Shown here: positions 1-64,000 of the stretch, piece after piece
How positions within the stretch are numbered: position 1 is the stretch's first letter
Layout of the letters: each line of letters opens with the position of its first letter
Position numbers and translations under genes: made by a program
Sequence record: MZ475893.1
DNA: 64,000 nucleotides
Direction: 5' to 3' (one strand)
The notes under the pieces: model-generated
What the model saw: only the letters and a program-made list of their open reading frames with translations
Told to the model about the DNA's origin: nothing
The model's database searches: none

Positions 1-487
1 ACACACGCTTGGTAAGGTCAAACGGTGCGTATGCGAGGTCACTGATTTTAACTACAGGCGATTGCTGCAATTCAGCCTGAGTAGGATTGCGTACACCACC
101 ACCAATAACAAGACCGTTGTACGTCGGATTTAGGGACGCACCAAGCGGCATTGCATCAACGCCTTGCGTGAAGAAGCGATAGTCCAGCGTCTTCTTGCGA
201 GGTACGGTGAAGATACGAGAAGCTGAATGAACCAGCATCCAGTTGTCACCGTCTTTGTAATAGACGACTACAGGCTGGGTTGTTGTCTCATCAACAGTGA
301 TAGTTGCCTTGAGCGATACTGCATACACAGAACCAGTAGGCGTAATGTCCATCTGAGATGTGTTGTCGCTAAACGTACCACCAGCAACACGAAACGTCAG
401 GACGTCGGTATGACCAGAAATCGTTACGCTATCTGACCACGTAACTGGACCGCTGGCCTGCTCGACTACAGGAATCAATTCAGCCAT
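1..487 (-). CDS. Hypothetical protein, probably virion-associated (3' end beyond window)
   Basis: Not in ORF track; ATG at 487 with GAGGA SD; open to the window edge (MAELIPVVEQASGPVTWSDSV...); downstream of tail genes. Confidence 0.7.
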   Translation of the reverse strand, partial: MAELIPVVEQASGPVTWSDSVTISGHTDVLTFRVAGGTFSDNTSQMDITPTGSVYAVSLKATITVDETTTQPVVVYYKDGDNWMLVHSASRIFTVPRKKTLDYRFFTQGVDAMPLGASLNPTYNGLVIGGGVRNPTQAELQQSPVVKISDLAYAPFDLTKRV

Positions 488-512
488 TGCTTTTCCTCAC
501 GATGTAGAAACT

Positions 513-536
513 AAAAAGGGCGGCCGAAGCCACCCT
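513..536 (-). terminator. Rho-independent terminator
   Basis: AGGGTGGC-TTCG-GCCGCCCT followed by TTTT on minus. Confidence 0.8.
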
Positions 537-549
537 GTGAGGAATAGGC

Positions 550-1722
550 TTAGGCGCCTGAAGTTGGAGCTGGGTCTGCCGCTTTGTAGCCACGCAGGAA
601 GAAGACACGCATACCGGTGTTGTTCGGACTGTTAGCAGTCAGAGCTTTATAGGTACGCTTCTTCGGCGTAGTGCCATCGCTTTCCATCTCGTTGTACACC
701 TGCACGTCGAGGTCGGTACCGTTCGATACAACGTCAGCAGACGCGTAACCAACAATGTCCATCTCATACGGGTAGCTGTAGCGCTGCGTGTTGAAGCCTG
801 CAGGCAGACGGAAGTCGAAGTGGTTATCCTCAGAGAATGGAACCATCTGATATGGGTTGATAACCGCAGAACAGTCAGCACTGTGCAGATGCGCAGGAGC
901 TGGAGCAGTCGGCGCATTCACGTCAGACTCACGCACGGTAAAGCGCATGAGCTGGTACGAACCTGGGCTGTACGTTATAGGACGCACTTCGGTGTTGTTA
1001 TCCGCAGCGCCGCCACCGTTAACGGTGAACATACAGAACAGAGGAGCTTTACCATCGACAACCACAGTACCATCGCTGTTGATAGCACGCTGAACAACGA
1101 ACCATGCAGCACGGCAGCCATCAGAGTCATGGCCTTCTGCCTGAATGTGAACAGCGAAGCCGTGCTCAGTCAGAGAGATGTGGTAAGTGAACGGCGTAGC
1201 TTCTGGGTCAGCGAAGATCAGACTGTCTGGGTTAGTCTGAGTTGGCGTGGTAACGTTCTGTGGGAACGCCATAGTGCCGCTGTAGTACACGCTGTTTTGG
1301 TTAGCACCAGCAATACCACGATGCCAGAAGCATACTTCGGTATCACCAGTTGCGCCCTGAGTACCAGTGAAGCGAGCACCAATCTGACCTGAATACTCAG
1401 GCATAGAGTTGGAGGTGGTACCAGTAGTGCCCGTCTTAGACACAGTACCCGTGTCAGAGATCTGAGTAGGCGAAGCAACATAAAGCTGCGTGCGCTTATC
1501 AGTTCCCTTCATGGCCACACGCCATTTCTGCGTAGCAGCCAGCGGGTCAATGGTATCAGTCGCTTCAATTACGAAGGATGACAGGTCGGTAGAAGGCACA
1601 GTGGTTGCTGCCGTACCGTTGAAGCTGATCAGCTTAAAGCCATTAGCCAACAAATCATTCAGAATGTCTTTCCACATCTTCAGGTTGTTGGTGTAGCCTG
1701 ATTTAACAATCAGTTTGTTCAT
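550..1722 (-). CDS. Putative virion structural protein (paralog of 1741-2727)
   Basis: 390 aa, Thr/Gly/Ser-rich; shares C-terminal GYxSADV...YxxxxAN..xNxGMR motifs with the next ORF; tail module context. Confidence 0.6.
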   Translation of the reverse strand: MNKLIVKSGYTNNLKMWKDILNDLLANGFKLISFNGTAATTVPSTDLSSFVIEATDTIDPLAATQKWRVAMKGTDKRTQLYVASPTQISDTGTVSKTGTTGTTSNSMPEYSGQIGARFTGTQGATGDTEVCFWHRGIAGANQNSVYYSGTMAFPQNVTTPTQTNPDSLIFADPEATPFTYHISLTEHGFAVHIQAEGHDSDGCRAAWFVVQRAINSDGTVVVDGKAPLFCMFTVNGGGAADNNTEVRPITYSPGSYQLMRFTVRESDVNAPTAPAPAHLHSADCSAVINPYQMVPFSEDNHFDFRLPAGFNTQRYSYPYEMDIVGYASADVVSNGTDLDVQVYNEMESDGTTPKKRTYKALTANSPNNTGMRVFFLRGYKAADPAPTSGA

Positions 1723-1740
1723 GTTTCAAATCCCCTAAGA

Positions 1741-2727
1741 TTAAGCTGAATCGCCGGCAGCAACAGGAAGCATCAGACGCATACCACGGTTGTCTTTACC
1801 GTTAGCGTTCATACCCTGATACACGGTCTTATCAGCAGCTTTCAGCGGGTTCAGTTGCACCTGAGAGCCAGAAGACAGCACGTCGGCAGAGGTGTAGCCC
1901 AGCATGTCCAGTGTAGCGAAGTACACGTAACGCTGAGTGTTAATCATCTGCGGGAACAGCACGATAGCGCGGTTACCTTCGGCAATCATAACCTGTTGCA
2001 TTGGGTTGATGATTGGGCCGCAGTCAGCGCTTGCCTGTACAGCAGACACAGGAACGGTAGCAGCATAGATGCCGTTCTCGATAACAACGTAGCGCTGAAT
2101 CGATTCAGGCTTCAATGTATCAGGGTCGCCTGCCAGACCACCGCCACATGAGAACACAGCGAACAACGGACTCTGGTCACCAGGCTTAGTGTCGCCTTCC
2201 TGAACGCCGCGCTGAACAACGAACCACGAGAACGCAGTACCGGTGTTGTCGAAGCCTTCTGCATTCACATGCAGTGCTACGCCGTGGTCAGTAACAACCA
2301 GATCGTAGGTCAGTGGGTAAGCGGTAATATCAGCAGCCGCATCCATCTTCCAGTCAGCAATCTGATCGATGAAGAAGCTGGTCAGCAAACCAGACTTAGC
2401 CATACGACCGACCTGAACTGTAGCAGAACGCATAGCAGCAGTGTAGTCTTCGGCATCAACCTGAAGATCAGGCAGGACGTTGACCGACATCTGTTTGTTT
2501 GCGTTATCAGCGGTCAGGATGATGCCCCACTTCTGAGAGGTATACAGCGGGTCTACTGACGCACTAGCCAGCAGATAGAACGACTTGCCGGTAGGGGTGA
2601 CAGTAGTGCCAGCCTTACCATCGACAGCGACCAGGGCAAAGCCTGACGTGATCAATTTAGCAACCAAGTCACGGGTCAGTGCTTCCAGACCGATGAGCTT
2701 AGTCACATTAGTGTGTTGAATTGCCAT
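1741..2727 (-). CDS. Putative virion structural protein (paralog of 550-1722)
   Basis: 328 aa; WFVVQR, PLFxxF, INPxQxV, GYTSADV motifs shared with 550-1722. Confidence 0.6.
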   Translation of the reverse strand: MAIQHTNVTKLIGLEALTRDLVAKLITSGFALVAVDGKAGTTVTPTGKSFYLLASASVDPLYTSQKWGIILTADNANKQMSVNVLPDLQVDAEDYTAAMRSATVQVGRMAKSGLLTSFFIDQIADWKMDAAADITAYPLTYDLVVTDHGVALHVNAEGFDNTGTAFSWFVVQRGVQEGDTKPGDQSPLFAVFSCGGGLAGDPDTLKPESIQRYVVIENGIYAATVPVSAVQASADCGPIINPMQQVMIAEGNRAIVLFPQMINTQRYVYFATLDMLGYTSADVLSSGSQVQLNPLKAADKTVYQGMNANGKDNRGMRLMLPVAAGDSA

Positions 2728-2734
2728 ATGTCAA

Positions 2735-3520
2735 TCACTCCAATACAAGATAGGTGACAGTGAGTTTAGGTTTTGCAGGGGACGTGCCGATATTCTTCAT
2801 CCGCCACGAAACAACGTTGGTGTTATCTCGGTTAGCCAAGAAGCTATAACGACGCAGCTTTTTCAAGACAGGGTTACCGTCAGCATCCTCGTCGTAGAAT
2901 ACGCCATCATCTACCAAGAAATTAGCAGTAGAGCGGAATAAATACGGGTTTCTGTCAGAACGATCAGAGGATTCGAACGCAGACAACTCAATGTCGAAAG
3001 CATTTGTCTCCACGCGTATGAGCATACACGATTTGTTCATCGTCAGGTCGAAGTCAAGTTGTTGGCCAGGCGTGAGGTACGCACCCGCTTCGAACTCAAC
3101 AGTTTTACGCACGCCCTGGTTTTCGTTGCCGCTCATATCAACCCACATCATCGTACCGTTAGCACCAGAGGTGAGGGTCATACCCGCATACTCAGGTTCA
3201 GGCACTTGCTTATTGGGATCGATACCAACAACAGTTAAACCAGTTTCATCTACAGCGGTTACGAACGGAGCATCAAAACGATAGTTCGATCCTCCGAATT
3301 TCGCTTCCTCCCATGTTACGTTGTCTGTACCAAGTTGATACATCTTCTTGGTCTCTGTGACGTAACACAACATCCCAGGCTTTTTATTACCTACAGACAT
3401 TGCGTTACGATCAGCAAGAGTTGGCAGACAGCGCATACCCCCTCGAAGATATTTGTCCTCGAGGAGATATGGGAGAGCTGTAGATGCAGGCACCAAGAAC
3501 GAAGTCATGTTGACCGGCAT
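2735..3520 (-). CDS. Putative tail-fibre-associated structural protein
   Basis: 261 aa; ADRNAM...GMLCYVTETKKMYQL motif resembles a module seen in phage tail fibre proteins; follows the Ig-repeat fibre gene. Confidence 0.5.
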   Translation of the reverse strand: MPVNMTSFLVPASTALPYLLEDKYLRGGMRCLPTLADRNAMSVGNKKPGMLCYVTETKKMYQLGTDNVTWEEAKFGGSNYRFDAPFVTAVDETGLTVVGIDPNKQVPEPEYAGMTLTSGANGTMMWVDMSGNENQGVRKTVEFEAGAYLTPGQQLDFDLTMNKSCMLIRVETNAFDIELSAFESSDRSDRNPYLFRSTANFLVDDGVFYDEDADGNPVLKKLRRYSFLANRDNTNVVSWRMKNIGTSPAKPKLTVTYLVLE

Positions 3521-3532
3521 CTACTTTCTCCT

Positions 3533-6500
3533 TTACGCAGTACCTGAGCCTGGGGTAGAAGAACCATAGGTCAGTTTGAACGTATACGCCAGATTATCAA
3601 ACGGGAAGTCGTTGCGGTAAACAACATAGTCCACGCCGTTAATCTGAACTTCCGCAGGACCTGCAAAGTTGAAGTCGTCAAACTCCAACGCGCCATCCCA
3701 TGAACCAGCAAAGCCCTGTGCAGACTCCACGAAGTAACCGTAACCCAGAGACTTAGGCCACGCAACGTAGAAGAACACGTTGTTGCTACTTGTACTGGTG
3801 TTAGCAGGGCACGTCAGCGTCTGTTGACCGCTAAGCGTCAGCGCATTTTGCAGACCAGAAACGAACTGTGCATCGTAGTTCGTAACAGAGGTCACCTTAG
3901 TGCGATAGCCGAAGCGAGCACCCAGGTCAGCAACCTGCTCTTTCTTCAACGTCACGTCTTTGGTTGCAGTCTTGCTTACACCGTTCTTGGTATAAGTCAG
4001 AGTGATTGTGACAACAGCATCAGCAGTCACTTTGTCAGACTTGAGCAAGCCGCCTACAACGCTCAGGCCAGTAGCAGTACCAGACTTAACAGCAACAGAC
4101 CACACGCTACCGCTATCAGCAGTTACGTCAGGCGTGGTGCCATCAGACATAGTAGCAGTACCAGTGTACTGAGTGTTCACGCCGCCGATGATTGAATCAC
4201 TACCAGTGATAGTAACTGAATCAGGTGTCGCAGGAGCAGGCGTGTTCGTTACAGTCAGGTTCGCAGTTTGCGCTTGGCTGTTATACGAAGCAGTACCAAC
4301 GATGATCGTCTGTTGCGCGGACGTCACAGTGTTACCAACGATCTTGTCCGTGCCGTTAAACGTAAACGCAGTAGAGCTACCGCTTGAACGACTAACAACA
4401 GGAGTCAGGTCAACCGTGCTACCGCCAGAAAGAGTCAGACGCAGGACATAAGTACCGGTCTCACCTTTGTTGACAGCAGTTGGACCCACCAGCTCGCGCT
4501 TAGTGATGGTCTCAGCTTGGTTGATAATCTGAATCGTTTTCTCTGGCGTGTACGCAGTACCATCAACAGTGACGTTAGCAGCACGCAGCGTTGCGGTTTG
4601 GTTCTGGCTGATCGTGTTCGCAGGAACATTAACTTTCGTGCGGCTCGCGGTCGTACCAGACTGCAACTGAGCATACGCAGCACCCTGAGGCAGTGTCCAC
4701 GTTGGGTTAGTAGCGGTGTATTCTACCACAGTGCCGGACAGACGCGTCACACGCACATAGTATTCACCAGCAGTACCGCCCTCAGTGATTGAGTCAGGAC
4801 CTACAATGTCTACAGTGCTTACGGTGTCAGTCGGACCAGTTACAGTGAAGCTAACAGTACCAGTCTTCGTCACGCCGCCAACAGTTGCAGTAACGTTGAT
4901 AGTGAACGTCAGACTTCCGTAGAACCCGTTAAGAGCTTTCGTGGTACGAATGCGCCAGCCAGTTGTTCCGCCAGCAACGATCTCGAAATACTGAGCAGTC
5001 GCAGCAGGCAAGGTGTAGCTGAGTTCCGCACTTGTGCCTTCACGCGTAGAGTTATCGCTGAACGTCAGAGTGCTATGCAGGTCCTTCGCAGTCTGTGCAG
5101 CATCGTTAAATGCATACGCAGGTGTAGGAGCAGCAGGCTGAACCGACAGCAGACTGATAACGACCACGTTCTTGACCAACACGGATTTCTGTGCAGTCAA
5201 GCCACCAGCAGTCGCACGAATCAATGCAGTGCTATCCTGAGTTACTTCGCCAGCAGTCAACACACCCGTTTGAGCGATTGATGCGAACGCGCTACCCTGA
5301 ATAACTGACCACGTAGGTGAGGCCACCTGAACTTCACTTCCATCACTGTAGATTGACCATGCAGTGTATGGGCTGGTGGAGTTCTCGTTCATCTGGTCTG
5401 CGCCACGCACTTCCAGACTAACAACAGTCGGTGGATTACCAACGATTGATACAGGCAGCGTTGCAGTCTTCGTAATACCGTTTTCAGTATACGAGGCGTA
5501 GATGGTCACGCTAGACGTAGCGACAGGAACAGCACCAACAGTCAACGTTGAGTTATCGAATGTAGCGTACTGGTTAGTCGCTTGCAGACGGAACTCATTC
5601 GGGCTAACTGTTTCTGTATGACCATCAGAGTAAGTAGCGAGCACGGTGTAACCCGTCTGCGTCTTCTCTTGCACTGACGATGGACCGATAATCTGAATCT
5701 TCGTCAGGTCAACAACAGGCACCACATTGACGACAGTCAGATTGAGCGTAGCGTTGACCGTGTGAGTACCTTCTTTGTAAGAAGCGGACAGCACGACAGG
5801 AACGTCAGCAGTCACAGTACCAGCAGTAACGGTCTTGTTGACGATGGTCACAATATCCAGACGGTCAGCAGTAAACGTCAGAGGGTCAACGGTACGCGTG
5901 TGGCCATCAGAGTAAGTTGCGAGGAAAGTATAGTTCGCACTTTCGCCGCTGCGAATCGTGTTCGCACCCTGAATTGCCAGAGCAGTAACGAAGATCTCTT
6001 CTGCTTCATGGATGATTGTGATAGGCTTGGTGCCTGTAATCGTCTGCGAGCCTGACGTGTAACTTGCATTCAGCGTAACAGCGCGATCTTGTGCTGTCTC
6101 TTTGCGTGCAGTAACGACATTGGCATCGATAGCGGTGTAGGTAGCAGGAGACGCTGTGAATGAATTGGCAGTTACCATTTCAGTGTCACCGTTCGACCAA
6201 GTTACCTTGAACGTGTACGAGGCAGAAGCCTGCGACGCGATGGTATCTTGTCCGAGAATCTCCAGCTTAGTCATCACCTGCGCCTTGACTGTTACGTCTT
6301 TGGTTGCTGTGAAGTCTACGCCGTTATATGTGTACGTTGCAGTCAGAGTAGAAACGGTATCAGTCGCAACCTTCTGCGCAGTACCCACCAGACCAACAAG
6401 CGACAGCACATCCGTTTTAGATGAGGTGAAGTTGTTAGGCTGGACAGTTGCAACAGCGCCTGACTTATAGCGGGCAGTCACGCTGTAGGTTTCTTTCTGC

Positions 6501-7546
6501 TTATACAGCAGGCTGCTAGAACCAATGATGGCGATAGAGACCAGCTCATCATTTGGGATGAATGCGTTCTTGATCAGCAGGTCATAAGTAGCTGTTACCG
6601 TGTTGCCGTACACAGGGTCAATCTTGGTAGCAGTCACTTTGAGAACTACGTCAGCAGACAAATCAGGAGCGGTAACAGTACCGTCTTCTGAGATAGTCAC
6701 ACCGATAACGTTCTCTTGAATCGTCCACACAACGCCAGTAGGATTGTGCTCGATACGGTCGGACCATTCGGCGTCGATAGCCAGCTTAACGCTAGAGTTA
6801 TCCGACATGTACGAAGCTGAACCAGGCAGGCTGATACGCAGATTCATTAAGTGAGGAGATTCCCACTCAACGTTGTCTGATACAGGCTTAATCCACTTAC
6901 CAATGTACTTGTTCGCATTGGCTGGGTCCTGATCGACGATTGCCAGAACATAACCAGGCTGCGGTTGATTCGAAGAAGCTACCTCAACAAACGCTGAGGA
7001 GTTCAGACGAATCATCGTGCGAGGATAGTCTGGGTGATCGTGGTTGGTCGGATAACGTGGGTCTGACATACGTGGGTCAGAGCCAGATACCGCAATAGGG
7101 TCTTCTGCATCAGCAGGGTCCGTCTTCGTCTGCACACTACCGATACGATTCGTAGTAGCGTGAGGGATTTCGAGATCCCCTTCTTCGATGCCCAGGTCAC
7201 CAGCATTCTCCACAACGCGGCGGAAGAACTGCTTAGAGTTAAACAGCGAAGCGTAGTCAGGAACAGACACCCAAGAACCACGGTGGTTGCCGTCAGACAC
7301 ATGGCTGGTGCGGCGCAGCACATACTGATACTGTGGGCTGCCTGAGTTAGCATCAATCCAAATCAGATTGTATGGCTTCTCAGAGAATGACGGCTCTGTC
7401 AGCGACACTACAACTTGATACACATCGGTCTGATCGTTCGCATTGGGACGAAACAGGAACGTGATTGGGTTGCGTGGAGTCAGGCCGCGAGTACGGGCCA
7501 AAGCGATATACTGCTTGGCGAATCCGTCAATGGTGGTCACACTCAT
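3533..7546 (-). CDS. Ig-like (Big) repeat tail fibre/appendage protein
   Basis: 1337 aa; about 10 repeats of ~95 aa starting (L/V)xxLxIxGxxxI...YTxxATYSDG. Confidence 0.75.
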   Translation of the reverse strand: MSVTTIDGFAKQYIALARTRGLTPRNPITFLFRPNANDQTDVYQVVVSLTEPSFSEKPYNLIWIDANSGSPQYQYVLRRTSHVSDGNHRGSWVSVPDYASLFNSKQFFRRVVENAGDLGIEEGDLEIPHATTNRIGSVQTKTDPADAEDPIAVSGSDPRMSDPRYPTNHDHPDYPRTMIRLNSSAFVEVASSNQPQPGYVLAIVDQDPANANKYIGKWIKPVSDNVEWESPHLMNLRISLPGSASYMSDNSSVKLAIDAEWSDRIEHNPTGVVWTIQENVIGVTISEDGTVTAPDLSADVVLKVTATKIDPVYGNTVTATYDLLIKNAFIPNDELVSIAIIGSSSLLYKQKETYSVTARYKSGAVATVQPNNFTSSKTDVLSLVGLVGTAQKVATDTVSTLTATYTYNGVDFTATKDVTVKAQVMTKLEILGQDTIASQASASYTFKVTWSNGDTEMVTANSFTASPATYTAIDANVVTARKETAQDRAVTLNASYTSGSQTITGTKPITIIHEAEEIFVTALAIQGANTIRSGESANYTFLATYSDGHTRTVDPLTFTADRLDIVTIVNKTVTAGTVTADVPVVLSASYKEGTHTVNATLNLTVVNVVPVVDLTKIQIIGPSSVQEKTQTGYTVLATYSDGHTETVSPNEFRLQATNQYATFDNSTLTVGAVPVATSSVTIYASYTENGITKTATLPVSIVGNPPTVVSLEVRGADQMNENSTSPYTAWSIYSDGSEVQVASPTWSVIQGSAFASIAQTGVLTAGEVTQDSTALIRATAGGLTAQKSVLVKNVVVISLLSVQPAAPTPAYAFNDAAQTAKDLHSTLTFSDNSTREGTSAELSYTLPAATAQYFEIVAGGTTGWRIRTTKALNGFYGSLTFTINVTATVGGVTKTGTVSFTVTGPTDTVSTVDIVGPDSITEGGTAGEYYVRVTRLSGTVVEYTATNPTWTLPQGAAYAQLQSGTTASRTKVNVPANTISQNQTATLRAANVTVDGTAYTPEKTIQIINQAETITKRELVGPTAVNKGETGTYVLRLTLSGGSTVDLTPVVSRSSGSSTAFTFNGTDKIVGNTVTSAQQTIIVGTASYNSQAQTANLTVTNTPAPATPDSVTITGSDSIIGGVNTQYTGTATMSDGTTPDVTADSGSVWSVAVKSGTATGLSVVGGLLKSDKVTADAVVTITLTYTKNGVSKTATKDVTLKKEQVADLGARFGYRTKVTSVTNYDAQFVSGLQNALTLSGQQTLTCPANTSTSSNNVFFYVAWPKSLGYGYFVESAQGFAGSWDGALEFDDFNFAGPAEVQINGVDYVVYRNDFPFDNLAYTFKLTYGSSTPGSGTA

Positions 7547-8175
7547 GCTTTTTTCTCCAGAATATCGGTCGCAAGCAATTGACCATATGAAGCCTTAACT
7601 GTCGAATCAGCAACAAACGTAGAACCATTCTGACCGACGGTAGCATCCATGTTGACTTTATCCTGCACGGTCTTCACTTCGACCAGAGGCTTCTCTGGGT
7701 GCATCTCATCATGAGGCAGAGGTGTACGCTTGTCAGTATTGCGCGGGTCAGAAACAGCAACAAACGTTGGACGACCAACAGAAGCAGGCTCAGTCGTGAG
7801 ACGAGCAATACCATACTCATCCACAGCAGCATTAGGAATATCTGCGCCGCCTTCAAGGTCAGCCGGATCGTAATACTGCGGTGCCCAGAACGAGTTGAAG
7901 TTCTTCACTTCTTCCCACGTGTTCTGATAGCCACCAGACGGCTGCTTGTTCTTACGCGCAATGAACTTGCGGTAGAAGGCGCTGTTAACATCCATGCACA
8001 GCCAGACGACATTCATAGGCAACACAACGCCAACAGGCTCTTGCGATGCAACAATGTGCGTGCAGCTAATGTTGAGTGTTGGGTTAATCTGACGCACGAT
8101 TTGGTCTTTCGTCGTATCGTCAGCGAAACCAGTAACGGCCAACAGAGCAGCGGCCAGATCATTCAGTGTAGTCAT
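7543..8175 (-). CDS. Virion protein, paralog of the fibre N-terminal module
   Basis: Start reassigned to MTTLNDL (GGAG SD); VxPxNxVWL, DPRxxDxRxPxxH...HPEKP motifs shared with 8186-8824 and 3533-7546. Confidence 0.65.
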   Translation of the reverse strand: MTTLNDLAAALLAVTGFADDTTKDQIVRQINPTLNISCTHIVASQEPVGVVLPMNVVWLCMDVNSAFYRKFIARKNKQPSGGYQNTWEEVKNFNSFWAPQYYDPADLEGGADIPNAAVDEYGIARLTTEPASVGRPTFVAVSDPRNTDKRTPLPHDEMHPEKPLVEVKTVQDKVNMDATVGQNGSTFVADSTVKASYGQLLATDILEKKA

Positions 8176-8185
8176 AACCGCTCCA

Positions 8186-8824
8186 TTAGTTGGAAGGTGA
8201 GGCGAGTTCGGACTCACGTACTTTACGCCATTGAAGCGTGTTGTCTTCAAGCACCATAATCTGGTTAACTTGAGGTACGTTCTGGTCCTTAATCGGGACA
8301 AACTCTTCGCCGTAGCTACCGTTGATAGAGATCATGGTGGCAGGCTTCTCGGGGTGCGTGTGATCTTTCGGGTCACGGTTATTCGTCAGTGTTTCATCAC
8401 CTTCGAGGATAACACGAGATTCAGCTTCTGGATAAGACAGATAGCCGACACCACGAGTAAGAGAAGTGGCTAGAGGAGGCAGCGACTGGTTAATGACTTT
8501 GAGATCATCTGGGTCATATTGCTGGTCAGTCATCGCATCTTCATAGAAGTACAGCTGGGTCCATACATCTTTGTACGGATCGATTGGGTCTTTCACTGTA
8601 CGCTTGAAAGCAGTACGGAAAGTGGAAGACTCTGGGTCCAAGTCAATCCAGATACCATTGACAGGCAGGACCACATAACGCGGAATCGCATACGAGCAGT
8701 AGAACAACAGACCTAACTGCGAACCGTCTTTGGGCAGACGAAACATGATTGGGTTTTTGTTCTGCTGGTGGATATTCGTAAGCAACTCAACGTTACTGAT
8801 GAACTGTTCAAGTTTCAGTTCCAT
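8186..8824 (-). CDS. Virion protein, paralog of the fibre N-terminal module
   Basis: 212 aa; LPVNGIWID...RDPKDHTHPEKP. Confidence 0.65.
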   Translation of the reverse strand: MELKLEQFISNVELLTNIHQQNKNPIMFRLPKDGSQLGLLFYCSYAIPRYVVLPVNGIWIDLDPESSTFRTAFKRTVKDPIDPYKDVWTQLYFYEDAMTDQQYDPDDLKVINQSLPPLATSLTRGVGYLSYPEAESRVILEGDETLTNNRDPKDHTHPEKPATMISINGSYGEEFVPIKDQNVPQVNQIMVLEDNTLQWRKVRESELASPSN

Positions 8825-8859
8825 TGTGTTCTCCGTGTAACCATAAGCGGTGATTAAAA

Positions 8860-9546
8860 TTATACAGGGTCGCCGGACTTGTTGCTGGTACTGCCGTATT
8901 TAATACGGAATACATAATCGAGGCTGTCGAATGGGAAGTCGTTACGATAAACGACATAATCATAACCGCCTAAAGATACTTCGGCTGCACCTTCAAAGTT
9001 GAAGTCGTCAAACTCCATTGCACCATCCCACGAGCCTGTAAAGCCTTGCGCTGTCTCTTGGAAGAATCCATACATGAGACGCTTAGGCCAAGCAACATAG
9101 AAGAAGCGTTTGTTGTCAGACGTAGATTCATCCGGAGGGCACGTAATGAGCTGGTCGCCTGTCTCTGTAAGAGTAGCGAGCGTAAGCGATCGGAAGAATG
9201 CGTCATCGTAATCGGTAAGTGACATAACCTTGTCATGAATACCGAAGCGAGGGCCGTACTCACCGCTGAATGGAACGGAGACATGCACTGTGTTTGAGAC
9301 ACGCAGCGGCGTATCTGTGTTGCCATACACCTTAGCAGTCAATCGATGCTCACCTGTATCAAGCGTCAGGTCAGGCGCATCCAGACGAACAGTTCCTGTG
9401 CGTGAATACAGGACTTTACCATTCTGATCTTCGATTGTTGTTTTGGTGACGCCCGTAGTGTTGTCATTAGAAATGGTGGACTGCATAGAGTACGCACGAG
9501 GAAGCGCAATATAATCCATGCTGTTACCAACGGCCAAAATGAACAT
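8860..9546 (-). CDS. Virion protein, paralog of the fibre C-terminal module
   Basis: 228 aa; FFYVAWPK...GSWDGAxEFDDFNF...YVVYRNDFPFD nearly identical to the C-terminus of 3533-7546. Confidence 0.7.
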   Translation of the reverse strand: MFILAVGNSMDYIALPRAYSMQSTISNDNTTGVTKTTIEDQNGKVLYSRTGTVRLDAPDLTLDTGEHRLTAKVYGNTDTPLRVSNTVHVSVPFSGEYGPRFGIHDKVMSLTDYDDAFFRSLTLATLTETGDQLITCPPDESTSDNKRFFYVAWPKRLMYGFFQETAQGFTGSWDGAMEFDDFNFEGAAEVSLGGYDYVVYRNDFPFDSLDYVFRIKYGSTSNKSGDPV

Positions 9547-9562
9547 ATGACCTCACAATACG

Positions 9563-9588
9563 AAAAAGGAGGACCGAAGCCCTCCCTT
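9563..9588 (-). terminator. Rho-independent terminator after sheath gene
   Basis: GGGAGGGC-TTCG-GTCCTCC then TTTTT. Confidence 0.75.
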
Positions 9589-9592
9589 ATGA

Positions 9593-11269
9593 TTACAGAC
9601 TCAGACTGGTGGAGGTGCTGCCTGATGGGTTGATGTTGAAACGATAGATCAGACGCTTAGTGGTACGCGTCGGGTCAAGAACAATATCCAGAATCAGGTC
9701 GCCGTTAGCGATTGTCTGATTGGTGTTGTTCGTTTCGTCACACACAACTTGATAGCCACGAGAACCAGAGCTACCACCACGCAAGCCACGAGCCAGTTTG
9801 ATCTCTTCGAGGAACTTCTCGACCATCGCTTTAAGCTGCTCACGCAACACGTTATCGTTGGGATCAAACAGGCCAGTACGCGCTGAACGAGAACACACTT
9901 CAAGCACATAGCCAACCATACGCTGAATCTGAATCTGCTGGAATGCAGAACTCTGATTGTACAGCGTACTTGCCTCCCACACTGCAAAGCCACCGCCACT
10001 AATGTCAGGCAGTTTGCGGATGTAGTTGACCTGCTCACGGGTCAGCGCATCTCGGTCGTCCTGATCATACTTCTGAGTAAGAGCAAGAATGTTCAGTGGA
10101 CTTGATGCAGTGATACCAGCAGGTGCGAACCAGCTACCGCGATTGTTATCCGTGTACGCGAACACAGCACAGATCTGACCAACACAAGCCACCAGCAAGT
10201 AGCGACCAGTGTCTTCGTCAAAGATCTTAATATCAGGCGTATACAGTGCCATGTTTGTATCGTTCAGGTTCAGCGTCTGGCGGCGATAACGAATCGCTTT
10301 AGATACTGACTGCTCCGAAGTAGGAATACCACAGATAACAAAGCAGTTGATGTGGGCAGCAGCGGCAGCTTTCATGCCACGATGCACGATGTAGTCCTGA
10401 ATAGGGCTAAGCAGCAACGTAACACGAATCTCTTCAGGGTCACCGAAGTAATCCTGATAAGCAGCGGCTAGCTGGTCGGAGGTAACAGTATCACCGTCAG
10501 CGCCACCTTTGAAGAAGATGAAGTCTGAGCCGAAGAAACTGATATCCGTAGTGAAGTACGGGTTACGGATGAAACGATAGTTGGAGCTTTCGTTTTCCAT
10601 AACTGTATCAAGGCGGTACTGACGATCAAACTCATCAGAGTAATCGTACAGGCTTGCCTGATAGCTGTTTACAGGGTTAGACCCGTTGATGTAGTTTTCG
10701 TACTCGTCGATGTAGAACAGTTTGCTGTTATACTTCGTACGGTCGTCAAACGCAGACAGGCCTTTAGGCACGGCAGAACGAATCTGGAGCGCCATGTTAT
10801 TGTTCCAGTCACCTGGGTTTTCCAGACAGATGTAGCCGATGATGTTATCATTCAGCGGGTCAGTCGGCAGGAAGCCCAATTGAGCTGGGTCGTCAACGCC
10901 AACAACGTTACCGTCTGCGTCAGTGTATGGAGTTACACGAACAACAGGCTGCAATGCAGTTGGGTCGTCAACAGTCAGCACACCAACAGCATACTTGGCG
11001 TTCTTAGTGATACGCACATAGGTAAGCTGGTTGGTTTGCTCTGAAACAGGAAGAGCCAGATACAGGCCTAGACCGTATTTTGGATCTTTGGAACCGAAAG
11101 TGTTTTTCAACACGTCTTTACTGCGAACAGAAACACGCTGGTTAACAGGGCCACGAGAAGCCTGTCCAACGATGCCTACTACTGCTGTAGATAAAGACGT
11201 TGCACCAACGGAGAGATCCTTGACACCAGTGTAGACACCAGCAGAGGGATGCGTTGAGTTAACGGGCAT
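9593..11269 (-). CDS. Contractile tail sheath protein
   Basis: 558 aa; GVY...GIVGQASRGPVN N-terminus, WFAPAG, VNYI, FDPNDxxLRxxL, YQVVCDETNNT sheath C-terminal signature. Confidence 0.92.
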   Translation of the reverse strand: MPVNSTHPSAGVYTGVKDLSVGATSLSTAVVGIVGQASRGPVNQRVSVRSKDVLKNTFGSKDPKYGLGLYLALPVSEQTNQLTYVRITKNAKYAVGVLTVDDPTALQPVVRVTPYTDADGNVVGVDDPAQLGFLPTDPLNDNIIGYICLENPGDWNNNMALQIRSAVPKGLSAFDDRTKYNSKLFYIDEYENYINGSNPVNSYQASLYDYSDEFDRQYRLDTVMENESSNYRFIRNPYFTTDISFFGSDFIFFKGGADGDTVTSDQLAAAYQDYFGDPEEIRVTLLLSPIQDYIVHRGMKAAAAAHINCFVICGIPTSEQSVSKAIRYRRQTLNLNDTNMALYTPDIKIFDEDTGRYLLVACVGQICAVFAYTDNNRGSWFAPAGITASSPLNILALTQKYDQDDRDALTREQVNYIRKLPDISGGGFAVWEASTLYNQSSAFQQIQIQRMVGYVLEVCSRSARTGLFDPNDNVLREQLKAMVEKFLEEIKLARGLRGGSSGSRGYQVVCDETNNTNQTIANGDLILDIVLDPTRTTKRLIYRFNINPSGSTSTSLSL

Positions 11270-11295
11270 GATTTATCTCCTTTTAAGACTGGTAG

Positions 11296-11302
11296 AAATT
11301 AT
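11296..11302 (-). promoter_or_regulatory. Putative late-class promoter motif (CGATAATTTC) before sheath gene
   Basis: One of about 10 YRMTAATTTY copies upstream of virion/lysis genes; lies between a terminator and the SD. Confidence 0.5.
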
Positions 11303-11323
11303 CGTCAATTAGGAGATAAATGC

Positions 11324-11348
11324 AAAAAGGGCAGCCGAAGCCACCCTT
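11324..11348 (-). terminator. Rho-independent terminator
   Basis: AAAGGGTGGC-TTCG-GCTGCCCTTTTT. Confidence 0.8.
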
Positions 11349-11352
11349 TAGG

Positions 11353-12432
11353 TTAACATGCACAGCTTGCTTGTTCGTGATCGAATTTGACATTCAGATC
11401 AATATTCGGATAAGCAGCCACAAACTCTTCCAAACTTACGTTAAAGCCTGCGGCATTCGCATGACCATCACCGCCGTGCAAACGCGCCGTATGTTTCGCA
11501 GAACCTGACTCAGCACCAGTTTTGAAATAACCACTACGCACTGAAATATACACACGGTCTTTGTTCTCACCGCCGAGACGCGGCATGATAACTGTGTGGA
11601 AGCGATTGTGGTTTTCATAGACGTAGGCAGCGAGTTGAGAACCGATACCACGACCAGCAGGAACAACAACGTGAGGTCCGTGGCAGATCTCATTAGCTTC
11701 TGAGAAGAACGCGTGTTCATTCAAATGCTCTTGGAACTTCTGCTCACGGTTTTCAGCGCGTTGCTGGCCACGAGTAATGATCTGCTCAATGTCACCGTGG
11801 ACCAGAACATCGATAGCACGTTCAACAGTGCTTGGCGTGCTCACATACAACACACCGTGCGGTTCCACCTTCTTAAATGTTTCCGGCGCGTGACCGTCGT
11901 AGAAGAAGAACGCACGTTTGTTCTGGCGCTGCCACGTATCGTAATCAGACACCAACTGAGCCATGCGAATGACGTTGTTAGCGCTACGACCAGACAGCGA
12001 CTGGAAGCGAGAGATATGATGGAAGTAGGCTAGCAGTGCACCACTACCGCCAGCAGTGAAAGTAAGCTGTAGAGGCTGCGCACCAATGCGGCGACACTCT
12101 TCGGCATACAGTTCATGCGAACGGCAGTTGTGGTGGTCAAGCACAACAAAGTTGGCTTGATAGCGCTGCGTCAACACAGCCATCTGGCGTTCGGTCAATG
12201 AGAAGTCAACGATGATGATCTCTTTGTACAGAGCGTCAACGTCTTTGTCTGATTGTCGAACTCCTACCATGTCTTCGATAGCAGTACCATCAGCAAGAGC
12301 AATAGGTGCATTGTCTTTTGCGTAATAGGCAGGCAGGTAATGGATGTCGTCAGTCGAACGCGCTAGTGCGGTGATGGCTGCTGCGAAAGAACCATCCGCA
12401 CATCCTTGATGATAAATCACAAGTGTAGTCAT
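11353..12432 (-). CDS. DHH/DHHA1 phosphoesterase (NrnB/oligoribonuclease-like)
   Basis: YHxxCxDG, IVDFS, LDHH, DYD, GGDGHANAAG motifs. Confidence 0.85.
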   Translation of the reverse strand: MTTLVIYHQGCADGSFAAAITALARSTDDIHYLPAYYAKDNAPIALADGTAIEDMVGVRQSDKDVDALYKEIIIVDFSLTERQMAVLTQRYQANFVVLDHHNCRSHELYAEECRRIGAQPLQLTFTAGGSGALLAYFHHISRFQSLSGRSANNVIRMAQLVSDYDTWQRQNKRAFFFYDGHAPETFKKVEPHGVLYVSTPSTVERAIDVLVHGDIEQIITRGQQRAENREQKFQEHLNEHAFFSEANEICHGPHVVVPAGRGIGSQLAAYVYENHNRFHTVIMPRLGGENKDRVYISVRSGYFKTGAESGSAKHTARLHGGDGHANAAGFNVSLEEFVAAYPNIDLNVKFDHEQASCAC

Positions 12433-12435
12433 TGC

Positions 12436-13281
12436 TTATGCCCAATGAGTAAAGGAAGATTGTTCAGGCGGGTTGGTGATTTTGTTCACCATTTCCTGAA
12501 GGCCCGCAATTGTTGCGTCTAAGCCCATCTGGTACTGCTTATGTGCAGTATCAAGACCGTAACGTAATGCCACACAATACAACTGCCATTCGTCAGAGGA
12601 CTGGAGCATGGCAATCTTTTTGCGGTAAGCATCACGCTTCTGGCGAGCACGCAACAGACGCTGCATCAAATTAAGATTTGAGACAATTCCAGTCAGCTTC
12701 TCTAACAACTGCTCCAGACCTTCGAGGTCATCTACCATCAACTTGAGTTTGGCTTCAAGGAAGATAGCCTGACGCTCATGCTTCTGGTCTATGGAAAGAT
12801 TACGGCACTTATCTGGATGCGTCAGCTTAGCGATCTTGCGATAGACCTGCTTGCATTTGATTTGCAGTAAGGTCGCTTCGACTTCACCCGCATTCATACC
12901 ATCTCTGGTAGCTTCGTCGTCCTCTTCTACGACAAAGTTTTCTTCCATCTCTTTGCGCAGTTCTTCCGCAGCCAGCTTGTCTTCCAGATCATCTGATTCA
13001 TCCAGATTGATCTGGTGCGCTTCGAGGATAGCAGTCAGACGGTTTACTTCCGCGATACGATCACGGTTAAACTCGTTCAGCTTGTTGATGCAGTTCGTGC
13101 AGCGGTCGCGGTCGGCAGTGAAGCGAAGTTCAAGAGCATCGGCTTCGGCCTTGACGTCTTCGAGAGTTTCGTCAGCTTCTGCCTGTTCGAATGCCTGTTG
13201 ATCTTCGTACTCTGCCAGCTCAGTAGAACCGTGAACAATCAGGCCGTGTTCAGCCACAACAACCAGTTCAGTTCCTGTCAT
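12436..13281 (-). CDS. J-domain (DnaJ-like) coiled-coil protein
   Basis: VYRKIAKLTHPDK J-domain helix II-HPD; start reassigned to 13281 (ATGA overlap with upstream ORF). Confidence 0.75.
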   Translation of the reverse strand: MTGTELVVVAEHGLIVHGSTELAEYEDQQAFEQAEADETLEDVKAEADALELRFTADRDRCTNCINKLNEFNRDRIAEVNRLTAILEAHQINLDESDDLEDKLAAEELRKEMEENFVVEEDDEATRDGMNAGEVEATLLQIKCKQVYRKIAKLTHPDKCRNLSIDQKHERQAIFLEAKLKLMVDDLEGLEQLLEKLTGIVSNLNLMQRLLRARQKRDAYRKKIAMLQSSDEWQLYCVALRYGLDTAHKQYQMGLDATIAGLQEMVNKITNPPEQSSFTHWA

Positions 13282-13472
13282 GGGCGAGTAAGCTCCGAGA
13301 TAGGTTTGGCTAAGAGTTCTGTAATGCGTGCCGGGCACTCAGGGTTGCGCTTTAAGTTCTTGTGCAACCACTGCAAGTTACCGCCTGACGCAGATACTTC
13401 GCTACGGAACGCAGGAAGTTTCAGTACAGCGCCGTGCTTGTTCAGCAACGCATTCAGTTCTTTCAGTAACAT
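13278..13472 (-). CDS. Hypothetical protein (64 aa)
   Basis: SD AGGA; stop overlaps next start (ATGA). Confidence 0.6.
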   Translation of the reverse strand: MLLKELNALLNKHGAVLKLPAFRSEVSASGGNLQWLHKNLKRNPECPARITELLAKPISELTRP

Positions 13473-13481
13473 CGTTTATCC

Positions 13482-14114
13482 TTAAAGAGATGAGGTCATT
13501 AAATCGAGAAGGTTTGAGACTACATGAGCAGGTCCGATTGAGATACCCGCTTGCACAGGCAGATGAACACGACGAGTAAACAACTCCATCGGGTCAGGGC
13601 CACCACCAGTTACTACGATACGAGGTATCTTTGGAAACATCTCAAGGATATCACGCAGTCTTTCAATCTTATAGCTGGTGCTGTCTATCGTCACGTTCGA
13701 TATGATCAGCATTGACGGTCGCTTGCTTTTGAGTTGTTCATAGTCGAAGCGATCACCATACAGCGTAACCCAACGCGGCTTCAAGGCTGTTGTCTCTGAA
13801 TCTTCAACAGCCGCATGGAAGATAGATAACGCTGCCATCTTCGCACGGTAGTCTGACGGGAAGCTACTGATAACCGTGATGCGTGGGTCAAGGCCAAACG
13901 GACTTTCAATCATCTTTGCAAGATGCGTCATCTGCTTGGTCTTTGAAAAAATCTTGCCTTTAAAATAAGGCGACATTGGCTTAAAGTCTTGCGAGGCTTC
14001 GACCACATCGAATGTCTCACGTTTGCCGAAAAGAAGCTGAGGGTCAACTCCCAGCGTCTGCATCTGCTTTGCTACTGCGGGTTCAAAGTCAAAAGTTAAC
14101 ACAATACCCTCCAT
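13482..14114 (-). CDS. Hypothetical protein, possibly a degenerate DnaC/IstB-like ATPase fold
   Basis: Start reassigned to MEGIV; MLIISNV (Walker B-like) and PRIVVT pattern; no intact Walker A. Confidence 0.45.
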   Translation of the reverse strand: MEGIVLTFDFEPAVAKQMQTLGVDPQLLFGKRETFDVVEASQDFKPMSPYFKGKIFSKTKQMTHLAKMIESPFGLDPRITVISSFPSDYRAKMAALSIFHAAVEDSETTALKPRWVTLYGDRFDYEQLKSKRPSMLIISNVTIDSTSYKIERLRDILEMFPKIPRIVVTGGGPDPMELFTRRVHLPVQAGISIGPAHVVSNLLDLMTSSL

Positions 14115-14130
14115 TGTTCTTATCGGGTAT

Positions 14131-14487
14131 TTACAGTTTCTGCGGCACACGCTGCCACACGGCGAACTTAACATTCAAGGCGCATTCTTCGAGTTCGGCC
14201 TCACGTCTAGGCTCATACTTAGGTGCATACTGTTGAAGGTGCTCAGGACGCTCTACGGCTGCAAGACTGAATACACGTATTGGGTTCGTCACCTGAGAGT
14301 ACGAATAGTCTTCAATGATAACAAGATTTTCGATTCGGAGAACACCAGGAACTTCAAACACTTCAGGCAAGGTGCAGGGTTCGATTACTGTCCCCATAAC
14401 CTTTTCTTGGTAGTCAACAAGTGCCTTAATTAAAGCGCGACCAACACTAGTAGACAGTGTAAGATTATACTCTGTACGGAATTCCAT
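14131..14487 (-). CDS. Hypothetical protein
   Basis: 118 aa, GAGGAG SD, operon packing. Confidence 0.7.
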   Translation of the reverse strand: MEFRTEYNLTLSTSVGRALIKALVDYQEKVMGTVIEPCTLPEVFEVPGVLRIENLVIIEDYSYSQVTNPIRVFSLAAVERPEHLQQYAPKYEPRREAELEECALNVKFAVWQRVPQKL

Positions 14488-14503
14488 GGTGTTCTCCTCA
14501 GTA

Positions 14504-14884
14504 TTACATCAGCGCCAGAGTCGGGTCGACGTAGGTGTATTGAAACACTACGTTCCAGCCCGATGGCGTGTTTCTGTTTGGGTGATAGCGATAGCCATAC
14601 ACCATGATAATGCCCTTCACTTTGTCTGGGTCTTCGAGAGTAGGATTGTACTCAACGTAAGACGGTTCCAGTTTGAGTGCGTCAGCGATATTGATTGCCC
14701 AGTCGTCTAAGTCGTAAGGACTATCAGGCACTGGCCATGAATACGAATACTTAGGCCAGTGCTCAGCCTGCATATCAGTATCTTTTGAAATCCAATCCAG
14801 ATGGCGGTAACCCATACGAAGGGCGACAGCATGAATCAGGCCTCGGTTGTTCATGTAGCTTTGAAGCTGCTTGACAGTAAGCAT
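14504..14884 (-). CDS. Hypothetical protein
   Basis: 126 aa, GGAG SD. Confidence 0.7.
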   Translation of the reverse strand: MLTVKQLQSYMNNRGLIHAVALRMGYRHLDWISKDTDMQAEHWPKYSYSWPVPDSPYDLDDWAINIADALKLEPSYVEYNPTLEDPDKVKGIIMVYGYRYHPNRNTPSGWNVVFQYTYVDPTLALM

Positions 14885-14902
14885 GGAAGTTCTCCATCAG
14901 GT

Positions 14903-14931
14903 AAAAGACAACAGGCACCGAAGTGCCCGTC
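14903..14931 (-). terminator. Rho-independent terminator
   Basis: GACGGGCAC-TTCG-GTGCCTGTTGTC then TTTT. Confidence 0.6.
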
Positions 14932-14955
14932 AGAATCTCAGCGAGATGGCTTAAA

Positions 14956-15426
14956 TTACTTACTAAGTCCGCGCAGCAGGATAGTTGCTGTTTTAACGAA
15001 TTGCTTGCGCTTATCGTCAGGCAGTTTGGCATACTCACGCAGCAGGTCCTGCACTTCTTTTTCGTTCCCGACGTAACTATCAACACCACGATCACCTTCG
15101 ATACCGTCAATGCCTTTCAGCACATTGGTCTTAGTGACACGCATCTTGAAGGTAGCGCGAACGACTTCACAGGCACGCGTTCTATCATTGACGGTGCTGA
15201 TAGTGGAAATGTCGTAGATCGACTGAACAGAAAAGCCTTCAGGGTAAGCAGCGAACACTTCTGCCAGATCGATATGTGCCATGTTATCAGGAGCTGGGAT
15301 TTTAGCTTCCATACTAACAGTGAACGTCTCGCCGTCTTCGGTGCTGTTGTTACCATCAAAGGCGATTTTACCATCCTGTCGCATCGTGTATGCAATCAGT
15401 TGATACAGTGGATCAACTAAACTCAT
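14956..15426 (-). CDS. Hypothetical protein
   Basis: 156 aa, TGATG coupling to helicase. Confidence 0.7.
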   Translation of the reverse strand: MSLVDPLYQLIAYTMRQDGKIAFDGNNSTEDGETFTVSMEAKIPAPDNMAHIDLAEVFAAYPEGFSVQSIYDISTISTVNDRTRACEVVRATFKMRVTKTNVLKGIDGIEGDRGVDSYVGNEKEVQDLLREYAKLPDDKRKQFVKTATILLRGLSK

Positions 15427-17027
15427 CAGAATCTCCTCATGCCCAAGTTGGACGGCTGTCCTTTAACAGGGGCTTCTGGTTCAAAGAAGTCAGGCAGTTC
15501 AGCATCGAGCGCTTCTCCTCTCGATATGACTCCCATCCAGTTACGCAGTTTCTTCGGCGTGCGCTTGGCTTTCGCATAACCAAACTTCCAACAGAACTTC
15601 AACACACCTCGCGCGAAGCCCATCGACTTCTCCATCTTAGGATCGATGAAGACACGAATCACAGGCGTGCGCTTGTTATCCATCGGCGTAAGAATACGAC
15701 ACGACTCCTGCTTCCAGTTCGGTTCGTTGTTCATCGGCATGATGTAATACAACGTATCCCAACGAGGAACGTTCAGACCACGCTGCATCAGCTTACGCAT
15801 ACCTACCACACAACGAATCTTACCAGCACGCGCATCATCGATAATCGGCTTACGGCGTTTCGCTTCTTTAGCTCCGCCTAAGAACACAGCCGCCACTTCT
15901 TCCATGTAGTGTTCGTTGATACGCTGCACAAGCCGTCGTGCCTGATCGGTAAAGTTGATTGGGATTGCAAGTGAGCGACCGGCATCAAGATCTCGAATAA
16001 TCCACTCAAAGATCTTATCGTTACGATCAGGGTGGTTGGCAAGGAACTTACAGAAGTTCGTCCAACCTGCTTTGCCTGTGAACTTGTTGTTGCTCTGCAC
16101 CTTCTTCGACGTTTTATGAATCGTCACTTTAGGTACAAGCTCCTCAACAAACGCTTCTGCAATCACAGGACCGAAGATTGATTCAATCAGATAGTGACGA
16201 CCGTCTTTACGCTTCGGCGTTGCTGTCAAACCAAATCGATACTTCATTTTAAGAGACGCCAGCACACGGCTGTAACAGCTTGCGTTACCAGCATGGCACT
16301 CATCGACAAACAACGTACCGTAGTTCTCGTTCAACAACTTGAGTCGCTTCTTCGAGTTCTTACTGTCGCTAATCAATGACTGATAGGTCACCAGAATGAT
16401 CTGGAAGTTCTTATAGTCATCGAGTGTCTTTGGAAAGCCATACAACTTCTTGCCGTACTTTTCTTCAAGCTCAGGCAAGTTCGTCATCTGCTGGATAGTC
16501 TCTAAGAAACCATCAAGGAAGTCTTTCTGGTCAGCCATGATAACTGTACGGAAACCCGAATGACATGCACCCGCAGTACCGATAACAGTCTTACCAGAAC
16601 GTGGCGGCGCTTTGAAAACACCACACAGTTCATCGAACATATCCGCGAACGGTTGCTCTTGGTACTCACGCAGCTTGCCTGTGAACTTCACTTTATAATC
16701 GTACGGCACACGACTCGTACCGTTAACGAACTTCACCTCGCTCAGACTAAGACCAGCAGTCTTTTCGAAGCGGTGCATCTCACCGTACGGGATCGAAACG
16801 TAGCGCTTACCCTTAATCTCAGAGTATTTGGCAAGGACGGTAATATCAATCAAGCCACCTCGAGAACACGAACGGCATTCTTCTGATGGTCTGATTGAAC
16901 GAAACTCACAGCCCTTACACGCAGCATTATCGAACTCGTAGTGAGTCATCTTCTTTATGATGTTATCGGCATCAACAGCCTTAACAGGAATGTGCAGACG
17001 ACTATCGACCAGTACTTTTGCGGTCAC
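15426..17027 (-). CDS. SF2 DNA helicase (UvsW-like)
   Basis: APPRSGKT (I), VDECH (II), LTAT (III), GLNVP (V), QxxxRxL (VI); N-terminal CxxC..CxxC. Confidence 0.88.
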   Translation of the reverse strand: MTAKVLVDSRLHIPVKAVDADNIIKKMTHYEFDNAACKGCEFRSIRPSEECRSCSRGGLIDITVLAKYSEIKGKRYVSIPYGEMHRFEKTAGLSLSEVKFVNGTSRVPYDYKVKFTGKLREYQEQPFADMFDELCGVFKAPPRSGKTVIGTAGACHSGFRTVIMADQKDFLDGFLETIQQMTNLPELEEKYGKKLYGFPKTLDDYKNFQIILVTYQSLISDSKNSKKRLKLLNENYGTLFVDECHAGNASCYSRVLASLKMKYRFGLTATPKRKDGRHYLIESIFGPVIAEAFVEELVPKVTIHKTSKKVQSNNKFTGKAGWTNFCKFLANHPDRNDKIFEWIIRDLDAGRSLAIPINFTDQARRLVQRINEHYMEEVAAVFLGGAKEAKRRKPIIDDARAGKIRCVVGMRKLMQRGLNVPRWDTLYYIMPMNNEPNWKQESCRILTPMDNKRTPVIRVFIDPKMEKSMGFARGVLKFCWKFGYAKAKRTPKKLRNWMGVISRGEALDAELPDFFEPEAPVKGQPSNLGMRRF

Positions 17028-17029
17028 AT

Positions 17030-17578
17030 CTATTTCCTTGAGTTCGGTAGACCGTACTCACGCTGATTGATGATGTTCAGAGTATCGACAAGCGCACGAT
17101 AAGCAAACCCACACTTGTCAATGTCCTTGATATATAGGTCAAGCTCTGCGACCACCGTTTCGAGATTATCAGCGTAGCGGTAATATTCCACCATTACGTT
17201 TCTGACACAGCGCTCACGTTCTTTCGCAGCACCTACGGCTTTCAAGTCTTTGGCATACGTAACCGAAGCATAATCTTGAAAACGTTCCAGCATATCATTT
17301 AACAGTTTTGAGGCTGAATGAATGGTGGTTAGTATCTCGGTCATGCGGCTACGATAAGCCTGGTCTTGAATTATCGACTCAGCCACTTTGCTTAGCGCGT
17401 TAGTATCAGAGATATTCAACGTTCTGATCTTACGCATCTTAAACAGTTTGCGAGCTTCTTCTTGGTACTCAGCCAGAGGCAACTGGAACAAGTCGTTGGT
17501 TTTGAAAATGTCGCGGACTTTTTTGTAGCGCTTATCGTCCTTAATCTTTAGGCGAATGCGTTTTAGATCGTCCATCAA
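17030..17578 (-). CDS. Putative UvsY-like recombination mediator
   Basis: 182 aa helical; C-terminal IKDIDKCGFAYRALVD resembles the T4 UvsY C-terminal GFA motif; adjacent to the UvsW-like gene. Confidence 0.45.
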   Translation of the reverse strand: MMDDLKRIRLKIKDDKRYKKVRDIFKTNDLFQLPLAEYQEEARKLFKMRKIRTLNISDTNALSKVAESIIQDQAYRSRMTEILTTIHSASKLLNDMLERFQDYASVTYAKDLKAVGAAKERERCVRNVMVEYYRYADNLETVVAELDLYIKDIDKCGFAYRALVDTLNIINQREYGLPNSRK

Positions 17579-18009
17579 TCACCTTTATCAGTAACGAGCA
17601 GCGGACTTTCAGGCGTCTTGTGCGGCATAGCAAAGAAGCTGCCGTGATCATCACGATACACCAGCAAGCCACCAGACGGACCCTCAGTCGGGCATGTGAA
17701 GTTAAACAAACGTTCGAGCGGAGGCATGTAGCCTACAGACACAGCATTGAACGTACACCACTTGGCAGATACTTCAATCAGTGAACCGACAACTGTTTCA
17801 GCGAGACGCAGATACGATTGACGGAAGTGATAGCTGTGCTCGATTGGAGACGCGCTATCAATCACTAACTCATTGCCGTACACTGCTTTATAAATCAGGC
17901 AGAAGCGACGGCGACCACGAGGTGCATTCGGTATTTCATACAGCACATCATGTATGATGGAAGAAACGTCCCCAACGAGAACGTTTCTTTTGACAGCAAG
18001 GCTGATCAT
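17575..18009 (-). CDS. Hypothetical protein
   Basis: 144 aa, overlapping start/stop with both neighbours. Confidence 0.7.
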   Translation of the reverse strand: MISLAVKRNVLVGDVSSIIHDVLYEIPNAPRGRRRFCLIYKAVYGNELVIDSASPIEHSYHFRQSYLRLAETVVGSLIEVSAKWCTFNAVSVGYMPPLERLFNFTCPTEGPSGGLLVYRDDHGSFFAMPHKTPESPLLVTDKGD

Positions 18010-19184
18010 TGAGGCAGATAACCGAAGTACAACAGGCTGTGCGTGTCGAACTTGTAGTTAAGGCTGAACGCCGTTAACTTGTTGATGTTCGCACCGTGGA
18101 AACCCATCGAATGTTTTTCTTCACGCCCGATAGACTTCAACAGCTCACGCATGATACGCAGATCGAGATGTGCGCTCAGTTCACGCTCAACAGGCTTGGC
18201 CAGTGACATACTGTCCTGCACGTTACCTGCGTCAGTACCAAACTTGAACTTGATCTCTTTCTTCTTCAAGATGATCTTCGCACTGGTGTTGCCCTTCTTC
18301 TCAATCAACGTCGAGATGTTGGTGAACGGCGCAGACAGATCGCCTTTGACAACAACGCCAATCAACGGTTTGCCGAGTTGCACCAGCATGTTATCCATGT
18401 AACGGTAATCTTCATCACTTGCCTGAATCGGAGGCAGCGTCAAAACGAATGAATCAGATTCAGCAGCAAACGAACTACTGTCAACGTGGAACGTTACCTT
18501 CTCTTCACCGCAGAAGCGATAAACGAGGTCGAACATCGCACCTGTCAGACTGAAACGGAACGGTTCTGCTTTCTTTTTCAGATCGCAGGTATAACGAGAA
18601 GACGTCCAGTGACCAGGACTTTGAATCTTCATCGATTTACCATCACACACAACACGACAGATAACGGTCTGGTTAGTGATCGTATCTTTCATGCTAGTCA
18701 GACGCACACCCTGAGTCATTGCGTCGATTACTTCACGCGACATAGGATGACCGCCGGAGATGTGGTGCTTGAGACCCTGCTCAACCATCGGGATCTGTTC
18801 GTCAGACAGCGGACGGATTTTGAAATCAGCTTTGTACTTACCGTTCTGCTCTGCGATAGCAACTTGCTTACCATCAAACGTCAGGATCAATTCTTTACGC
18901 TTGGTAATCAGACCGTTCAGACTATTCGGGTCGATGTTGAACACCGTATCAGTGTCAGCAGTTGCGCCAGGTACCTGATAAGCAACGAACGTATCAGGCG
19001 TGCGGCCCAGAACGAAAACATCCGACTTGTAGGTTACAATCAGATGGATGTGCGTCAGCTTATCATCTGATTCAGAGAAACGAGTAACGCTATCAACACG
19101 CTTTAAAATGTCAGACAACAACGTGCCTGTAAGCGTAATGTTGCAGGACTTTGATGGTTTTTTAGGAAGTCGGCAGGTCTTCAT
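18006..19184 (-). CDS. Putative DNA sliding clamp (Pol III beta-like)
   Basis: 392 aa alternating beta/alpha pattern of clamp size; next to DNA polymerase; DnaX-like loader in the same window. Confidence 0.55.
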   Translation of the reverse strand: MKTCRLPKKPSKSCNITLTGTLLSDILKRVDSVTRFSESDDKLTHIHLIVTYKSDVFVLGRTPDTFVAYQVPGATADTDTVFNIDPNSLNGLITKRKELILTFDGKQVAIAEQNGKYKADFKIRPLSDEQIPMVEQGLKHHISGGHPMSREVIDAMTQGVRLTSMKDTITNQTVICRVVCDGKSMKIQSPGHWTSSRYTCDLKKKAEPFRFSLTGAMFDLVYRFCGEEKVTFHVDSSSFAAESDSFVLTLPPIQASDEDYRYMDNMLVQLGKPLIGVVVKGDLSAPFTNISTLIEKKGNTSAKIILKKKEIKFKFGTDAGNVQDSMSLAKPVERELSAHLDLRIMRELLKSIGREEKHSMGFHGANINKLTAFSLNYKFDTHSLLYFGYLPQ

Positions 19185-19446
19185 TTTTGTCCTCTAAAAC
19201 AAATTGGAGAATACCCTCAATGTTTACAGCTTTCAGTTGCTGTCCTGTCTGCATTAACAGGCCATTGAGCACGCCGAGTAAATCAGCGCTGTGGCAATTG
19301 GGTGCAATCTGATGAACGAAAATATCGTCAGGGATATCACCAGGATTAAGCTGCCAAGCAGTACGCAAGGCAGCTCCCATGAATGACGGTCGTTCTACCA
19401 GTTGCTTGTTCAGAAACGAACAAACATCTTCGGCGCTCAACATCAT
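19162..19446 (-). CDS. Hypothetical protein
   Basis: 94 aa, coupled to polymerase stop. Confidence 0.65.
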   Translation of the reverse strand: MMLSAEDVCSFLNKQLVERPSFMGAALRTAWQLNPGDIPDDIFVHQIAPNCHSADLLGVLNGLLMQTGQQLKAVNIEGILQFVLEDKNEDLPTS

Positions 19447-22400
19447 TTCTTCGTAATCCTCTTGACTGCGTTCTTGAGGAGACTGCGGCTGATTTTGATT
19501 TTCTTCTTCGCATCACCAGCAGCTGCGGCAGCTTTCTTAGCCTTCTCTTCGGCTTCGTATGCTTCCCACTGCTTGATGTTCTTCGGAAGTTCTTTCTTCC
19601 ACAGATCGATGTTCTTCTGATCTTTCTTGGTCAGAGGATTCACTTTGCCCATAGAACGAATCTTGATGCCATTAGCCCACAGTTGCTTCTGCATCCACGT
19701 GGACATGAGATGGTACTGGTCTTCCATGATGCTATCAAGTTTCTTATCGACGTCGAGATCAGCTTCGCCCAACTCATCACGCTTCTGCTCAAGGCCAGCA
19801 CGAATATGCTTCCTGAGTTGTTCGTAAGAGAAGTCCCAACCTTCAACGTCTTTCTCTGATGCACCGATCTCAAAGTCGATCTCAGGCACAGACGTGAACT
19901 CAAACCCTGGATGACGCTTCTGTACAAGTTCGACCACTGCACTTGTCATGGCACGCTCAATCATATCAAGCGCGAGGAAAATCCAATCATAGTGACAGTC
20001 AACGGTCAAGGAGTCATGCACCGATACGTTCATATCAAAGTCAGGATAGACACCGTTTGCTTTCCAGTACTCAAACTTCATGCGGTCCAGAATACGAATC
20101 GCACTCATCATCAAGTCAGAACCAAAGCCCTGAACTGGACTGTTTACCGCACGACGGTTACATGCTGCATGAACCATGTTCGCGTCTTTGTGCGACTCAG
20201 GTAACATGAAGCCCCACAGGTAACGACGACGACCAACAGGTGATTCAACGAAGAAGTTCTGATGAGCAAAACTCTGAATCTTATCAAACCACTTCAAGCC
20301 AACAGGGAAGCGTTTAAGGAACTTGCCTTTGATCTCTTCGATCTCACCAACTTCACGTCCAGTTGACTTCGCAAGACCTTTGTTACCCTGCTGATAGATC
20401 AGGCCGAAGATTACTGTCTTAACCGCGTTACGTACGGACTTTGTTACGTCCATTACGTTTGGAATACCGAAGAAGTATGCGGCGTTAATCTTATGCACGT
20501 CACCTTCTGCTTCTACGCGGTGCTTAATCCACGGGTCAGGCACGGTACGATAACGATGACGCAACTCACGACCTTGTTCGAATACGTCTGCTACACCTTG
20601 GTCACCCGAGATGATTGACCAACCTCTAACTTCGTGCGCTGAGTAGTCGACCTTGATTAACAGGCGATTCTTACGCGCAATCAGAATACGTTTGATCAAC
20701 TTACCCATCTCGCTACGACTCGGAACCTGTTGCAAGTTCGGGTCAGATGCAGATGTACGACCTGTCACAACTTTTAGATAGCTGTACGTTGGTCGAATCG
20801 AACGGTCATGCTTGAAGTCCTCACTCTCGCCCCACAGCTTCAACAGGCTGTTAACGTAGGCGTTCTTGAGTTTGTACGCTTTACCTAACTTGGTATACAG
20901 CGAGACAAGAGGAAGTTCTTTGTACGCCTCTTGGAAGTCTTTATCGAGCTTCGCAGACTTCTTACCGTTATCACGTAGTTGCTCACCTTCCTTGAGAGGC
21001 TTTAAGCGCATCACATCGATGAACAGGATTTGCTTATGCTCCTGCTTCGACATATCGAACTTCGTGACCTCGACTTTGCCCATAAGACCCATCTTAGGAA
21101 CATTGTCGTCTCTGCATATCACGGCGTTCGCTGCTTTGACCTCAGGACTCGACATGAACTCGCGTTCAACGTTTCGAATCTCTTCATTGATTGGACTGTT
21201 TGGCAGGTTGAGCTTAAACAGGTAATCAATGTCGGCACCAGCGCCTGTTGTTTCCAAGACACTGAACGCATGAATCTGGTCGGAGATTTGCTCACCCACC
21301 AGCGATTCATACTTCGTGTACTTGCTATCGACGCCACGCTTAATCTGCGACAGATAGATACGGTACGGAACGATAACGTCAAGTCCCGCATACTCCTGCA
21401 CAGCTTCGTCAAGGTCAGAGTCGGCGATTGTCGCACGCATCTCCTTACCAAACGATACTTCATGATAAACAGTCGTGCCATACTGCATTGCGAGGTTGGC
21501 TAAGTTGTAATAACCTTGGCCAGTAACGGTCAACAGCGACTTCGCGTTCTCATCGTTACCAAACTCACCCGCTTGAATATCCCAGACGTCAGCGCAATAA
21601 CTGCGAATGCCAAAGTTGGAACGCATTACGTTCAGGTCAAACTTCGCATTCGTATAGATCTGAACCTTGTTATCGTTGTCTTCGAAGTAGTCACGGAACA
21701 TATCACTAATTCGACGCAACTCTTTACCGCTGAACGGACTGTCCCTGTGATAGATTGGAATCACATAGGCCGTCTCACCGTCGCACGACAACTGCACGGT
21801 CTGAATCTTGTTTTTGATTCGATTCAGGTTCTCGGTTTCTGTATCGACTGCGACCAGCTTAGCACGCTTCATCTTTTTCAAGATCTTTTCAAGCTGCTTA
21901 ACTTTGGTCACATACACCAGCTTCCAGTTACGGTCTTTACCGCAAGTCACTGGCTTAATCGCATAGCGCATACCCTTGTTGAGCCACGGCAACATCCAAC
22001 GTGCCATGTAACCCAGAGTATACGACGATGCGTTTATCACAGCAGGGTTCAGGACTGTGTGATAGCTAACGTTCGGCAGATGGATGAAGCTGTGCTTCTT
22101 GCCATCGTGCTTGAGCTTGGTGGGTATCTCAACTCCATACCAGTGCTCATAGTGTTCTTTTGAATACTGAATCCTTTCATTGTTGAGCGCCTTGAACGGA
22201 GCTTTACCAAAAGTCAGAACGTAGTCTGGCTTGTAGTCAACAATCAGATCACGAATACGATCAGCGAATGCTTGGTCAGCATCTTCCTTGTACTGCTCAG
22301 ACTTGTCATACGTCTTGAACATGTTGTAGCTAACAACGAGGAAGTTCCAATCGTCTAACGTGGTCTTTGTCGGGAACACGTCTTCGAGATACTGAATCTG

Positions 22401-22607
22401 ATTCAGGAACAAATCGCCTTCTGTGCTGCTAAAGATTTTACCATTACGCAGGTCATCAGTTGGCATGTGATCGAGGACAAGTAGTGCTTTACCGCCTTTG
22501 GCGCTTTTACTAACGCCTTTTAAAATACGAACCCCGTCATAAGTCTGCACGTCGGCAAACTGTTCAGGTGGATCGAAGTCAAGAGCAACGTGCTTGATTT
22601 TCACCAT
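19443..22607 (-). CDS. polA: Family A DNA polymerase with N-terminal UDG-like domain and 3'-5' exonuclease
   Basis: VAVDTET (ExoI), YTNAKFDL (ExoII), YAGLD (ExoIII), TGRTSASDPNLQQVP, DYSAHE (A), KTVIFGLIY (B), VHDS (C). Confidence 0.95.
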   Translation of the reverse strand: MVKIKHVALDFDPPEQFADVQTYDGVRILKGVSKSAKGGKALLVLDHMPTDDLRNGKIFSSTEGDLFLNQIQYLEDVFPTKTTLDDWNFLVVSYNMFKTYDKSEQYKEDADQAFADRIRDLIVDYKPDYVLTFGKAPFKALNNERIQYSKEHYEHWYGVEIPTKLKHDGKKHSFIHLPNVSYHTVLNPAVINASSYTLGYMARWMLPWLNKGMRYAIKPVTCGKDRNWKLVYVTKVKQLEKILKKMKRAKLVAVDTETENLNRIKNKIQTVQLSCDGETAYVIPIYHRDSPFSGKELRRISDMFRDYFEDNDNKVQIYTNAKFDLNVMRSNFGIRSYCADVWDIQAGEFGNDENAKSLLTVTGQGYYNLANLAMQYGTTVYHEVSFGKEMRATIADSDLDEAVQEYAGLDVIVPYRIYLSQIKRGVDSKYTKYESLVGEQISDQIHAFSVLETTGAGADIDYLFKLNLPNSPINEEIRNVEREFMSSPEVKAANAVICRDDNVPKMGLMGKVEVTKFDMSKQEHKQILFIDVMRLKPLKEGEQLRDNGKKSAKLDKDFQEAYKELPLVSLYTKLGKAYKLKNAYVNSLLKLWGESEDFKHDRSIRPTYSYLKVVTGRTSASDPNLQQVPSRSEMGKLIKRILIARKNRLLIKVDYSAHEVRGWSIISGDQGVADVFEQGRELRHRYRTVPDPWIKHRVEAEGDVHKINAAYFFGIPNVMDVTKSVRNAVKTVIFGLIYQQGNKGLAKSTGREVGEIEEIKGKFLKRFPVGLKWFDKIQSFAHQNFFVESPVGRRRYLWGFMLPESHKDANMVHAACNRRAVNSPVQGFGSDLMMSAIRILDRMKFEYWKANGVYPDFDMNVSVHDSLTVDCHYDWIFLALDMIERAMTSAVVELVQKRHPGFEFTSVPEIDFEIGASEKDVEGWDFSYEQLRKHIRAGLEQKRDELGEADLDVDKKLDSIMEDQYHLMSTWMQKQLWANGIKIRSMGKVNPLTKKDQKNIDLWKKELPKNIKQWEAYEAEEKAKKAAAAAGDAKKKIKISRSLLKNAVKRITKK

Positions 22608-22646
22608 CTAGTCCTATCAGAGTGTGTAACACAATATGATGGCTGT

Positions 22647-22655
22647 TATTTACAG
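22647..22655 (-). promoter_or_regulatory. Putative early/middle promoter motif CTGTAAATA before polA
   Basis: One of about 12 WWCTGTAAAYA copies; between a terminator and the gene start. Confidence 0.55.
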
Positions 22656-22668
22656 ATTTAGAAACGAG

Positions 22669-22692
22669 AAAGGGCAGCCGAAGCCACCCTTT
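22669..22692 (-). terminator. Rho-independent terminator
   Basis: AAAGGGTGGC-TTCG-GCTGCCCTTT. Confidence 0.75.
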
Positions 22693-22708
22693 GTGTTTTA
22701 ACTGAAAC

Positions 22709-23539
22709 TTATTTTGCAGTGCCCTTGACAGCGGCAACGAACGCAGCGAACGCCGAATCAAAGTCGTTGAACTTGCCCAGCTGCGTAGCTTTGCGATTGT
22801 CTGGATGACCGTGAACAACCTCTTCAATGTGCTCACCGAACTTCACGCTCGCCACAGTGAAGGTGCCTTTACCCATGATGTCCTTGTAGGAGAACTTCAT
22901 GTTAGCGCTTTCACCGAAAACGATAGCAGTGTTCGGTCCGTCCGGAGACGATGTGTAGAAGTAGAAGAAGTCACCAGAGCCATTATCGCCCATACCGCCG
23001 ATAGCGCGTGGTGGAACCTTTTTCAGTCCAGAGAACTTAGCGATACGCTTACCTGCCAGTACGTCATCGCCATCATCAGGCTCAAACAGATTACCGAACT
23101 GGTCCATGGTATGGACAACTACGCCGGTAGCGGCAGAACCCGCAGCTTTGCCGGATCGAGCATTAGTAGCAGCTACACCACGAGCAGGCTTAGCAGCTAC
23201 AGCATTGCCTGCAGTAGGTTTGATTTTGATCGCACGCAGTGCATTGATGGTAGCCACCAGCGTCTTCGCTTTGTACAGGTTACGCACAGCGGTAACGAGG
23301 GTCTTACCAGATGCTTTCTTGGCGAGGCTCTCAGTAGCAGCTTCGTCTTTCAGCACGTCCAGCAGCGTAGACAGGTTAGTAGTGTCCAGCTCTTTGATCT
23401 TGACCAGTTCTTCCAGTCGCTTGACCAGCACGGCAGCATTCTTGCCGAACAGAATAGCAGCATTAGCCTGTTGAGGCTTGGTCGCAGATACGGACTTAAC
23501 CGACGACGCTTTATCGAGATTCAATTTAATCAGTGACAT
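22709..23539 (-). CDS. Ala/Lys-rich protein, MSLIK family (putative internal head protein)
   Basis: N-terminus MSLIKLNL...SVSA shared with 41991-42986 and 42997-43998. Confidence 0.6.
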   Translation of the reverse strand: MSLIKLNLDKASSVKSVSATKPQQANAAILFGKNAAVLVKRLEELVKIKELDTTNLSTLLDVLKDEAATESLAKKASGKTLVTAVRNLYKAKTLVATINALRAIKIKPTAGNAVAAKPARGVAATNARSGKAAGSAATGVVVHTMDQFGNLFEPDDGDDVLAGKRIAKFSGLKKVPPRAIGGMGDNGSGDFFYFYTSSPDGPNTAIVFGESANMKFSYKDIMGKGTFTVASVKFGEHIEEVVHGHPDNRKATQLGKFNDFDSAFAAFVAAVKGTAK

Positions 23540-23550
23540 TGTTTAGATCC

Positions 23551-24105
23551 TTACTTGCGATTTTTAGTCCAGTTAGAATTTTGAGGTTTCTTTTCGCTTT
23601 GTGGCGAAGTGTTTTCCTCGTTAATCTCTTCCTCCTCGTCCTCATCTTCATCCTCGACGACAGGCTCAGCAGCAGGCGCGGCTTCGATCTTAGTCACTTC
23701 GAGAATTTGAGAGGGCAGTGGATTCTGATTTACAGATGATGCGACAGCAGCAGGTTCGCTTACTGTTGGCTCTACAGCAGCAGTCGCACCTACAACATGT
23801 TCGTGGACGATCTGCTTAGTCAGCAACGCGCCTTTCTCAGCGAGAATCTGATCAGCACGTTCTTGGTCCCACTTAACCCACAGGATATCGAGACCCTTAT
23901 GTGCGTACATGAAACCCTGAGGCAGCTTACCACGACCGTTGAACGGCAGGCCGTTAGAAGGAACGCCTGGCTCGAACTCGTCCATCAGTTCCCACTTGCG
24001 CTTAGCTGCGATACACTTCGGTCCCCACACGCCATCACATGCACCATCATACAGATCGAGCATGGTCATGATGACTTGGAGCTTCTGATAGAATTTATTC
24101 AGCAT
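23551..24105 (-). CDS. Hypothetical protein with possible peptidoglycan-binding motif and acidic tract
   Basis: DGACDGVWGPKCIAA resembles the PG_binding_1 DGxxGxxT motif; EDEDEDEEEE tract. Confidence 0.5.
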   Translation of the reverse strand: MLNKFYQKLQVIMTMLDLYDGACDGVWGPKCIAAKRKWELMDEFEPGVPSNGLPFNGRGKLPQGFMYAHKGLDILWVKWDQERADQILAEKGALLTKQIVHEHVVGATAAVEPTVSEPAAVASSVNQNPLPSQILEVTKIEAAPAAEPVVEDEDEDEEEEINEENTSPQSEKKPQNSNWTKNRK

Positions 24106-24367
24106 CTTTCTTTTTCTCCGGACGAGGGACGTCTTTGCCGATGATACGTTTGAACAAACGCAAAGCCATGACAGCTTCGGTCTGAGCCATACGAGATTGC
24201 TGCTGGAACTGCATCGGATTTTCTTTCATCCAATCAACTACACGCTGCAATTCCCGCGCAGTAATCAGCTTTTGGGCCAGCTTACCTTGAAGGTACACAC
24301 GAACACCAGTAGTGGTAATCTTCGCTGCACTGGTGCTCTCTGCCAAATTGATCACAATCTTAGTCAT
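24095..24367 (-). CDS. Hypothetical protein (N-terminal INLAESTSA motif)
   Basis: 90 aa, AAGGA SD. Confidence 0.7.
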   Translation of the reverse strand: MTKIVINLAESTSAAKITTTGVRVYLQGKLAQKLITARELQRVVDWMKENPMQFQQQSRMAQTEAVMALRLFKRIIGKDVPRPEKKKDAE

Positions 24368-24380
24368 TGTCTTTTCCTTA

Positions 24381-24403
24381 AAAGAAAGGGGCCGAAGCCC
24401 CTT
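24381..24403 (-). terminator. Rho-independent terminator
   Basis: AAGGGGC-TTCG-GCCCCTTTCTTT. Confidence 0.75.
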
Positions 24404-24406
24404 GTC

Positions 24407-27400
24407 TTACACTGACTTGTCTTTCGACGCAGTGAGTTTCAGTTTGGTCAACGCAGCCAGACACTGTTTCATGTTCGGGATGCTGTAGCCAGCTTTCTGA
24501 ATACGGTTGATACGTGCTTTCGCACCAGCAACGTTCTTCACGAAGCTAATCCACATACCAGACGACAGGCTGAACGTACCGAACTTACGAGTGTTCGGGA
24601 TTTTCGTTCCCACGAAGCGTTTCACTTTCGGGTTAGTCGCGAGGTCGAACATGATACGCAGACGATCTTCCATCACCATCGGATATGCTTTGATGTGCTT
24701 AACATCTTTCGCAGAGGTGTGACGAATCTGGAAGAACTGTTTCAACTGCGACTGTGCCTTAACAGCCAGCTGGTAGTTGAAGCTCAGCTTAGGCGTAGAC
24801 TCATCGAAGAAGTCCTGAACGAACTCCAGACGGCGAGAGGACGGACCGTCAAAGTCCAGCTTCTTAGCCTCGATGAAGTCCAAGAACTTCTCAAAGTCAG
24901 AGTAGTACGCGCAATCGATATACACGTAATCCCCGAACTCGGTGAACTCGAAGTCCTTGAGCGCTTTCGCATCAGGGTCAGTCGCATCTGCATACAGAGC
25001 AACGAAGCCGTTGTACACGGTAGGCGTCAGTTCCAGAGACATATCGGTACCGTCGTCCAGTGTAACAGCAGCACCACGAACAGCCTTGCGCACTTTATTG
25101 TCCAGCGGAGGAAGTTCAGCAGCCTTACGACGACGAACACGGGCAGCTGCCTGCTCTACGCCTTCGTTGATTGGCTTGCCTTCTTCTTTGTTCGCTTTAC
25201 GTTGAGTAACGCGAGCGTTCTTACGCTCTTGAGCCTCAACTTTCTTCTCGGTTGCTTTCGAGTCGGCAGTTTGAGTCTCATCGGTCACAGTGTCTTCGAC
25301 TTCAACGCGCTTGGCTTCTGCCTCAACACGCTTGCGGTCTTTAGCTGTCGCCCACGGCTTACGCACTTCAAAGAAGCGTTTCAGATCAGCAGGAGATACC
25401 TTACCAGCGTAATGCACTTTGTTCGCAGGCACAGTAACGATTTCCTCGCCACCAGCAAGACGAACACGCACGGTACTGATAGGGCTGTCAGCACGCAGCT
25501 TACCGTCAGCAGTACGAACCGTAACGCTCACGATGATACCGTTACCGAACTCAGTCACAACAGGTGCACGGTTCAGCGCGTCTTTCACGTTCTCGCCACT
25601 TGAGAAGTTCTGGTTGCGTGCCCAATCCAGCAGACGCTCCAGTCCCCAGTTATGACGATCTGGGATCTTCTGGTTAGCAACGATAGGTACCTGCTCCATG
25701 ATACGGAAGTCACGCAGAGCCGGAGTAGCAGGTAGCGGCTGCATTGCTGCAATCGTTGTCTTACGCATCTCTTGGAACTCTTGCGCTTCAATATCGTTCA
25801 GGTCACGCTTGGCCAGGAAGTACGGCTTAAAGTCTTCCATCGTGTTGTTATCGATCAACAGACTTGCATTCATCTTGATTGGAGCAAGCTGATACTGGTC
25901 AAGTTTCTCGTAACGCTGGTTACCTTTCTCATCGAAACGAGTTTTCTCCAGCGTCTTCCACATCAGACGTGCAACCTTACCTACTTCAAGAGTCTTGTTC
26001 GTCATCACCCAATCGATGAACACGGCTTCGCGTTTCATATCGCCTGGCTTACCGTTCTCATCAAGCACGGCAGCAGCAACGTCAGGACGGAAGATACGCG
26101 CAGTAGACTGATCGTATGTACCTGGAGACCACGGTGTGTCACAGCGAATGATACGACTACCCATCTGCATGTTGTGGCCTTCACTGATCGCCTGTTCGTT
26201 AGCAATCAGAATCTGCACACGGTCATCGGTCTTGAACGCGTCAAGGTTGGCCTCTTTGTTCTGGCCTAACTTACCGACTTCACCGTGATACACAACAGCG
26301 ACCTTCTTATAGTTCTCAGGCAGAGCATTAAAGATTGCGTTTGCAGCACGCGTGTAGCGAGTGAACACAATCAGCTTGCCCTGAACCTCTGGCTTCCAGT
26401 AGTCTGGGTCTTCCGGAGGTGGAACCATTGAAGGCGGCAGTGTTTGGCGCTGGAACTCTTCGGACTGCTTACGTGCCAGATACTTCTGACCCTGATAGAC
26501 AGCCATGTCAAGCTCACGAGGAGTAACGCCCTGCGTCCAGTTAAAGATTTGCTGCTCTTTAACCAGCGGGTCACGTTCAGGCTGCACTTCAAAGTGCTTG
26601 CGAATACGCTCGATGATAGTCAGGACTTTCGCAGAAACGAACTTGGTGACACCAGCGTTTTCAAACGTCAGACGAGCAACGTCATCACCCATCGGGTCGG
26701 TCAGCATCATCTCCATGCGCTGGAAGTACATGTTGAGGTCAGCGTTACCTGCGAGCAATGCGCCCAGGTCATCACCTTCTTCAATATCATCTTCGTCAAT
26801 GTCGTCAGAGGCTGTAGCTTCTGCACCGTCCTCTTCGTCATCCTCACCAGCAGATGCAGCACGGCGTTTGGCATTGTTAGCAGCTTCCTGCAACTTCTCC
26901 AACACCTGAGCATACATCGCGTTGTACACCTCTTGGTGCAGCGATGAGTTAGGCACAGTCGGGTCATCAATCTCAACCTGAATGAAGGTATCGATTGGGT
27001 TCGGCAACATGAACGCCCAGTTCTTACGCTTGAACGAGATGAACGCCGTGTGGTTAGACATACGCGAGTGAGCACGACGAATCATTTCAATGTCGTCTTT
27101 CGCGCCGTCGTATGCAACGTCGAGAGAGTCACCGAACATCGCAGGCGTCATCAGTGCAGCCTGACCAACAATGTCACGCACGCGGTCAGTTACCAGAGTA
27201 CCAGTAGCGATACGCGCATAGCGAACAGACGGTGCGGTGAATACTGCTTTGGTGTTGAAGTGCACCTGAGAGCCAGACTGGCCACCAGAGAAGTTCTTAA
27301 CCTTGTGCGACTCATCCAGCATAACGTAGCTGAAATTGAAGCGGTTAACGAACTCAACAGCACCACGTACGCGAACACGCACACCACCAATGTCAACGTT

Positions 27401-30241
27401 GAACGTACCGGTCTGCAAGAAGCTCAGGCCAACGATGAAGAGGGTGTTCTGAGGAGCCTGCTTAATCACGTCGTACATACGATCTTCACCCCAGGAGTTC
27501 ACGGTGTCAGACGTAATAGGTACGGCGTTCCAACCATCAGCGATCTTGTGCAAGTCATCACACCAGTTCGATACGAGGTTGGTAGGGCAGATGATCAGAG
27601 GACGAATGTTCTCTTCACCCAGATCACTCAGCTCCTGAATGGTAGCAGCAATATCGGACAGACCGATGATTGTCTTACCACCGCCAGGCGAGATAAAGAC
27701 TGTAGCGTAGCGCGGACGGCGGCGAAGTGTTTTGTGCGCTTCTACCTGATGTGGTAAGAGTGCAGCACCAGCTTTGAGTCCAGGAATACGAATGTCTTCA
27801 ATCGTGATACCCTGATCAGGCTTGAGGCGTTCAATTTCAGTTTCCGCAGACTCGAAGATCTCCAGAGACTTAGGAATGACCGCGCTGTACATCTTGGAGA
27901 ACGGCAGAATGATTTGCTGCAAACGTTCTGCGCCTGGCGCTTCGTCGCTTTCAACCAGAGAGCTAAACAGCTTCTTACGATCAGCATTGCCGATAGCAGC
28001 AGCCAGCTCACGATACAGCGCACCACCGAAGTAGTTGTTCAGTCGCGCCATGTCGCTGATTTTGGCAGTCTGACCCATCACGAAGTAATGCGTGTGATTA
28101 GGCAGAGACTCCATAGCACCTGCAATGTCGCCGCTCATCTCAGTAACGGTAGTCGCTACCATGTTAGAGCCGCGCAGGCCAGACGCATCGTTGAGCACGC
28201 GCAGCATGATACGCATAGCAATCAGACCAGAATCACCCTGAGCCAGAGTGAAGTCATTCTCAATCAGACCCGCGTACAGGTTGTTGTCAAGAGAGCTTTC
28301 GGTCAGTGACGCGTTCTCTGCATCCATACCGATTGCAGCACGCGCTTGCTTGATCAGCGTAGGCAAATCAGGCACCAGCTTGTGGTCGAATGCGAAAGAA
28401 TACGCAGCCACAGTCTGTGCGATGATGCTAACAAGGCCATCAACTTCCGAGTCTTCGGTGGTCGTAAACACGATGGTCTTGTCGTTGACGCTATCGATCA
28501 GTTTGCCTTTCGCAGCTTCCAGTTTAGCCGCCTGCAACAGCAGGTCATTAGCAACACGATACGAGGTCATGTTACCGCTAGACTGATTGCTCATGATGTT
28601 GCGGATAACGTTCGACGCTGAGCGGAAGTTAGGCGTTTCGCCAGGCTCTGCAAAGTCGTAACCAAGCATATCAGCAACGTCTAACGAGTTAGGCGCTTTC
28701 ATACCGACAGTACGGGTTTCGTTAACCGACAGACCACCACCGTTCGAGGTGTTAACCACCAGCGCGAAGTCTGGGTCGACGCCGATACACACGTTGCTGA
28801 ATCGCGTTAACGATTTGGCTTCCGCCTGCATCGAGTTATCGAAGTCGAGGTTGCCGTTCTGAATAGCGAAGATGTTGGTACGCAGCGTCTGGTGTTCAGT
28901 AGACAGCGGTACGCCTTTCGCAAACAGATGCTCCAGCACGCGGTTCAGTTCGGTTTCGTAGTTGCGCACCATCTCAACGTCAATGTCTTCACGGCGAGGC
29001 AACACAGACAGCGTACCGTTAGGCATGATGGTCAGATCGTTTTCATCTGCAACAACATCATGGACAGCGTAGCCGAACTTCTCACGCAGTTGTTTGAGCG
29101 CAGGCAGGCCAGTAGCAGAGGTAACGTAACGTGGGATACGCGCAGCACGCGTGATACCAGTACGAGTAGAACCACTGATACGGAAGTAATAGCTCGTCCA
29201 GCCCTGGAACCAACGATACAGACACATGGTCTGAGTGTCAGCACCCTGAGAGATGTACTCAACCATCTCTTTGCTCAGGTTAACAATCAGGCCGCCTTCT
29301 GCACGAATGTCGGTAGCAATTGCTACTTCGTTGAACTCCAGCGGATAGTCGTGGCTGATCTTCATCGCTTCGAGTTTGCGATCAATCATCTGCTTACCTG
29401 GGATAGAGCGCAGGCCCAGAGTCATGAAGTCGCCGAGCGCATCAACAACGTCTTTGTCCAGATTACGGAACAGGTTGATATCCAGATTGTGCATCTTCGG
29501 GTGAACACCACGAAGCGCTGCGTTGTAGATAGACCAGTCTTTGCCGAGCGGGATACGAACAACTTTGGTCTGGAACACGTTGGCGTTGGTACGCGCCTCA
29601 CCGAAGATATCCTTATACAGGGTCTTCGCGGCATTGATAGCTGCCTGAGCAATGTCAGAGCTATACACCTGAATGTTCATCTGCTCAAAGTTAGAGTCGT
29701 TATCGACACGAGGACGATCACTACCCTGACTGTTCGTAACGTTGAAGTTACCTGCACCAGCAGCTGGAGACTGCGGGCATGGCGTGCCTGACATGATAAT
29801 GTCTTTGCCGCCTGGGTACACGGTACTGTTTTCGATGATAGCGCCTGAGGTGTTGCTCAAGTTTTCCGCTAACGCCGTTTTGATTTCACGCGACAGCTTA
29901 CCACTATTCAGCAGCACCTGAATCTTGTTCGTGGACATGTCCACATATTGCTGCACACGCTTGGTGAACTCTTCTGGCGCTACTTCCAGAATGTCTTCGA
30001 ACTCAGCGCCATTACGGATGATGTAGTTGAGCAAGTCGAATGCTGCATAGATACGGGCGACAGTTGACGCAGAGAACACGGCCAGTGTTTCATAGTGACG
30101 ACGTGCTTTGCCTGTCACGTACATCTTGGCCATGAGCTGCTCGGAGCCGAACGGTACAGGTTTTACCGCCAGCGCCTGATTAAAGCTATCAGCAATTTGC
30201 TGGGTCGCTGTGGCGGAGGTACTGATAATCTGATTCATCAT
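24407..30241 (-). CDS. Giant SNF2-family helicase/ATPase
   Basis: 1944 aa; PHQ, SPGGGKT, IICPTNLVSNW, LDESHKVKN, ATGT, LIVFT, SEGHNM, DTPWSPGTYDQSTARIFR. Confidence 0.88.
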   Translation of the reverse strand: MMNQIISTSATATQQIADSFNQALAVKPVPFGSEQLMAKMYVTGKARRHYETLAVFSASTVARIYAAFDLLNYIIRNGAEFEDILEVAPEEFTKRVQQYVDMSTNKIQVLLNSGKLSREIKTALAENLSNTSGAIIENSTVYPGGKDIIMSGTPCPQSPAAGAGNFNVTNSQGSDRPRVDNDSNFEQMNIQVYSSDIAQAAINAAKTLYKDIFGEARTNANVFQTKVVRIPLGKDWSIYNAALRGVHPKMHNLDINLFRNLDKDVVDALGDFMTLGLRSIPGKQMIDRKLEAMKISHDYPLEFNEVAIATDIRAEGGLIVNLSKEMVEYISQGADTQTMCLYRWFQGWTSYYFRISGSTRTGITRAARIPRYVTSATGLPALKQLREKFGYAVHDVVADENDLTIMPNGTLSVLPRREDIDVEMVRNYETELNRVLEHLFAKGVPLSTEHQTLRTNIFAIQNGNLDFDNSMQAEAKSLTRFSNVCIGVDPDFALVVNTSNGGGLSVNETRTVGMKAPNSLDVADMLGYDFAEPGETPNFRSASNVIRNIMSNQSSGNMTSYRVANDLLLQAAKLEAAKGKLIDSVNDKTIVFTTTEDSEVDGLVSIIAQTVAAYSFAFDHKLVPDLPTLIKQARAAIGMDAENASLTESSLDNNLYAGLIENDFTLAQGDSGLIAMRIMLRVLNDASGLRGSNMVATTVTEMSGDIAGAMESLPNHTHYFVMGQTAKISDMARLNNYFGGALYRELAAAIGNADRKKLFSSLVESDEAPGAERLQQIILPFSKMYSAVIPKSLEIFESAETEIERLKPDQGITIEDIRIPGLKAGAALLPHQVEAHKTLRRRPRYATVFISPGGGKTIIGLSDIAATIQELSDLGEENIRPLIICPTNLVSNWCDDLHKIADGWNAVPITSDTVNSWGEDRMYDVIKQAPQNTLFIVGLSFLQTGTFNVDIGGVRVRVRGAVEFVNRFNFSYVMLDESHKVKNFSGGQSGSQVHFNTKAVFTAPSVRYARIATGTLVTDRVRDIVGQAALMTPAMFGDSLDVAYDGAKDDIEMIRRAHSRMSNHTAFISFKRKNWAFMLPNPIDTFIQVEIDDPTVPNSSLHQEVYNAMYAQVLEKLQEAANNAKRRAASAGEDDEEDGAEATASDDIDEDDIEEGDDLGALLAGNADLNMYFQRMEMMLTDPMGDDVARLTFENAGVTKFVSAKVLTIIERIRKHFEVQPERDPLVKEQQIFNWTQGVTPRELDMAVYQGQKYLARKQSEEFQRQTLPPSMVPPPEDPDYWKPEVQGKLIVFTRYTRAANAIFNALPENYKKVAVVYHGEVGKLGQNKEANLDAFKTDDRVQILIANEQAISEGHNMQMGSRIIRCDTPWSPGTYDQSTARIFRPDVAAAVLDENGKPGDMKREAVFIDWVMTNKTLEVGKVARLMWKTLEKTRFDEKGNQRYEKLDQYQLAPIKMNASLLIDNNTMEDFKPYFLAKRDLNDIEAQEFQEMRKTTIAAMQPLPATPALRDFRIMEQVPIVANQKIPDRHNWGLERLLDWARNQNFSSGENVKDALNRAPVVTEFGNGIIVSVTVRTADGKLRADSPISTVRVRLAGGEEIVTVPANKVHYAGKVSPADLKRFFEVRKPWATAKDRKRVEAEAKRVEVEDTVTDETQTADSKATEKKVEAQERKNARVTQRKANKEEGKPINEGVEQAAARVRRRKAAELPPLDNKVRKAVRGAAVTLDDGTDMSLELTPTVYNGFVALYADATDPDAKALKDFEFTEFGDYVYIDCAYYSDFEKFLDFIEAKKLDFDGPSSRRLEFVQDFFDESTPKLSFNYQLAVKAQSQLKQFFQIRHTSAKDVKHIKAYPMVMEDRLRIMFDLATNPKVKRFVGTKIPNTRKFGTFSLSSGMWISFVKNVAGAKARINRIQKAGYSIPNMKQCLAALTKLKLTASKDKSV

Positions 30242-30735
30242 TCACCCAGTTTAGTGTAGTTGTCAATCACTGACTGCCACAAAGCAGGCACCTGAAGGCG
30301 ACGATCAGCAGCAATGTCTGAGAGAGTCATTGCCAATGCGTATGCACGCAGAGGTTTGAGTCCTTCAAACTTATCACGAGTGAACACCGAACCTAATTGC
30401 TCGTTGGTCAGTTCGTTATACTGCTCGCGGTATTCTGCACGATACTTAACGTAGCTACCGTCATCAACAGGGGTGGTGTCAGGCGCGGACTGTGCGAATT
30501 GAATCGTCTTAGCCATAGCATCCATCAACAGCAGAAGGTCTGCTTGATCGTATGGCGAAATGTCAGGTACGCCCGCTTTACCCAAAAGGTCCACAACTGA
30601 TTGCGGCAATTGGATAGGCTCACGCGAATCTGACACAGACTGCATAATCCCTTGAGCTGCACCAGCGTAGCGTTTATCACTACCAGCCAGTTCAGCCAAG
30701 AGAGAAACGAGTCGTGCGTTAATCTCTAAACTCAC
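30238..30735 (-). CDS. Hypothetical protein
   Basis: 165 aa, GTG start with AGGAG SD. Confidence 0.7.
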   Translation of the reverse strand: MSLEINARLVSLLAELAGSDKRYAGAAQGIMQSVSDSREPIQLPQSVVDLLGKAGVPDISPYDQADLLLLMDAMAKTIQFAQSAPDTTPVDDGSYVKYRAEYREQYNELTNEQLGSVFTRDKFEGLKPLRAYALAMTLSDIAADRRLQVPALWQSVIDNYTKLGE

Positions 30736-30745
30736 GGTGATTCTC

Positions 30746-31528
30746 CTAAGTAAAAATGCTCTTGACCAAACTGTTGAGTTTCTTCTCTACGGCAGTGCGC
30801 TTGTGAGAAGTCAAAAAACAGCACAGTCTGCGAGACTGTAAGTGCAACGCAAAAGCATTACCCTTAACGCGCATACAGCTAATCCCCAGGTCCAGATTCC
30901 ATGGATGCCACTGACGCGGTAATAACATGGCTTGCTGAATCGCCGGATAAGTGTCCGTAACAACAGGCGAAGGGGACTTTGCAAGTTTCTGAGTCAAATT
31001 ATCAGTCTTGAACAAAGCCTTAGGCTGTTTGTTAGAAAACCAGTAAGGAACCTGTCTGTGGAGTATCTCACCCACTTTCGGGATTCCTGTGCGATTAGTC
31101 TGCGGCACGTATACCAAGTATATATCAACTGTCGTGTTAATGCAATTGGCTACGCGATTAAAATCGCTGGTGGTTCGTGAGTGCACCTCAGCAAGACGAA
31201 ACTTGCTATTGAACTCAATACGTTGCAGCCAGCGTTTCAAATCTGTCTGTTGCAGTTTAAGCAGCGCACGCGCACTATCGATTGAATGACGAGTGACACG
31301 CGGCACAGGACGAATCAAATACTTTGTGCTGGTGCGAGACAGAGAAGACAGGAAGCCATCAACAACACGTTCCATGCCAAGAGGCTGGGGCAGCGAGTTG
31401 AATAAATCTACCGCTGTTTGTGTTGAGATGTACGATCCCCAAGCATCAAGATACTCAGGGTCTACGCAATCAGGGAAGTTCCGCAGATCGAGACCGACAG
31501 CAGAACCATAGGCTTTCAAACGACTCAC
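30746..31528 (-). CDS. Hypothetical protein
   Basis: 260 aa, start overlaps HNH stop. Confidence 0.65.
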   Translation of the reverse strand: MSRLKAYGSAVGLDLRNFPDCVDPEYLDAWGSYISTQTAVDLFNSLPQPLGMERVVDGFLSSLSRTSTKYLIRPVPRVTRHSIDSARALLKLQQTDLKRWLQRIEFNSKFRLAEVHSRTTSDFNRVANCINTTVDIYLVYVPQTNRTGIPKVGEILHRQVPYWFSNKQPKALFKTDNLTQKLAKSPSPVVTDTYPAIQQAMLLPRQWHPWNLDLGISCMRVKGNAFALHLQSRRLCCFLTSHKRTAVEKKLNSLVKSIFT

Positions 31529-31890
31529 CGTCTACCTCCATGAAGCAACTTCGAACCTCTTCGGTTCGCTGAGCCTATCTGGTTATTATCACAATCGTGG
31601 CATAGCAGCTCCAGATTGTGTTTGAGATTGCTTCCACCACGTGAGTGGGGAACTTTGTGGTTAAGAATCAGTTGTGGTGTGCGCTTACCGCAACGTTCAC
31701 ACGCTTGACCACGCTCATCAATGATCTGCATTTTGAATGCGTGCCACTCTGAACGGTCCATACGAACATGCGTACCAGCACGCGCACGCTCCATACCTGA
31801 AACACCAGCAAGGCGTTGAGTAGTGGACAGGCTACGACCCCGACCGCCATTCTGTCTTGCAGCGATACCGCCACGCGCTCTATATACCAT
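31525..31890 (-). CDS. HNH endonuclease
   Basis: CERCG...NHKVPHSRGGSN...NLELLCHDCD. Confidence 0.88.
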   Translation of the reverse strand: MVYRARGGIAARQNGGRGRSLSTTQRLAGVSGMERARAGTHVRMDRSEWHAFKMQIIDERGQACERCGKRTPQLILNHKVPHSRGGSNLKHNLELLCHDCDNNQIGSANRRGSKLLHGGRR

Positions 31891-31923
31891 GAGAACCTCC
31901 TACAGTTTATTTTACAGTTGTTT

Positions 31924-32745
31924 TTATGCTGAGGAGCTGAATATCTCAACTGTTTTATTCAAGCCCGCCTGGTACGCCATCTCAATGTCTTTAGCAGCGT
32001 TACGGATAATCTGCGTAACAGCAGCATCGGCTTTGGCGATCTCTTCGATAGCGAGGTTCTTTTTGTTCCACGCTTTGATCAGATGGTTAACGCCAACAAG
32101 AATCGTACCGGCAGACTCTGCAAATGGTCCCATAACTTCGGCGTTAAGGATTTCAGCAAGCTGGGAAACGTCACGCAACGCACGAAGGTCAGCAATGATT
32201 TCACGCATCTGATTGTATAGCTGCATCAGCGCATAAATGTCACGGCTTTGTTTCTTGTCGCGGTAGTTCTCCTCACAGATACGAGCCATAGACTGACACT
32301 GACCGAACATTGTCATGTACTCGGCGATCTGTTCATTCTCTTGCTTGATGACGTCAGGTACTTCTGACAGCACTTCCATCAGTTCGCCTTCTAAGGCAAC
32401 GAGGTCAGTACCACCCATAGACTTGACTTTCTTTTTCTTCTTCGCCTCTTTGATTGTCTCAACGGCGTTAGTTTTCTTTTTCTTTTTCTTCGCCTTCTTT
32501 TCTTCTTTCACGGCCAATGCTTTTTGTGTGGCCGCAATATCCGCATACATCTCATCGGCATCAATGCGCGTAGGCATAATGTCTTTCGAGCTATCGGATT
32601 TCTTTTTCTTTTTAACCTTCACGCCTTTGCTAACTGTCTTAGCTTTCTTGACGGAAGTCTTTGCCTTCACCGTCGCCTTCTTTTTCTTCTTGACAGGAAG
32701 AGGCTGAGCGTGTGAGCCAATGTCGTCCAAGCTTATGGCTGGCAT
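31924..32745 (-). CDS. Hypothetical protein with Lys-rich N-terminus
   Basis: 273 aa; several KKKKK tracts then a helical C-terminal domain. Confidence 0.7.
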   Translation of the reverse strand: MPAISLDDIGSHAQPLPVKKKKKATVKAKTSVKKAKTVSKGVKVKKKKKSDSSKDIMPTRIDADEMYADIAATQKALAVKEEKKAKKKKKKTNAVETIKEAKKKKKVKSMGGTDLVALEGELMEVLSEVPDVIKQENEQIAEYMTMFGQCQSMARICEENYRDKKQSRDIYALMQLYNQMREIIADLRALRDVSQLAEILNAEVMGPFAESAGTILVGVNHLIKAWNKKNLAIEEIAKADAAVTQIIRNAAKDIEMAYQAGLNKTVEIFSSSA

Positions 32746-32767
32746 AGTGAAATCCTCTGAGGAAATG

Positions 32768-32795
32768 AAAAAGGGAACCCTGTTAGGCTCCCTTT
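32768..32795 (-). terminator. Rho-independent terminator
   Basis: AAAGGGAGCC-TAACA-GGGTTCCCTTTTT. Confidence 0.7.
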
Positions 32796-32803
32796 AGGGT
32801 TTG

Positions 32804-33610
32804 TTAGAAGCTGTGTGCGCGAATACGATCAGCCAGAAGCGAGAAGTATTCAGGGCTGTAGCGATATACCTTAGCGTAGTAGTCGAGCAGCTTAGGCACA
32901 TCAACACCAGCAGCGGCAGACACGCTATCCAGCGCAGGGAACTGGCGCTCGTCAAGCTCATCGCTCGGCAGCACAGCTACCATTGAAGCTGAGGTGATTT
33001 GTTCGTTGTTACCTTCGAAGTCAACAACAAGGAAGCTGTTGTCGTCAGTAACACGCGCAGCAACGAAGCCAACAGTCAACGCACCTGACGCAGACACGAA
33101 GCTAATCATGTCACCGCCCTGAGCACCAGCACGGTCAGCAGCATTAGCAGACAGAGCCTGGGCAACTTCTGGCAGACGTGCGTTCAGGTTGAAAGCAGCA
33201 GCACCAGACACAGAGCGAATCATATCGATCAGGTCGGCGTTATCGTTTGCTTCTGACTGGCGCACCAGAACATCTTCACCGCTTTCAGATTTGCGAACAG
33301 CCCACATGCGCTCTTGTTTGTCCATGTACATGTTCTTGGACAGAGCCTGGAACTCATCGCCCATCTGAGCAACAGGAACGATATCCTGCATACGGGTCAG
33401 AATGGTACGAACGAAGCTGGAGGTTTTACCCTGCTCAATCATCGAGGTCGCACCCTGAACAGGCATGAACTCGCGATCACAGGAAGCGCTCACGATAGCA
33501 CCGAAGTTATCGGTAATATCTTCGTTTGGGGTATGTGTAACTTGCACGATGGCCACACTCTGGGTGTCGTTGAGCTGGTCAATCTGCTTGATGAAAGCGT
33601 CCATTGTCAT
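32804..33610 (-). CDS. Hypothetical protein, probably virion/head-associated
   Basis: Start reassigned to MTMDAF (AGGAG SD); late-class motif upstream; several internal SxSA-like sites. Confidence 0.65.
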   Translation of the reverse strand: MTMDAFIKQIDQLNDTQSVAIVQVTHTPNEDITDNFGAIVSASCDREFMPVQGATSMIEQGKTSSFVRTILTRMQDIVPVAQMGDEFQALSKNMYMDKQERMWAVRKSESGEDVLVRQSEANDNADLIDMIRSVSGAAAFNLNARLPEVAQALSANAADRAGAQGGDMISFVSASGALTVGFVAARVTDDNSFLVVDFEGNNEQITSASMVAVLPSDELDERQFPALDSVSAAAGVDVPKLLDYYAKVYRYSPEYFSLLADRIRAHSF

Positions 33611-33653
33611 CTCCTGGGATATGTTTGACAATATGAAATTAGTATTTCGAGGG

Positions 33654-34817
33654 TTACCTGGTCACGCTGTAACGCGCATTTACCCAGATACTTCGGTTAC
33701 CAACAGTTGCCCACTTGGTAGTAGGAGCGTTTGTGATGCCGAGCTTGCCGAGAGAACGCGCGCCATCGATAGCACCAGAACCCTGAGAACCATCACCATC
33801 GTTGATACCAGCTTTCGACAGTTTGTTCTTCAAGTTGGTGACAGGACCTTGTATCTGTGTTTCGATTCTGCCTAAAGCAGCTTCGATAGCAGGGGTGCGG
33901 TCCATATTGAGGTTGACTACTTGCCCAGTGAAGTCAAAGGCCATACTGCCCTCTGCTTGCAACTGAGCGGCGAGCGCATAGTAACACGCACACGTTAGCC
34001 AACCATCAAGTATTGTACCTTGCATGTTCGTACCACTAAAGCCCGTAACACGAGGGCCTACCATGTTGAACAGCGCAAGGCCACGATAGAGATAACCAAT
34101 CAGATCAGCCTGAGTGTATTCCAACTCAGGTATCACGTTAAACGCACGAGCTTTGTTGATGTGGTCTTCGACAAAGGAAGCAGCGAGCAACACTTGAGGA
34201 GTGATTACCCACAGCTTATACGTGTACATCTTGGTCGTCTTACGTGTCGCAGAAGTGTGTGAGGCGATAAGCGAGATAGGTTCGAGGCGACGAGTCGCTA
34301 CCCATACAGGCACTTTGAACACGCATGTATCAGCGCGGTTCACAATCATCTTAACACCTGCATCGCTGGAACTAATGTCCGTCGCAATGATTTGGTTGTT
34401 GAGAGACAACTGGAAGCGCAGCTTATCACCACGAGTATCAAAATGAAAAGGCAACGTTAGCTCAAACGTTTCTTCATCGCCGAACAAACACACAATGTCT
34501 GTTACACGGTTTTCAGTCAGAGGCTCAACGGTCAGTTCTTGGCGCGACTGCACGAGTCCCTCTTCGGACTCATATCGCCATGAGACAGTCAGACGTTTAG
34601 CGTCCGTAAGCCCCATGTTAGGAACTGCAAGGTCTGCGGTCCAATAGCCAGGCACTTCACCTGTCGTGGCAACCACTTGAGCAAGCACAGAACGATCTGA
34701 GGGATCGATGAGCGTTACCACAGGCCCCATGTCGTCTGACTGAGGATAAATCGGTTCGTCTAGGTCGTTGAAGAAACCTTCCTCAATGACCAATACGTTA
34801 CCTTCAACAGTGCGCAT
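33654..34817 (-). CDS. Putative virion structural protein (possible head-tail adaptor)
   Basis: Start reassigned to ATG 34817; beta-rich N-terminus and helical C-terminus; assignment is inference from context. Confidence 0.4.
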   Translation of the reverse strand: MRTVEGNVLVIEEGFFNDLDEPIYPQSDDMGPVVTLIDPSDRSVLAQVVATTGEVPGYWTADLAVPNMGLTDAKRLTVSWRYESEEGLVQSRQELTVEPLTENRVTDIVCLFGDEETFELTLPFHFDTRGDKLRFQLSLNNQIIATDISSSDAGVKMIVNRADTCVFKVPVWVATRRLEPISLIASHTSATRKTTKMYTYKLWVITPQVLLAASFVEDHINKARAFNVIPELEYTQADLIGYLYRGLALFNMVGPRVTGFSGTNMQGTILDGWLTCACYYALAAQLQAEGSMAFDFTGQVVNLNMDRTPAIEAALGRIETQIQGPVTNLKNKLSKAGINDGDGSQGSGAIDGARSLGKLGITNAPTTKWATVGNRSIWVNARYSVTR

Positions 34818-34818
34818 A

Positions 34819-35925
34819 TCAACCTGCCTTAGTGAGTCCCAGGTACTCAATTAAATTGCGTAGCTGGTCATTGAACCCACCGGATATAAGCGCTCTCGCC
34901 ATATTCAAGTGATTCGAAGAAACTGCACGCACAACCTTAGCCTGATACTCTGGAACGTTTTGCATGTTCTGAGTCAGGTTGTAGAAATAGCTGCGCACAA
35001 AGTTAGTTCGCTCCACATTGCTCGCTTCCATATCAGACGTATCTTGCGTCGGAGTAAGAAGCATATACAGGGCAGCAAGCAGTTCAGGAGTCGGGTCAAC
35101 AATCTGCGATGCGATAGCGGCACTAAGTTTCATCATGCCTTTCGCAACGAAGTCCGCGACAGTTTTGTCGATATACTCGGTGCCAGACTTGCCTACGTTC
35201 GGAAGATACAGTTTCGGCAGAATGTACATGCAGAAGTAAAGAGGGAAGTCTTTACGCATAACGTCCGAGATAAGCATCTCTGAATAGTCTTTCCAGATGT
35301 TCACGTTGTAGTGCCATTCATCGTACGGCACAGTGCGCATCAGGTTAGACACACTCAGGTCGAGCACCTGATTGGCTGTCGTAGCCAAGTCGATGTAGTT
35401 TGCAGCAGGCGAAAGGGACGCACTCGAAACCAATTGAACGTAGTTACGAGTCACAGCACCAACAGTGTTGTAGATAACATTGAGGAACTCAAGTCCGTTG
35501 CCGTTAAGCGCGAACAACACAGAGCGAGGTAGACCGACAGTCAGGTATTCGTTATTGTCAGCTACACCCCATAAACGCCAATAGCGCCCACGACCAAGCT
35601 GCGTCAGAGGTTGAGGCAGCACGCGGTTGGGGCGCGGCTTGAGGCAAAACGTGAAGCAGATACCGCTGTCAATCATGATCACTGAATCATCGGGGCGATT
35701 CGAGTAACCCATCGACATTTGATTGTCGGTACTGAATACGTTAACCAGAGTGAAGTTCAGAGCTTTGGTGAAAGGCATCTGAGCTTCAATTATCTGGGAG
35801 ATGACTTGACGCAAGATAGTGTCAAGCACATAAGGAGAAGCACTTCGCATTTGTTGCGGTCGATACTGACCACCGAAAGTGCTTTCCTTGAATGTGCGAT
35901 CTACCTTGTAGTGGGTCATTGCCAT
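34819..35925 (-). CDS. Hypothetical protein
   Basis: 368 aa, coupled to upstream gene. Confidence 0.7.
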   Translation of the reverse strand: MAMTHYKVDRTFKESTFGGQYRPQQMRSASPYVLDTILRQVISQIIEAQMPFTKALNFTLVNVFSTDNQMSMGYSNRPDDSVIMIDSGICFTFCLKPRPNRVLPQPLTQLGRGRYWRLWGVADNNEYLTVGLPRSVLFALNGNGLEFLNVIYNTVGAVTRNYVQLVSSASLSPAANYIDLATTANQVLDLSVSNLMRTVPYDEWHYNVNIWKDYSEMLISDVMRKDFPLYFCMYILPKLYLPNVGKSGTEYIDKTVADFVAKGMMKLSAAIASQIVDPTPELLAALYMLLTPTQDTSDMEASNVERTNFVRSYFYNLTQNMQNVPEYQAKVVRAVSSNHLNMARALISGGFNDQLRNLIEYLGLTKAG

Positions 35926-37214
35926 TACTTGACCGACTGTTTAAGCAGACGCTTCTGTTGAGGACTCAGACCCATAACGTCGGAGATTTGATCAATCTTC
36001 GCCAGAGTCAGAACGCCTTTAGCAGTACCGCTAGAACCAGTCAGGCTGATCTTAACGAACTCACGTCCTTCACGACCTGTGACCAGCTGGTGGATAAGAG
36101 TGTTCTTACCGCTACGGCCCGCACGCAATGCGCTGCTTGCCATGCCCAGAATCTCGGTAACAGCTTCGCGCTTCTCGGAAGGAGACAGGCCAGGAACGAG
36201 ACGCACATAAAGGCTGTCGTTCTGCACACGCACGGAGTCGAAGATTTCTTTCTTGCGACCACGAACGGTATGCTGGCGTTGACCCAACTGAGTCATGTTA
36301 CGCAGGTCATCAGTCGAACGATTGATAGGCTTACGTTCGCTGTAGTTCAGGAATCCATCCAGAGCCATCAGCTGGTTGATAGCACGCTTCATTTCAGGAG
36401 CGGTTTCAATCAGACGGCCCAGTGGGAATGAGTTAGGAACTTTCTCATCCACCAGCGAGGTGATGTAGTTTTCACTCAGACCAGTAGCCACTGCAATCTT
36501 GGTAGAGACTACGATAGCATAGGTCGGATAGTGCAGGCCGTCAGAGTTCACGAAGTTATCGATGAACACATAGGTCTGGAAGATGATTGGGTCAGTACCC
36601 TGCGCGATGAAAGTACGTGTACGAATCTTAGAGTAATCTTCTTTACTCAGAATCTTCGACAGGTAGTTAGCGATGGTAGCAGCCAACTTGGTGTGTTCTT
36701 TCGGTGCGCCGTTCTTAACGTCAATGCTCATCAAACGCACCAGCTGGGTCTGCTGGTCTTTGGCCTGATTGATAACACTAAGCAATGACTTGGAAGCGCC
36801 TGTCTGATCTTTGAAGGCACTGAACGTTTTGCTATTCAGAATCTGATAAGCAACGGACAACTCGCCGATAGCCTGAGACAACTGACTGACCTGAGCGTTA
36901 TATTTAGCTTTGTTCTGGACGTCAGAAATATCAATCTTCGACAAGTCGATCACTTGGTTCAGATCGATTGACTTGGCCTGTTTACCTTTGATTGAGCCTT
37001 CCAGATCAGAAAGTTCAATCGCTTTAGGGCTGGCGCTAACAGACAGCAGCTTCTTAGGAATGGTTACAGAGGTAGCAAGAGAGATAACGTTTTCAAGTAC
37101 CTTCTTGAACTCTTTAGCAGTACGTGCATTACGCAACGCCACCATGTTCCCAGAGCCGTAATCAACGGATGCGCTGATGCTGCTAACTTCATTGTTTTTG
37201 GCAGTCTTAGCCAT
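35925..37214 (-). CDS. Hypothetical protein, probably virion-associated
   Basis: Start reassigned to MAKTAK (GAGGA SD); late-class motif upstream; SSISA and SVSA sites. Confidence 0.65.
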   Translation of the reverse strand: MAKTAKNNEVSSISASVDYGSGNMVALRNARTAKEFKKVLENVISLATSVTIPKKLLSVSASPKAIELSDLEGSIKGKQAKSIDLNQVIDLSKIDISDVQNKAKYNAQVSQLSQAIGELSVAYQILNSKTFSAFKDQTGASKSLLSVINQAKDQQTQLVRLMSIDVKNGAPKEHTKLAATIANYLSKILSKEDYSKIRTRTFIAQGTDPIIFQTYVFIDNFVNSDGLHYPTYAIVVSTKIAVATGLSENYITSLVDEKVPNSFPLGRLIETAPEMKRAINQLMALDGFLNYSERKPINRSTDDLRNMTQLGQRQHTVRGRKKEIFDSVRVQNDSLYVRLVPGLSPSEKREAVTEILGMASSALRAGRSGKNTLIHQLVTGREGREFVKISLTGSSGTAKGVLTLAKIDQISDVMGLSPQQKRLLKQSVK

Positions 37215-37327
37215 GATTATCCTCGGCTGGGGCAATTGTTCGAATCGAGTAAAAATTAGCGACAAGGAGCTGTTTATTTCTGATCTTAGCGCAGGAAGAC
37301 TTTACAAATTTTTTGACTGAGAATGAC

Positions 37328-37355
37328 AAAAGGGCCACCCGAAGGCAGCCCTTTT
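37328..37355 (-). terminator. Rho-independent terminator (possibly bidirectional)
   Basis: AAAAGGGCTGCC-TTCG-GGTGGCCCTTTT. Confidence 0.75.
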
Positions 37356-37387
37356 GTTTTCGCATCTGTATAGCTGACCGAAGTCAA

Positions 37388-38053
37388 TTAAACAGTTACT
37401 TTACCTTTTGCTTTGGTCTTGGCAGCTTTCTTAGCGCCAGTCTTCTGAGCAGCGGTACCTTTGTGGTGCACAGCTTTAGCAGTAGTCTGCTTGCCACCTT
37501 TCAGACGCGGTAACGGCTTAAGGGTAGGCTTCTTCAGGGTAACTGCCTTCGGCGCCACTTTCGGAGTCACGATCTTACCGGCCTTGATGGTCGGCTTGTT
37601 CGCTTTACGCGCGGCCAGACGAGCTTTCTGTTTCGCGATCAGGTTGCTGTAACCAGCTTTCTGTTTCGCGGCCAGGTTGCTACGTGCAACTTTCTGACGG
37701 GCCAGCAGCAGTTTACGCACACGGCTCTGAGAAGCTTGGGTAGCTTTCAGACCTTTGGCGTATTTAGCCTGGCGCTCTTTCAGACGCTGCTCAATGCTTT
37801 TGCCTTTGGCGCGAGCTTTGGTTTTACGCAGGTGGGTAGCACGTTCACCGTCGAACTTTTTCTCAGCAGCGGTTTTCTTCGCAGCAGGCTTTTTAGCCGC
37901 AGCTTTTTTCGCTGTTGGAGTTTTGGTGCCAGCAGTTTTAGGCTTACGTGCAGTGGTTTTCTTCGCAGCAGGTTTTTTAGCAGCGGTTTTCTTGGCTTTA
38001 GATCCACCTTTAACCGGGTCGGTAGGTGAAGTCAGTTTGCGTTTTACGGCCAT
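37388..38053 (-). CDS. Histone H1-like Lys/Ala-rich DNA-binding protein
   Basis: 221 aa; AKKTAAKKPAAKKTTARKPK repeats, almost no acidic residues. Confidence 0.75.
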   Translation of the reverse strand: MAVKRKLTSPTDPVKGGSKAKKTAAKKPAAKKTTARKPKTAGTKTPTAKKAAAKKPAAKKTAAEKKFDGERATHLRKTKARAKGKSIEQRLKERQAKYAKGLKATQASQSRVRKLLLARQKVARSNLAAKQKAGYSNLIAKQKARLAARKANKPTIKAGKIVTPKVAPKAVTLKKPTLKPLPRLKGGKQTTAKAVHHKGTAAQKTGAKKAAKTKAKGKVTV

Positions 38054-38168
38054 GATTATATCCTCAAGTTACAATGAAACTTCGTCCTATGGACATTAAG
38101 TTTTGAAATCAGCAAGTAAAAATTAGTATAATCCCCGTAGGAATAAACAGGAAATTTCCTAAACATTT

Positions 38169-39248
38169 TTACTGTACTGTATATCCGATTTCAGACAACA
38201 CCGCGTCCAATTCTTTCCGTGCTCGCACACGCAAAGACTTTTTAATTCCCGATGCCTTAAGGTAATCCTTAAGGCCATCACGTGGGTCGATATCCGCAAG
38301 CGCCAACTCACTAACATCAACTGTATCTATATTATCGAGATCGACACGTTTATTCGTGGAATTTATTTGGGAAATGTTAGGCACGCGTGTGCGTATGTCT
38401 GCTGGGATAGAGACTTCTTCTTTCACTATAACTCGATAACGAATAGCAGAGTTGGCTTCAAGACGCGACCAATCCTTTTGAGTTTCAATCAATACTGTTT
38501 CCAGTCTAAAGCCAGGCTTGCTATCAACAAACTTCTGCTTGACCACCAGCTCTTTGTTCTTGTACTGCGCCTTGAAGTGAATGAAACCTTTAGGCAGAGA
38601 CTCGCCGAATGTCTTTTGATACGGTGCACCACAGTACGTGAAGCGTTTCTTCTCCAGCACTTGATGCAAATGGATATGACCACTGATCGTGTAATCACGG
38701 GGGTCAACTTTAATGTCGTGCTTCGCTTTGAGAGGGCGACCGTTATCACCCAGAGCACCAACAGCTTCAACGTGACAGAAGTTAAGACATGGCTTCTTGT
38801 GCTTGATGCTCTCCTTTGCAGGGTGCGGTAAGAAGTTAACAACGATGCCGTCAATCTCAACCTGTTCTGGTCTGAGGTAGATGTGCAGCGACTTGAGGAA
38901 CGACCACTCACAGAATGTTTTAATCAGGTCCATGCTGGTGGTTGTCATGTCCGCCCAGTCATGGTTGCCGCCACAGTAATGACTTTCAATGATGCCGTCA
39001 TACTTGAGGAAGTGCTGCATCAGTCTGCGCTTCGTCTCATCGTCCATGCGGAACTTATCAGTAATGTCGCCTGGGATAAAGATGTGCTTGATGCCGTGCT
39101 CAAGGGCGTACTGGTAGATGCGATCAATTGTTTCGAGTTGACGGTCAACGTGATCTTGTGGGAAGTGATTCGATAAACCTTCCAAGTGCCAGTCAGCGGT
39201 TGCAAGTGCTTCAAGGAACGCAGTGGCGATCTTACTCTTTTTCATCAT
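38169..39248 (-). CDS. sbcD: SbcD/Mre11-like metallophosphoesterase nuclease
   Basis: ADWH, PGDITD, GGNHD, CH, GHIH, GAPYQ motifs. Confidence 0.9.
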   Translation of the reverse strand: MMKKSKIATAFLEALATADWHLEGLSNHFPQDHVDRQLETIDRIYQYALEHGIKHIFIPGDITDKFRMDDETKRRLMQHFLKYDGIIESHYCGGNHDWADMTTTSMDLIKTFCEWSFLKSLHIYLRPEQVEIDGIVVNFLPHPAKESIKHKKPCLNFCHVEAVGALGDNGRPLKAKHDIKVDPRDYTISGHIHLHQVLEKKRFTYCGAPYQKTFGESLPKGFIHFKAQYKNKELVVKQKFVDSKPGFRLETVLIETQKDWSRLEANSAIRYRVIVKEEVSIPADIRTRVPNISQINSTNKRVDLDNIDTVDVSELALADIDPRDGLKDYLKASGIKKSLRVRARKELDAVLSEIGYTVQ

Positions 39249-39286
39249 TCTGTTCCATACGTTTTAGTGTAAGCTATTTACAGAAT

Positions 39287-39308
39287 AAAGGGCAGCCGAA
39301 GCCGCCCA
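39287..39308 (-). terminator. Rho-independent terminator
   Basis: TGGGCGGC-TTCG-GCTGCCCTTT. Confidence 0.65.
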
Positions 39309-39344
39309 ATGTTGGTCAGATGATAAAAATTATTGTACAAATAG

Positions 39345-39367
39345 AAAACGCCCCGTTAGGAGCGTTT
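39345..39367 (-). terminator. Rho-independent terminator
   Basis: AAACGCTCC-TAAC-GGGGCGTTTTC. Confidence 0.65.
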
Positions 39368-39369
39368 GC

Positions 39370-40140
39370 CTATAGATCAGTATAGGAACGAGTGAAGTAC
39401 GACTGTACCATAGGCCGAGTACCTGCAATCAAGTTTTGACCGAAGAATATATCGTCAGCACTGAATCGAAACAGTCGATTGTTAAACACGCATTCATACT
39501 TGTAGGGATTTCGTGGCGTATCGTTTTCTGTCGTGTCCAAATACAGAATCATGTCGGAATCATCATAGCTGGTGTAGCTGTATGATGAGGCATTGATAGT
39601 CATAGACTCACAGCGAATGTAGCGGAAGGTGGGCGGGTTATCCACGAAGTTATAGGTGTCTAGTTCGACCTTACCTACTCGCGCAACACGAAAACTATTA
39701 TTGGCATCCGTTACCATCAATGCGCTAATAGTCAGAGAAGGCGACTGGGCTCCTGTACGAACATGAGTGCGCCCGTAAAACATCCGACTGCGTAACGTTG
39801 TATCGTTAGAAAAGAAAATTGTATTGCACGGAGTCCATGCAAGCGCAGTCACCTCTTGACCTAGAGAACAACCACCGGCCAGAGTAGTGCCAGCGTGAAT
39901 GTTGCTTGCGTTAGGCATAGCAGTGTATGCCCACTTTAGGTTTGACGCATAGCGCTTGGATGCGGCCACACCACTAACAGTATTAGCCTGACCATTTATG
40001 CCAAGCGTGAACAGCGATTTGTTTACGACGTCTAACGGCGAAGCCGCGTTGTCAAGCAGTGAGGTCTGATCGTCAAACGCAAACACTTGAGGACACAGCT
40101 TGTCGAACACACCGTAATTGGTTAGATGATATTGCATCAT
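39370..40140 (-). CDS. Hypothetical protein (paralog of 40653-41477)
   Basis: 256 aa; shared N-terminal F..xVxxFD...D...SP..V...GIxG and C-terminal GT(R/K)P. Confidence 0.7.
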   Translation of the reverse strand: MMQYHLTNYGVFDKLCPQVFAFDDQTSLLDNAASPLDVVNKSLFTLGINGQANTVSGVAASKRYASNLKWAYTAMPNASNIHAGTTLAGGCSLGQEVTALAWTPCNTIFFSNDTTLRSRMFYGRTHVRTGAQSPSLTISALMVTDANNSFRVARVGKVELDTYNFVDNPPTFRYIRCESMTINASSYSYTSYDDSDMILYLDTTENDTPRNPYKYECVFNNRLFRFSADDIFFGQNLIAGTRPMVQSYFTRSYTDL

Positions 40141-40643
40141 GACCTCTCTTTAAATCTCAGCCAGTCCTTCCACCAGTAATCAACAGGGATGGATTTGCGT
40201 AGCGCATAGTCAATGCAGTTCTGAGTTCCTGAAGGAGCACCACAACATAATGATGCAAGCCTATCTGTGTTATCTACCATGAAGTGATTGCGCTTGTTCA
40301 ACGCGAACCCTACATTGCCGTCCATGTGAAGCACATCTTCTTTCGAACTGACTATGTGGACTTCGTGGCTTTTGTTCAGCAGCACATCGAGATCCCAAAC
40401 GCTCTCAGTAGGCCAGCGTTCGTTGAAGCCTAAATAAGGAATGCAAGACACGATACGATGACCCTGAGCAAGACCGGCAGCAGCGACAGCTTGGTCGAAG
40501 CCTAACGCACAGCCTACCCAAAGCTCCACATCTGTGTCTATCTTTAACAACTGACGGTGGGCGAACTTATAGAGGCGTTGCTTTGCCTCAGAACCGTACC
40601 CACCTAAATACTGTGGACGGTGACCAGTGAATGAAAGTTTCAT
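40137..40643 (-). CDS. YspA/DUF1273-like SLOG-family protein
   Basis: SFTGHRP..LGGY, GCALGFDQ, RNHFMVDNTD, SGTQNCIDYA. Confidence 0.82.
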   Translation of the reverse strand: MKLSFTGHRPQYLGGYGSEAKQRLYKFAHRQLLKIDTDVELWVGCALGFDQAVAAAGLAQGHRIVSCIPYLGFNERWPTESVWDLDVLLNKSHEVHIVSSKEDVLHMDGNVGFALNKRNHFMVDNTDRLASLCCGAPSGTQNCIDYALRKSIPVDYWWKDWLRFKERS

Positions 40644-40652
40644 GATCACTAT

Positions 40653-41477
40653 TTACAGTTGTATGGTAGCCCTACTGCGTATCGAAAGAGAAGGCTTAGT
40701 GCCAGGCGCAACAGGCAAATTGATTTGATCGCTTACTACCAGTTCGTCTTTGAGTTTGACGATCACTCGCAGTGCGGGAGAGTACATGATACCTAAGTCC
40801 AGTATAGGCTTCTCGTCCGCAGGCACGAAATTGCCTGTTAGCCAAGAGATGCAGTTAGAGCTTATGAGCGCTGCTCGTCCGCCATAGCCAGGACGTTCGT
40901 GTCCGTAAGAGGCTTGGCCTCGCATGATAAGCAACTCAGGCAGGACCGGACCAAAGGAATATTTGGGATTGTCGTAGCGGTAGGTTTCGTACGAGGCAGT
41001 GTTACCCAGCGTGTATATGTCTGTGCCTGTATTCGTGTTCATGCGAGCAACGTATGTATAGGAGTAACCTCCTCCGTACGCACCGTAACAACCAAACAGC
41101 GGCATAGACATTGCAACTGTTGCATCACGAGCAACTTCTGGAAAAACAGCAGCGAGGGAATTTGATGCGCTGTGTGCTACACCCATAATAGTATCTGCAC
41201 CAACGTTATACGAACCTATCACAGGATTCGCTATCATGTCACTGAATTTTGTGCGGCGGGTATTGAACATGAAATTGGTCATATAGTATTTGTCGCCAAG
41301 TTGGCCTACAACACCATTGACGAATGTTTTACCTGCAATGCCGCGTGCTTTAGGTGTCAGTGCAACTATCTGGTCTGGTGACTCTATCTCATCGATGTTG
41401 ATTGCATCGCGTGAGTCAAACATTACCAGCTCACCAAATTGTTCGAATGTGGTATTTGCTTGCGCTAAATATAGCAT
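40653..41477 (-). CDS. Hypothetical protein (paralog of 39370-40140)
   Basis: 274 aa, AAGGA SD. Confidence 0.7.
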   Translation of the reverse strand: MLYLAQANTTFEQFGELVMFDSRDAINIDEIESPDQIVALTPKARGIAGKTFVNGVVGQLGDKYYMTNFMFNTRRTKFSDMIANPVIGSYNVGADTIMGVAHSASNSLAAVFPEVARDATVAMSMPLFGCYGAYGGGYSYTYVARMNTNTGTDIYTLGNTASYETYRYDNPKYSFGPVLPELLIMRGQASYGHERPGYGGRAALISSNCISWLTGNFVPADEKPILDLGIMYSPALRVIVKLKDELVVSDQINLPVAPGTKPSLSIRSRATIQL

Positions 41478-41578
41478 ACAAAAATTCCTTAGAGGCAGGT
41501 CAGGGCAAACGTGGAACGCTTACTTGCTGAACTTTGGAGGGAGTTAGGCACAGAGCACTTCCATGTGCTCACCTACTG

Positions 41579-41944
41579 TTACGCGATGACTGTGATCTCG
41601 TGGTCTTTAGACGCCCACACTTTCTCACGGATGTTACGAGGCATAACGATGCAACCGTTAGACGCTGTGCCTGGTGCTTTGATGCTATCGCCATGCATCT
41701 GGAAAGACGCACGACCAAACATCTCATTGTCCTTGTGCGGCACTAAGTCCATAATGTACGGACCAGTCTTCTGACTAGTGCGCGGAGCACTGCATGTATA
41801 AATACCCTGAGGCAGTGGGCCTTCGTTCTTGACTGACTGCGACTGAGGGTCATTCTTGTGGGCACCCAGACCAGCATAGCCACGAGCCACCAGCTGGTGG
41901 TTGGCGTCAAACAGTTCGCCTGTACTTTGTTTATAAGTCCACAT
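41579..41944 (-). CDS. DUF2778/Tlde1-like L,D-transpeptidase-fold protein
   Basis: Start at MWTYKQSTG (AGGAG SD); GPLPQGxY, GRxxFxMHGD......SNGCI catalytic H...SxGC pattern. Confidence 0.82.
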   Translation of the reverse strand: MWTYKQSTGELFDANHQLVARGYAGLGAHKNDPQSQSVKNEGPLPQGIYTCSAPRTSQKTGPYIMDLVPHKDNEMFGRASFQMHGDSIKAPGTASNGCIVMPRNIREKVWASKDHEITVIA

Positions 41945-41965
41945 ATGATTCTCCTGAGAAATGAG

Positions 41966-41986
41966 AAAGCCCCAATTAAGGGGCTT
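41966..41986 (-). terminator. Rho-independent terminator
   Basis: AAGCCCC-TTAATT-GGGGCTTTC. Confidence 0.6.
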
Positions 41987-41990
41987 AGGT

Positions 41991-42986
41991 TTATTTACGT
42001 TTGGCTTTCTTAGCCACACCGTACTCTGGGTTCTTGTCAGAGATATTGTACTGACGGCCACCAGCTTCCTGGATCATGTCAGGTAGTTCATCCAGTCCAG
42101 TTTTCTCGGCGTGAGCACCTGTGAACTGGTAAGTCTTACCATCTTTAGCCATGATCTCAATTGAACCATTCTTGCCGATAGAATAATTCATATGCTTGAG
42201 ATCAGATTTACGGAAGCCAGGAATTTCTTTCTTGGCGTTGGCCAGCATAGTTTTTTCTTCTGCTTCCCACTGCTTGCGCATTTGTGCCAAACGCTTCGCA
42301 CCGCCTGGTTTCATTTTCTTCATTGCACCAGGACGGACTTGTTTCGTTGCAGGCTTCTTCCTTAGCATCGGTTTAGTAGCTGCATCTACTTCATCCATGG
42401 ACAGAACGCGGCCTTTAGCTGGCGCTTTCTTAGCTGCTTTGGTGATAGTCTTGCTGCCCAGCGCATCGAACTTGGCAGAAGCCAGAAACTTAGGCTTGAA
42501 CTGACCGCGCTTACCAGTAACGCCGAACTCGTTCAGTTTGGCAGTGCGCAACGCAGCTAACACCTTAGGTGCTTTCTCTGTGATACCCTGAAGAGAAGTT
42601 GAGGTCAGTCCCATCTTCAAGCCAGACAGTCCGTGCTTACGTGCATAAGACGCAGACTCTTTCAGGTGCAACTTGGCTTCTTTGAGTGCAGCGCTACCCT
42701 TAGCTTTATAGTCAGCAGCTTTAGCACTAGCGCGAGACTTTGCATCACCAGTCAGCGTTTTGACTTTAGCACGGGCCTTGCTCCACGCATCGATGTTACG
42801 CGCAGCACTAACGCCAGCAGTCTTCGCCTTTTTCAAATGGCCGAGGATGGTAGTCAGTTCTGCTTTCTTCTCTGAGTTGATAACCAGAGTAGCAACGCCA
42901 TTCACCTTAGCGATTTTGTAGCTAGGCTTTTTAGCAGCAGACTCCGACACAGCGTGATCTGCAAGATTGATTTTAATGAGTGACAT
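41991..42986 (-). CDS. Lys/Ala-rich protein, MSLIK family (putative internal head protein)
   Basis: 331 aa; MSLIKINLADHAVSESAAK; paralog of the next ORF. Confidence 0.7.
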   Translation of the reverse strand: MSLIKINLADHAVSESAAKKPSYKIAKVNGVATLVINSEKKAELTTILGHLKKAKTAGVSAARNIDAWSKARAKVKTLTGDAKSRASAKAADYKAKGSAALKEAKLHLKESASYARKHGLSGLKMGLTSTSLQGITEKAPKVLAALRTAKLNEFGVTGKRGQFKPKFLASAKFDALGSKTITKAAKKAPAKGRVLSMDEVDAATKPMLRKKPATKQVRPGAMKKMKPGGAKRLAQMRKQWEAEEKTMLANAKKEIPGFRKSDLKHMNYSIGKNGSIEIMAKDGKTYQFTGAHAEKTGLDELPDMIQEAGGRQYNISDKNPEYGVAKKAKRK

Positions 42987-42996
42987 AGAGATGACC

Positions 42997-43998
42997 TTAT
43001 GCGTTGTATTGAGTCAATGGCCGTGGCTTACGCTTAGGCAAACGTTTTGTTTTTATACCAGCAGCTTTATCTGAGGCGCGTTTATCTTCGCGTGCAGAGA
43101 TGCCAACTGTTTGTGACAGGTAGCTGGTCAATGAAGCCTTAGACAAGGTTTCTTTGCGCTTGCCTGAGTCAACAATATATGAATTGCCCGAAGCGTGCGT
43201 GATCTTGAGCCTGAGCTTACCATTGTCATAATGGATGTTGCCGTCAGCATCACCGTACAGTTTGGCAGACGCAGCTTTTTCCTGATACTTCTCCAGCTTG
43301 CCGATAACGCTACGCAGAGCGCTACTGCTTTTGTAGATATTGTTCAGGTGCTTCTTACCTTCGTCCACTTTAGGCGCGGCAGCTTTCTTCGTCACAGGCT
43401 TTGTAACTAAACGCTTGGTAGTTTTCACAGCAGGTGCTTTACCCGAAGCTGCGATCTTCTCACCAATCTTATCGAACTTATCACCAGTAGCATATCGAGG
43501 CTTCAAAGGTACTGTGCGATGTGCACCGTCTTTTGCACGGAAGCTATCAGGCTTCGCTTTACTGATCTTGCCTAACGTATAGGTCGGGTCAGTTTGTGTG
43601 ATATAGGACGCTTTGATGGACAGGTCGAGCGCACTCAATCCAGCTTTCTTCAAAAGGTCAGCAGCAGCTTTAGCAAGTGCTTTGGCTTCTGTTACACCGT
43701 GCTTGATAGCTGCTTTGTTATCACTAATCTTTTCACGAATAGGCGCTTTCTTTGCAGGGGTCTGAGCCTGACTTAGCTTGAGTTTCAATTTCTCAGTAGC
43801 AACACCAAGCTTTGCCGTAGACACGCCTAGAGTTTTAGCCTTCTTGAGATTGGCTACAGCTTTCGTAACAGCAGACTTGTGTTTGCTGTCAATCACGAGA
43901 GCCTGTGCACCGCCGATAGGAACGAGATGATAAGCTGGCTTAGCTTTGGCCGATTCAGATACTGCAAACTCCGCCAAATTGATTTTGATAAGTGACAT
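42997..43998 (-). CDS. Lys/Ala-rich protein, MSLIK family (putative internal head protein)
   Basis: 333 aa; MSLIKINLAEFAVSESAKAK. Confidence 0.7.
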   Translation of the reverse strand: MSLIKINLAEFAVSESAKAKPAYHLVPIGGAQALVIDSKHKSAVTKAVANLKKAKTLGVSTAKLGVATEKLKLKLSQAQTPAKKAPIREKISDNKAAIKHGVTEAKALAKAAADLLKKAGLSALDLSIKASYITQTDPTYTLGKISKAKPDSFRAKDGAHRTVPLKPRYATGDKFDKIGEKIAASGKAPAVKTTKRLVTKPVTKKAAAPKVDEGKKHLNNIYKSSSALRSVIGKLEKYQEKAASAKLYGDADGNIHYDNGKLRLKITHASGNSYIVDSGKRKETLSKASLTSYLSQTVGISAREDKRASDKAAGIKTKRLPKRKPRPLTQYNA

Positions 43999-44007
43999 AG
44001 CTGTTCC

Positions 44008-44604
44008 TTAGACTCTGCCGGTCATAGTAAATTCTTTGCCCGCAGAGTAATCTCCTAAGGCCGCATAAAGAGAATCACGCAACATCTTCTGAATGATATC
44101 CGAGTTGTACGCGGACGCATCGCGGAAAGCGACTTCAACAGTTTCAGTGCGTGGGTTGATCACAGCATAACGTAGAGGAGCAATCTCCTGAGCGTCACAC
44201 CACAGATCGACAACGTGCTGTAGCCCAGGCGTCATCTGAATTTTGAAATCAGACAACAGGAACACAGCACTTTGAATCGGAGGCGGAGCAGACTGAGAGA
44301 CAACAGCATTGTCTCCAAGTTTCTCCATAGCCATAGACGCATTATACACTGAGGAGAATTTCGTTCTCAGTGTAGAGGTCTGTACTACCTTATAGCTATT
44401 CGATGAAATGCCCTGACGACGCAGCTTGGCAATACGCACAACGTAATCACCAGAATCGTCTGAGGCAAATGCAACGTAAGCGTAGCTCACGAAGCCAGGC
44501 TCCTCACTAAGCAGCTTGTGGTCTAGGGCACGAACACCCAAGACAGCACTAAGTGCCTGTAGGCCCATCTGAACTTCGCGGGACAGAGACACGTACATTT
44601 CCAT
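44008..44604 (-). CDS. Hypothetical protein (MExxVSLS family)
   Basis: 198 aa, MEMYVSLS N-terminus. Confidence 0.7.
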   Translation of the reverse strand: MEMYVSLSREVQMGLQALSAVLGVRALDHKLLSEEPGFVSYAYVAFASDDSGDYVVRIAKLRRQGISSNSYKVVQTSTLRTKFSSVYNASMAMEKLGDNAVVSQSAPPPIQSAVFLLSDFKIQMTPGLQHVVDLWCDAQEIAPLRYAVINPRTETVEVAFRDASAYNSDIIQKMLRDSLYAALGDYSAGKEFTMTGRV

Positions 44605-44611
44605 TAGCGAA

Positions 44612-45181
44612 TTATTTAACCCCTACGTGTTTAGCCAGATTGATAACGCGAGTAACCCAACCATACACGTTCTCTTCTTGGTCTTCTGACTTCTTCGCCA
44701 GATTAAGCAAGAATGCTTTACGCATGGAGTTGAAGCTATCTGTAAGTACAGAAATGTCACGCACCTTAACATAAAGGGCTAAGGTCGATAACGTTTTAGG
44801 TCCGATGTTTGGTGCCTGCACAAAATCGGGGTACAACTTCTGGCGATTGTTGAATACGTTCAGCAAGCCTTGAAGCTCCAGTGCAGCAGTACCCGCACCT
44901 GAGTTGACTGCATAGTCAAACACATAGATGGCGAGTTCTTCGCTGTACTTGGCAATGTCATCGCATTTGCACAAGTCCCAATAGTTCTTGGCGTAGATCG
45001 CTTCTGCGGTTTCACGAGGCAATACTTTCATATCACCCTGATAACCATAAGCGCGAGCGACTGGCTGAGTGATGCCCCAGCGAGTGGGTCCGCCACGGTC
45101 AGCAGCGCGATTTGTGTAACGTTCGCCACCTTCTCGGTCGATAAGCTCTGAGGTAGCGCGAATAGCTAATTGACTAGGCAT
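44612..45181 (-). CDS. GH108 lysozyme/endolysin with PG-binding C-terminus
   Basis: Start reassigned to MPSQL; EGG...DRGGPTRWGIT catalytic motif, YW, FDYAVNSG, IGPKT. Confidence 0.9.
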   Translation of the reverse strand: MPSQLAIRATSELIDREGGERYTNRAADRGGPTRWGITQPVARAYGYQGDMKVLPRETAEAIYAKNYWDLCKCDDIAKYSEELAIYVFDYAVNSGAGTAALELQGLLNVFNNRQKLYPDFVQAPNIGPKTLSTLALYVKVRDISVLTDSFNSMRKAFLLNLAKKSEDQEENVYGWVTRVINLAKHVGVK

Positions 45182-45229
45182 GATATTTACCTTTACGAAG
45201 TGTACGAGAAAATTATCATAGGGAACGAC

Positions 45230-45249
45230 AAAAGGGGCCGAAGCCCCTT
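45230..45249 (-). terminator. Rho-independent terminator
   Basis: AAGGGGC-TTCG-GCCCCTTTT. Confidence 0.75.
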
Positions 45250-45587
45250 CAGAATAGCCACCTAATTGAATAGCAGAACAAGCCTGACCAAAAGCCAATA
45301 TGAGCGCAGTATGCATGTTGCATGAAACGCGATTGCACATAAGGCTTTAGGAAGCAGTCGTACAGCGCACCAGACATACCACCGAGTGCTGCGAACACTA
45401 TCATCGTGAAAGCAAGCTGCATCTGAGGCATCTCTATAACAAAGATACCAACAAGGACGATCAGCACTTCGACGATTATCAGATGATAGATGTTCAGTGG
45501 TTTGGTGAAGCCACCGCACACAAGAGGTCTGAGGTCAGCAGACACAACCATCAAAAACAGGATTAGAAATTGATAGTCGATTGACAT
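45249..45587 (-). CDS. Small membrane protein (holin candidate)
   Basis: 112 aa with about 3 hydrophobic segments, upstream of the endolysin. Confidence 0.45.
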   Translation of the reverse strand: MSIDYQFLILFLMVVSADLRPLVCGGFTKPLNIYHLIIVEVLIVLVGIFVIEMPQMQLAFTMIVFAALGGMSGALYDCFLKPYVQSRFMQHAYCAHIGFWSGLFCYSIRWLF

Positions 45588-45892
45588 GCGTGATCGACCT
45601 CATCGGTTGTGATGCGTTGTTGACGTCTGGCCTTGAGGGCGACTTGTGCCATCGTGCCGTTCTTGACCATTTGCTGCAACTCTTCGTCAGTCAGTGCGCT
45701 CATTGCCTGTTTGATATGACTGAGGTTAGCGAGGTCACGAGGGTCGAAGTGATCAGAATGTTTGTGGCTGTCAGCACTGAGAAGACGACCAACATTCAGT
45801 GCTGCACAACGATTCCAGACTTCATCCGCATCAGGGTCAGTCTGCACAAGCAGCGTACCGTGACGCTCAACGTCATGAATGTTACGACTCAT
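45563..45892 (-). CDS. Hypothetical protein
   Basis: Start reassigned to MSRNIH (GGGAG SD). Confidence 0.65.
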   Translation of the reverse strand: MSRNIHDVERHGTLLVQTDPDADEVWNRCAALNVGRLLSADSHKHSDHFDPRDLANLSHIKQAMSALTDEELQQMVKNGTMAQVALKARRQQRITTDEVDHACQSTINF

Positions 45893-45893
45893 A

Positions 45894-46607
45894 TCAAACT
45901 CCCTGATTAGCAACGTAGGTGTCGGTGATGTTCGCAGTCTTCTCAACGTTACCGCGAATGTAACCAATCTCAAACACCTGCACATTATGTTTGACCACAG
46001 CTTCACCATCAGTCTCACACGCACCGCTATGAATGTCCAAGAAAGCCTGACACAGTCGGTCAGTAACAGGCTTGGCCAAGATCTTCATCAGCGTATGCTT
46101 CTGGACAGCGGTCATCTTGATCGGCAGTGCATCAATCTCACGCTCGATAGACTTGCGCCCACCACCGTACACCCAACGACAAATAGTGTTAGTGATTGGC
46201 TTCTGGTGAGTTTTGCTCGGCAGCTTATAGATGAATGTCATCAGGCTGTAGAACAGGCTACCATCGACTGCGCGTTTCTTCAAGTCATCAAGATAAGCAC
46301 CGACAGGTGACAGCTTACCTTTCTGAGGAACTAACTGGTCGAGCTTGAGATCAACATCAAGCCCGTAACGGTTAAGCACCTCAGAGTGACCGAACACAAA
46401 GACGATGTGCTCAGGCAGATCACGAATCGCAATCGCGTTGCGACTGTAATCACGCGAGCCTACAATGAAAATGTATTTGCGGTATTTCTTCGCTGGATTT
46501 AAGAACCCATTAGACGGCACGAAGGTGACGCGCTGTGCTTCACCTTTCTTTTTAAGCCATCCCATCACCTGCTCTGGGCTCTGTCGCGTTACTGCAATTA
46601 CTGGCAT
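45894..46607 (-). CDS. Hypothetical protein
   Basis: 237 aa, TGATG coupling to sbcC. Confidence 0.7.
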   Translation of the reverse strand: MPVIAVTRQSPEQVMGWLKKKGEAQRVTFVPSNGFLNPAKKYRKYIFIVGSRDYSRNAIAIRDLPEHIVFVFGHSEVLNRYGLDVDLKLDQLVPQKGKLSPVGAYLDDLKKRAVDGSLFYSLMTFIYKLPSKTHQKPITNTICRWVYGGGRKSIEREIDALPIKMTAVQKHTLMKILAKPVTDRLCQAFLDIHSGACETDGEAVVKHNVQVFEIGYIRGNVEKTANITDTYVANQGV

Positions 46608-48928
46608 CAGATCACCTTACGACTAAGAGACGACACACCAGACTTCTTAGTGACCGTCCACTGATTGTTAGAGAAGTGCTCAACATCGTTTGGAGTTATC
46701 CAGTAGATGTTAGGAATGATCTGCTTGAGAATCGGCAGGAAGTTGTTGACGATGTGACTGCTCACAGCAGGGCTGCAACTGTTGTCAGGCTCGTCCAGAA
46801 CGATGAAGTTGGTGCGGCGGTTAGCTGGGATGAACGGCATGATCGCTACAGCAAACAGCAATCTAAAGCAGTTCGTCTCTGCACCACTCATGATACCAAT
46901 GTCCGTAGTCTTCTTAGAGATCATACGAGTCACGGTAGCACCAACACCCTGCTTGGTAGTGAACAAATCAAAGTGCATCGGTTCAGGGAACACAAGCGAG
47001 GAGTATTCGTTCAGCTTCTTCTCAATCTGTTTCAAACGACCTTCGACGGCTTTCAGTTTCAGCGCGTTGTTCGAGTAGGCTTTGTACAGCACCTCAAACA
47101 CTTTGCGCTTATCGATCAGAGGCTGCAAGTCCGCGAGCTTACCACGAAGTTCCTTGAGAGTTTCCTCGTAGTGTTCATGCTCTTGGATGCGCATCTTGAT
47201 CTTCTGAGCCTTGTGCTCTTTCTTATCAATGTCGTCTGTCAGCTTCTCAACTTCCTGAGTAACCTTCTTGAACTCGGCATCAAGCAAATAGAAGTCGTTG
47301 GAAGGTTTGCCTACAGCTTTGAGAGCACCAAGCAATTCACGCAACGTCTCAAGGTCTTCGATGCGTGCCTCAATGACTTTACGTTTCTTCTTCGGCTTCT
47401 CAATCTTCTTCGGCTTCTTCAACGAATCGAGGCGAGTGTTGAGCTTGTCATACTTCTTGGCAGACTCAAACTGCTCTTCCATTTTATCCAGCAGCTTTCC
47501 TACCTTCTTCATACGAGCTTGAAGTTCTTCACGGTCGAGCTTCGGCTTCTTGACCTTGTTGTCCTTGAGCGCTTGGAGTTCAGCAGACAACGCATAATAG
47601 TCCAGAGCTTCGATGCAGTCATCAACAGTAGCCCGTGCACGGGTTGCAGCTTTAGCCATCGACTTCATATCAACATCCTGAGAACACGTAGGGCACTTTG
47701 TACCTTCAACATGTTCGGACAGATGCTCAAATGCTTTTACGATTGCTCGCGCTTCTGCTCGCGCATCACGAGCTTCTTCCTCAGTTCGTTTAGGACTTTT
47801 GAGCTTAGATAGCCGCTTTTCCAATTGTTTGACTGAGGACTGCCATGCTCTGTATTCTTCTTGCTGGCCATCAATCTCCTCCAGGAGCTGTTCGATTTCT
47901 TCCTCTTCGGCCACCAGCTTGCGATGCTTCTTGCTTGCGGCTTTGCTATCAAAGTCCGAGCAATCGCCGAGTTCTTCAAGTTGCTTGTGCAGCTTTTTCA
48001 GATCTGCCTTATATTCTTCCAGCAGTTCCTCATACTCGGCGTACATGTCGTGCAGTGCAAGGTCGGAGCGGAGTTTCTTTAGCTCCTGTTTGGGATCATC
48101 TGACTCAATGCCAAGCGTGTCGAGTTGATGTTTAATCTTCTCATACTTCTTGGCAGTGTTGCGTTCAGTGCTTACTCCAACCAGACGCTCGGACAAGTTG
48201 TTGCGCTTGGCCTTGAGCTTGTCGATCATGCTGATGATACTTTTCAGCGTGTTCTTTTCTTCTGCATGAATGTCCAGCGCGTTTTGCTTACGCTGCATAA
48301 CGTCCAGCATATCGGCCAGGCCTTTAGATTCTGTCTCGGCATCTTTAGCCAGATCAAGTTTCTTCTTGAGCGCTGCGCGAATGTTATCGAACACATCGAG
48401 GTTGAATAAGCTGGTCAGGTACTTGAGACGATCAGCAGGAGCAGCACGCTGGAACGGATGAGAGATTTGCGACTGGATGTAGCAGTAGCTGTAGAACTCA
48501 TCCTTAGACAGAGGCCAGTGCTTCTGTACCCAAGAGCGTGCAACGTCCTGACGACCAACCTTCTGGTCTTCGCCGTTGTAGAATACCTGATACTTGGTAG
48601 ACGACTGCACGACACGAACAATGCCACCAAGAGGTGACTTCCATGACAGGTCAATCGAGCTACCCTTGCCGAGCATGTTACCCTTGTCTTTCTTTTTCAT
48701 CGCAAGGGGATCAGCTTCATACAGCAAGGTAGGTATTGCAGCGAACAGCATACTCTTACCTACGCCGTTCGTGTTTTCCTTAACGTCTGGACTATCGAGG
48801 TTCTTTCCGCAGATTGTTGCGAAGCCCTCTTTGTCAAGGCCATCAATGTCGAGTTCCTTGTACACGCCAACGTCGCGCAAGTGAATCTCTTTCAGGCCAA
48901 TACCGTGTTGCTGTTTTACTTTCGCCAT
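46607..48928 (-). CDS. sbcC: SbcC/Rad50-like SMC ATPase
   Basis: GKN...NGVGKS Walker A, YIQSQ Q-loop, coiled coil with CPTC zinc hook, MSGAE signature, IVLDEP Walker B. Confidence 0.9.
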   Translation of the reverse strand: MAKVKQQHGIGLKEIHLRDVGVYKELDIDGLDKEGFATICGKNLDSPDVKENTNGVGKSMLFAAIPTLLYEADPLAMKKKDKGNMLGKGSSIDLSWKSPLGGIVRVVQSSTKYQVFYNGEDQKVGRQDVARSWVQKHWPLSKDEFYSYCYIQSQISHPFQRAAPADRLKYLTSLFNLDVFDNIRAALKKKLDLAKDAETESKGLADMLDVMQRKQNALDIHAEEKNTLKSIISMIDKLKAKRNNLSERLVGVSTERNTAKKYEKIKHQLDTLGIESDDPKQELKKLRSDLALHDMYAEYEELLEEYKADLKKLHKQLEELGDCSDFDSKAASKKHRKLVAEEEEIEQLLEEIDGQQEEYRAWQSSVKQLEKRLSKLKSPKRTEEEARDARAEARAIVKAFEHLSEHVEGTKCPTCSQDVDMKSMAKAATRARATVDDCIEALDYYALSAELQALKDNKVKKPKLDREELQARMKKVGKLLDKMEEQFESAKKYDKLNTRLDSLKKPKKIEKPKKKRKVIEARIEDLETLRELLGALKAVGKPSNDFYLLDAEFKKVTQEVEKLTDDIDKKEHKAQKIKMRIQEHEHYEETLKELRGKLADLQPLIDKRKVFEVLYKAYSNNALKLKAVEGRLKQIEKKLNEYSSLVFPEPMHFDLFTTKQGVGATVTRMISKKTTDIGIMSGAETNCFRLLFAVAIMPFIPANRRTNFIVLDEPDNSCSPAVSSHIVNNFLPILKQIIPNIYWITPNDVEHFSNNQWTVTKKSGVSSLSRKVI

Positions 48929-49122
48929 TAGATATACTCGAAGGCTTCTTCCTGAATCAAACCTTTACCGTGAGTCTGCTCGAAGATTTCGATTTCATCA
49001 TCGGTGTAAGGATCAGCAGATTCTGCGATTACGTGATACGCAATGCTTTCATCGCGGTTGGCCAGATGCTCAGGCTTTACGATACGCCACACTGGAACTT
49101 GGATTGGTTCGCGATCAATCAT
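48928..49122 (-). CDS. Hypothetical protein (64 aa)
   Basis: Start reassigned to MIDREP (ATGA overlap). Confidence 0.6.
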   Translation of the reverse strand: MIDREPIQVPVWRIVKPEHLANRDESIAYHVIAESADPYTDDEIEIFEQTHGKGLIQEEAFEYI

Positions 49123-49331
49123 TGGTAAACAGTCTCCGTTACTACCCACATGTCAGGGTCATTATACTTTTGACGCAGTTCTTGGAGAGCTTCGTCGGAA
49201 AGAGGTTGGCTGGTGGTGCAGACGCATTGAGCAACGACCTCCGGCTTAGAAGTAACAGGGTTAATGTCGTGATCGTGACGCATCACGTTCCACTGTTGCT
49301 TAGGGGTCATTGAAATATAAAGGTGTTCCAT
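49119..49331 (-). CDS. Hypothetical protein (70 aa)
   Basis: CTGTAAATA motif 38 nt upstream. Confidence 0.6.
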   Translation of the reverse strand: MEHLYISMTPKQQWNVMRHDHDINPVTSKPEVVAQCVCTTSQPLSDEALQELRQKYNDPDMWVVTETVYQ

Positions 49332-49395
49332 AGCGCTTGCCTATGTGTAGTGTATTGTTGATGGACGTTATTTACAGTATTTGAGGCATACAGAC

Positions 49396-49426
49396 AAAAA
49401 GAAGGGCCACCATCGAGGCAGCCCTT
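49396..49426 (-). terminator. Rho-independent terminator
   Basis: AAGGGCTGCC-TCGAT-GGTGGCCCTTCTTTTT. Confidence 0.7.
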
Positions 49427-49433
49427 GCATGTC

Positions 49434-49880
49434 TTAATATCTACGAGGCTTCTTAGGCTTCTTGATCGTAGACTTGGGACGCTTGATAGCCCGCAGTGCT
49501 TTGCGTGCTTCCACAATTTGTTTGGCCACAGTGGAACGACGAGCTTTGACCTGTTCTGTATCTTGGTCAGTGCCTTTCAGCTTATCGAGTCTGTTCCATT
49601 CTTTCACCAGACGATCAACAACACCAGCACGACCGACGCGTTGCTGGTTGATGCGCACAATGTCCTGATGAGTCTTCACGGAGTTTTGTGCGTCTTTCTG
49701 TTTAGCACGCGCAGATGCAACGTGATCAGAGTTACCCTCAGCAGACTTCTCGTTAAGCTGCTTACGTCTAAGTGCCAGACGGCGTTGCGCTTGCTTGAGT
49801 TCGTCTTTGGAGTTCTCCAGTTGCGTCTGCATGTCTTCAAGAGGACTTGAGCGTGCGCTCAGACTAACGAGAAGTTCCAT
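49434..49880 (-). CDS. Basic coiled-coil protein (MExxVSLS family)
   Basis: Start reassigned to MELLVSLSA (GAGGA SD); Lys/Arg-rich C-terminus. Confidence 0.7.
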   Translation of the reverse strand: MELLVSLSARSSPLEDMQTQLENSKDELKQAQRRLALRRKQLNEKSAEGNSDHVASARAKQKDAQNSVKTHQDIVRINQQRVGRAGVVDRLVKEWNRLDKLKGTDQDTEQVKARRSTVAKQIVEARKALRAIKRPKSTIKKPKKPRRY

Positions 49881-49887
49881 AGGTTCC

Positions 49888-50439
49888 TCACACAGGCTGT
49901 ATGGTAATGATCTGGACGCCTTGTTCATTACGCGACTTGAGAATGCGGAAGCGGAAGTCTATTGGATAAATCCATTCGAGTTCATCCATAAGACCATCAA
50001 GAATCATCTCACGTTCTTCTTCGTCACCACCGAATTCTTTATCAAGATCAGCAGCCATGATAAGATTGTACGTGCGTTGCCAATAGTTGAAGGCTTTGTT
50101 CTTTGGCCCAGGAAGAATCTCCAGCATCGTATCTGTCTTGCCTGCCTTTGCAAAACCTTTAGCAGTAGCGAAGTCTTGACTGAACGACAGGTACTTGTTG
50201 ATCATCACGAAAGGATTCTTAGCCTGCTTAAACAGAGCCATGAGTTCTTTTTCGTACAGACCACGATACAGAGGCATCTCAGGACGTTCGGGATATTTAG
50301 CGATCAGATCATCAAGCGCAGGGCTGGAGCGATTAGCGTCAATCACATGCCCTTTATCGTGGAGCATCGTCCACATAATGTCTTGCTGTCTGTCTGTGTA
50401 GGCAGGTATCTTAGCACTGAGGCTAACCATAAGTTCCAT
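49888..50439 (-). CDS. Mono-ADP-ribosyltransferase (R-S-E clade, Alt/Mod-like)
   Basis: LYRG, YLSFS, DELEW (ExE) motifs in 183 aa; MELMVSLSA N-terminus. Confidence 0.78.
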   Translation of the reverse strand: MELMVSLSAKIPAYTDRQQDIMWTMLHDKGHVIDANRSSPALDDLIAKYPERPEMPLYRGLYEKELMALFKQAKNPFVMINKYLSFSQDFATAKGFAKAGKTDTMLEILPGPKNKAFNYWQRTYNLIMAADLDKEFGGDEEEREMILDGLMDELEWIYPIDFRFRILKSRNEQGVQIITIQPV

Positions 50440-50450
50440 GCATGTTCCTT

Positions 50451-50478
50451 AAAAGAAAAGGCGGACCGAAGCCCGCCT
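50451..50478 (-). terminator. Rho-independent terminator
   Basis: AGGCGGGC-TTCG-GTCCGCCTTTTCTTTT. Confidence 0.7.
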
Positions 50479-50567
50479 ATGAGTAATGTGCGCTATGCAC
50501 TCGACGGTTAAGTCTCCTGCTATTGTTTTACCTCGTTGCAGTAAACGAGGAGATAAGGATCACCTCC

Positions 50568-51104
50568 TCAGACGGTACCTAATACTTCAAGCACATCTTC
50601 GTCGTCCACACTTGCAGACCACGAACGCATAACAGAAGCATTGCCGCGATTGCCTGTCAGCATTGATTTAACTGCTGGTGTGGCTTCGATTTCGGCATAG
50701 TGTTCCAAGAGAGCTTTGTCATCTTTGAACCACATAATGGAGTTACCGTCCTTAGGGACGATCAAGAATTGGGTAGGCTTCTGGGTGACGTTCAACGTCA
50801 GATAGTAATCACCAGCACCTTTAGGAGTCAGCATTGGCATCGGCTTCATCGCATACATGAAGTCCTTAGCGTGCATGAGTTTCTGATCGCCGAGCAACCA
50901 GATTGCGCCTTCTTCGCCTTGACGCACAGCAGACAAATCGCCTTTACGTGTTGCAATCGTTCCGAATACATCTTTATCGAAACGTGACAGACCGAAGATC
51001 AGCGATGCGAGACGCTTCAGGTCCGGGGTCGTGCATGGACTGTTGATTACAGCCATACCCTCAGACCCAAGTGTGAATTTAGAGAGTGAAATAAAGAGTT
51101 CCAT
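50568..51104 (-). CDS. Hypothetical protein (MExxISLS family)
   Basis: Probable start MELFISLS; late-class motif upstream. Confidence 0.65.
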   Translation of the reverse strand: MELFISLSKFTLGSEGMAVINSPCTTPDLKRLASLIFGLSRFDKDVFGTIATRKGDLSAVRQGEEGAIWLLGDQKLMHAKDFMYAMKPMPMLTPKGAGDYYLTLNVTQKPTQFLIVPKDGNSIMWFKDDKALLEHYAEIEATPAVKSMLTGNRGNASVMRSWSASVDDEDVLEVLGTV

Positions 51105-51169
51105 CGTAACGTCCATACCGTCTTATGAATGTATGGTAAAATTAGTGTTCCTTAAGACATTTCTGAAAT

Positions 51170-51199
51170 AAAAAAGGGCGACCCTTAGGCCACCCTTTT
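51170..51199 (-). terminator. Rho-independent terminator
   Basis: AAAAGGGTGGCC-TAAG-GGTCGCCCTTTTTT. Confidence 0.75.
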
Positions 51200-51214
51200 G
51201 TTAGTTATTTACCA

Positions 51215-52492
51215 CTACTTCTTCTTTTTCTTTTTCTTGGGCTTTTCGTCTTCGTCGTCATCTTCGACTTCGTTACCCAATTTCACAGACAGTTTGCCTT
51301 CATAAATGTCGGCCATCAGACTGAGGATAGTTGATTCCAACATAATGTCAGCAGGCACGGAGGTACTGTTGAATGCTACCTCTGCTTCTGCCAGTGCTTT
51401 CTGCAAATAGATCAGGCAAACAAGATTGACCTTAATCTTCTCTTGCTTAACCATATTCAGGAACATCTTGAGGCCAGCAGACTGCCACTTGTTTGTGTCA
51501 GAGTAATGACCAAGCGCACCGTGAAGTACCCAGCGTGCTTTCGCTACGATTGCTCGTGGGTTGTTTGCTTCACGCAGGAACTGAATGACGCCGATAAGGT
51601 CCATCGCAATGAACGCACCGATAGTCTGAACTGCTTTGCCTTCCATTTCAATTTCTGGATCGGCTGCTGCAAGTTCTGCCACCAGCTTCTTATCAAACGC
51701 TTCACCACCTTTAACTGACGCAAAGATGTTTTGCATCATCGTGATTGCACCACGCATCTGACCACCAGCATACTCTGCTACTTGGTGCAGTGCGGATTCG
51801 GCTTTATCACGCGCTTTGTCTTTCTTCGGCATGATGCCAAGCGTGTCTGCAATCTCGGACAGTCGCTTCGCAATGATGTCGGTAGGAATCGGCCTGATAG
51901 GAAGTTGTGTCATACGACTGATCATCGTATCTTTCATCTTCTCAGGGTTCGTGGTCACAAAGATGAACACGACATGAGCTGGTGGTTCTTCAATGATCTT
52001 GAGGAACTTCGATTCGGCTGCGCTCGACATAAGGTGCGCTTCATCGAGAATGAACACACGGCGCTTGAACGTAGCCGCCAGTGGTGCTGAGTCAACGATA
52101 CGCTGTGAGCCTTCAACTTTACCAGAGTCGCTACCCATATCGAACTCTTGCACGTCAGGGTGCTGGCCGTTATTGTACACCATGCGACACGAGGCACACT
52201 TACCACACGCGCTAAACGAATCACAGTTGATGTACTTTGCGACGAGACGCGCAAACGTTGTTTTACCACTACCCAGATGGCCTGTAATGATCATCGTTGA
52301 TGGAACTGTTTTCGACTTCTGCCAACCGTTCATGATCTTAACGATGTGGTCTTGACCTACATAGTCTTCGATGCGTTTCGGTCGAAACTGAGCGGCAAAG
52401 TTTACCGTAGTCAGTTCAGTAGAAGATTCGGACTTGGAACTATCTGAACCAAAGTCGCGTTTCTTCTTCTTTTTCTTTTCTTCTTTCGCCAT
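51215..52492 (-). CDS. dnaX: Clamp loader subunit, DnaX (gamma/tau)-like AAA+ ATPase
   Basis: FRP..EDYVGQDH, GHLGSGKTT, CGKCASC, FILDEAHLMS, FIFVTT, ISRM. Confidence 0.9.
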   Translation of the reverse strand: MAKEEKKKKKKRDFGSDSSKSESSTELTTVNFAAQFRPKRIEDYVGQDHIVKIMNGWQKSKTVPSTMIITGHLGSGKTTFARLVAKYINCDSFSACGKCASCRMVYNNGQHPDVQEFDMGSDSGKVEGSQRIVDSAPLAATFKRRVFILDEAHLMSSAAESKFLKIIEEPPAHVVFIFVTTNPEKMKDTMISRMTQLPIRPIPTDIIAKRLSEIADTLGIMPKKDKARDKAESALHQVAEYAGGQMRGAITMMQNIFASVKGGEAFDKKLVAELAAADPEIEMEGKAVQTIGAFIAMDLIGVIQFLREANNPRAIVAKARWVLHGALGHYSDTNKWQSAGLKMFLNMVKQEKIKVNLVCLIYLQKALAEAEVAFNSTSVPADIMLESTILSLMADIYEGKLSVKLGNEVEDDDEDEKPKKKKKKK

Positions 52493-52546
52493 GATGCTAT
52501 TGCCCTTTAGTTTGATGCTTACTGTCGATATTTACAGATTTTAGAC

Positions 52547-52582
52547 AAAAAGAAAGGACCACATCCAAAATGGAGGGTCCTT
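52547..52582 (-). terminator. Rho-independent terminator
   Basis: AAGGACC...GGTCCTT stem followed by TCTTTTT. Confidence 0.55.
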
Positions 52583-52633
52583 AAAAAGTCTATCTCTGGT
52601 ATGGGACAGCTATCACTAGTGGCAACAGGTGAT

Positions 52634-52843
52634 TCATGCAAAGCTCATCTCCCAGCGGGGCGTCACGCGGGAAAAGAGTTTAAATTCTTCAGGTGGGTTA
52701 GACTTGATTTCGTTGATGGCTGCTTCAACGTCATCGTAATCGTGAAGTCCAGCTTGTACGGTCTGCGTAACGAACGTACCATCTGAATTGATCAAGTCAG
52801 CGACGACTCGATAACTTGGGCGACTCTGTTGCATCCTAAACAT
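52634..52843 (-). CDS. Hypothetical protein (69 aa)
   Basis: AGGAG SD; CTGTAAACA motif upstream. Confidence 0.65.
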   Translation of the reverse strand: MFRMQQSRPSYRVVADLINSDGTFVTQTVQAGLHDYDDVEAAINEIKSNPPEEFKLFSRVTPRWEMSFA

Positions 52844-52899
52844 AACATCTCCTGAATATTAAACCTCAACGTTCTTGAATTATGTTTACAGATTGCTTC

Positions 52900-53295
52900 G
52901 GTCCGTCCTTGCGATTTAAAGTCAGAATAGTCTTAAACTCCAATAAGCTCTTGTTAGAACGTATTGGAGTCCACCCTGTCAGATGACGGTCGTTCAGGGC
53001 TTTCTCCCCGCACACTTATATAGCGCCGTGCGGCAGGCTGCGCTCGCGAGGTCTTATGTTTTCCACAGCAGGTGGTCCAGGAGGTAGCGTCCTCTGAAAA
53101 GATACCCGCCGCACAACAGCCTCGCTATCGGCCAATCAGCGATACGCGGTGTTACGCTGAATCGACCTAAGTGACTCTGGCCGAGTCGTGTACAAAAAAA
53201 AAGAGTTCGGTCCCAATCAAAAAGATGGCGAAAAAGAAAGGGACCGAACAAAAGGCACTCAGCGCAAACTCCTTATGCACTGTTTTTGTACTTGG
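52900..53295 (-). ncRNA. Candidate structured non-coding RNA
   Basis: About 400-nt gap with at least 8 complementary stems, late-class motif at 53298-53304, no convincing ORF. Confidence 0.45.
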
Positions 53296-53331
53296 GAAAA
53301 TTAGTGACATTCCCTTTTATTCAGAAAATTC

Positions 53332-53907
53332 TTAGTCGATGGTTAATTGCATCTGACGCAGAGTTTTGAGAAAATGTCTGCGTTGGAAAGACTCGATACG
53401 GTACGGATGATCGATATGTTTGTTCCAGCCCTGATTAAATAGCATAATGTTGTCGGGCAATTTCTCGGCACCATTCCACTTCGGTTTATCATCTACAAGC
53501 AGGTAATTGCCTGCACCATGAACCGAATCAAGGAACGCAATTTTATCAGGGTAAATCAGTGGACTAATCACATGGAAGTGATCTATCACGTGGAGAAGTC
53601 CGCGCATCGCTAGACGCGAGTAACGAGTTCCAAGTTCGTGATAGCCACGATGAGTGCAAACACCAACAGAGTAACCTTGCTGCACAAGATACTCCAACGT
53701 GCCCTTTGCATACTGACGCATACGCGCATCGAGCATGAACGTCGGACTGTTCAGTATCTCACTGAAATGAATACCGCCATTCTCAGGCGTAATGTATTCA
53801 CCTTCACCGATAGTAACTCCTTTGGCAGCAAGTTTCTTGCGCATCACAGGGTGAGTCTCAAAGAACGTATCATCCAAATCGAAAAAGATTTTCTTTAGCT
53901 TTTGCAT
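53332..53907 (-). CDS. HAD-family 5'(3')-deoxyribonucleotidase-like protein
   Basis: FFDLDDT (I), CTHR (II), K, LVDDKP (IV), LFNQGWN. Confidence 0.82.
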   Translation of the reverse strand: MQKLKKIFFDLDDTFFETHPVMRKKLAAKGVTIGEGEYITPENGGIHFSEILNSPTFMLDARMRQYAKGTLEYLVQQGYSVGVCTHRGYHELGTRYSRLAMRGLLHVIDHFHVISPLIYPDKIAFLDSVHGAGNYLLVDDKPKWNGAEKLPDNIMLFNQGWNKHIDHPYRIESFQRRHFLKTLRQMQLTID

Positions 53908-54242
53908 TAATGCCTCGTGCTGTTAAAGAGCATGGGAATGTCGTTGATGTGTCCGAGATTGAGAAGTAGGTCTGTGTGTAGCAGGCGCATCTCATCCGCG
54001 TTGCAAATGACAATGACTTCTTGCAGTGGGTCAATTAAGAATCGAGGCACCTCAAGCAATTCGACGGTCATGCCATCATCAAGCTCGTCAACAAGGTGCG
54101 CACCCTCCATCCATGTTCTACCTTCAGCATCATCTTTCAAATGACCGATAAAGTATTCGTCATCCAGCTCTATCATCATTAGTGCTGTGTGATCAATTTC
54201 TAGATCATCAAATTCAAAATGAAAGTCATCGTCGTTGCACAT
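53907..54242 (-). CDS. Acidic hypothetical protein
   Basis: 111 aa, coupled to neighbours. Confidence 0.65.
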   Translation of the reverse strand: MCNDDDFHFEFDDLEIDHTALMMIELDDEYFIGHLKDDAEGRTWMEGAHLVDELDDGMTVELLEVPRFLIDPLQEVIVICNADEMRLLHTDLLLNLGHINDIPMLFNSTRH

Positions 54243-54244
54243 GG

Positions 54245-54835
54245 CTATGCCCTCAGGTCAACCAATATAGATCCGCTTAGGTCACGCAGCATCTCTCGAC
54301 CAAGAGGCGTGTACATGATTTGATGCACAGCAATACGTTCGAGGAACTGTTTGCTGGAATGCACATCGTGTCCTGTACGCTTTCGAACAAACTCTATGAT
54401 CGAGGGAGCAGGTTGAATGAGGAACGTCAGTATCTCCGCATCGTGGAGAACACTACCCATGTCAGTGATTGGCTTTAGCTCAGTCTCCTGATCAAGGATA
54501 TATCGGATAACGCGTTCCTCGTTACCAGTTTTAGGATTATGCTTAAAGAAGGCGCGAGCAGATTCAACCATAAGTTTGAAATCATACTCGTCATCCGCAG
54601 TAGGCATTCTGAGAAAGAGAGCAGCAAGCAACAAATTTATTTCCACCTGTGGACCACGTTCAATGTTGAGCATCGCGTGTGCGGTGAGCACTACATCAAG
54701 CGCATAGTCACGGGTATACAGAGGATGAGAGGCTACTGTTCTGTCAAAATAGTCAAGGGCTGTGCGAAGTCCGTGACGAGATAACAGGTGCTCTGCCTTA
54801 ACACGAGCTAGGCGTTGCACCCTAGTCTTCTCCAC
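54245..54835 (-). CDS. HD-domain-like protein, catalytic doublet apparently lost
   Basis: LLLAALF followed by LR instead of HD; distal LHDAE. Confidence 0.45.
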   Translation of the reverse strand: MEKTRVQRLARVKAEHLLSRHGLRTALDYFDRTVASHPLYTRDYALDVVLTAHAMLNIERGPQVEINLLLAALFLRMPTADDEYDFKLMVESARAFFKHNPKTGNEERVIRYILDQETELKPITDMGSVLHDAEILTFLIQPAPSIIEFVRKRTGHDVHSSKQFLERIAVHQIMYTPLGREMLRDLSGSILVDLRA

Positions 54836-55796
54836 CGATCTCTTTGAGGCTGTTCTTGATTGCTTTGCGCAGCGTCTTGCCTACGTCAATGCCATCAACA
54901 TGTTTTGCGAACACATGCGCAAACAGCGTCGTCGGATTTTTCATGATTGCTTTATCTAGGTCAGGACGACCCTCAGCGATTTGCATTTCGCCAGGCCACA
55001 GTTCAGCAACGGCGGAGCTATCGTTAGCGGCAATAAGCTCAAGCTCGCGGACAGAGATTGAGTTCTGGCGTGCAATCGTTCGGAAGATGAGATCAACAAA
55101 AGGCAGGAGATCTTCTGACACAACGTTCTTGACGTCTTTGGCATCGCCAGCACGCTGGAAGTCTTCCATGAGATCTGTCAGGACTTTCTTGTCGATCTTA
55201 TGCACGTTGCGCAGTTTGTTGAACAACACCATCCAGCGAACTTTACGCTTGGAACTAATCAGGTGCGTCCACACACTTTCGCCGAGAGCGATCAGCAAAC
55301 GATTATACACGTCAACTGAAACTGACTCACGGCTAACGAACACGGTCAGCTCATCATGCCACTCGTCTTTCTTAAACTTAGAACGGAACGAGTGTGTCTT
55401 GGAGCCTGACTGCTGGACAAAGTTGATGCGCTTGCAGCGGCGCAGTGCTTCATGCAGCTTGTACTTCTCGATCACTTTCGGGAGTCGCTTCACTCCCTTA
55501 CGACACGCTTTGGCGCAATCGGTTTCACGACCGTAGAGCGCGAGAGAAGGAAGGCCAGACATTACAGCGAGACTCGCGTAAGGTCGGACGGTAACTCCAC
55601 AAACAGACATGCCGGGTTCAGGGTCTTTGCCCAGTACGGCAAGAACATCGCCTGCCTTAGGACTGAACTTGATTGACTCTGGGTCAGGAGTACCGAGTGT
55701 TGCAGCCAGAAGGCCGACGGTCTTACCTGTCGCCAGAACCAAATGATTTTTGTTGCCCTGCCTCACGACAAGGTAATCTTGCTCACTATGTTTCAT
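54822..55796 (-). CDS. Hypothetical protein
   Basis: 324 aa. Confidence 0.7.
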   Translation of the reverse strand: MKHSEQDYLVVRQGNKNHLVLATGKTVGLLAATLGTPDPESIKFSPKAGDVLAVLGKDPEPGMSVCGVTVRPYASLAVMSGLPSLALYGRETDCAKACRKGVKRLPKVIEKYKLHEALRRCKRINFVQQSGSKTHSFRSKFKKDEWHDELTVFVSRESVSVDVYNRLLIALGESVWTHLISSKRKVRWMVLFNKLRNVHKIDKKVLTDLMEDFQRAGDAKDVKNVVSEDLLPFVDLIFRTIARQNSISVRELELIAANDSSAVAELWPGEMQIAEGRPDLDKAIMKNPTTLFAHVFAKHVDGIDVGKTLRKAIKNSLKEIGGED

Positions 55797-55807
55797 AACA
55801 ACCCTAG

Positions 55808-56320
55808 TTAACGAGGAATGAAATCAGAGACGTTAGCTTCCTTAGCGTCTGCTGTACGGTGGCGAATCAGGCGACTTGTTGTATCTGCTGGTGGAAAGCA
55901 GACAATAGGCTTGACGACCATGACTGTCAGTTGTTGCGGCCACATGTCGTGATCGATCATACGCGAGGCAATAATATGTGCGGCGCGTTCTGCTTCTTCA
56001 CGCAAATGGTCAAACTCCAACAGCAACACCTGAGGCTTTTGATCAATCTCGTTAACAGCGTGATCAAGTTCCATCAGGTTCGTAGCAACATAGCTTCGGC
56101 AAGGCAGCGTTCCAGAGTAATCACGCGGTCCGATATAGACAACGTTCTCTGGGTCAACATCATCGATTGCATTGCAGATGAAATCAGGGACGAACTTGCC
56201 CAAGTCCCCTTCCAGTGCGACAAAAGACATATCAAAAGGATCGTGCCTCATAACGGTCATGACAGCACGTCCATAGCCAGACAGATAGTTCATCAGTCTG
56301 TATACGAGATCACTATGCAC
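55808..56320 (-). CDS. Hypothetical protein
   Basis: 170 aa, GTG start with GAGG SD. Confidence 0.65.
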   Translation of the reverse strand: MHSDLVYRLMNYLSGYGRAVMTVMRHDPFDMSFVALEGDLGKFVPDFICNAIDDVDPENVVYIGPRDYSGTLPCRSYVATNLMELDHAVNEIDQKPQVLLLEFDHLREEAERAAHIIASRMIDHDMWPQQLTVMVVKPIVCFPPADTTSRLIRHRTADAKEANVSDFIPR

Positions 56321-56331
56321 GTTAACCTCTT

Positions 56332-56487
56332 TTAGAATGCGGGAGTGTAGGTGTATTTGCGCTTCTTCAACTTCGCTGCCGCGTTCTCACGGTCTAAGTC
56401 GTCGAAGATACCTACCCGTCGGTGGTAACGAAATTTCGGATGAACGGAAATATGTTTGACGATAGCACTTACGGGTTCGGTAGGCAT
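56332..56487 (-). CDS. Small basic hypothetical protein (51 aa)
   Basis: Not in ORF track; GAGGTG SD, MPTEPVSAIVKH...KKRKYTYTPAF fills the gap. Confidence 0.6.
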   Translation of the reverse strand: MPTEPVSAIVKHISVHPKFRYHRRVGIFDDLDRENAAAKLKKRKYTYTPAF

Positions 56488-56495
56488 ATATCACC

Positions 56496-56993
56496 TCAAT
56501 CAGGTTTATCCAGAATACGCGCTAACTCCCATTTGAGAAATTCTTCGTGCTCGTGGTCAGGACCTGCTTCGAAGTAAATATCAAAATGGTTGTCGTAGTT
56601 TTTCTGTGTAATAGAAATTAAAGGGTGACCACTCGGAAGATGTGATCTCAAATAATACGCTACGATAAAAACATCGTAGGTCTTTAGCTTTCGTGGGGCT
56701 GCGGCCTGTTCCAACATCTTTGCATAGAGCGCTTCATACTTCTCTTGGTACTTCTTCTTTTTATCAAAGAACTCCAAGAGATTAGCCACAACATGCCGCT
56801 TTTTCCTATAGGTAGAAGCCCCGATAAGATTTTCGACGGCGCTCACGAACTTTAAATCAGACATATCGGGCTTTAGTTTAATAAATTTTGCGTAATCATA
56901 TTGGTCACGCAGGACAACCTCCATTTTTGCAGCGATGCGCAAAATACGGTCGACGTTGGGCTGCTTCACTCTAGGCATAATAGAACTCAACAA
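56496..56993 (-). CDS. Hypothetical protein (paralog of 57012-57536; start may be 56978)
   Basis: ILRxA..LEV, L.xHLPSxHP(L/I), LxxELxRI motifs shared. Confidence 0.7.
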   Translation of the reverse strand: MLSSIMPRVKQPNVDRILRIAAKMEVVLRDQYDYAKFIKLKPDMSDLKFVSAVENLIGASTYRKKRHVVANLLEFFDKKKKYQEKYEALYAKMLEQAAAPRKLKTYDVFIVAYYLRSHLPSGHPLISITQKNYDNHFDIYFEAGPDHEHEEFLKWELARILDKPD

Positions 56994-57011
56994 TAGTGCA
57001 TGTTTACAGAA

Positions 57012-57536
57012 TCAATCGGCAGTAGACCCAATGCGCTCTAGTTCGTAGGTCAAGTAAGCATCCCATGAATAGAAGCCATCTTTAGCCAACACAGAATCAA
57101 ACTGTCGGCTGATCTTCGTACCTTTAGGAAAGCGAATGCGATCAGACAGACGTTGGAGTCTAGCGTAGGTCATCTCAACTTTCTTCACAATTGGGTGTGT
57201 GCTTGGTAAATGATTCTGCAGGAACTTGCAGCTAAAGATCAGCGGGAAGTCTTTGAGGAGTTCCACCGATTCTTTTTGCGCAGCCACCAGCCCGCTATAG
57301 TCATTCACCTGCTCATGGATTTCAGGATGAGCATAGTACCAATCGTCGAGAGACTCTAACCCAAGACGTTCTTCGTACATCATTGACTCGTACATTACCA
57401 TCAGTACGGGCTTCTCTTCCTTCTTATCCTTGAAAGCAACAAACAGTTTGGGATAAGTTCCAAACTTCTTTTCCATAAAGACTTCGAGGATTATCGCATA
57501 ACGAAGAATCTCAAATTCGGTTAGTACCTTGCTCAT
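57012..57536 (-). CDS. Hypothetical protein (paralog of 56496-56993)
   Basis: 174 aa, AAGG SD. Confidence 0.7.
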   Translation of the reverse strand: MSKVLTEFEILRYAIILEVFMEKKFGTYPKLFVAFKDKKEEKPVLMVMYESMMYEERLGLESLDDWYYAHPEIHEQVNDYSGLVAAQKESVELLKDFPLIFSCKFLQNHLPSTHPIVKKVEMTYARLQRLSDRIRFPKGTKISRQFDSVLAKDGFYSWDAYLTYELERIGSTAD

Positions 57537-57539
57537 ACC

Positions 57540-59144
57540 TTACTCCGAAATATCTTTGTCACAAAACTTTTTAGCAATGAACGTGGCATCGGTACTTTCA
57601 ATGCTGTCGCCCTCAACACAAAGTAAAGCACCATCGTGCTCAAGAGAATAAACGCCTTTGATATTCGGGCAATTGAGAATCGCATCGAACAGGTACTTAC
57701 TCTCCCAGCCGGCAAGCATGTGGTTTAGCACTCGGCGCCTTATCTTCTTATCACTTTCGCCTTCTTCTGGATCATAGTTAGAACCAGTGGCGCAAGTCAA
57801 CACGCCATACTCAGGACGCTTTGACTTTTTGTTTTTCCGAAACTGCTTTGCGTACTCATTAAGCAAATCTCGTATTGAGAAATAGAGCAACGATGTTCTG
57901 GTGTTCCAGTCCTCCATAGCAGTACGAACTTTATATTTCGGCATCGTCTTACGGAGTTCTTTGTAGACGTTGCTGTACGGGTTGATCTCCAATTGACCAG
58001 CGGAGAAGATGGTTGCATACAAACAAATCTTTGCCGTCTTCTTATCCATCTGAGATATACGAGCCATGTCCTCCACAGACTTAATATCGTCGAAGAATCC
58101 GTAGTCAATCGAATACGAGGCCAACTCGTTTCGTAACACATTGAACTGGCTGGACTTCATGTCCCAGTTAGTACCTACAGTAAAGCAGGCTTGTTTAAGA
58201 ATGCTCGGCAAGTTTTGAAAACCACCGCCGATTTCAAACAAGCGACCACCAATCTGAGACAGTCGGTATCGAGGCCAGTAGCGAATAGTTAACGGGTTAG
58301 TGTTAGCAATCTGCACAGGTCCAGAAACGATTGTGTCCAAGAGAGCTTTAACTTGCAAATATTGTTTCTTTGCTTTGTTGTTAGCAATCAAGGACTTCTC
58401 TTCAAGGTACTCAAGTATCGGTTCGATGTTAACCTCATTTGGCAGCATCTTGTCCAACACCTTGCGATACAGTAGCCTGCCCGTTAAACCTTTTCCGCGG
58501 TCCCTGTTTCTGTCGAGGGACTTGAGATCGTGCTGAGGTCTAACAAAAGGCAGCTTAGAATTTTTCTCTATCATGGACCACACAGTCACCCCATAGTCTT
58601 CTCGCAATATGCGCACAGGACTGTAGAAACGGACACGCTTTAGAATCTCCTGAGACGTGTGGTGCTTGATATGTTGGTACATCCCGTCAAGAATCTCCTG
58701 ACGTATGCGGAACTCTCTGCTAAGGCCCTTTTTCTTATCATAAGGTTTCGTCTCAAAGACGTTAACCATCAACCAGTCCAAGGATCTACTGAAAGTACCT
58801 TCTTTTTTAGCATACTTGCCGACAGCAACGCTATTTCCGCCTCTACGGAAGCCAAATACCATCGGCAGCTCTGTTTGACCTAAAATCTTAGGAAAAGGTA
58901 CCCATACACGGCCAAACTTCTTCTTTTTGTGTTTGCGCGACGGGTACAAGCTGCATTGAAGAATGTGCCAGAAGAAAAGATTCAATTGAGTACGAAACTC
59001 ACGCTCGGATTCCACAGGCCCCGTGTAAGGACATGCGTTTACCACGTTGCTTTTCACCCAAAGAACGACTTCTTTCTCCTGGTAGGAGGGGTTCTTTATC
59101 AGAACGGCCCCCTGACCGGAAACGATTCGTTTTTTCATACTCAC
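57540..59144 (-). CDS. Divergent family A-fold (PolA/TV-Pol/T7 RNAP-like) nucleic acid polymerase
   Basis: GGRLF....FQNLP, WDMKSSQ (A), KKTAKICLYATIFSAG (B), LNHMLAGWE, LEHDG (C); no exonuclease domain. Confidence 0.65.
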   Translation of the reverse strand: MSMKKRIVSGQGAVLIKNPSYQEKEVVLWVKSNVVNACPYTGPVESEREFRTQLNLFFWHILQCSLYPSRKHKKKKFGRVWVPFPKILGQTELPMVFGFRRGGNSVAVGKYAKKEGTFSRSLDWLMVNVFETKPYDKKKGLSREFRIRQEILDGMYQHIKHHTSQEILKRVRFYSPVRILREDYGVTVWSMIEKNSKLPFVRPQHDLKSLDRNRDRGKGLTGRLLYRKVLDKMLPNEVNIEPILEYLEEKSLIANNKAKKQYLQVKALLDTIVSGPVQIANTNPLTIRYWPRYRLSQIGGRLFEIGGGFQNLPSILKQACFTVGTNWDMKSSQFNVLRNELASYSIDYGFFDDIKSVEDMARISQMDKKTAKICLYATIFSAGQLEINPYSNVYKELRKTMPKYKVRTAMEDWNTRTSLLYFSIRDLLNEYAKQFRKNKKSKRPEYGVLTCATGSNYDPEEGESDKKIRRRVLNHMLAGWESKYLFDAILNCPNIKGVYSLEHDGALLCVEGDSIESTDATFIAKKFCDKDISE

Positions 59145-59208
59145 ATCGTGATTACCTGAGTTTTTCTATCTGATATTTACAGATTCAGACTTATCTTATG
59201 ACCCGTAC

Positions 59209-59519
59209 GCTACAGCGCTTGGTACGGCTACAGCTACTACAGCGGAGCTAGCGGGATACGCGCTTGGCTTGATCGAAACATGGAAGGAGAGGTACATCTT
59301 TAGGCGGCACGTTTTGTAGAGGCTGAATCCGAGAGATTAGCACTATCAATGCCCCTCCACCCATGCTGGAGCTGCTTAGAATAGCATTCTGTTAGGATAA
59401 TTTAGGTCGTCTAAACCGTGTAAATTTTCCCGAGAAAACAGACGATTTTCCGTAAAACACGCCCGTTTTCAGACAAAAACCAGAAAAATCTTAATAAAAT
59501 CAAGGACTTTTCCGAAAAC
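59209..59519. repeat. Non-coding region with CTACAGC repeats and phased TTTTC..AAAAC repeats
   Basis: CTACAGC at 59210, 59228, 59237; TTTTC(C) at 59425, 59446, 59466, 59508. Confidence 0.6.
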
Positions 59520-59530
59520 TACTCAGGAAA

Positions 59531-60190
59531 TCACTTCTTGCGAGAGATCTTTTGGTTCAATTTCTTACCGATTTGAGACAAAACGCGCTCGACTGTTTCA
59601 CCGTCACGTTCACCGATAGCCATAGCGAGCCTTTCGCCCTGTTCACGCGATAGCTCAGGCATAATCAGCTTGAGCATCTTTGATCGCGCCTTTGCAGACT
59701 TTGATTTGCCTTTTGACAGCGATTGCGTTTCCATTTCGGCAGCAACACGGCTCATTGTGCGCTGCACACGACGATCTGCGAATATATCACCGAAGATATT
59801 GCCAAACAGGTCTTGGAACGAACGTCCGCCACCAAATATCTCGTCCTTTGTGAAGCGCACTTCCTTTCCTAGCGCATTACGCTTAACGCTGTGCGTGCTT
59901 TCCACTTCGTTTTGGACGCGTGCACCTTCGATGAAGTTCTCATCAGGCCGCGATTTCTTACCTTCAGCACCGGGCTTAGTGACGCCGTTACGCAGCTCAG
60001 CACGCCCCTCAACAGCCGCATCAGGGTCAAACATGTCATCCGTGTTGACGCTCTGATTAGGGTCAAAGGGGATTTTGTCTGTCAGCTTGTTTTCATCTGG
60101 CCACGAACGAGGGATATCAGACGCCGGCTGAGGGCTGTTTGTCATATCACCGTTCTTCTCGCTGTTCAGACTCACATAAATCTTGGTCAT
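59531..60190 (-). CDS. Hypothetical protein (MTKIYVSLNS N-terminus)
   Basis: 219 aa, GGAG SD; basic C-terminus. Confidence 0.7.
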   Translation of the reverse strand: MTKIYVSLNSEKNGDMTNSPQPASDIPRSWPDENKLTDKIPFDPNQSVNTDDMFDPDAAVEGRAELRNGVTKPGAEGKKSRPDENFIEGARVQNEVESTHSVKRNALGKEVRFTKDEIFGGGRSFQDLFGNIFGDIFADRRVQRTMSRVAAEMETQSLSKGKSKSAKARSKMLKLIMPELSREQGERLAMAIGERDGETVERVLSQIGKKLNQKISRKK

Positions 60191-60199
60191 TTGTTTCTC

Positions 60200-61306
60200 C
60201 TAGAGAATTTTAAAGCCCTTGAAAATGTTATACGCGTATTCTTTGCGTTGTACTGCACGGGTGGTGCACACCCATTCCCATTGATCGTTCTTTGCTGTGC
60301 GCTTCTTCGGCGCTTCCATCACTTTCAGCACATAGTTTTTGAAAGGCAGAACCAGCAAATCTTCAGGCTCAAGCGGTCCGCAACGCGCAGGCAGAACAAC
60401 AGTCAGGTTACCTACAGTAAGTTCCTGATCGTAATCCAGCACGTTTGCTTCTTCGCTGATATTGCCTTTAACGTAAGGCACGCCCAGATCGAATATCATT
60501 GTGGCGTGTGTGAAAGCCTCAACGCCACCGATTCTGATCGTTACGTTCTTGCCACGAAACTTATCCAGCGTTTCCGCTTTCAACTCAACCGCTACGCCGT
60601 TCAGCATCAGCATAGGACGTGGGAAAGCAGGAAGCACTTTCTCATTCAATCTGACCGAATAAGTCGCCTGCGTAAAGTATTTTGGAATAAGCTGATCGAA
60701 CTCAACGAAGCCGTCTTTGCGTACCTGACGGAACGTTGAAGGGCTGGTGGACTGATCGTATGTGTAGCCTTCAATGCGTAGCGCATGGTGCTGCATCATA
60801 ACGTTGTATACGAAGCCTGTGCTAATGAATCCAGGCACGATGCCTTGACGGAAGCACACAGCACAGTTGGCGTTGTTACCACCATCCCATTTGACGCTCA
60901 TCTCTTCTTCGGTGTCGCCCATGAGATCTGCTGCGCTCAACGTTGCGTTCTCACCTTCGTCGAGGTCATCAAGGCTAACCGTTTGGCGTCCACCACCAAA
61001 CATGCCTTTCGACACAGTGTTCAGCTTGACGTTACCCTGAGTGCCGAGGCTTGAACGGCCAACGCTTTTCATTCCGCCTAAGTTGGAATCAAAGTCGTCG
61101 TTGACTGTTTTGTTGCAACTGCATGTCAGACCGAATTTTGCTTTCTTGAATATGATAATGTCCGTAGCATCGACGGCTAATGCCTGTTCTACTTTGGACT
61201 TGACCACTTCCTGAATGGAGTCAAGGCGCTGCTGCACTCGCTTTGTCTCGTAGGTCTTGTGGCGATCATATTTATTACGGGGTTTGCCACGTTCAATCCA
61301 GCTCAT
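60200..61306 (-). CDS. Putative neck/head-closure virion protein
   Basis: 368 aa; CxC...CxxCxxxG...GF pattern like neck proteins of large myophages; late-class motif upstream. Confidence 0.45.
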   Translation of the reverse strand: MSWIERGKPRNKYDRHKTYETKRVQQRLDSIQEVVKSKVEQALAVDATDIIIFKKAKFGLTCSCNKTVNDDFDSNLGGMKSVGRSSLGTQGNVKLNTVSKGMFGGGRQTVSLDDLDEGENATLSAADLMGDTEEEMSVKWDGGNNANCAVCFRQGIVPGFISTGFVYNVMMQHHALRIEGYTYDQSTSPSTFRQVRKDGFVEFDQLIPKYFTQATYSVRLNEKVLPAFPRPMLMLNGVAVELKAETLDKFRGKNVTIRIGGVEAFTHATMIFDLGVPYVKGNISEEANVLDYDQELTVGNLTVVLPARCGPLEPEDLLVLPFKNYVLKVMEAPKKRTAKNDQWEWVCTTRAVQRKEYAYNIFKGFKIL

Positions 61307-61404
61307 ATTAATCTCCTTTGTTGCTCTGAAATTATTGTGCTGTTTCCGTGCCTTTCACATCAAAAATATTTATTTAGTAGCACAATGAAAATACGGAGTT
61401 TCAT

Positions 61405-61953
61405 ATGCGCGTTCTTTCAGGCGACCCGGGTAAGGTTAACTTCGCGCTGTCTGTCCAGGAGTTCAAGGACAAACGCATTACTGTTATAGGCACTCGCATG
61501 TTCCGCAGTCCTATTCAGAACCTGCATTACGATATGCGTCAGCCCACAAAAGAGTTTCTTGCCGAGCTTGAGCTAATATGGAAACTCTACGGACCGTTCG
61601 ATGCCATGTGCTTTGAGCGCTTCCAGTCGCGTGGTCTTGGCGGCAACACCATTGAAGCTATCAGCCTCATGCTCGGTGTCATATCGTTCTTTGCGTTGAA
61701 GAAGAAATGCCCCCTTGATTTAATCACTGCTAGTCAGTGGAAAAATGCTTTCAACCGCAGCATGGACCTTAAAGGCTATTATGCGGAATACAATCTGACG
61801 TCAAAGAAAAGCCAAAAAGCAATTCATGAATTTGATGCGAGCCTCATTGGCGTCTATACCTTCTATCGACATTCAGAAATCAAACCGTTTGCAGGCTTCA
61901 ATCGTATCATCGATGCGTATGTTCCACGATTCCTGGAAGCACCTGTTCTTTGA
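61405..61953 (+). CDS. ruvC: RuvC-like Holliday junction resolvase
   Basis: VLSGDPG...FA, FERFQ, TASQWK, HEFDA RNase H-fold acidic residues. Confidence 0.8.
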   Translation: MRVLSGDPGKVNFALSVQEFKDKRITVIGTRMFRSPIQNLHYDMRQPTKEFLAELELIWKLYGPFDAMCFERFQSRGLGGNTIEAISLMLGVISFFALKKKCPLDLITASQWKNAFNRSMDLKGYYAEYNLTSKKSQKAIHEFDASLIGVYTFYRHSEIKPFAGFNRIIDAYVPRFLEAPVL

Positions 61954-61962
61954 GGAAATGAA

Positions 61963-62298
61963 ATGAGCATTGAACTTGAAACCCGTGTAATGAACATGCT
62001 GGCAGGCATTAGCCGTCATCTGGTTAAGCTTGGTAAAGGTGATGTGGCTGCCTACCAAGATCGTTTCTTCTTCGAGCATTCATTCAGTACGCTGAACAAA
62101 GAAGACGACGAGACCGATGTGGTCGCTGTGTTGCGCGAAAAGATTGTGGCAGAACTTGCCGTGCGTGACATTGCACTGACCGAAGATTATCAGCCTGTGC
62201 TTACCTACAGACCGATGATTCTGCATCCGACAAACGAAGGTGAGTTCGTGTCGATCGTGGTTGGTTTCCCACTTGATGCACCAGTGGTCCTGCCATAA
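61963..62298 (+). CDS. Hypothetical protein
   Basis: 111 aa, GAGGA SD. Confidence 0.7.
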   Translation: MSIELETRVMNMLAGISRHLVKLGKGDVAAYQDRFFFEHSFSTLNKEDDETDVVAVLREKIVAELAVRDIALTEDYQPVLTYRPMILHPTNEGEFVSIVVGFPLDAPVVLP

Positions 62299-62342
62299 AT
62301 TCTGTAAATGATCTTACTTGGTTAACCTGTAGGATATTTGCG

Positions 62343-63002
62343 ATGGCGAAGTCAGTGAAAGAACGAAAAGCGGTTACGAAGATCGCTAAAACAAAGAAGG
62401 GAAAAATTCCTATTCGCATTATCGAGGACACGCGCCCAATAGTCATTTGCCCCGAGATGGAAGACAAACCTCGTCCGTTTCGTTTTCGCGGTCAGTGCCC
62501 GATAACAACCTGCCAGTATTGCACACGCGAAACTGCAACTGGCTGCATGTCGTTAGACCGCAAAGAGTCTTCCGACCGTTCTATCTCTAACCGCGAGATT
62601 GCGTACTATAAGCGTAGCCTCTTTCCTGAACTTAAAGAGATGGATCAGAAACAGTTGGACACGACTGTTCGACGGGCACAGACTCGTACCCGTACTGCTA
62701 TCTGTCTCAATATGTTTATTGCCTCCGTTGACGATTCTGATTCTGATCGTTCATTTCAGTACGTGAAGGGCAGACACCCATCAGTGGACAATGTGCATAA
62801 CTACATGGTTCAAACCTTTACCGATTACAGGCCTTGGATGCTTGCCTATCTTGATGATGAGAAGCGCTTCGAAGAACTGGTCGGTAAGATAGCAAATTCT
62901 GAATTTAATTTAGGTACAGCCTTGCGTCTTACGCCTCGTAAGTATCAGGTGTTCTGCAAAGCTCTAAACGACCTTAAACAATCTGGAGAAACCAATGAGT
63001 GA
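62343..63002 (+). CDS. Hypothetical protein with Cys cluster (possible Zn-binding)
   Basis: CPITTCQYC...GC; CTGTAAAT motif upstream on plus strand. Confidence 0.65.
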   Translation: MAKSVKERKAVTKIAKTKKGKIPIRIIEDTRPIVICPEMEDKPRPFRFRGQCPITTCQYCTRETATGCMSLDRKESSDRSISNREIAYYKRSLFPELKEMDQKQLDTTVRRAQTRTRTAICLNMFIASVDDSDSDRSFQYVKGRHPSVDNVHNYMVQTFTDYRPWMLAYLDDEKRFEELVGKIANSEFNLGTALRLTPRKYQVFCKALNDLKQSGETNE

Positions 63003-64000
63003 TAACTTCATTACTCTTGAGCAATATCGCGCGATGATCGAACGCAACATCCTGACCGAACCCGCGATGTTAGTCAAGAACCAGACTCAGCCACTTGGGC
63101 GAATCATCTTCCAAGCGCTGGGCGACAACATGCAGATGAAGGACATCATTGTTCCTGACTCTCGCAATGCGATTGACCTGACTCAGCAAGCGCCGCTGTC
63201 TAACCTGCTGGCCAGCTCGCAACTCAAGTCGCTGATTCAGCTTCGCCGTCTGGTAATCTTGAATCCGGATGATATGCCTGCACCAGAGCAAGGCATCAAG
63301 AAGCCTACTCTGTCGCAAGAGCCTGTTGCTGGCGCTACCTCGATCGATGGTACTACGATTCCAAACGCGACTGTTATTGTTGAGCAAAACGGTAATGTCT
63401 GGACTGGTACTTCAAACGGTAGCGGTGCTTTCACTGTTGACGTGTCTGGCCTTGCAGAAGGTCCATTCAGCGTAACAGTCACAGCCGACAACTATGCGCC
63501 TTCGCGCTTCACTTACACTGCTGGTCCTCAGCCGTTGCAGCCGTACCCTGAACCTACTATTCATGCAGTCTTCAAAGAGACTCAGGTGACAGGTACTACT
63601 GTGGCTGACGCGAACATCGTCGTCGAATTCGGCGGCAAGTCGTTCACAGGTCAGGCTACTAACGCCGGGGACTTTACCGTACCAACTGACGCGCTGCCAT
63701 TCGATACCATCGTTGTCAAATTTGTCGCCGAAGGTTATCTGGACGCGCAGCGTAGCGTCAACACTTCATCCGTACCAGGCACTGCTACCATCAGCGATCT
63801 CAAGTACCTCGTTACTGAAATCAATGGTACTGCAAGCCCTAACGCTCAAGTCGAAGTGCTGGTGGATGGTCAGTCTAATCAGATCGTTAACGCGAACACC
63901 GACGGCCTGTGGACTGCAACCGTGCAGCCTGTCAAAGGCGATGTGAATATTCGCAGTCTGGAAGTTAGCGGCTACGACGAAGCAACTGCAACCGTTAAGC
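62995..64000 (+). CDS. Ig-like (Big) repeat virion protein, truncated by window edge
   Basis: Not in ORF track; ATG 62995 with GGAG SD; repeats of IxGTTxPNAxVxV...GxFTV. Confidence 0.75.
   Translation, partial: MSDNFITLEQYRAMIERNILTEPAMLVKNQTQPLGRIIFQALGDNMQMKDIIVPDSRNAIDLTQQAPLSNLLASSQLKSLIQLRRLVILNPDDMPAPEQGIKKPTLSQEPVAGATSIDGTTIPNATVIVEQNGNVWTGTSNGSGAFTVDVSGLAEGPFSVTVTADNYAPSRFTYTAGPQPLQPYPEPTIHAVFKETQVTGTTVADANIVVEFGGKSFTGQATNAGDFTVPTDALPFDTIVVKFVAEGYLDAQRSVNTSSVPGTATISDLKYLVTEINGTASPNAQVEVLVDGQSNQIVNANTDGLWTATVQPVKGDVNIRSLEVSGYDEATATVK

Follow-up and report, generated by a model that had tools for sequence, protein, structure and literature searches.

A shared N-terminus on 11 mostly unrelated jumbo-phage proteins is most likely a clip-off tag for loading into the phage head

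We found that 11 mostly unrelated proteins of an Erwinia jumbo phage begin with the same kind of short peptide, and this shared N-terminus is most likely a clip-off tag for loading proteins into the phage head. The window, which is the whole stretch of 64,000 nucleotides analysed here, comes from phage pEa_SNUABM_45, a 264-kb jumbo myophage of the PaBG/Y3/AD1 lineage. One comparison genome was that of phage pEa_SNUABM_7, which is 97.8% identical. A search of IMG/VR anchored on the clamp loader gave SNUABM_7 and Y3 as the only useful relatives, and phage fENko-Kae01 was unrelated. No tRNA or Rfam matches were found in the window. A sequence-only reading of the same DNA had proposed that the tag marks proteins for packaging in the head. 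The existence of a real, portable N-terminal tag acting at the protein level was borne out, and several independent lines linked it to the head. That the tag defines the injected cargo goes no further than inference, since the site lacks the Glu after which T4-type proteases cut and some tagged genes lie outside late-type units.

The tag and the genes that carry it

All 11 N-termini listed by the sequence-only reading were found at their positions, all on the minus strand:

23539: 22709..23539, minus strand, 276-aa basic protein; tag residues 1-19 (23483-23539), IKLNL and then S-V-S-A
24367: 24095..24367, minus strand, 90-aa basic protein; tag residues 1-14 (24326-24367), IVINL and then S-T-S-A
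SNF2: 24407..30238, minus strand, 1943-aa SNF2/Helicase_C protein; tag residues 1-9 (30212-30238), I-I-S-T-S-A
37214: 35925..37214, minus strand, 429-aa basic protein; V-S-S-I-S-A at residues 10-15 (37170-37214)
42986: 41991..42986, minus strand, 331-aa protein with 17% Lys; tag residues 1-17 (42936-42986), IKINL and then S-E-S-A
43998: 42997..43998, minus strand, 333-aa Lys-rich paralogue of 42986; tag residues 1-17 (43948-43998)
44604: 44008..44604, minus strand, 198-aa protein; tag residues 1-8 (44581-44604), Y-V-S-L-S
49880: 49434..49880, minus strand, 148-aa basic protein; tag residues 1-9 (49854-49880), L-V-S-L-S-A
50439: 49888..50439, minus strand, 183-aa ADP-ribosyltransferase (ART) of the R-S-E type; tag residues 1-9 (50413-50439), M-V-S-L-S-A
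51104: 50568..51104, minus strand, 178-aa protein; tag residues 1-8 (51081-51104), F-I-S-L-S
60190: 59531..60190, minus strand, 219-aa basic protein; tag residues 1-11 (60158-60190), Y-V-S-L-N-S

The tag combines a short hydrophobic strand with Ser-x-Ser(Ala); a variable spacer of 0-10 residues lies between these two parts, and the whole spans 7-19 residues. The weakest member was 37214, in which the motif lies within residues 9-15. Three hydrophobic residues followed by [S/N][L/M], starting at residue 3-5, were found in 10 of the 68 window proteins, compared with 0.06 (maximum 2) for shuffled sequences, and S-x-S-A within the first 20 residues (start within the first 17) in 8 window proteins against 0.35 expected; these motif patterns were refined after inspection of the data, and S-x-S is a low-information motif. 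A motif-free test gave 10 protein pairs, made up of 11 proteins, with a high-scoring common 8-mer in residues 2-12, compared with 0-1 pairs in each of three other segments used as controls. In pEa_SNUABM_7, the strict pattern matched 18 of 10,826 candidate starts, of which 11 were annotated gene starts. The protein starting at 49331 (M-E-H-L-Y-I-S-M) was considered as a twelfth member and dropped; its orthologues have no motif and its gene lies behind the replication-type motif A.

The Ser codons were confirmed to vary among the copies (AGT, AGC, TCA, TCT, TCC and TCG), so the constraint acts on the protein. A nucleotide-level signal, such as an RNA or translation element, was thereby rejected, since synonymous codons vary while the peptide stays. 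The downstream domains had been described as unrelated, which held for most of the proteins; the exceptions were the paralogues 42986 and 43998 (E 5e-28) and 23539, a weak paralogue of these two (E 0.004). Pfam gave no match for most tagged proteins. Their Lys-rich character was evident from a median pI of 9.7 versus 6.3 and a Lys content of 10.2% versus 6.5% (p 0.006).

An ART and an SNF2 ATPase had been named among the cargo, and both an R-S-E ADP-ribosyltransferase and a giant SNF2 protein indeed carry the tag. In the SNF2 protein, for which either ATG is usable as the start (30241 or 30238), Pfam detected the SNF2-rel_dom and Helicase_C domains only, and no methyltransferase domain. The 50439 protein matched PHROG 832, RNA polymerase ADP-ribosylase (2.6e-13). 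Its homologues share invariant S6, L7, S8, A9, R59, S85 and S87, and E153 and E155 are candidates for the catalytic Glu; these match the Arg, Ser-x-Ser and Glu catalytic motifs of R-S-E ARTs. The AF2 model was weak (pLDDT 57, with residues 1-39 below 50), although the top 50 Foldseek matches of this model were all ARTs. The model is only suggestive of a tag that would lie outside the fold.

Late-type units and conservation across the lineage

A promoter-like motif B (CTAATTT) precedes the portal operon, the capsid operon, the sheath-like genes, a baseplate-region gene and the endolysin. It was also found at the head of units that contain tagged genes:

45210..45216, minus strand, motif B (ATAATTT), heading the unit of endolysin, 44604, 43998 and 42986
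51139..51145, minus strand, motif B (CTAATTT), heading the unit of 51104, the ART and 49880, after a terminator hairpin at 51199-51172
61329..61335, minus strand, motif B (ATAATTT), heading the unit of 61306 and 60190
37253-37259, late-type motif B ahead of 37214

The endolysin, with GH108 and PG-binding domains, belongs to a unit whose last gene is 42986, followed by a terminator-like hairpin at 41986-41967; 51104 is the first gene of its late-type unit, which is closed after 49880 by a terminator-like hairpin at 49426-49402. No clear B site was found for the string of SNF2, 24367 and 23539. Four of the 13 genes lying first behind motif B were tagged, compared with 19 of 346 genome-wide (p 0.004). 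The arrangement of these motifs suggests that the tagged genes may be made late, together with the head genes. Placement in late-motif operons, as claimed by the sequence-only reading, applied to most tagged genes. Three genes with tag-like N-termini lie elsewhere. One encodes the NAD-dependent DNA ligase and lies behind the replication-type motif A; the others, gp233 and gp243 of the relative, lie within strings of non-structural genes.

The tag was conserved in orthologues down to about 30-40% identity. In the orthologues of Y3, AD1 and SNUABM_16, the tag core stays while residues 2-4 drift. The N-terminus of 37214 was identical in AD1 and pEa_SNUABM_16, and the orthologues of 44604 in Y3, AD1 and SNUABM_16 start at the tag. 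In all 25 of the 25 SNF2 orthologues, down to 41% identity, the N-terminus read hydrophobic-S-x-S-[A/K]. The gene of 24367 was confined to Snuvirus, and AD1 has no gene in that slot. In 60190, a linker joins the tag to a C-terminal domain at about residues 150-219; this domain was also found in many metagenomic proteins of 70-80 aa with the same tag-basic junction. In this family, [S/A]-x-[S/A]-[R/K] always follows a variable hydrophobic leader and precedes a poly-basic stretch.

The tag is also portable. In the slot between the orthologues of 51104 and 49880, this phage has the ART, Y3 has a 256-aa protein that bears the same tag but is otherwise unrelated, and AD1 has no gene. Four tagged genes in a row follow the endolysin in AD1, Y3 and SNUABM_16. 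The IKINL tag of 43998 was found on the unrelated PaBG virion protein gp83, which starts M-L-I-K-I-N-L, and on PaBG gp219. A degenerate DNA scan for M-x-x-IKINLAE hit only PaBG, SNUABM_7 and SNUABM_35, plus one internal chance match inside an unrelated high-GC contig. PaBG gp84, annotated as topoisomerase I, was tagged as well.

Links to head proteins and the virion

The motif was found on the head proteins themselves. The head protease, a gp21-like prohead protease of the serine type (PHROG head maturation protease, 1e-125), has invariant His124 and Ser181. In 23 of its 32 homologues, down to 29% identity, nothing within the first 55 residues was conserved except hydrophobic-x-S-x-S-F. In a confident AF2 model (pLDDT 84.6), this S-x-S segment was disordered. 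The best fold match in the PDB was T4 gp21 (5jbl) with a prob of 0.85, but it was weak, with an E of 0.026 and a TM of 0.35-0.49; sequence searches of the PDB and Pfam gave no match, and the pointer to T4 gp21 comes from the fold search alone. In the capsid protein (366 aa), a conserved L-S-x-S-T lies just ahead of the invariant G37-E38, at which distant capsid proteins begin to align. In the portal, L-S-Q-S-A occurs at residue 50. An acidic, scaffold-like protein, gp149 of the relative, contains 8 S-x-S-[A/G] against 0.73 expected (11-fold, p 1e-6), and D-S-E-S is repeated in it.

The virion bands of PaBG include gp202 and gp83 (PMC7412058 Table 1). The SNF2 protein is a full-length orthologue of gp202 (29% identity, E 0), a 221-kDa protein whose N-terminal region contains N-S-L-S-A. 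Two of the five tagged PaBG proteins were among the virion set of 14 of 317, this set being the 14 abundant bands (p 0.017). PaBG virion protein gp191 was considered as a homologue of the Lys-rich 38053 protein and rejected, as no homology was detectable.

Proposed function and comparison with known systems

It is well supported as a hypothesis that the tag would be a capsid-targeting and maturation propeptide, resembling the T4 CTS and the P1 DarB signal in function and differing from them in sequence. The mechanism that we favour, at somewhat better than an even chance, is a short propeptide that recruits late-made cargo into the prohead and is cut at Ser-x-Ser by a gp21-like protease. The hydrophobic, strand-forming stretch and the Ser-x-Ser (often followed by Ala) would recruit the Alt-like ADP-ribosyltransferase, the 215-kDa SNF2 helicase-like protein, the Lys-rich basic proteins and small proteins into the assembling prohead, probably by binding a prohead component. 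Ser-x-Ser would be both the recognition and the cleavage site of the T4-gp21-like head maturation protease, with a small-x-small rule and cleavage immediately behind the second Ser. Head maturation would thus remove the tag, and the mature cargo may lie alongside the DNA and be released with it on infection.

A broader reading, for which the balance tips slightly the other way, is that a portable leader of 7-19 residues, used throughout the lineage and cut by a gp21-like protease with non-Glu specificity, loads a changeable capsid arsenal. The lineage in that reading runs from Pseudomonas phage PaBG to phages of Erwinia, Dickeya and Yersinia, and the 60190 family adds marine metagenomic relatives. 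The arsenal would comprise the ADP-ribosyltransferase, the 215-kDa SNF2 motor, possibly the DNA ligase, and basic DNA-associated proteins. Were this reading true, the genome sequence would be enough to read off the proteins that these phages inject.

It is unlikely that Ser-x-Ser is solely a cleavage or docking site of the head protease, with the cargo reaching the prohead in some other way and the hydrophobic stretch being incidental. S-x-S is internal in the capsid protein, the portal and the scaffold-like protein, which self-assemble, and it stands without a hydrophobic strand in 37214 and in the AD1 orthologue of 23539, where S-V-S-A is kept and the strand replaced. Nevertheless, the hydrophobic run is itself enriched, as given above, and conserved in orthologues, and it is the sole commonality of PaBG gp83 and gp219 with the window proteins; in gp83, nothing beyond the tag is shared with them.

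Docking to a partner outside the capsid is likewise improbable. The tag might be a docking peptide or degron for a chaperone, for a host AAA+ protease that limits harmful enzymes, or for a replication/repair hub. Nucleic-acid enzymes (SNF2, the NAD ligase and PaBG gp84) are tagged, some tagged genes lie outside late-type units, and ClpX is able to recognise short hydrophobic motifs at protein N-termini. However, such a partner would not account for two tagged PaBG proteins being in the virion, for the predicted co-transcription with structural and lysis genes, or for the fact that the head protease, capsid protein, portal and scaffold-like protein all bear the motif.

Inherited likeness, in which old paralogues would have kept the first beta-strand of a common N-terminal domain that has no signal function, appears very unlikely. 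Y3_206 is related to 42986, 43998 and weakly 23539 beyond the tag, and the first 60-96 residues are the best-conserved part of the 42986/43998 family, the match of 43998 to distant relatives being confined to them. Against this, the ART, 49880, 51104, 44604, 60190 and SNF2 show no similarity beyond ~9 residues, and what follows the tag often looks like a polar linker. The known ART fold needs no tag, residues 1-39 of the ART model have a low pLDDT, and the ligase motif sits on an N-terminal extension that is missing from the PaBG ligase.

Sec-type signal peptides have a positively charged n-region, a hydrophobic core of 7-15 residues and an A-x-A site. An unconventional export or membrane-targeting signal tied to the adjoining lysis genes is hardly credible. 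In its favour, the endolysin is directly followed by three to four tagged genes, and S-L-S-A resembles the small-x-small rule of signal peptidase. The tags, though, have only 3-5 hydrophobic residues, no positive n-region, no h-region as long as that of a signal peptide and often an M-E start, and a 215-kDa cytoplasmic-type ATPase and an NAD-using ART are among the cargo.

Capsid targeting by an N-terminal signal is established in only a few phages (T4 and P1). If the propeptide reading is true, the tag would provide a sequence rule for picking out, among the orphan genes that make up about 70% of the genes in this jumbo-phage group, those whose products are packaged and delivered to the host. 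It would also mean that head proteases of the gp21 fold have a second specificity that differs chemically from the first, offer a compact handle on the action of a packaged SNF2 motor and an ART in the first minutes of infection, and account for the late synthesis and virion presence of enzymes that look non-structural.

The proposed tag resembles the CTS of the T4 internal proteins (IPI/II/III), which are considered here together with the packaged ADP-ribosyltransferase Alt: in both, a short N-terminal peptide is common to late-made proteins that otherwise have no relation and are often basic. In both, the genes of these proteins lie in variable cassettes, the cargo includes an ART and the fold of the head protease is gp21-like. 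Here, too, the tag is proposed to be removed as the head matures and the cargo to be injected along with the DNA. T4-type head proteases cut after Glu. In contrast, the putative site here is Ser-x-Ser(Ala) rather than (Leu/Ile)-x-Glu, with Glu near the site in some tags only and most tags having none at it. The tag has no sequence similarity to the T4 CTS, the consensus of which was taken as quoted in PMC9024508. The 366-aa capsid protein, the PaBG/Y3/AD1 lineage and the two-part tag with a spacer of 0-10 residues are further differences from T4.

DarB of the P1 antirestriction (Dar) system is a giant (>200 kDa) virion protein with methyltransferase and helicase domains that depends on Hdf/DarA. 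The tagged SNF2 protein is likewise a giant protein with a helicase domain, and its PaBG orthologue is in the virion. In P1, the first 30 residues of DarB suffice to load a reporter into the virion, and the Dar proteins have no common N-terminal motif according to the discussion of that report (PMC9024508). Unlike the Dar proteins, about 20 proteins here share one motif.

The head and ejection propeptides of phiKZ and SPN3US are cut by the prohead protease at S/A/G-x-E or A-x-E. These are also jumbo phages in which many head-internal proteins, protease and capsid protein share one short consensus for maturation cleavage. The differences are that the consensus here contains no Glu, the propeptides are much shorter and the lineage is unrelated, with no chimallin-type features seen, a small capsid protein and a sigma factor present.

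Signal peptidase cuts at A-x-A, and herpesvirus assemblin, whose fold class is that of the phage prohead proteases, cuts at (V/L)-x-A|S. The tag resembles such small-x-small rules in having small P3 and P1 residues after a hydrophobic residue; with the cleavage position here being a predicted one, this is an analogy of site chemistry only.

Occurrence and anatomy of the N-terminal tag

The window corresponds to positions 124001-188000 of MZ475893.1 (100% identity) from Erwinia phage pEa_SNUABM_45, a jumbo myophage with a 264-kb genome that belongs to Snuvirus. The nearest annotated relative, pEa_SNUABM_7 (RefSeq annotation), was 97.8% identical; the other relatives were Y3, Alexandra, AD1, Yoloswag, the Dickeya JA phages, Lu11 and PaBG, a set named the 'Lupandier' group (PMC7412058). 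With a capsid protein of 366 aa, a head maturation protease and a sigma factor of its own, the phage is not phiKZ-like.

The sequence-only reading had proposed a shared tag on mostly unrelated proteins. All 11 of the 11 N-termini were found in place on the minus strand, each behind a plausible ribosome-binding site. As it had claimed, the Ser codons varied from copy to copy, and beyond the tag clear paralogy was found for 42986 and 43998 only (genes are named by 5' start); the explanation of the tag similarity as inherited paralogy has to be read against this single pair. The tag consists of a short hydrophobic stretch directly after Met-x-x, and of Ser-x-Ser, with Ala next in most cases. The two elements overlap in 'short' tags of 8-9 residues (…V-S-L-S-A), and lie 5-10 residues apart in 'long' tags of 14-19 residues in total (…I-K-I-N-L-A-E … S-E-S-A). 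Behind the tag the sequence tends to be polar or basic and to resemble a linker, and the tagged proteins were basic (median pI of 9.7 vs 6.3).

In a motif-free test, a high-scoring 8-mer in residues 2-12 was shared by 10 pairs (11 proteins), compared with 0-1 pairs in three control segments. With patterns refined post hoc on data already seen, and with S-x-S itself low in information content, a hydrophobic triplet followed by [S/N][L/M] at residues 3-5 was observed in 10 of the 68 window proteins (0.06 after shuffling), and S-x-S-A within the first 20 residues in eight (0.35 expected). Throughout pEa_SNUABM_7, the strict pattern matched 18 of 10,826 candidate starts, 11 of these 18 being annotated gene starts, and the tag core occurred just 31 times in 84.5 thousand residues. 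Tagged genes beyond the window were gp083, gp141, gp156 (NAD ligase), gp157, gp233, gp243, gp253 and gp254; the genome-wide total was about 19-20 of 346. Gene 49331, our own candidate for an extra member, was ruled out by the orthologue test.

The 50439 protein was assigned as an ADP-ribosyltransferase (ART) from PHROG 832, its R/S-x-S/E motifs and Foldseek matches that were ARTs throughout, despite a weak AF2 model (pLDDT 57). A 238-aa antisense ORF over this gene (49795-50511, plus strand) exceeds real genes in length and misleads longest-ORF calling. The RefSeq start of the 44604 orthologue in pEa_SNUABM_7 lies 60 nt too far upstream, within the endolysin gene. Long gaps without convincing genes were noted at 52844-53331 (488 nt) and 59145-59530 (386 nt); searches of both for tRNAs and Rfam families gave nothing.

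Conservation of the leader and exchange of cargo

In orthologues from Y3, AD1 and SNUABM_16 (about 50-75% identity), the core was kept and positions 2-4 drifted. All 25 of 25 orthologues of the SNF2 protein (24407-30238), down to 41% identity, began with 0-4 residues followed by hydrophobic-S-x-S-[A/K]; that of PaBG starts …N-S-L-S-A. S6-L7-S8-A9 was invariant among ART homologues. Cargo is interchangeable behind the common leader: the slot between the 51104 and 49880 orthologues holds the ART in Snuvirus and an unrelated 256-aa protein with an identical leader type in Y3, and is empty in AD1. The I-K-I-N-L leader is the one similarity that PaBG gp83 and gp219 show to Snuvirus proteins. In the NAD-dependent DNA ligase gp156 (L005:18241-20211), a tag-like leader (…R-L-S-I-S-A) occupies an N-terminal extension without counterpart in the PaBG ligase. 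Matches to I-K-I-N-L-A-E in a degenerate scan of IMG/VR were confined to this lineage.

Four tagged genes follow the endolysin in a row in AD1, Y3 and SNUABM_16, one of them encoding a 169-aa protein absent from the window. This protein (AD1 gp189, L022:20913-21422; Y3_193, L008:22312-22824; L023:20928-21437) has an early Y-Y-R-G motif and is possibly another ADP-ribosyltransferase-like cargo, not related to the first; Pfam and PHROG searches gave no match. The SNF2 orthologue of Yersinia phage fHe-Yen9-02 (P0088, 2458 aa) contains a LAGLIDADG-type domain (PF14528), which points to an intein or to insertion of a homing endonuclease in the gene of this putatively packaged helicase.

The last ~70 residues of 60190 (59531-60190) form a domain, …R-S-x-M-L-x-x-I-M-P-x-L-S…, that was also found in many 70-80-aa basic metagenomic proteins of uncultured phages, some marine (P0103-P0125; loci L034-L038). 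These small proteins were always downstream of a ~370-aa protein, with synteny kept. A hydrophobic leader of 4-18 residues, ending in [S/A]-x-[S/A]-[R/K] exactly where the poly-basic stretch begins, was present in 19 of 29. Small-x-small at this fixed junction looks like a putative propeptide cleavage site, suggesting a rule that predates the Erwinia phages and extends beyond them.

Promoter-like motifs and probable expression timing

Two promoter-like motifs were enriched in intergenic DNA: motif A, CTGTAAATA, about 35-50 nt ahead of ATG, and motif B, CTAATTT, about 25-40 nt ahead of ATG. Their window sites were as follows:

59174-59181, 52529-52536, 49369-49376, 39275-39282, 22647-22654, 14128-14135; minus strand; motif A, upstream of replication/recombination genes
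61329-61335, 51139-51145, 45210-45216, 38120-38126, 37253-37259, 33636-33642, 11296-11302, 8857-8863; minus strand; motif B, upstream of structural, lysis and tagged genes

Motif A preceded DNA polymerase, clamp loader, SSB, SbcD, ligase and ParB-like genes; motif B preceded the portal and capsid operons, both sheath-like genes, a baseplate-region gene and the endolysin. They probably mark a middle and a late class of promoter, and the sigma factor encoded by the phage itself may take part in reading them. A near-identical terminator hairpin, GGGTGGCTTCGGCTGCCC plus a T run, occurred four times (0.02 expected), at 518-535, 11329-11346, 22672-22689 and 39290-39307 (minus), each copy directly upstream of a promoter-like motif.

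B sites head the unit of 51104, ART and 49880 (a terminator-like hairpin on either side), that of endolysin, 44604, 43998 and 42986 (hairpin at the end), and that of 61306 and 60190; further B sites lie ahead of 37214 and of the Lys-rich gene 38053. Tagged genes made up 4 of 13 B-first genes vs 19 of 346 genome-wide (p 0.004). The proposed late-motif placement applied to the three B-headed units and 37214, but not to the ligase, gp233 and gp243; the ligase gene sits behind replication-type motif A. No clear B site was found ahead of the SNF2 gene string. T4 Alt is an ADP-ribosyltransferase packaged for the next infection, and an ART from a late-type promoter would make most sense if packaged likewise.

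Virion proteins, head protease and the reading of the tag

Among the 14 Coomassie-visible proteins of the PaBG virion, band 1 is gp202, helicase-like (221 kDa), and band 9 is gp83 (PMC7412058 Table 1). We found gp202 to be orthologous to the window SNF2 protein over its full length and in synteny with it (29% identity, E 0), and gp83 to begin with the I-K-I-N-L leader. Two of the five tagged PaBG proteins noted were in this list of 14 of 317 proteins (p 0.017). The reading of the tag as a non-capsid docking peptide or degron has to be weighed against these virion proteins.

The protease matched the PHROG head maturation protease (1e-125), with His124 and Ser181 invariant. Its AF2 model was confident (pLDDT 84.6), and the best and sole meaningful PDB match was T4 gp21 (5jbl; prob 0.85, E 0.026). 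Within residues 1-55 the only conserved feature was hydrophobic-x-S-x-S-F, which 23 of the 32 homologues carry (lowest identity 29%); the segment is disordered in the model. The capsid protein showed a conserved L-S-x-S-T at residues 32-36, abutting invariant G37-E38; alignment of more distant capsid proteins starts at residues 35-37, and the PaBG capsid protein is known to become shorter at maturation. The portal contains L-S-Q-S-A at residue 50. In the capsid operon, gp149 of pEa_SNUABM_7 (L005:10885-12957, 690 aa), annotated as 'ATPase', has a very acidic Asp/Glu-rich centre, a repeated E-D-F-D-S-E-S unit, and eight S-x-S-[A/G] sites (0.73 expected, p 1e-6), a recurrent D-S-E-S included, as expected for a scaffold or core protein that gets chopped up; it is more likely a scaffold or prohead-core protein than an ATPase. 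Four sites of this kind (p 2e-4) occur in the window protein 32804-33604, which adjoins the head-tail connector and is preceded by a B site.

These internal sites would also suit S-x-S as a cleavage site without a targeting role, a less likely reading to be set beside the leaders shared by exchanged cargo; the tag as an export signal is unlikely. The best reading is a putative capsid-targeting and maturation propeptide. No description of this tag was found in the searchable literature. Its proposed function is like that of the T4 CTS and of the P1 DarB signal (PMC9024508), but it differs from both in its own sequence and in a non-Glu site.

Follow-up and report, generated by a model that had tools for sequence, protein, structure and literature searches.

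The largest gap between genes in the window, by which we mean the whole 64,000-nucleotide stretch of DNA analysed here (from record MZ475893.1), holds a real structured non-coding RNA, as the comparison of related sequences confirms. Together with its relatives this RNA makes up a genuine, well-supported and previously undescribed family with a pseudoknotted core. At 100% identity, the window matches the Erwinia amylovora jumbo phage pEa_SNUABM_45 (264 kb), and the genes that surround the gap (52844-53331) lie on the minus strand throughout (Table 1). The gap is left without annotation in all 46 of 46 related GenBank records. The initial annotation, which ranked it among the two largest gaps of the window, had read it as an uncharacterised structured RNA, either about 95 nt long or a longer read-through form. 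On a crude ORF map it is indeed the largest, the runner-up being 59145-59530, and that reading is supported by the absence of a conserved ORF, by covariation and by the lack of a match to Rfam, tRNA or tmRNA.

The gap aligns over its full length with relatives from other genera, and its nucleotide identity between clades (68-74%) is higher than that of the HAD gene (56-68%) and the 69-aa gene (63-75%) and is near that of the clamp loader (73-76%). It is not, however, conserved as a coding sequence. The longest ORFs in the relatives vary in strand, frame and position, the indels (among them a U-run that varies in length from 6 to 12) are not multiples of three, and the 65-codon ORF of the window at 53054-53251 overlaps the RNA; a coding gene was thus rejected, as the ORFs are not conserved. 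Covariation among homologues, which had been set in advance as a test of the RNA, is strong and is found on the minus strand. Run on the full gap in 23 distinct sequences, RNAalifold predicts 96 pairs, of which 28 show compensatory double changes. When the core was realigned across seven clades with a covariance model, 95.8% of the cells were paired, compared with 22-50% when the partners were slid, while double-sided changes affected 17 pairs and 87 cells, compared with 3-10 pairs and 5-22 cells in the slid controls; none of 500 shuffles attained the observed values. With the pseudoknot stem included, 93.8% of the core was paired and 18 pairs displayed double changes. The central domain (D2) behaves similarly, with 97.6% of cells paired against 23-36% in the slid controls, and nine double-change pairs against 0-3. 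The excess of G-U over A-C pairs (127 to 7 in the core, 21 to 2 in the central domain) identifies the minus strand as the one from which the RNA is read. The generic criteria for a structured non-coding RNA, compensatory changes above controls and no conserved reading frame, are therefore met.

A covariance model of the core (R1) detects the RNA once per genome in seven clades, and its location never varies, with the HAD gene on one side and the clamp-loader region on the other. Clades A (pEa_SNUABM_45-like phages; R1 score 99 bits), B (Alexandravirus, including Dickeya AD1, and metagenomic contigs; 132-147 bits) and C (Sasquatchvirus Y3; 113 bits) were detected by DNA search, and clades D (Yoloswag) and E (pEa_SNUABM_5 and a metagenomic contig) by nhmmer, the last two scoring 77-86 bits with R1. 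The core model itself revealed clade F (the Dickeya Salmondvirus phages JA29, JA11, JA13 and JA33 and a metagenomic contig; 39-50 bits), in which the clamp loader displays only 50% protein identity to that of the window, and clade G (Yersinia phage fHe-Yen9-02; 34 bits, E 2e-8). Two relatives further removed gave no match to the RNA: PaBG lacks the gap altogether, and Afa-NA1 contains one of 482 nt. No paralogue was found by nhmmer in the window or by R1 in the whole pEa_SNUABM_45 genome, and the RNA is present as a single copy only. The family is confined to one jumbo-phage lineage of Enterobacterales, with Erwinia, Dickeya and Yersinia hosts. Three genomes carry a hypothetical ORF annotated across the RNA, namely Yoloswag (gp204; L031:2243-2407), pEa_SNUABM_5 (gp214, on the opposite strand; L032:2234-2359) and fHe-Yen9-02 (106c; L074:2082-2288); these overlap covarying helices and are probably spurious.

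Table 1. Coordinates of the RNA, its parts and the neighbouring features in the window, broadly in the order in which the minus strand is read.
Feature	Position	Strand	Remarks
HAD/NT5C-like protein, 191 aa	53332-53907	minus	weak Pfam NT5C match; PHROG 'polynucleotide kinase' phosphatase-like
Gap with structured RNA	52844-53331	minus	488 nt between HAD/NT5C-like gene and 69-aa ORF
TAAGAATTTTCTGA motif	53321..53334	minus	overlaps HAD/NT5C-like stop codon; near-invariant in clades A-C
CACTAATTTT, promoter-like	53297-53306	minus	ends 5 nt before helix P1
ACTAATTTT copies	38119-38127, 51138-51146, 53297-53305	minus	
TCTGTAAAYA copies	22647, 39275, 52529, 52883, 57001, 59174	minus	
D1, 5' module	53190..53291	minus	three-way junction P1/P2/P3; folds with z = -5.1
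P1	53283-91/53190-98	minus	pairs GUACAAAAA with UUUUUGUAC
P2	53276-82/53260-66	minus	loop 53267-75 with invariant GGAGU; covaries
P3	53240-49/53205-14	minus	10-bp GC-rich stem, 7 G-C pairs; covaries
U9 run after P3	53194-53202	minus	UC then U9
D2, central domain, P4-P9	53046..53187	minus	covariation; model R2 matches clades A-C only
P4 hairpin	53173-87 (53173-77/53183-87)	minus	palindromic GGCC loop; invariant in clades A-C
P5	53162-67/53130-35	minus	D2 comparative alignment
P6	53156-60/53136-40	minus	loop GUAACACCGCGU
P7	53120-25/53046-51	minus	closes P8/P9 arm; covaries in clade F too
P8	53115-18/53057-60	minus	D2 comparative alignment
P9	53104-12/53065-73	minus	GCUACC loop at 53083-88
Core, ~125 nt	52935-53056	minus	shared by seven clades
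UAAGA bulge, conserved	53052-56	minus	followed by P7 3' strand; pseudoknot two nt later
H-type pseudoknot region, core start	53008..53056	minus	both stems covary between clades
Pa, pseudoknot stem	53040-44/53022-26	minus	double-sided changes in 3/5 pairs
Pb, pseudoknot stem	53028-33/53008-13	minus	double-sided changes in 5/6 pairs
Purine-rich junction GGAGAAA	53001-07	minus	reads GGGGAG together with last Pb bases
Pc hairpin	52995-53000/52973-78	minus	invariant loop GACCGUCAUC at 52982-91; Pc and inner stem covary
Pe long hairpin	52935..52972	minus	GGACUCCAAUA ... UAUUGGAGUUU; directly after Pc
3' tail AAGACTATTCTGACTTTA, 18 nt	52917..52934	minus	second TAAGA..TCTGA copy; near-invariant in clades A-C
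TCTGTAAACATAAT, promoter-like, of downstream 69-aa gene	52879..52892	minus	contains TCTGTAAACA at 52883-52892; TCTGTAAAYA recurrence
69-aa ORF	52634-52843	minus	SD 52848-54, ATG 52841-43; terminator after ORF
Clamp loader	51215-52492	minus	beyond 69-aa ORF and terminator

The order shared by the cores is P7, UAAGA, the pseudoknot, GGGGAG, a hairpin with a CCGUCA or CCGACA loop and the ACUCCAA/UUGGAGU hairpin. The pseudoknot fulfils the criterion for the H type, the strand order a-b-a'-b' with independent support for each stem, and both stems are rebuilt with other sequences in clades D-G. Pa occurs as GCGC/GCGC, ACGU/ACGU, GGCGCC/GGCGCC and GUGCG/CGCAC, and Pb as CCGCAC/GUGCGG, CCUGCAC/GUGCAGG, CCCUC/GAGGG, CCCGC/GCGGG and CCCAC/GUGGG. 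The CCGUCA/CCGACA loop was found in all clades; in D, E and G it is displayed on another hairpin, a shift that fits, as expected, a displayed recognition module. A search of the window for complements of this loop (GACCGUCAUC) returned nothing convincing, the sole minus-strand near-match being internal to a gene. In Pe, 99% of the cells are paired; the ACUCCAA/UUGGAGU part is invariant in the seven clades, its central seven pairs being without variation, and the apical part is variable, with pairs at the base and the apex covarying. The AAGACTATTCTGACTTTA tail that follows is the probable 3' limit of the long RNA. It is also the second copy (52917-52934) of a direct repeat, TAAGA-N4-TCTGA, whose first copy is TAAGAATTTTCTGA, the two copies bracketing the RNA region; in clades D and E the upstream copy is a perfect small palindrome. 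The repeat could be a protein-binding or processing site. Long-range pairing between the two motifs, proposed by RNAalifold, was rejected; it lacks covariation and the 5' copy is located upstream of the presumed start of the RNA.

D2 is restricted to clades A-C; the centre of the RNA is different and larger in clades D, E and G and short in clade F. In pEp_SNUABM_52 (L026) a 10-nt tandem duplication within the conserved P6 loop is tolerated.

The 5' module, D1, adopts an identical three-helix fold, built from differing sequences, in clades A-D. P1 forms when the bases past the U-run fold back on the 5' end, by GUAC/GUAC pairing in clades A-C and by GUAA/UUAC pairing in Yoloswag. Clade E retains P2 and P3, but there the bases past the U-run pair with the linker between P2 and P3 and not with the 5' end. 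D1 is present in clade G and absent in clade F. P3 and the U-run together meet the sequence criterion for an intrinsic (Rho-independent) terminator, a GC-rich hairpin followed by a U tract, and were missed by a simple terminator scan because the loop exceeds 8 nt. The hairpin and a tract of U5-U12 are kept in clades A-E and G despite unrelated stem sequences, and in these clades transcription from the presumed start would meet a strong terminator-like hairpin before reaching the conserved core; neither an antiterminator nor an internal promoter was found. Among near-identical phages the U-run after P3 varies from 6 to 12. The P3 loop of clade E (L032, L038) repeats the 10-nt 5' strand of the pseudoknot stem Pb (CAAUCCCUCU) and may compete for the GAGGG strand, a complementarity that exceeds shuffled controls by a narrow margin only and does not occur in clades A-C and G; the clade D loop shares 7 nt (UCCCUCU) with the Pb 5' strand. 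Tertiary pairing between the P3 loop and the GGGGAG region was not above shuffled controls, save weakly in clades D and E.

The stems that the initial annotation proposed from the window sequence alone all exist in that sequence, and comparison with relatives separates those that are kept from those that are not. The 10-bp stem followed by T9 is P3, which covaries and is replaced by the same fold with a completely different sequence in clades D, E and G. The proposed stems 53173-77/53183-87, 53008-13/53028-33, 52974-78/52995-99 and 52937-45/52962-70 correspond, respectively, to the P4 stem, which is invariant in clades A-C, to Pb of the pseudoknot, and to Pc and Pe, both of which are supported by relatives. 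Two stems, 53126-30/53140-44 and the long-range 53033-40/53117-25, are peculiar to the window sequence and give way to P5/P6 and P7, respectively. The branched domain placed at 53059-53100 survives only in part, being partly an insertion, specific to the clade of the window, inside the P9 loop. P1, P2, Pa and P7-P9 are absent from that earlier reading.

A promoter-like motif, CACTAATTTT, is found where a motif pointing into the element had been noted near 53298. Within it, a -10-like TAATTT ends 6-7 nt before the first base of P1, and CTAATT is invariant in clades A-F at a constant distance to the RNA; CTAATT(T) was not found in clade G. The shorter ACTAATTTT occurs three times in the window compared with 0.4 copies expected, in each case in minus-strand intergenic DNA, and may represent a second promoter class. 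It should be emphasized, however, that the promoter status of CACTAATTTT and ACTAATTTT is backed by motif recurrence only, with no transcription start or timing data, and that the 'late' class initially assigned to the motif has not been demonstrated. TCTGTAAAYA, by comparison, has six copies on the minus strand of the window against 0.25 expected; these are mostly intergenic, upstream of a gene and usually shortly after a terminator hairpin, and the motif is also found ahead of the clamp loader in JA29, as it is in a metagenomic relative. TCTGTAAAYA is probably the main, common promoter motif of the phage. Relatives of this jumbo-phage lineage have been reported to use the host polymerase with phage sigma factors (PMC7412058). 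The second large gap of the window (59145-59530, minus, 386 nt) ends with the TCTGTAAATA motif at 59174-59183; it is ~68% conserved in Alexandravirus and Dickeya AD1, in whose records an ORF is annotated in some cases and nothing in others, and may be a second non-coding element.

The RNA is considered new because no described RNA family matches it. At the gathering threshold Rfam 15, which covers RNase P, tmRNA, group I and II introns, 6S, T-box, yybP, CsrB/RsmB, GOLLD, ROOL and known ribozymes, gave no match in the whole window. At E<=10, the window and relatives from clades A, B, C, D and F returned only scattered chance matches of 10-22 bits, none of which was shared. ARAGORN detected no tRNA or tmRNA gene in the 64-kb window, and the initial failure to match tRNA, tmRNA, RNase P or a group I core is thus borne out. 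A weak suhB/mmgR match (20.7 bits, gathering score 41) at 52541-52600, minus, is the terminator hairpin after the 69-aa gene. A full-text literature search found no paper describing an RNA at the HAD/clamp-loader gap, and in public reads the sequence occurs only in DNA metagenome contigs and in no RNA run, one 168-nt low-depth contig in run X5 being uninformative. We took GGGGAGAAAGCC and GGUAAACUCCA to recall CR-I/CR-III of RNase P, and GGGUGG..ACCGCG to recall the T-box; both readings were dropped because the motif order differs and the covariance models do not match. A group I intron was also rejected: no second exon is needed to complete the HAD gene, the ORF downstream carries an SD of its own, and no such ORF exists in clade F. 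ROOL and GOLLD are large ornate non-coding RNAs, often borne by phages or prophages. Similar to these, the gap RNA is phage-encoded, hundreds of nucleotides long and non-coding, with covarying helices, pseudoknots and conserved loops, no regulated gene and an unresolved function. In contrast, it fails their Rfam models, is smaller (about 265-450 nt), is confined to one Enterobacterales jumbo-phage lineage and resides in a replication module, with no tRNA gene in the 64-kb window.

The interpretation that we prefer, in which our confidence is evenly divided, is that the RNA is a stand-alone scaffold or regulatory RNA that acts in trans and is made in two lengths; there are no transcript data, and no partner or target has been identified. 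Transcription would probably start at ~53291, just past the conserved CTAATT(T) motif. The first ~100 nt would fold into the three-way junction of D1, in which P3 and U9 are inferred to form a leaky intrinsic terminator, and two products would thus be expected, one of ~95 nt and one, made by read-through, of ~375 nt with its 3' end near 52917. The read-through RNA must matter, since bases past the U-run pair back to the 5' end and since no part is conserved as widely as the core (seven clades), which is located 3' of the U-run; the long form, and not only the 95-nt RNA, must therefore be functional. The ~125-nt core is inferred to be the functional heart and to act as RNA in trans, as a compact folded scaffold whose invariant loops and junctions may bind a partner (protein, small molecule or nucleic acid). 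In clade F, TCTAATTT, which overlaps the last HAD codons and stop, is followed by an RNA of ~265 nt, a strong terminator, the TCTGTAAAT promoter motif and the clamp loader, an arrangement that, judged by motifs alone, is a complete transcription unit. The RNA of the JA29 group resembles a stand-alone gene because it has its own promoter-like motif and terminator.

The core may adopt two alternative folds. In clades F and G the strand that follows the pseudoknot (GGAGUUUAUC and GGAGUAUGCC, respectively) and the Pe 3' strand are each fully complementary to a single middle segment (GGUAAACUCC and GGCAUACUCC, respectively). The two competing helices, 10-15 bp each, are mutually exclusive, and both complementarities are kept despite differing sequences. 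In the window Pc, the homologous helix, is separate from Pe, the minimum-energy fold consists of Pc and Pe, and only a 4-bp GGAG/CUCC option competes. It is this competition of the GGAG-containing strand and the Pe 3' strand for the ACUCC segment, evident in clades F and G and weak in the window, that suggests two folds; the two-state switch remains an inference from few sequences, only three of which are independent. It could be argued that the core is a bistable device toggled by the GGAG and ACUCC strands, whether as a switch that senses a ligand or protein, as a ribozyme or as a self-assembling particle, and that it belongs to an unseen class of large RNA used by giant phages for cell takeover, a proposal we regard as speculative and, on balance, improbable.

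Similarly unlikely, in our view, is a cis-regulatory leader or riboswitch, in which the core would sense a ligand or protein and two folds would control read-through or translation of the next gene of the replication module, the clamp loader in clade F and a small ORF in the window. As in terminator/antiterminator riboswitches, there is a conserved aptamer-like core, with conserved unpaired nucleotides inside covarying helices; two mutually exclusive covarying helices, clear only in clades F and G, resemble an expression platform. In clade F, the only clade with a terminator after the core, that terminator precedes the clamp loader, and in JA29 and L052 a stretch on the 3' side of Pe is, by our reading, able to pair with its 5' strand. 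There is also precedent in phage replication genes that are autoregulated through RNA pseudoknots, such as T4 gene 32; its mRNA leader pseudoknot, like other translational operators of such genes, resembles the present case, in which a lytic phage has a pseudoknot of the H type ahead of genes of the replication module. The gap RNA, however, is much larger than the T4 element and comprises several domains; it carries a promoter motif of its own, together with a terminator in clade F, and is not followed by a constant gene, the downstream gene being the 69-aa ORF in clades A-C, an ORF of 108-119 aa in D and E, a 65-aa ORF in G (not compared for homology with the 69-aa ORF) and the clamp loader in F. 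The criterion of a constant position 5' of one regulated gene is thus not met. No canonical terminator was found after the AAGACTATTCTGACTTTA tail in the window; the one terminator-like hairpin there precedes the core, the SD is 80 nt past the core, and there is neither a known ligand class nor an Rfam riboswitch match. What makes a classical leader or riboswitch less likely, although it is not excluded, is that the gene downstream is not constant and that, both in the window (clades A-C) and in clade F, a promoter motif of its own separates this gene from the RNA.

We give somewhat less credence to the possibility that the gap contains two adjacent elements, a ~95-nt base-pairing sRNA ended by the terminator (D1) and either a processed structured RNA or a 3'-UTR stabilizer of the HAD operon. 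D1 has the anatomy of the Hfq-type sRNAs of enterobacteria (a single-stranded 5' segment, then a hairpin whose loop is conserved, a linker rich in U and a GC-rich hairpin with U6-U12), the core is kept without D1 in clade F, and the TAAGA..TCTGA motifs that flank the element could be processing sites. Unlike such sRNAs, D1 has conserved bases past its U tail, and these fold back to pair with the 5' end, which makes sense only in a read-through RNA; D1 and the core, moreover, always occur together in clades A-E and G, no target has been identified, and there are no Hfq-binding data. More doubtful again is a ribozyme, acting for example in self-processing of the read-through transcript, or an RNA that multimerizes through palindromic loops. 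The short junctions, the H-type pseudoknot, the invariant unpaired GUAAGA and GGGGAG and the palindromic GGCC loop on P4 would suit such an RNA, but no known ribozyme family matches (the only match of this class, to RAGATH-13, came from a single relative and reached 22 bits where the gathering score is 80) and there is no evidence for cleavage sites. Finally, a DNA-level element (replication origin or packaging site) or an unannotated small protein gene, to which the location in the replication module, the 65-codon ORF and the ORFs annotated in three relatives might point, is largely refuted and very hard to sustain, given that the G-U excess indicates pairing in the RNA of one strand, that there is no turn in GC skew at 53 kb and there are no repeats or iterons, and that the ORFs are unconserved in frame, strand and place, with indels that are not multiples of three.

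The importance of the stand-alone, trans-acting RNA that we favour is currently limited by its narrow distribution and by the lack, as yet, of a link to a phenotype. This study nevertheless corrects the annotation of the locus, which is blank in 46 close GenBank relatives and is occupied by probably spurious ORFs in three more distant genomes. The function of the RNA is directly testable because the phages are cultivable and their hosts (Erwinia amylovora, Dickeya solani and Yersinia enterocolitica) are tractable. Non-coding RNAs of large size and ornate fold are rare, and new biochemistry has tended to emerge from each class as it was discovered; for the RNA described here the comparative support is unusually clean, extending over seven clades and including a covarying pseudoknot and a possible two-state element.

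What the first reader, a model, noticed from the sequence alone, without database searches (positions are those of the whole stretch)
57540..59144. Second, minimal PolA-fold polymerase (TV-Pol/T7 RNAP-like) lacking an exonuclease
Seen: the 534-aa ORF carries the family A palm/finger motifs in the correct order. GGRLFEIGGGFQNLP matches PolA TGRLSS..PNLQNIP; WDMKSSQ is motif A with its Asp; KKTAKICLYATIFSAG resembles motif B (R..AK..NFG.IYG); LNHMLAGWE resembles N..IQG; and LEHDG is motif C with HD. There is no 3'-5' exonuclease domain and the ~280-aa basic N-terminus is unassigned. The phage already has a complete PolA at 19443-22607. Established: TV-Pol-type minimal superfamily A enzymes from mobile elements were proposed to act as primase-polymerases, and T7-type RNAPs share the fold. 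Inference: this is a dedicated origin-priming enzyme/replication initiator or a single-subunit RNA polymerase. It sits behind a CTGTAAATA promoter and directly beside a repeat array.
Basis: partly seen in the sequence, partly recalled or inferred. Interest (0 to 1): 0.8.

Follow-up and report, generated by a model that had tools for sequence, protein, structure and literature searches.

The report
Extra proofreading-free DNA polymerase in jumbo phage
This giant Erwinia phage, like about 60 relatives, carries an unannotated second polymerase of the DNA polymerase I superfamily: it has no proofreading domain, belongs to the little-studied 'TV-Pol' family of mobile elements, and probably helps start or repair phage DNA synthesis rather than make RNA.

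Summary
ORF 57540-59144 (minus strand, 534 aa; QYW03863 of Erwinia phage pEa_SNUABM_45) is real, intact and at the same position in about 59 phage records from Erwinia, Dickeya and Yersinia jumbo phages.

An AlphaFold model (pLDDT 83) matches only family A DNA polymerase domains among its top 50 solved-structure hits. There is no exonuclease domain.

Profile comparisons link the whole protein, including its basic N-terminal domain, to roughly 480-aa proteins on bacterial mobile elements beside resolvase or integrase genes. They also link it to a Ma-LMM01-type cyanophage protein. It is therefore a member of the TV-Pol family (Iyer 2008).

The phage already has PolA with exonuclease, a clamp, a clamp loader, a DnaG-type primase and helicases, so this enzyme is an addition. 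It shares a CTGTAAATA promoter class with replication and repair genes.

The RNA polymerase reading is disfavoured. A primase-polymerase role is plausible but untested. The "repeat array" is only three heptamers.

Verdict: new member of a known kind, of moderate interest.

The parts
57540..59144 (-). Gene for the 534-aa TV-Pol-family polymerase (QYW03863, pEaSNUABM45_00220). It starts at GTG 59144, or at ATG 59138 as in some relatives.
58500..59144 (-). N-terminal domain, residues 1-215. It is basic (pI 10.1) with conserved FFWHxLQ.S, WVPFP and G.SREFRI stretches. A helix-strand-strand element at residues 121-147 looks winged-helix-like. The domain is homologous to the N-terminal domain of the bacterial mobile-element relatives.
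   Evidence: (no significant fold match; the weak hits are mostly winged-helix proteins)
58305..58499 (-). Thumb region, residues 216-280. The helices 221-231, 241-252 and 256-273 precede the palm.
   Evidence: secondary structure; the boundary is my inference from the roughly 300 columns aligned to PolA
57543..58304 (-). Palm and fingers, residues 281-534. It contains a beta hairpin with R301 (codon 58242-58244); the GGGFQ motif with Q310; motif A D328 (58161-58163); motif B K368xxxK372 with Y376 and F380 (K372 = 58029-58031); G479-x-E481; and motif C H503-D504 (57633-57638).
   Evidence: codon positions checked
59174..59182 (-). CTGTAAATA promoter-like element, 30 nt upstream of the GTG start codon at 59144.
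59210..59243 (-). Three GCTGTAG heptamers just upstream of the promoter element. This is the only cluster of the heptamer in the window. Y3-like relatives carry 3-4 similar copies; other subclades carry different short repeats or none.
59145..59530 (.). The 386-nt non-coding region between the upstream 219-aa gene and the polymerase gene. Its length is conserved (about 390-510 nt) across all subclades. It contains conserved blocks: a terminator-like hairpin near 59480-59525, and an invariant TTACA(C/T)GG block near 59415-59440 that reads as an inverted, promoter-like copy on the plus strand.
   Evidence: (repeat I1)

Best explanation
The gene encodes a catalytically competent polymerase of the family A superfamily that lacks any exonuclease and belongs to the TV-Pol family. 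Its build is a basic N-terminal domain of about 215 aa (probably DNA-binding), a short helical thumb, a palm with the two metal-binding aspartates D328 and D504 plus the primer-terminus arginine R301, and a fingers helix with K368xxxK372, Y376 and F380.

Shown here: the fold, the conservation of the catalytic residues, homology over the full length to TV-Pol-type proteins on mobile elements, co-location with phage replication and recombination genes, and a promoter motif shared with them.

Inferred: it makes DNA rather than RNA by the usual two-metal, template-directed 5'-to-3' mechanism, without proofreading. It acts in phage DNA replication or recombination as an accessory to the PolA-clamp replisome. 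Its most likely role is a primase-polymerase that can start DNA chains on single-stranded template, as CCPol-MP does, with the basic N-terminal domain holding the template in place of a separate ssDNA-binding subunit. It may act at the conserved non-coding region next to the gene.
For: Fold:
- The AF2 model has pLDDT 83 and pTM 0.74.
- All of the top 50 PDB matches are family A DNA polymerase domains, with E down to 7e-6 over about 300 aligned columns.
- Viral-library matches include virophage and algal-virus replication proteins as well as phage PolAs.

Active site:
- D328, K372, G479, E481 and H503-D504-G505 are invariant in 89 sequences. R301 and Q310 are present in 88 of 89.

Family:
- A profile of the phage clade against a profile of the bacterial mobile-element cluster gives hhalign probability 99.9%, E 1.5e-35, over 422 columns that include the N-terminal domain.
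- Mobile-element members sit directly after a serine resolvase, or with an integrase and ParA. This is the context Iyer et al. described for TV-Pols that carry an N-terminal domain (PMC2579912).
- The broad profile matches the Ma-LMM01-type cyanophage protein at 99.8% probability, E 1e-28.

Replication context:
- The shared promoter motif precedes PolA, SbcD, the SbcC operon, the clamp loader and this gene. The shorter core CTGTAAA precedes the clamp gene.
- The gene lies next to a Holliday-junction resolvase and near a primase, an exonuclease and an SSB gene.
- In other phage lineages the homolog lies between a Rep helicase and RNase HI, or next to a 5'-3' exonuclease and a DHH-type protein.

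Precedent:
- CCPol-MP, counted as a TV-Pol, is a proven DNA primase that uses dNTPs (PMC7581432).

DNA rather than RNA:
- Sequence and fold are closer to PolA than to T7 RNAP.
- A bulky conserved Gln sits five residues after the motif A Asp.
Against: - No enzyme activity has been measured for this protein or for any TV-Pol that carries the N-terminal domain (PMC7581432 says none had been characterised by 2020).
- The phage has a canonical DnaG-type primase, so a second primase is not needed in any obvious way.
- No conserved small OB-fold partner is adjacent. The 174-aa downstream gene is found only in the 7 closest relatives.
- No D5-type helicase is linked to the gene.
- The gene diverges far faster than its neighbours and than PolA: 22% against 37-75% identity to pEa_SNUABM_5, while PolA is 83% identical to that of the related Yoloswag lineage. 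That is unusual for a core replisome part.
- The N-terminal domain has no significant structural match, so DNA binding is a guess from charge and shape.
- Sugar selectivity could not be settled. The alignment around motif A is uncertain, and the Glu steric gate and Tyr766 equivalent of PolA are both replaced, by Gln and by Phe or Met.
- GC skew does not single out the neighbouring region as an origin.
Confidence: 0.45

Rival explanations
1. It is a primer-dependent accessory DNA polymerase, not a primase. It would be a low-fidelity enzyme without proofreading, used for gap filling, lesion bypass, end joining or recombination-dependent replication, in the way Pol theta and Pol nu serve cells.
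For: - It has the same fold and catalytic residues as in the main explanation.
- Its promoter motif is shared with the SbcC and SbcD nuclease genes, and the gene lies next to a Holliday-junction resolvase.
- The phage already has a DnaG-type primase.
- The phage clade has replaced the Gln of the QG motif with Ala, Ser or Thr, and the Tyr766 equivalent with Phe. In Klenow those residues check the primer-terminal base pair. That role is my own knowledge and was not tested here.
- CCPol alone only extends primers.
Against: - The conserved N-terminal domain and the mobile-element relatives point to an initiator-type role.
- No repair-specific partner or domain was found.
- Nothing here distinguishes priming from extension.
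Confidence: 0.3
2. It is a conflict protein rather than a replisome part. On this reading the phage uses the polymerase activity in an arms race with the host or with competing elements, for example to copy or extend a specific nucleic acid. That would explain why the gene evolves fast.
For: - The gene is much more divergent than all of its neighbours and than PolA, while the catalytic residues stay fixed.
- Its relatives live on mobile elements that sit in defence-rich islands, next to an OLD-like nuclease or Cas genes.
- A conserved, possibly structured non-coding region lies beside the gene.
Against: - There is no hit in PADLOC for it, its relatives or its neighbours.
- No known counter-defence system uses a family A polymerase.
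- The promoter class and the gene neighbourhood are those of replication and repair genes.
- Fast evolution could equally reflect co-evolution with a DNA target site.
Confidence: 0.1
3. It is a very small single-subunit RNA polymerase that transcribes phage genes, possibly from the CTGTAAATA promoters.
For: - T7-type RNA polymerases share the fold.
- The phage has a short, strongly over-represented promoter motif unlike sigma-70 promoters.
- Motif C is HDG, without the Glu that follows the Asp in Klenow as I recall it, which resembles the HDS I recall for T7 RNAP. The phage's own PolA also has HDS.
Against: - No RNA polymerase appears in the top 50 fold matches in either library.
- hhalign to T7 RNAP aligns only 49 columns, outside the catalytic motifs.
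- There is a Gln where T7 RNAP has the Gly that admits the 2'-OH, and Phe or Met where it has Tyr639 (the T7 residues are from my own knowledge).
- At 534 aa, it has no room for the promoter-recognition and specificity-loop modules.
- The gene itself sits behind the motif.
- The PaBG paper reports sigma factors for phage PaBG and no RNAP catalytic subunit.
Confidence: 0.05
4. It is a relic of a mobile element that entered an ancestral phage and now has no catalytic role. It would be either inert or reduced to a DNA-binding regulator.
For: - Its closest non-phage relatives are on mobile elements.
- It evolves fast.
- Iyer et al. describe a TV-Pol element integrated in cyanophage Ma-LMM01.
Against: - The gene is intact, single-copy and in the same place in about 59 phage records spanning 22-100% identity.
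- All catalytic residues are invariant.
- It has its own conserved promoter.
- No recombinase gene is linked to it in the phages.
Confidence: 0.05

Closest known systems
TV-Pol family (Iyer, Abhiman & Aravind 2008), the subset with an N-terminal globular domain found on resolvase- or integrase-bearing mobile elements and in cyanophage Ma-LMM01
   Same: - It has the minimal family A core: thumb, Arg-bearing hairpin, palm with two Asp, and fingers with a basic-xxx-K motif.
- It has no nuclease domain.
- It carries the N-terminal domain.
- Profile-level homology covers the full length.
   Different: - It sits in a 264-kb lytic jumbo phage as a fixed, syntenic core gene, with no recombinase or D5 helicase beside it.
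- The phage has a full replisome of its own.
- The Gln of the QG motif is lost in the phage clade.
- The N-terminal domain in the model is mixed alpha/beta, not all-helical as predicted in 2008.
CCPol-MP primase of SCCmec and the PolA-SSB primases (Bebel 2020; Rice 2023)
   Same: It is an A-family polymerase domain without working proofreading, carried by a mobile genome and associated with replication. CCPol-MP provides the only biochemical precedent: a primase-polymerase that uses dNTPs.
   Different: - CCPol is close to Pol I and keeps the E710 and F762 equivalents. This protein has Gln and Tyr at the corresponding positions.
- CCPol needs a separate OB-fold partner and lies in an operon with a helicase. 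Here there is no conserved adjacent partner, and an N-terminal domain is fused instead.
Canonical PolA (Klenow, Taq, and the phage's own PolA at 19443-22607)
   Same: It shares the right-hand fold, the order of motifs A, B and C, and the TGR..QN.P pre-motif.
   Different: - It is not detectable by Pfam PF00476 or by HMMER against the PDB.
- It has no 3'-5' exonuclease.
- The Glu steric gate, Tyr766 and Glu883 equivalents are replaced.
- The hhalign match to a PolA profile is only marginal (P 0.0015).
TVpol-helicase replication proteins of virophages and polinton-like viruses (Sputnik V13, Zamilon)
   Same: There are structural matches to the Zamilon replication protein (E 7e-5) and to a Pyramimonas virus protein (E 7e-7).
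   Different: Those proteins are fused to a D5-type helicase and are the only replicative enzyme of a small genome. This protein stands alone and is an accessory.
T7-like single-subunit RNA polymerases
   Same: They share a distant common fold (established knowledge).
   Different: No fold or profile match was seen here. The protein is about 350 aa shorter, and the residues involved in sugar selection differ.

Membership tests
Family A polymerase superfamily (fold level) | Right-hand polymerase domain with thumb, palm and fingers that can be superposed on Klenow or Taq | tested here: met
   Foldseek top 50 PDB hits are all family A DNA polymerases, probability 1.0, E 7e-6 to 2e-3, 270-380 aligned columns for most.
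Family A polymerase superfamily (fold level) | Two catalytic Asp residues (motif A and motif C) and the motif B Lys | tested here: met
   D328, D504 and K372 are invariant in 89 sequences and align to the PolA motifs. Their spatial juxtaposition was not measured.
Canonical DNA polymerase I family (Pfam PF00476) | Recognised by the family HMM or by significant sequence similarity | tested here: not met
   No Pfam entry on record, no NCBIfam hit, and no PDB hit by phmmer or by profile. hhalign to a PolA profile gives only 17% probability, P 0.0015.
Canonical DNA polymerase I family (Pfam PF00476) | Glu steric gate (Klenow E710) and the motif B Tyr (Y766) | tested here: not met
   Five residues after the motif A Asp there is Gln (82 of 89). 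The Y766-equivalent column is Phe (39), Met (37) or Tyr (8). The motif A register is uncertain by up to 2 residues.
TV-Pol family | Minimal core without any fused or linked nuclease: bi-helical thumb, hairpin with an invariant Arg, two Asp, and fingers with R/KxxxK | tested here: met
   R301 is present in 88 of 89 sequences. K368xxxK372 is present, with K372 invariant and position 368 variable (K 20, R 10, V 32 of 89; basic in most of the close phage clade). Helices 241-273 form the thumb. No nuclease domain was found.
TV-Pol family | Conserved Asp in the fingers module (Iyer 2008) | tested here: inconclusive
   An Asp three residues before K372 occurs in 41 of 89 sequences, mainly in the mobile-element cluster, but not in the phage clade. 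I could not see which column Iyer's figure refers to.
TV-Pol family | Sequence homology to accepted members | tested here: met
   A1 against the mobile-element cluster A3 gives 99.9%, E 1.5e-35. A2 against MaMV-DC ORF27L (genus Fukuivirus, like Ma-LMM01) gives 99.8%, E 1e-28. A1 alone against that protein gives 63%, E 7e-5. Caveat: the exact proteins in Iyer's Figure 2 could not be fetched, and orthology of ORF27L to the Ma-LMM01 TV-Pol is inferred.
TV-Pol family | Genomic association with a D5-like helicase, or with a resolvase, integrase or transposase on a mobile element | tested here: not met
   This holds for the bacterial relatives: a resolvase directly upstream in 2 contigs, and an integrase plus ParA in another. 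It does not hold for the phage gene itself, which has no recombinase or helicase adjacent in pEa_SNUABM_45, JA11 or pEa_SNUABM_5.
PolA-SSB (CCPol-MP type) primases | Adjacent small OB-fold ssDNA-binding partner and a helicase in the same operon | tested here: not met
   The downstream 174-aa gene is conserved only in 7 close relatives, and the 165-aa gene in none. Neither has a PHROG or PADLOC hit. Their folds were not predicted. There is no helicase in the operon.
PolA-SSB (CCPol-MP type) primases | De novo DNA primer synthesis | not testable with these tools
   This needs biochemistry.
T7-like single-subunit RNA polymerases | Fold or profile similarity to T7 RNAP that includes the catalytic motifs, and NTP-selecting residues (the Gly542 and Tyr639 equivalents) | tested here: not met
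   No RNAP appears among the top 50 fold hits. hhalign aligns only 49 columns, in the N-terminal part of T7 RNAP. The protein has Gln and Phe/Met at the two positions.

The most novel reading that the evidence does not exclude
The polymerase and the conserved 390-510-nt non-coding region just upstream of it form a linked initiator-origin pair. On this reading the fast-evolving basic N-terminal domain recognises lineage-specific short repeats there (GCTGTAG in this phage), and the enzyme lays down a DNA primer de novo to start jumbo-phage replication. That would make it the first TV-Pol with an N-terminal domain to have a defined biological role, and a sequence-specific A-family primase acting in a lytic phage.
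Probability: 0.15. Interest if true: 0.75.

Novelty: new member of a known kind. Interest (0 to 1): 0.5.

Why it matters
The TV-Pol family was defined by computation in 2008. Only one atypical member, CCPol with its partner MP, has been tested, and the form with the N-terminal domain has never been studied biochemically.

This analysis shows that about 59 sequenced jumbo phage records from Erwinia, Dickeya and Yersinia phages keep such an enzyme as a fixed gene. In every record it is annotated as hypothetical, or wrongly as a helicase. It sits beside a complete PolA, clamp and DnaG-primase replisome.

That provides a culturable lytic system in which to ask two questions: what these minimal A-family polymerases do, and how an A-family active site might start chains.

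It also corrects the gene inventory of this phage clade, which has two polymerases of the PolA superfamily rather than one. In addition, it identifies a promoter class (CTGTAAATA) that marks the replication and repair regulon.

Tried and rejected
- **Sequence searches with no result.** PHROGs returned only an unnamed family. NCBIfam, PADLOC and the PDB, by single sequence and by two profiles, found nothing useful.
- **hhalign to PolA.** Against a single PolA sequence the alignment was collinear but not significant. A 24-sequence PolA profile gave only P 0.0015, so the family A assignment rests mainly on the fold search.
- **N-terminal domain.** I modelled it separately (pLDDT 74) and searched it against the PDB. 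Nothing scored below E 0.5, so 'winged helix' remains an impression.
- **Small partner protein.** I looked for an MP- or SSB-like partner next to the gene. The downstream genes are not conserved.
- **Resolvase linkage.** I looked for it in 19 bacterial loci by tblastn and found it in only one. Two metagenome contigs do show it.
- **Intergenic region 59145-59530.** There is no Rfam family, no tRNA and no tandem repeat. RNAalifold gives a weak structure with a few compensatory pairs, which is not enough to call an RNA.
- **GC skew as an origin marker.** It follows gene orientation and reaches its minimum about 8 kb away.
- **A2 scan of genomes.** A2 was too diverse for the genome scan, so I used the sub-alignment A3 instead.
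- **Sugar selectivity.** It could not be decided from sequence, because the register between the motif A Asp and the following helix is uncertain.
Full report
**What the window is.** Positions 57000-59600 are identical to Erwinia phage pEa_SNUABM_45 (MZ475893, 263.9 kb). This is a jumbo myovirus of the group that includes Y3, Dickeya AD1, Alexandra, the JA phages and Yoloswag. The finding concerns ORF 57540-59144 on the minus strand, 534 aa, annotated as a hypothetical protein.

**Checking the observation.**
- The ORF is intact and has 21 close homologs of 36-100% identity, all 523-551 aa.
- tblastn finds it once, at the same map position (mostly about 172-187 kb of the record), in 43 Erwinia, Dickeya and Yersinia phage records.
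- A more divergent version lies at the same position in 16 further records of the Yoloswag/pEa_SNUABM_5 type.
They remain so in an alignment of 89 diverse relatives. D328, K372, G479, E481, H503, D504 and G505 are invariant. Y293, G300, R301, G308, Q310, K317, N326 and Q333 are at least 90% conserved.
- Ordinary sequence methods see nothing. There is only an unnamed PHROG, no NCBIfam or Pfam hit, and no PDB hit with the single sequence or with profiles.

**Fold.**
- An AlphaFold model built on the 21-sequence alignment is confident: pLDDT 83, pTM 0.74.
- Against the PDB, all top 50 Foldseek matches are polymerase domains of family A DNA polymerases. They include M. smegmatis Pol1, Klenow, Taq, Bst, the apicoplast polymerase, Pol theta and DpoZ, with probability 1.0, E from 7e-6, and about 300 aligned columns.
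- In the viral library, the clade's own homologs come first. After them come a Pyramimonas virus 'origin-binding' protein, many phage PolAs, and the Zamilon virophage replication protein.
- The secondary structure agrees with the palm layout. D328 ends strand 325-329 and is followed by a helix, and H503-D504 lie at the turn of hairpin 495-510.
- hhalign against the phage's own PolA gives a collinear alignment of the TGR..QN.P pre-motif, motif B, the QG motif and motif C. Statistical support is only modest, with P 0.0015 against a PolA profile.
- T7 RNA polymerase gives no alignment of the catalytic region.
- I could not measure the distance between the two aspartates.

**Family.**
- A profile search of 1.8 billion representative proteins finds 378 relatives with E up to 1e-3. 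These fall into a phage cluster of 38, which includes this protein, and a larger cluster of 107 proteins of about 480-500 aa.
- Members of the larger cluster occur in cyanobacteria, Bacteroidota, Rhodothermales, myxobacteria and other bacteria.
- Where context is available, they lie on mobile elements. One sits directly after a serine resolvase in two contigs, and another sits with an integrase and a ParA.
- The two clusters are homologous over the full length, including the N-terminal domain: hhalign 99.9%, E 1.5e-35, 422 columns. They share FxHxLxS, WVPxP and G.(S/C)REF stretches.
- A member of the larger cluster also hits the Ma-LMM01-type Microcystis phages by tblastn. The broad profile matches MaMV-DC ORF27L at 99.8%, E 1e-28.
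- These features are those of the TV-Pol family of Iyer, Abhiman and Aravind (PMC2579912). Specifically, they fit the subset that has an N-terminal globular domain and is linked to resolvases, integrases or transposases. Ma-LMM01 is named there as a host of such an element.
- I therefore file the protein as a TV-Pol. The caveats are that I could not fetch the exact sequences of the 2008 paper, and that the phage gene lacks the recombinase or helicase neighbour typical of the family.

**What else the phage has.**
- The window and its flank encode a PolA with a 3'-5' exonuclease domain (PF01612 plus PF00476), a sliding clamp, a clamp loader, a 1944-aa helicase and a second helicase.
- They also encode SbcC- and SbcD-like nucleases, a Holliday-junction resolvase and a DnaG-type primase. 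An SSB and a further exonuclease lie nearby in the relative JA11.
- The TV-Pol is therefore an extra enzyme, not the only polymerase or primase.
- The PaBG paper names RNAP-related genes only for phage PaBG of this wider group. It lists sigma-70-like factors and no RNA polymerase catalytic subunit, and it groups the clade's sigma homologs together (PMC7412058).

**Regulation and neighbourhood.**
- CTGTAAATA occurs 7 times in the window, always on the minus strand, against 0.45 expected by chance. It lies 25-45 nt upstream of start codons, often just after a terminator hairpin.
- The genes it precedes are PolA, a 230-aa 'DNA polymerase' PHROG member, SbcD, the SbcC operon, the clamp loader, one unassigned gene and the TV-Pol. 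The shorter core CTGTAAA also precedes the clamp gene.
- The core is present upstream of the TV-Pol gene in all 17 related loci from IMG/VR.
- The gene order is kept throughout the clade, in this sequence: Holliday-junction resolvase, 368-aa gene, 219-aa gene, a long intergenic region, TV-Pol, variable small genes, then a 324-aa peptidase-like gene.
- In other phage lineages, the homolog lies between a Rep helicase and RNase HI (Vibrio phage GR7B), or next to a 5'-3' exonuclease and a DHH-type protein.

**Mechanism.**
- The invariant residues argue for an active enzyme using the usual two-metal chemistry. D328 and D504 would bind the metals, R301 and Q310 would contact the primer terminus, and K372 would contact the incoming triphosphate.
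- Several features point to DNA rather than RNA synthesis. The protein is closer to PolA than to T7 RNAP. A bulky conserved Gln lies five residues after the motif A Asp. The one characterised relative, CCPol, prefers dNTPs. This remains an inference.
- The primase-polymerase role is inferred from three things: the family's context-based prediction, the CCPol-MP precedent, and the fused basic N-terminal domain (pI 10.1) that could hold single-stranded template.
- Against that role, the phage has DnaG and there is no conserved partner protein.
- In addition, the gene evolves much faster than its neighbours. It is 22% identical to the pEa_SNUABM_5 homolog, against 37-75% for the neighbours, and PolA is 83% identical to that of the related Yoloswag lineage.
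- The phage clade has also lost the Gln of the QG motif, and has Phe in place of the Tyr766 equivalent. That would fit a low-fidelity accessory polymerase equally well. I give the rival explanations their own probabilities.

**The neighbouring non-coding region.**
- The claimed repeat array is not a tandem array. It contains three GCTGTAG heptamers at 59210-59243, the only cluster of this word in the window. Y3-like relatives have 3-4 such copies, and other subclades have different short repeats or none.
- The 386-nt region as a whole is conserved in length (390-510 nt) across all subclades and has conserved sequence blocks. One block is an inverted, promoter-like copy on the other strand (repeat I1).
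- RNAalifold finds a weak structure with a few compensatory pairs. Rfam finds nothing.
- GC skew does not mark the region as an origin.
- An initiator-origin pair is the most novel reading still open, and I rate it at about 15%.

**Novelty.**
- I found no paper that links TV-Pols with jumbo phages. The 2021 comparative overview of jumbo phage replication systems does not mention one.
- All database records call the gene hypothetical. The exception is pEa_SNUABM_5, where it is called a helicase. In JA11, the annotated start truncates an intact ORF.
- The protein is a new, unannotated member of a known but barely studied family, so the interest is moderate.

Noticed in passing
window 14128, 22647, 39275, 40650, 49369, 52529, 59174 (minus strand); shorter core at 19223 and at 62302 (plus strand): CTGTAAATA marks a promoter class. 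It sits in front of replication and repair genes: PolA, a 230-aa 'DNA polymerase' PHROG member, SbcD, the SbcC operon, the clamp loader and the TV-Pol, with the shorter core before the clamp gene. It often follows a terminator hairpin directly. It has no sigma-70-like -35 element and resembles T4 late promoters in form. Which factor reads it is unknown.
   Followed up: partly
window 59145-59530: The non-coding region upstream of the polymerase gene is conserved in length (390-510 nt) across all subclades, including pEa_SNUABM_5. It has invariant sequence blocks, an inverted promoter-like copy at about 59417-59438 on the plus strand, three GCTGTAG heptamers, and a weak consensus fold with a few compensatory pairs. 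No Rfam family matches. It could be a regulatory region, a small RNA or an origin.
   Followed up: partly
window 57540-59144 compared with L047, L036 and L041: The polymerase gene diverges far faster than its neighbours: 22% against 37-75% identity to pEa_SNUABM_5, and 45% against 69-91% to Alexandra. The replicative PolA stays 83% identical to that of Yoloswag, yet the catalytic residues of the TV-Pol never change.
   Followed up: partly
window 13482-14174 (minus strand): A 230-aa ORF matches PHROG 20094, labelled 'DNA polymerase', at E 1e-89 but has no PDB sequence match. A CTGTAAATA lies inside the listed ORF at 14128-14136, so the true start is probably downstream of it. What this protein is remains open.
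   Followed up: partly
L002 15001-16635 (Dickeya phage JA11) and L047 6025-7692 (pEa_SNUABM_5): These are database annotation errors. JA11_200 is annotated as 405 aa, but the ORF is intact at about 553 aa. The pEa_SNUABM_5 homolog is labelled 'putative helicase'.
   Followed up: yes
window 57012-57536 and 56496-56993 (minus strand): Two small genes directly downstream (174 and 165 aa) share a short HLPS(T/G)HP stretch (BLASTP E 3e-5). They have no family match. Only the closest relatives (174 aa) or none (165 aa) have them, so this slot between the polymerase and the peptidase-like gene is variable.
   Followed up: partly
window 60200-61306 and 59531-60190 (minus strand): The two genes upstream of the intergenic region (368 and 219 aa; PHROGs 21298 and 31583, function unknown) are kept in every subclade and always precede the polymerase gene. 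The 368-aa protein has Cys pairs suggestive of a zinc site.
   Followed up: no
window 3533-7546 (minus strand): A 1337-aa tail-protein homolog has a weak match to an HNH endonuclease PHROG (E 1e-9) over its first 125 residues.
   Followed up: no
L005 588-4902 and L044 1-8314 (bacterial relatives): Bacterial TV-Pol relatives sit in islands that also carry an OLD-like nuclease or Cas3/Cas6 genes. The elements seem to lodge in defence-rich regions.
   Followed up: no
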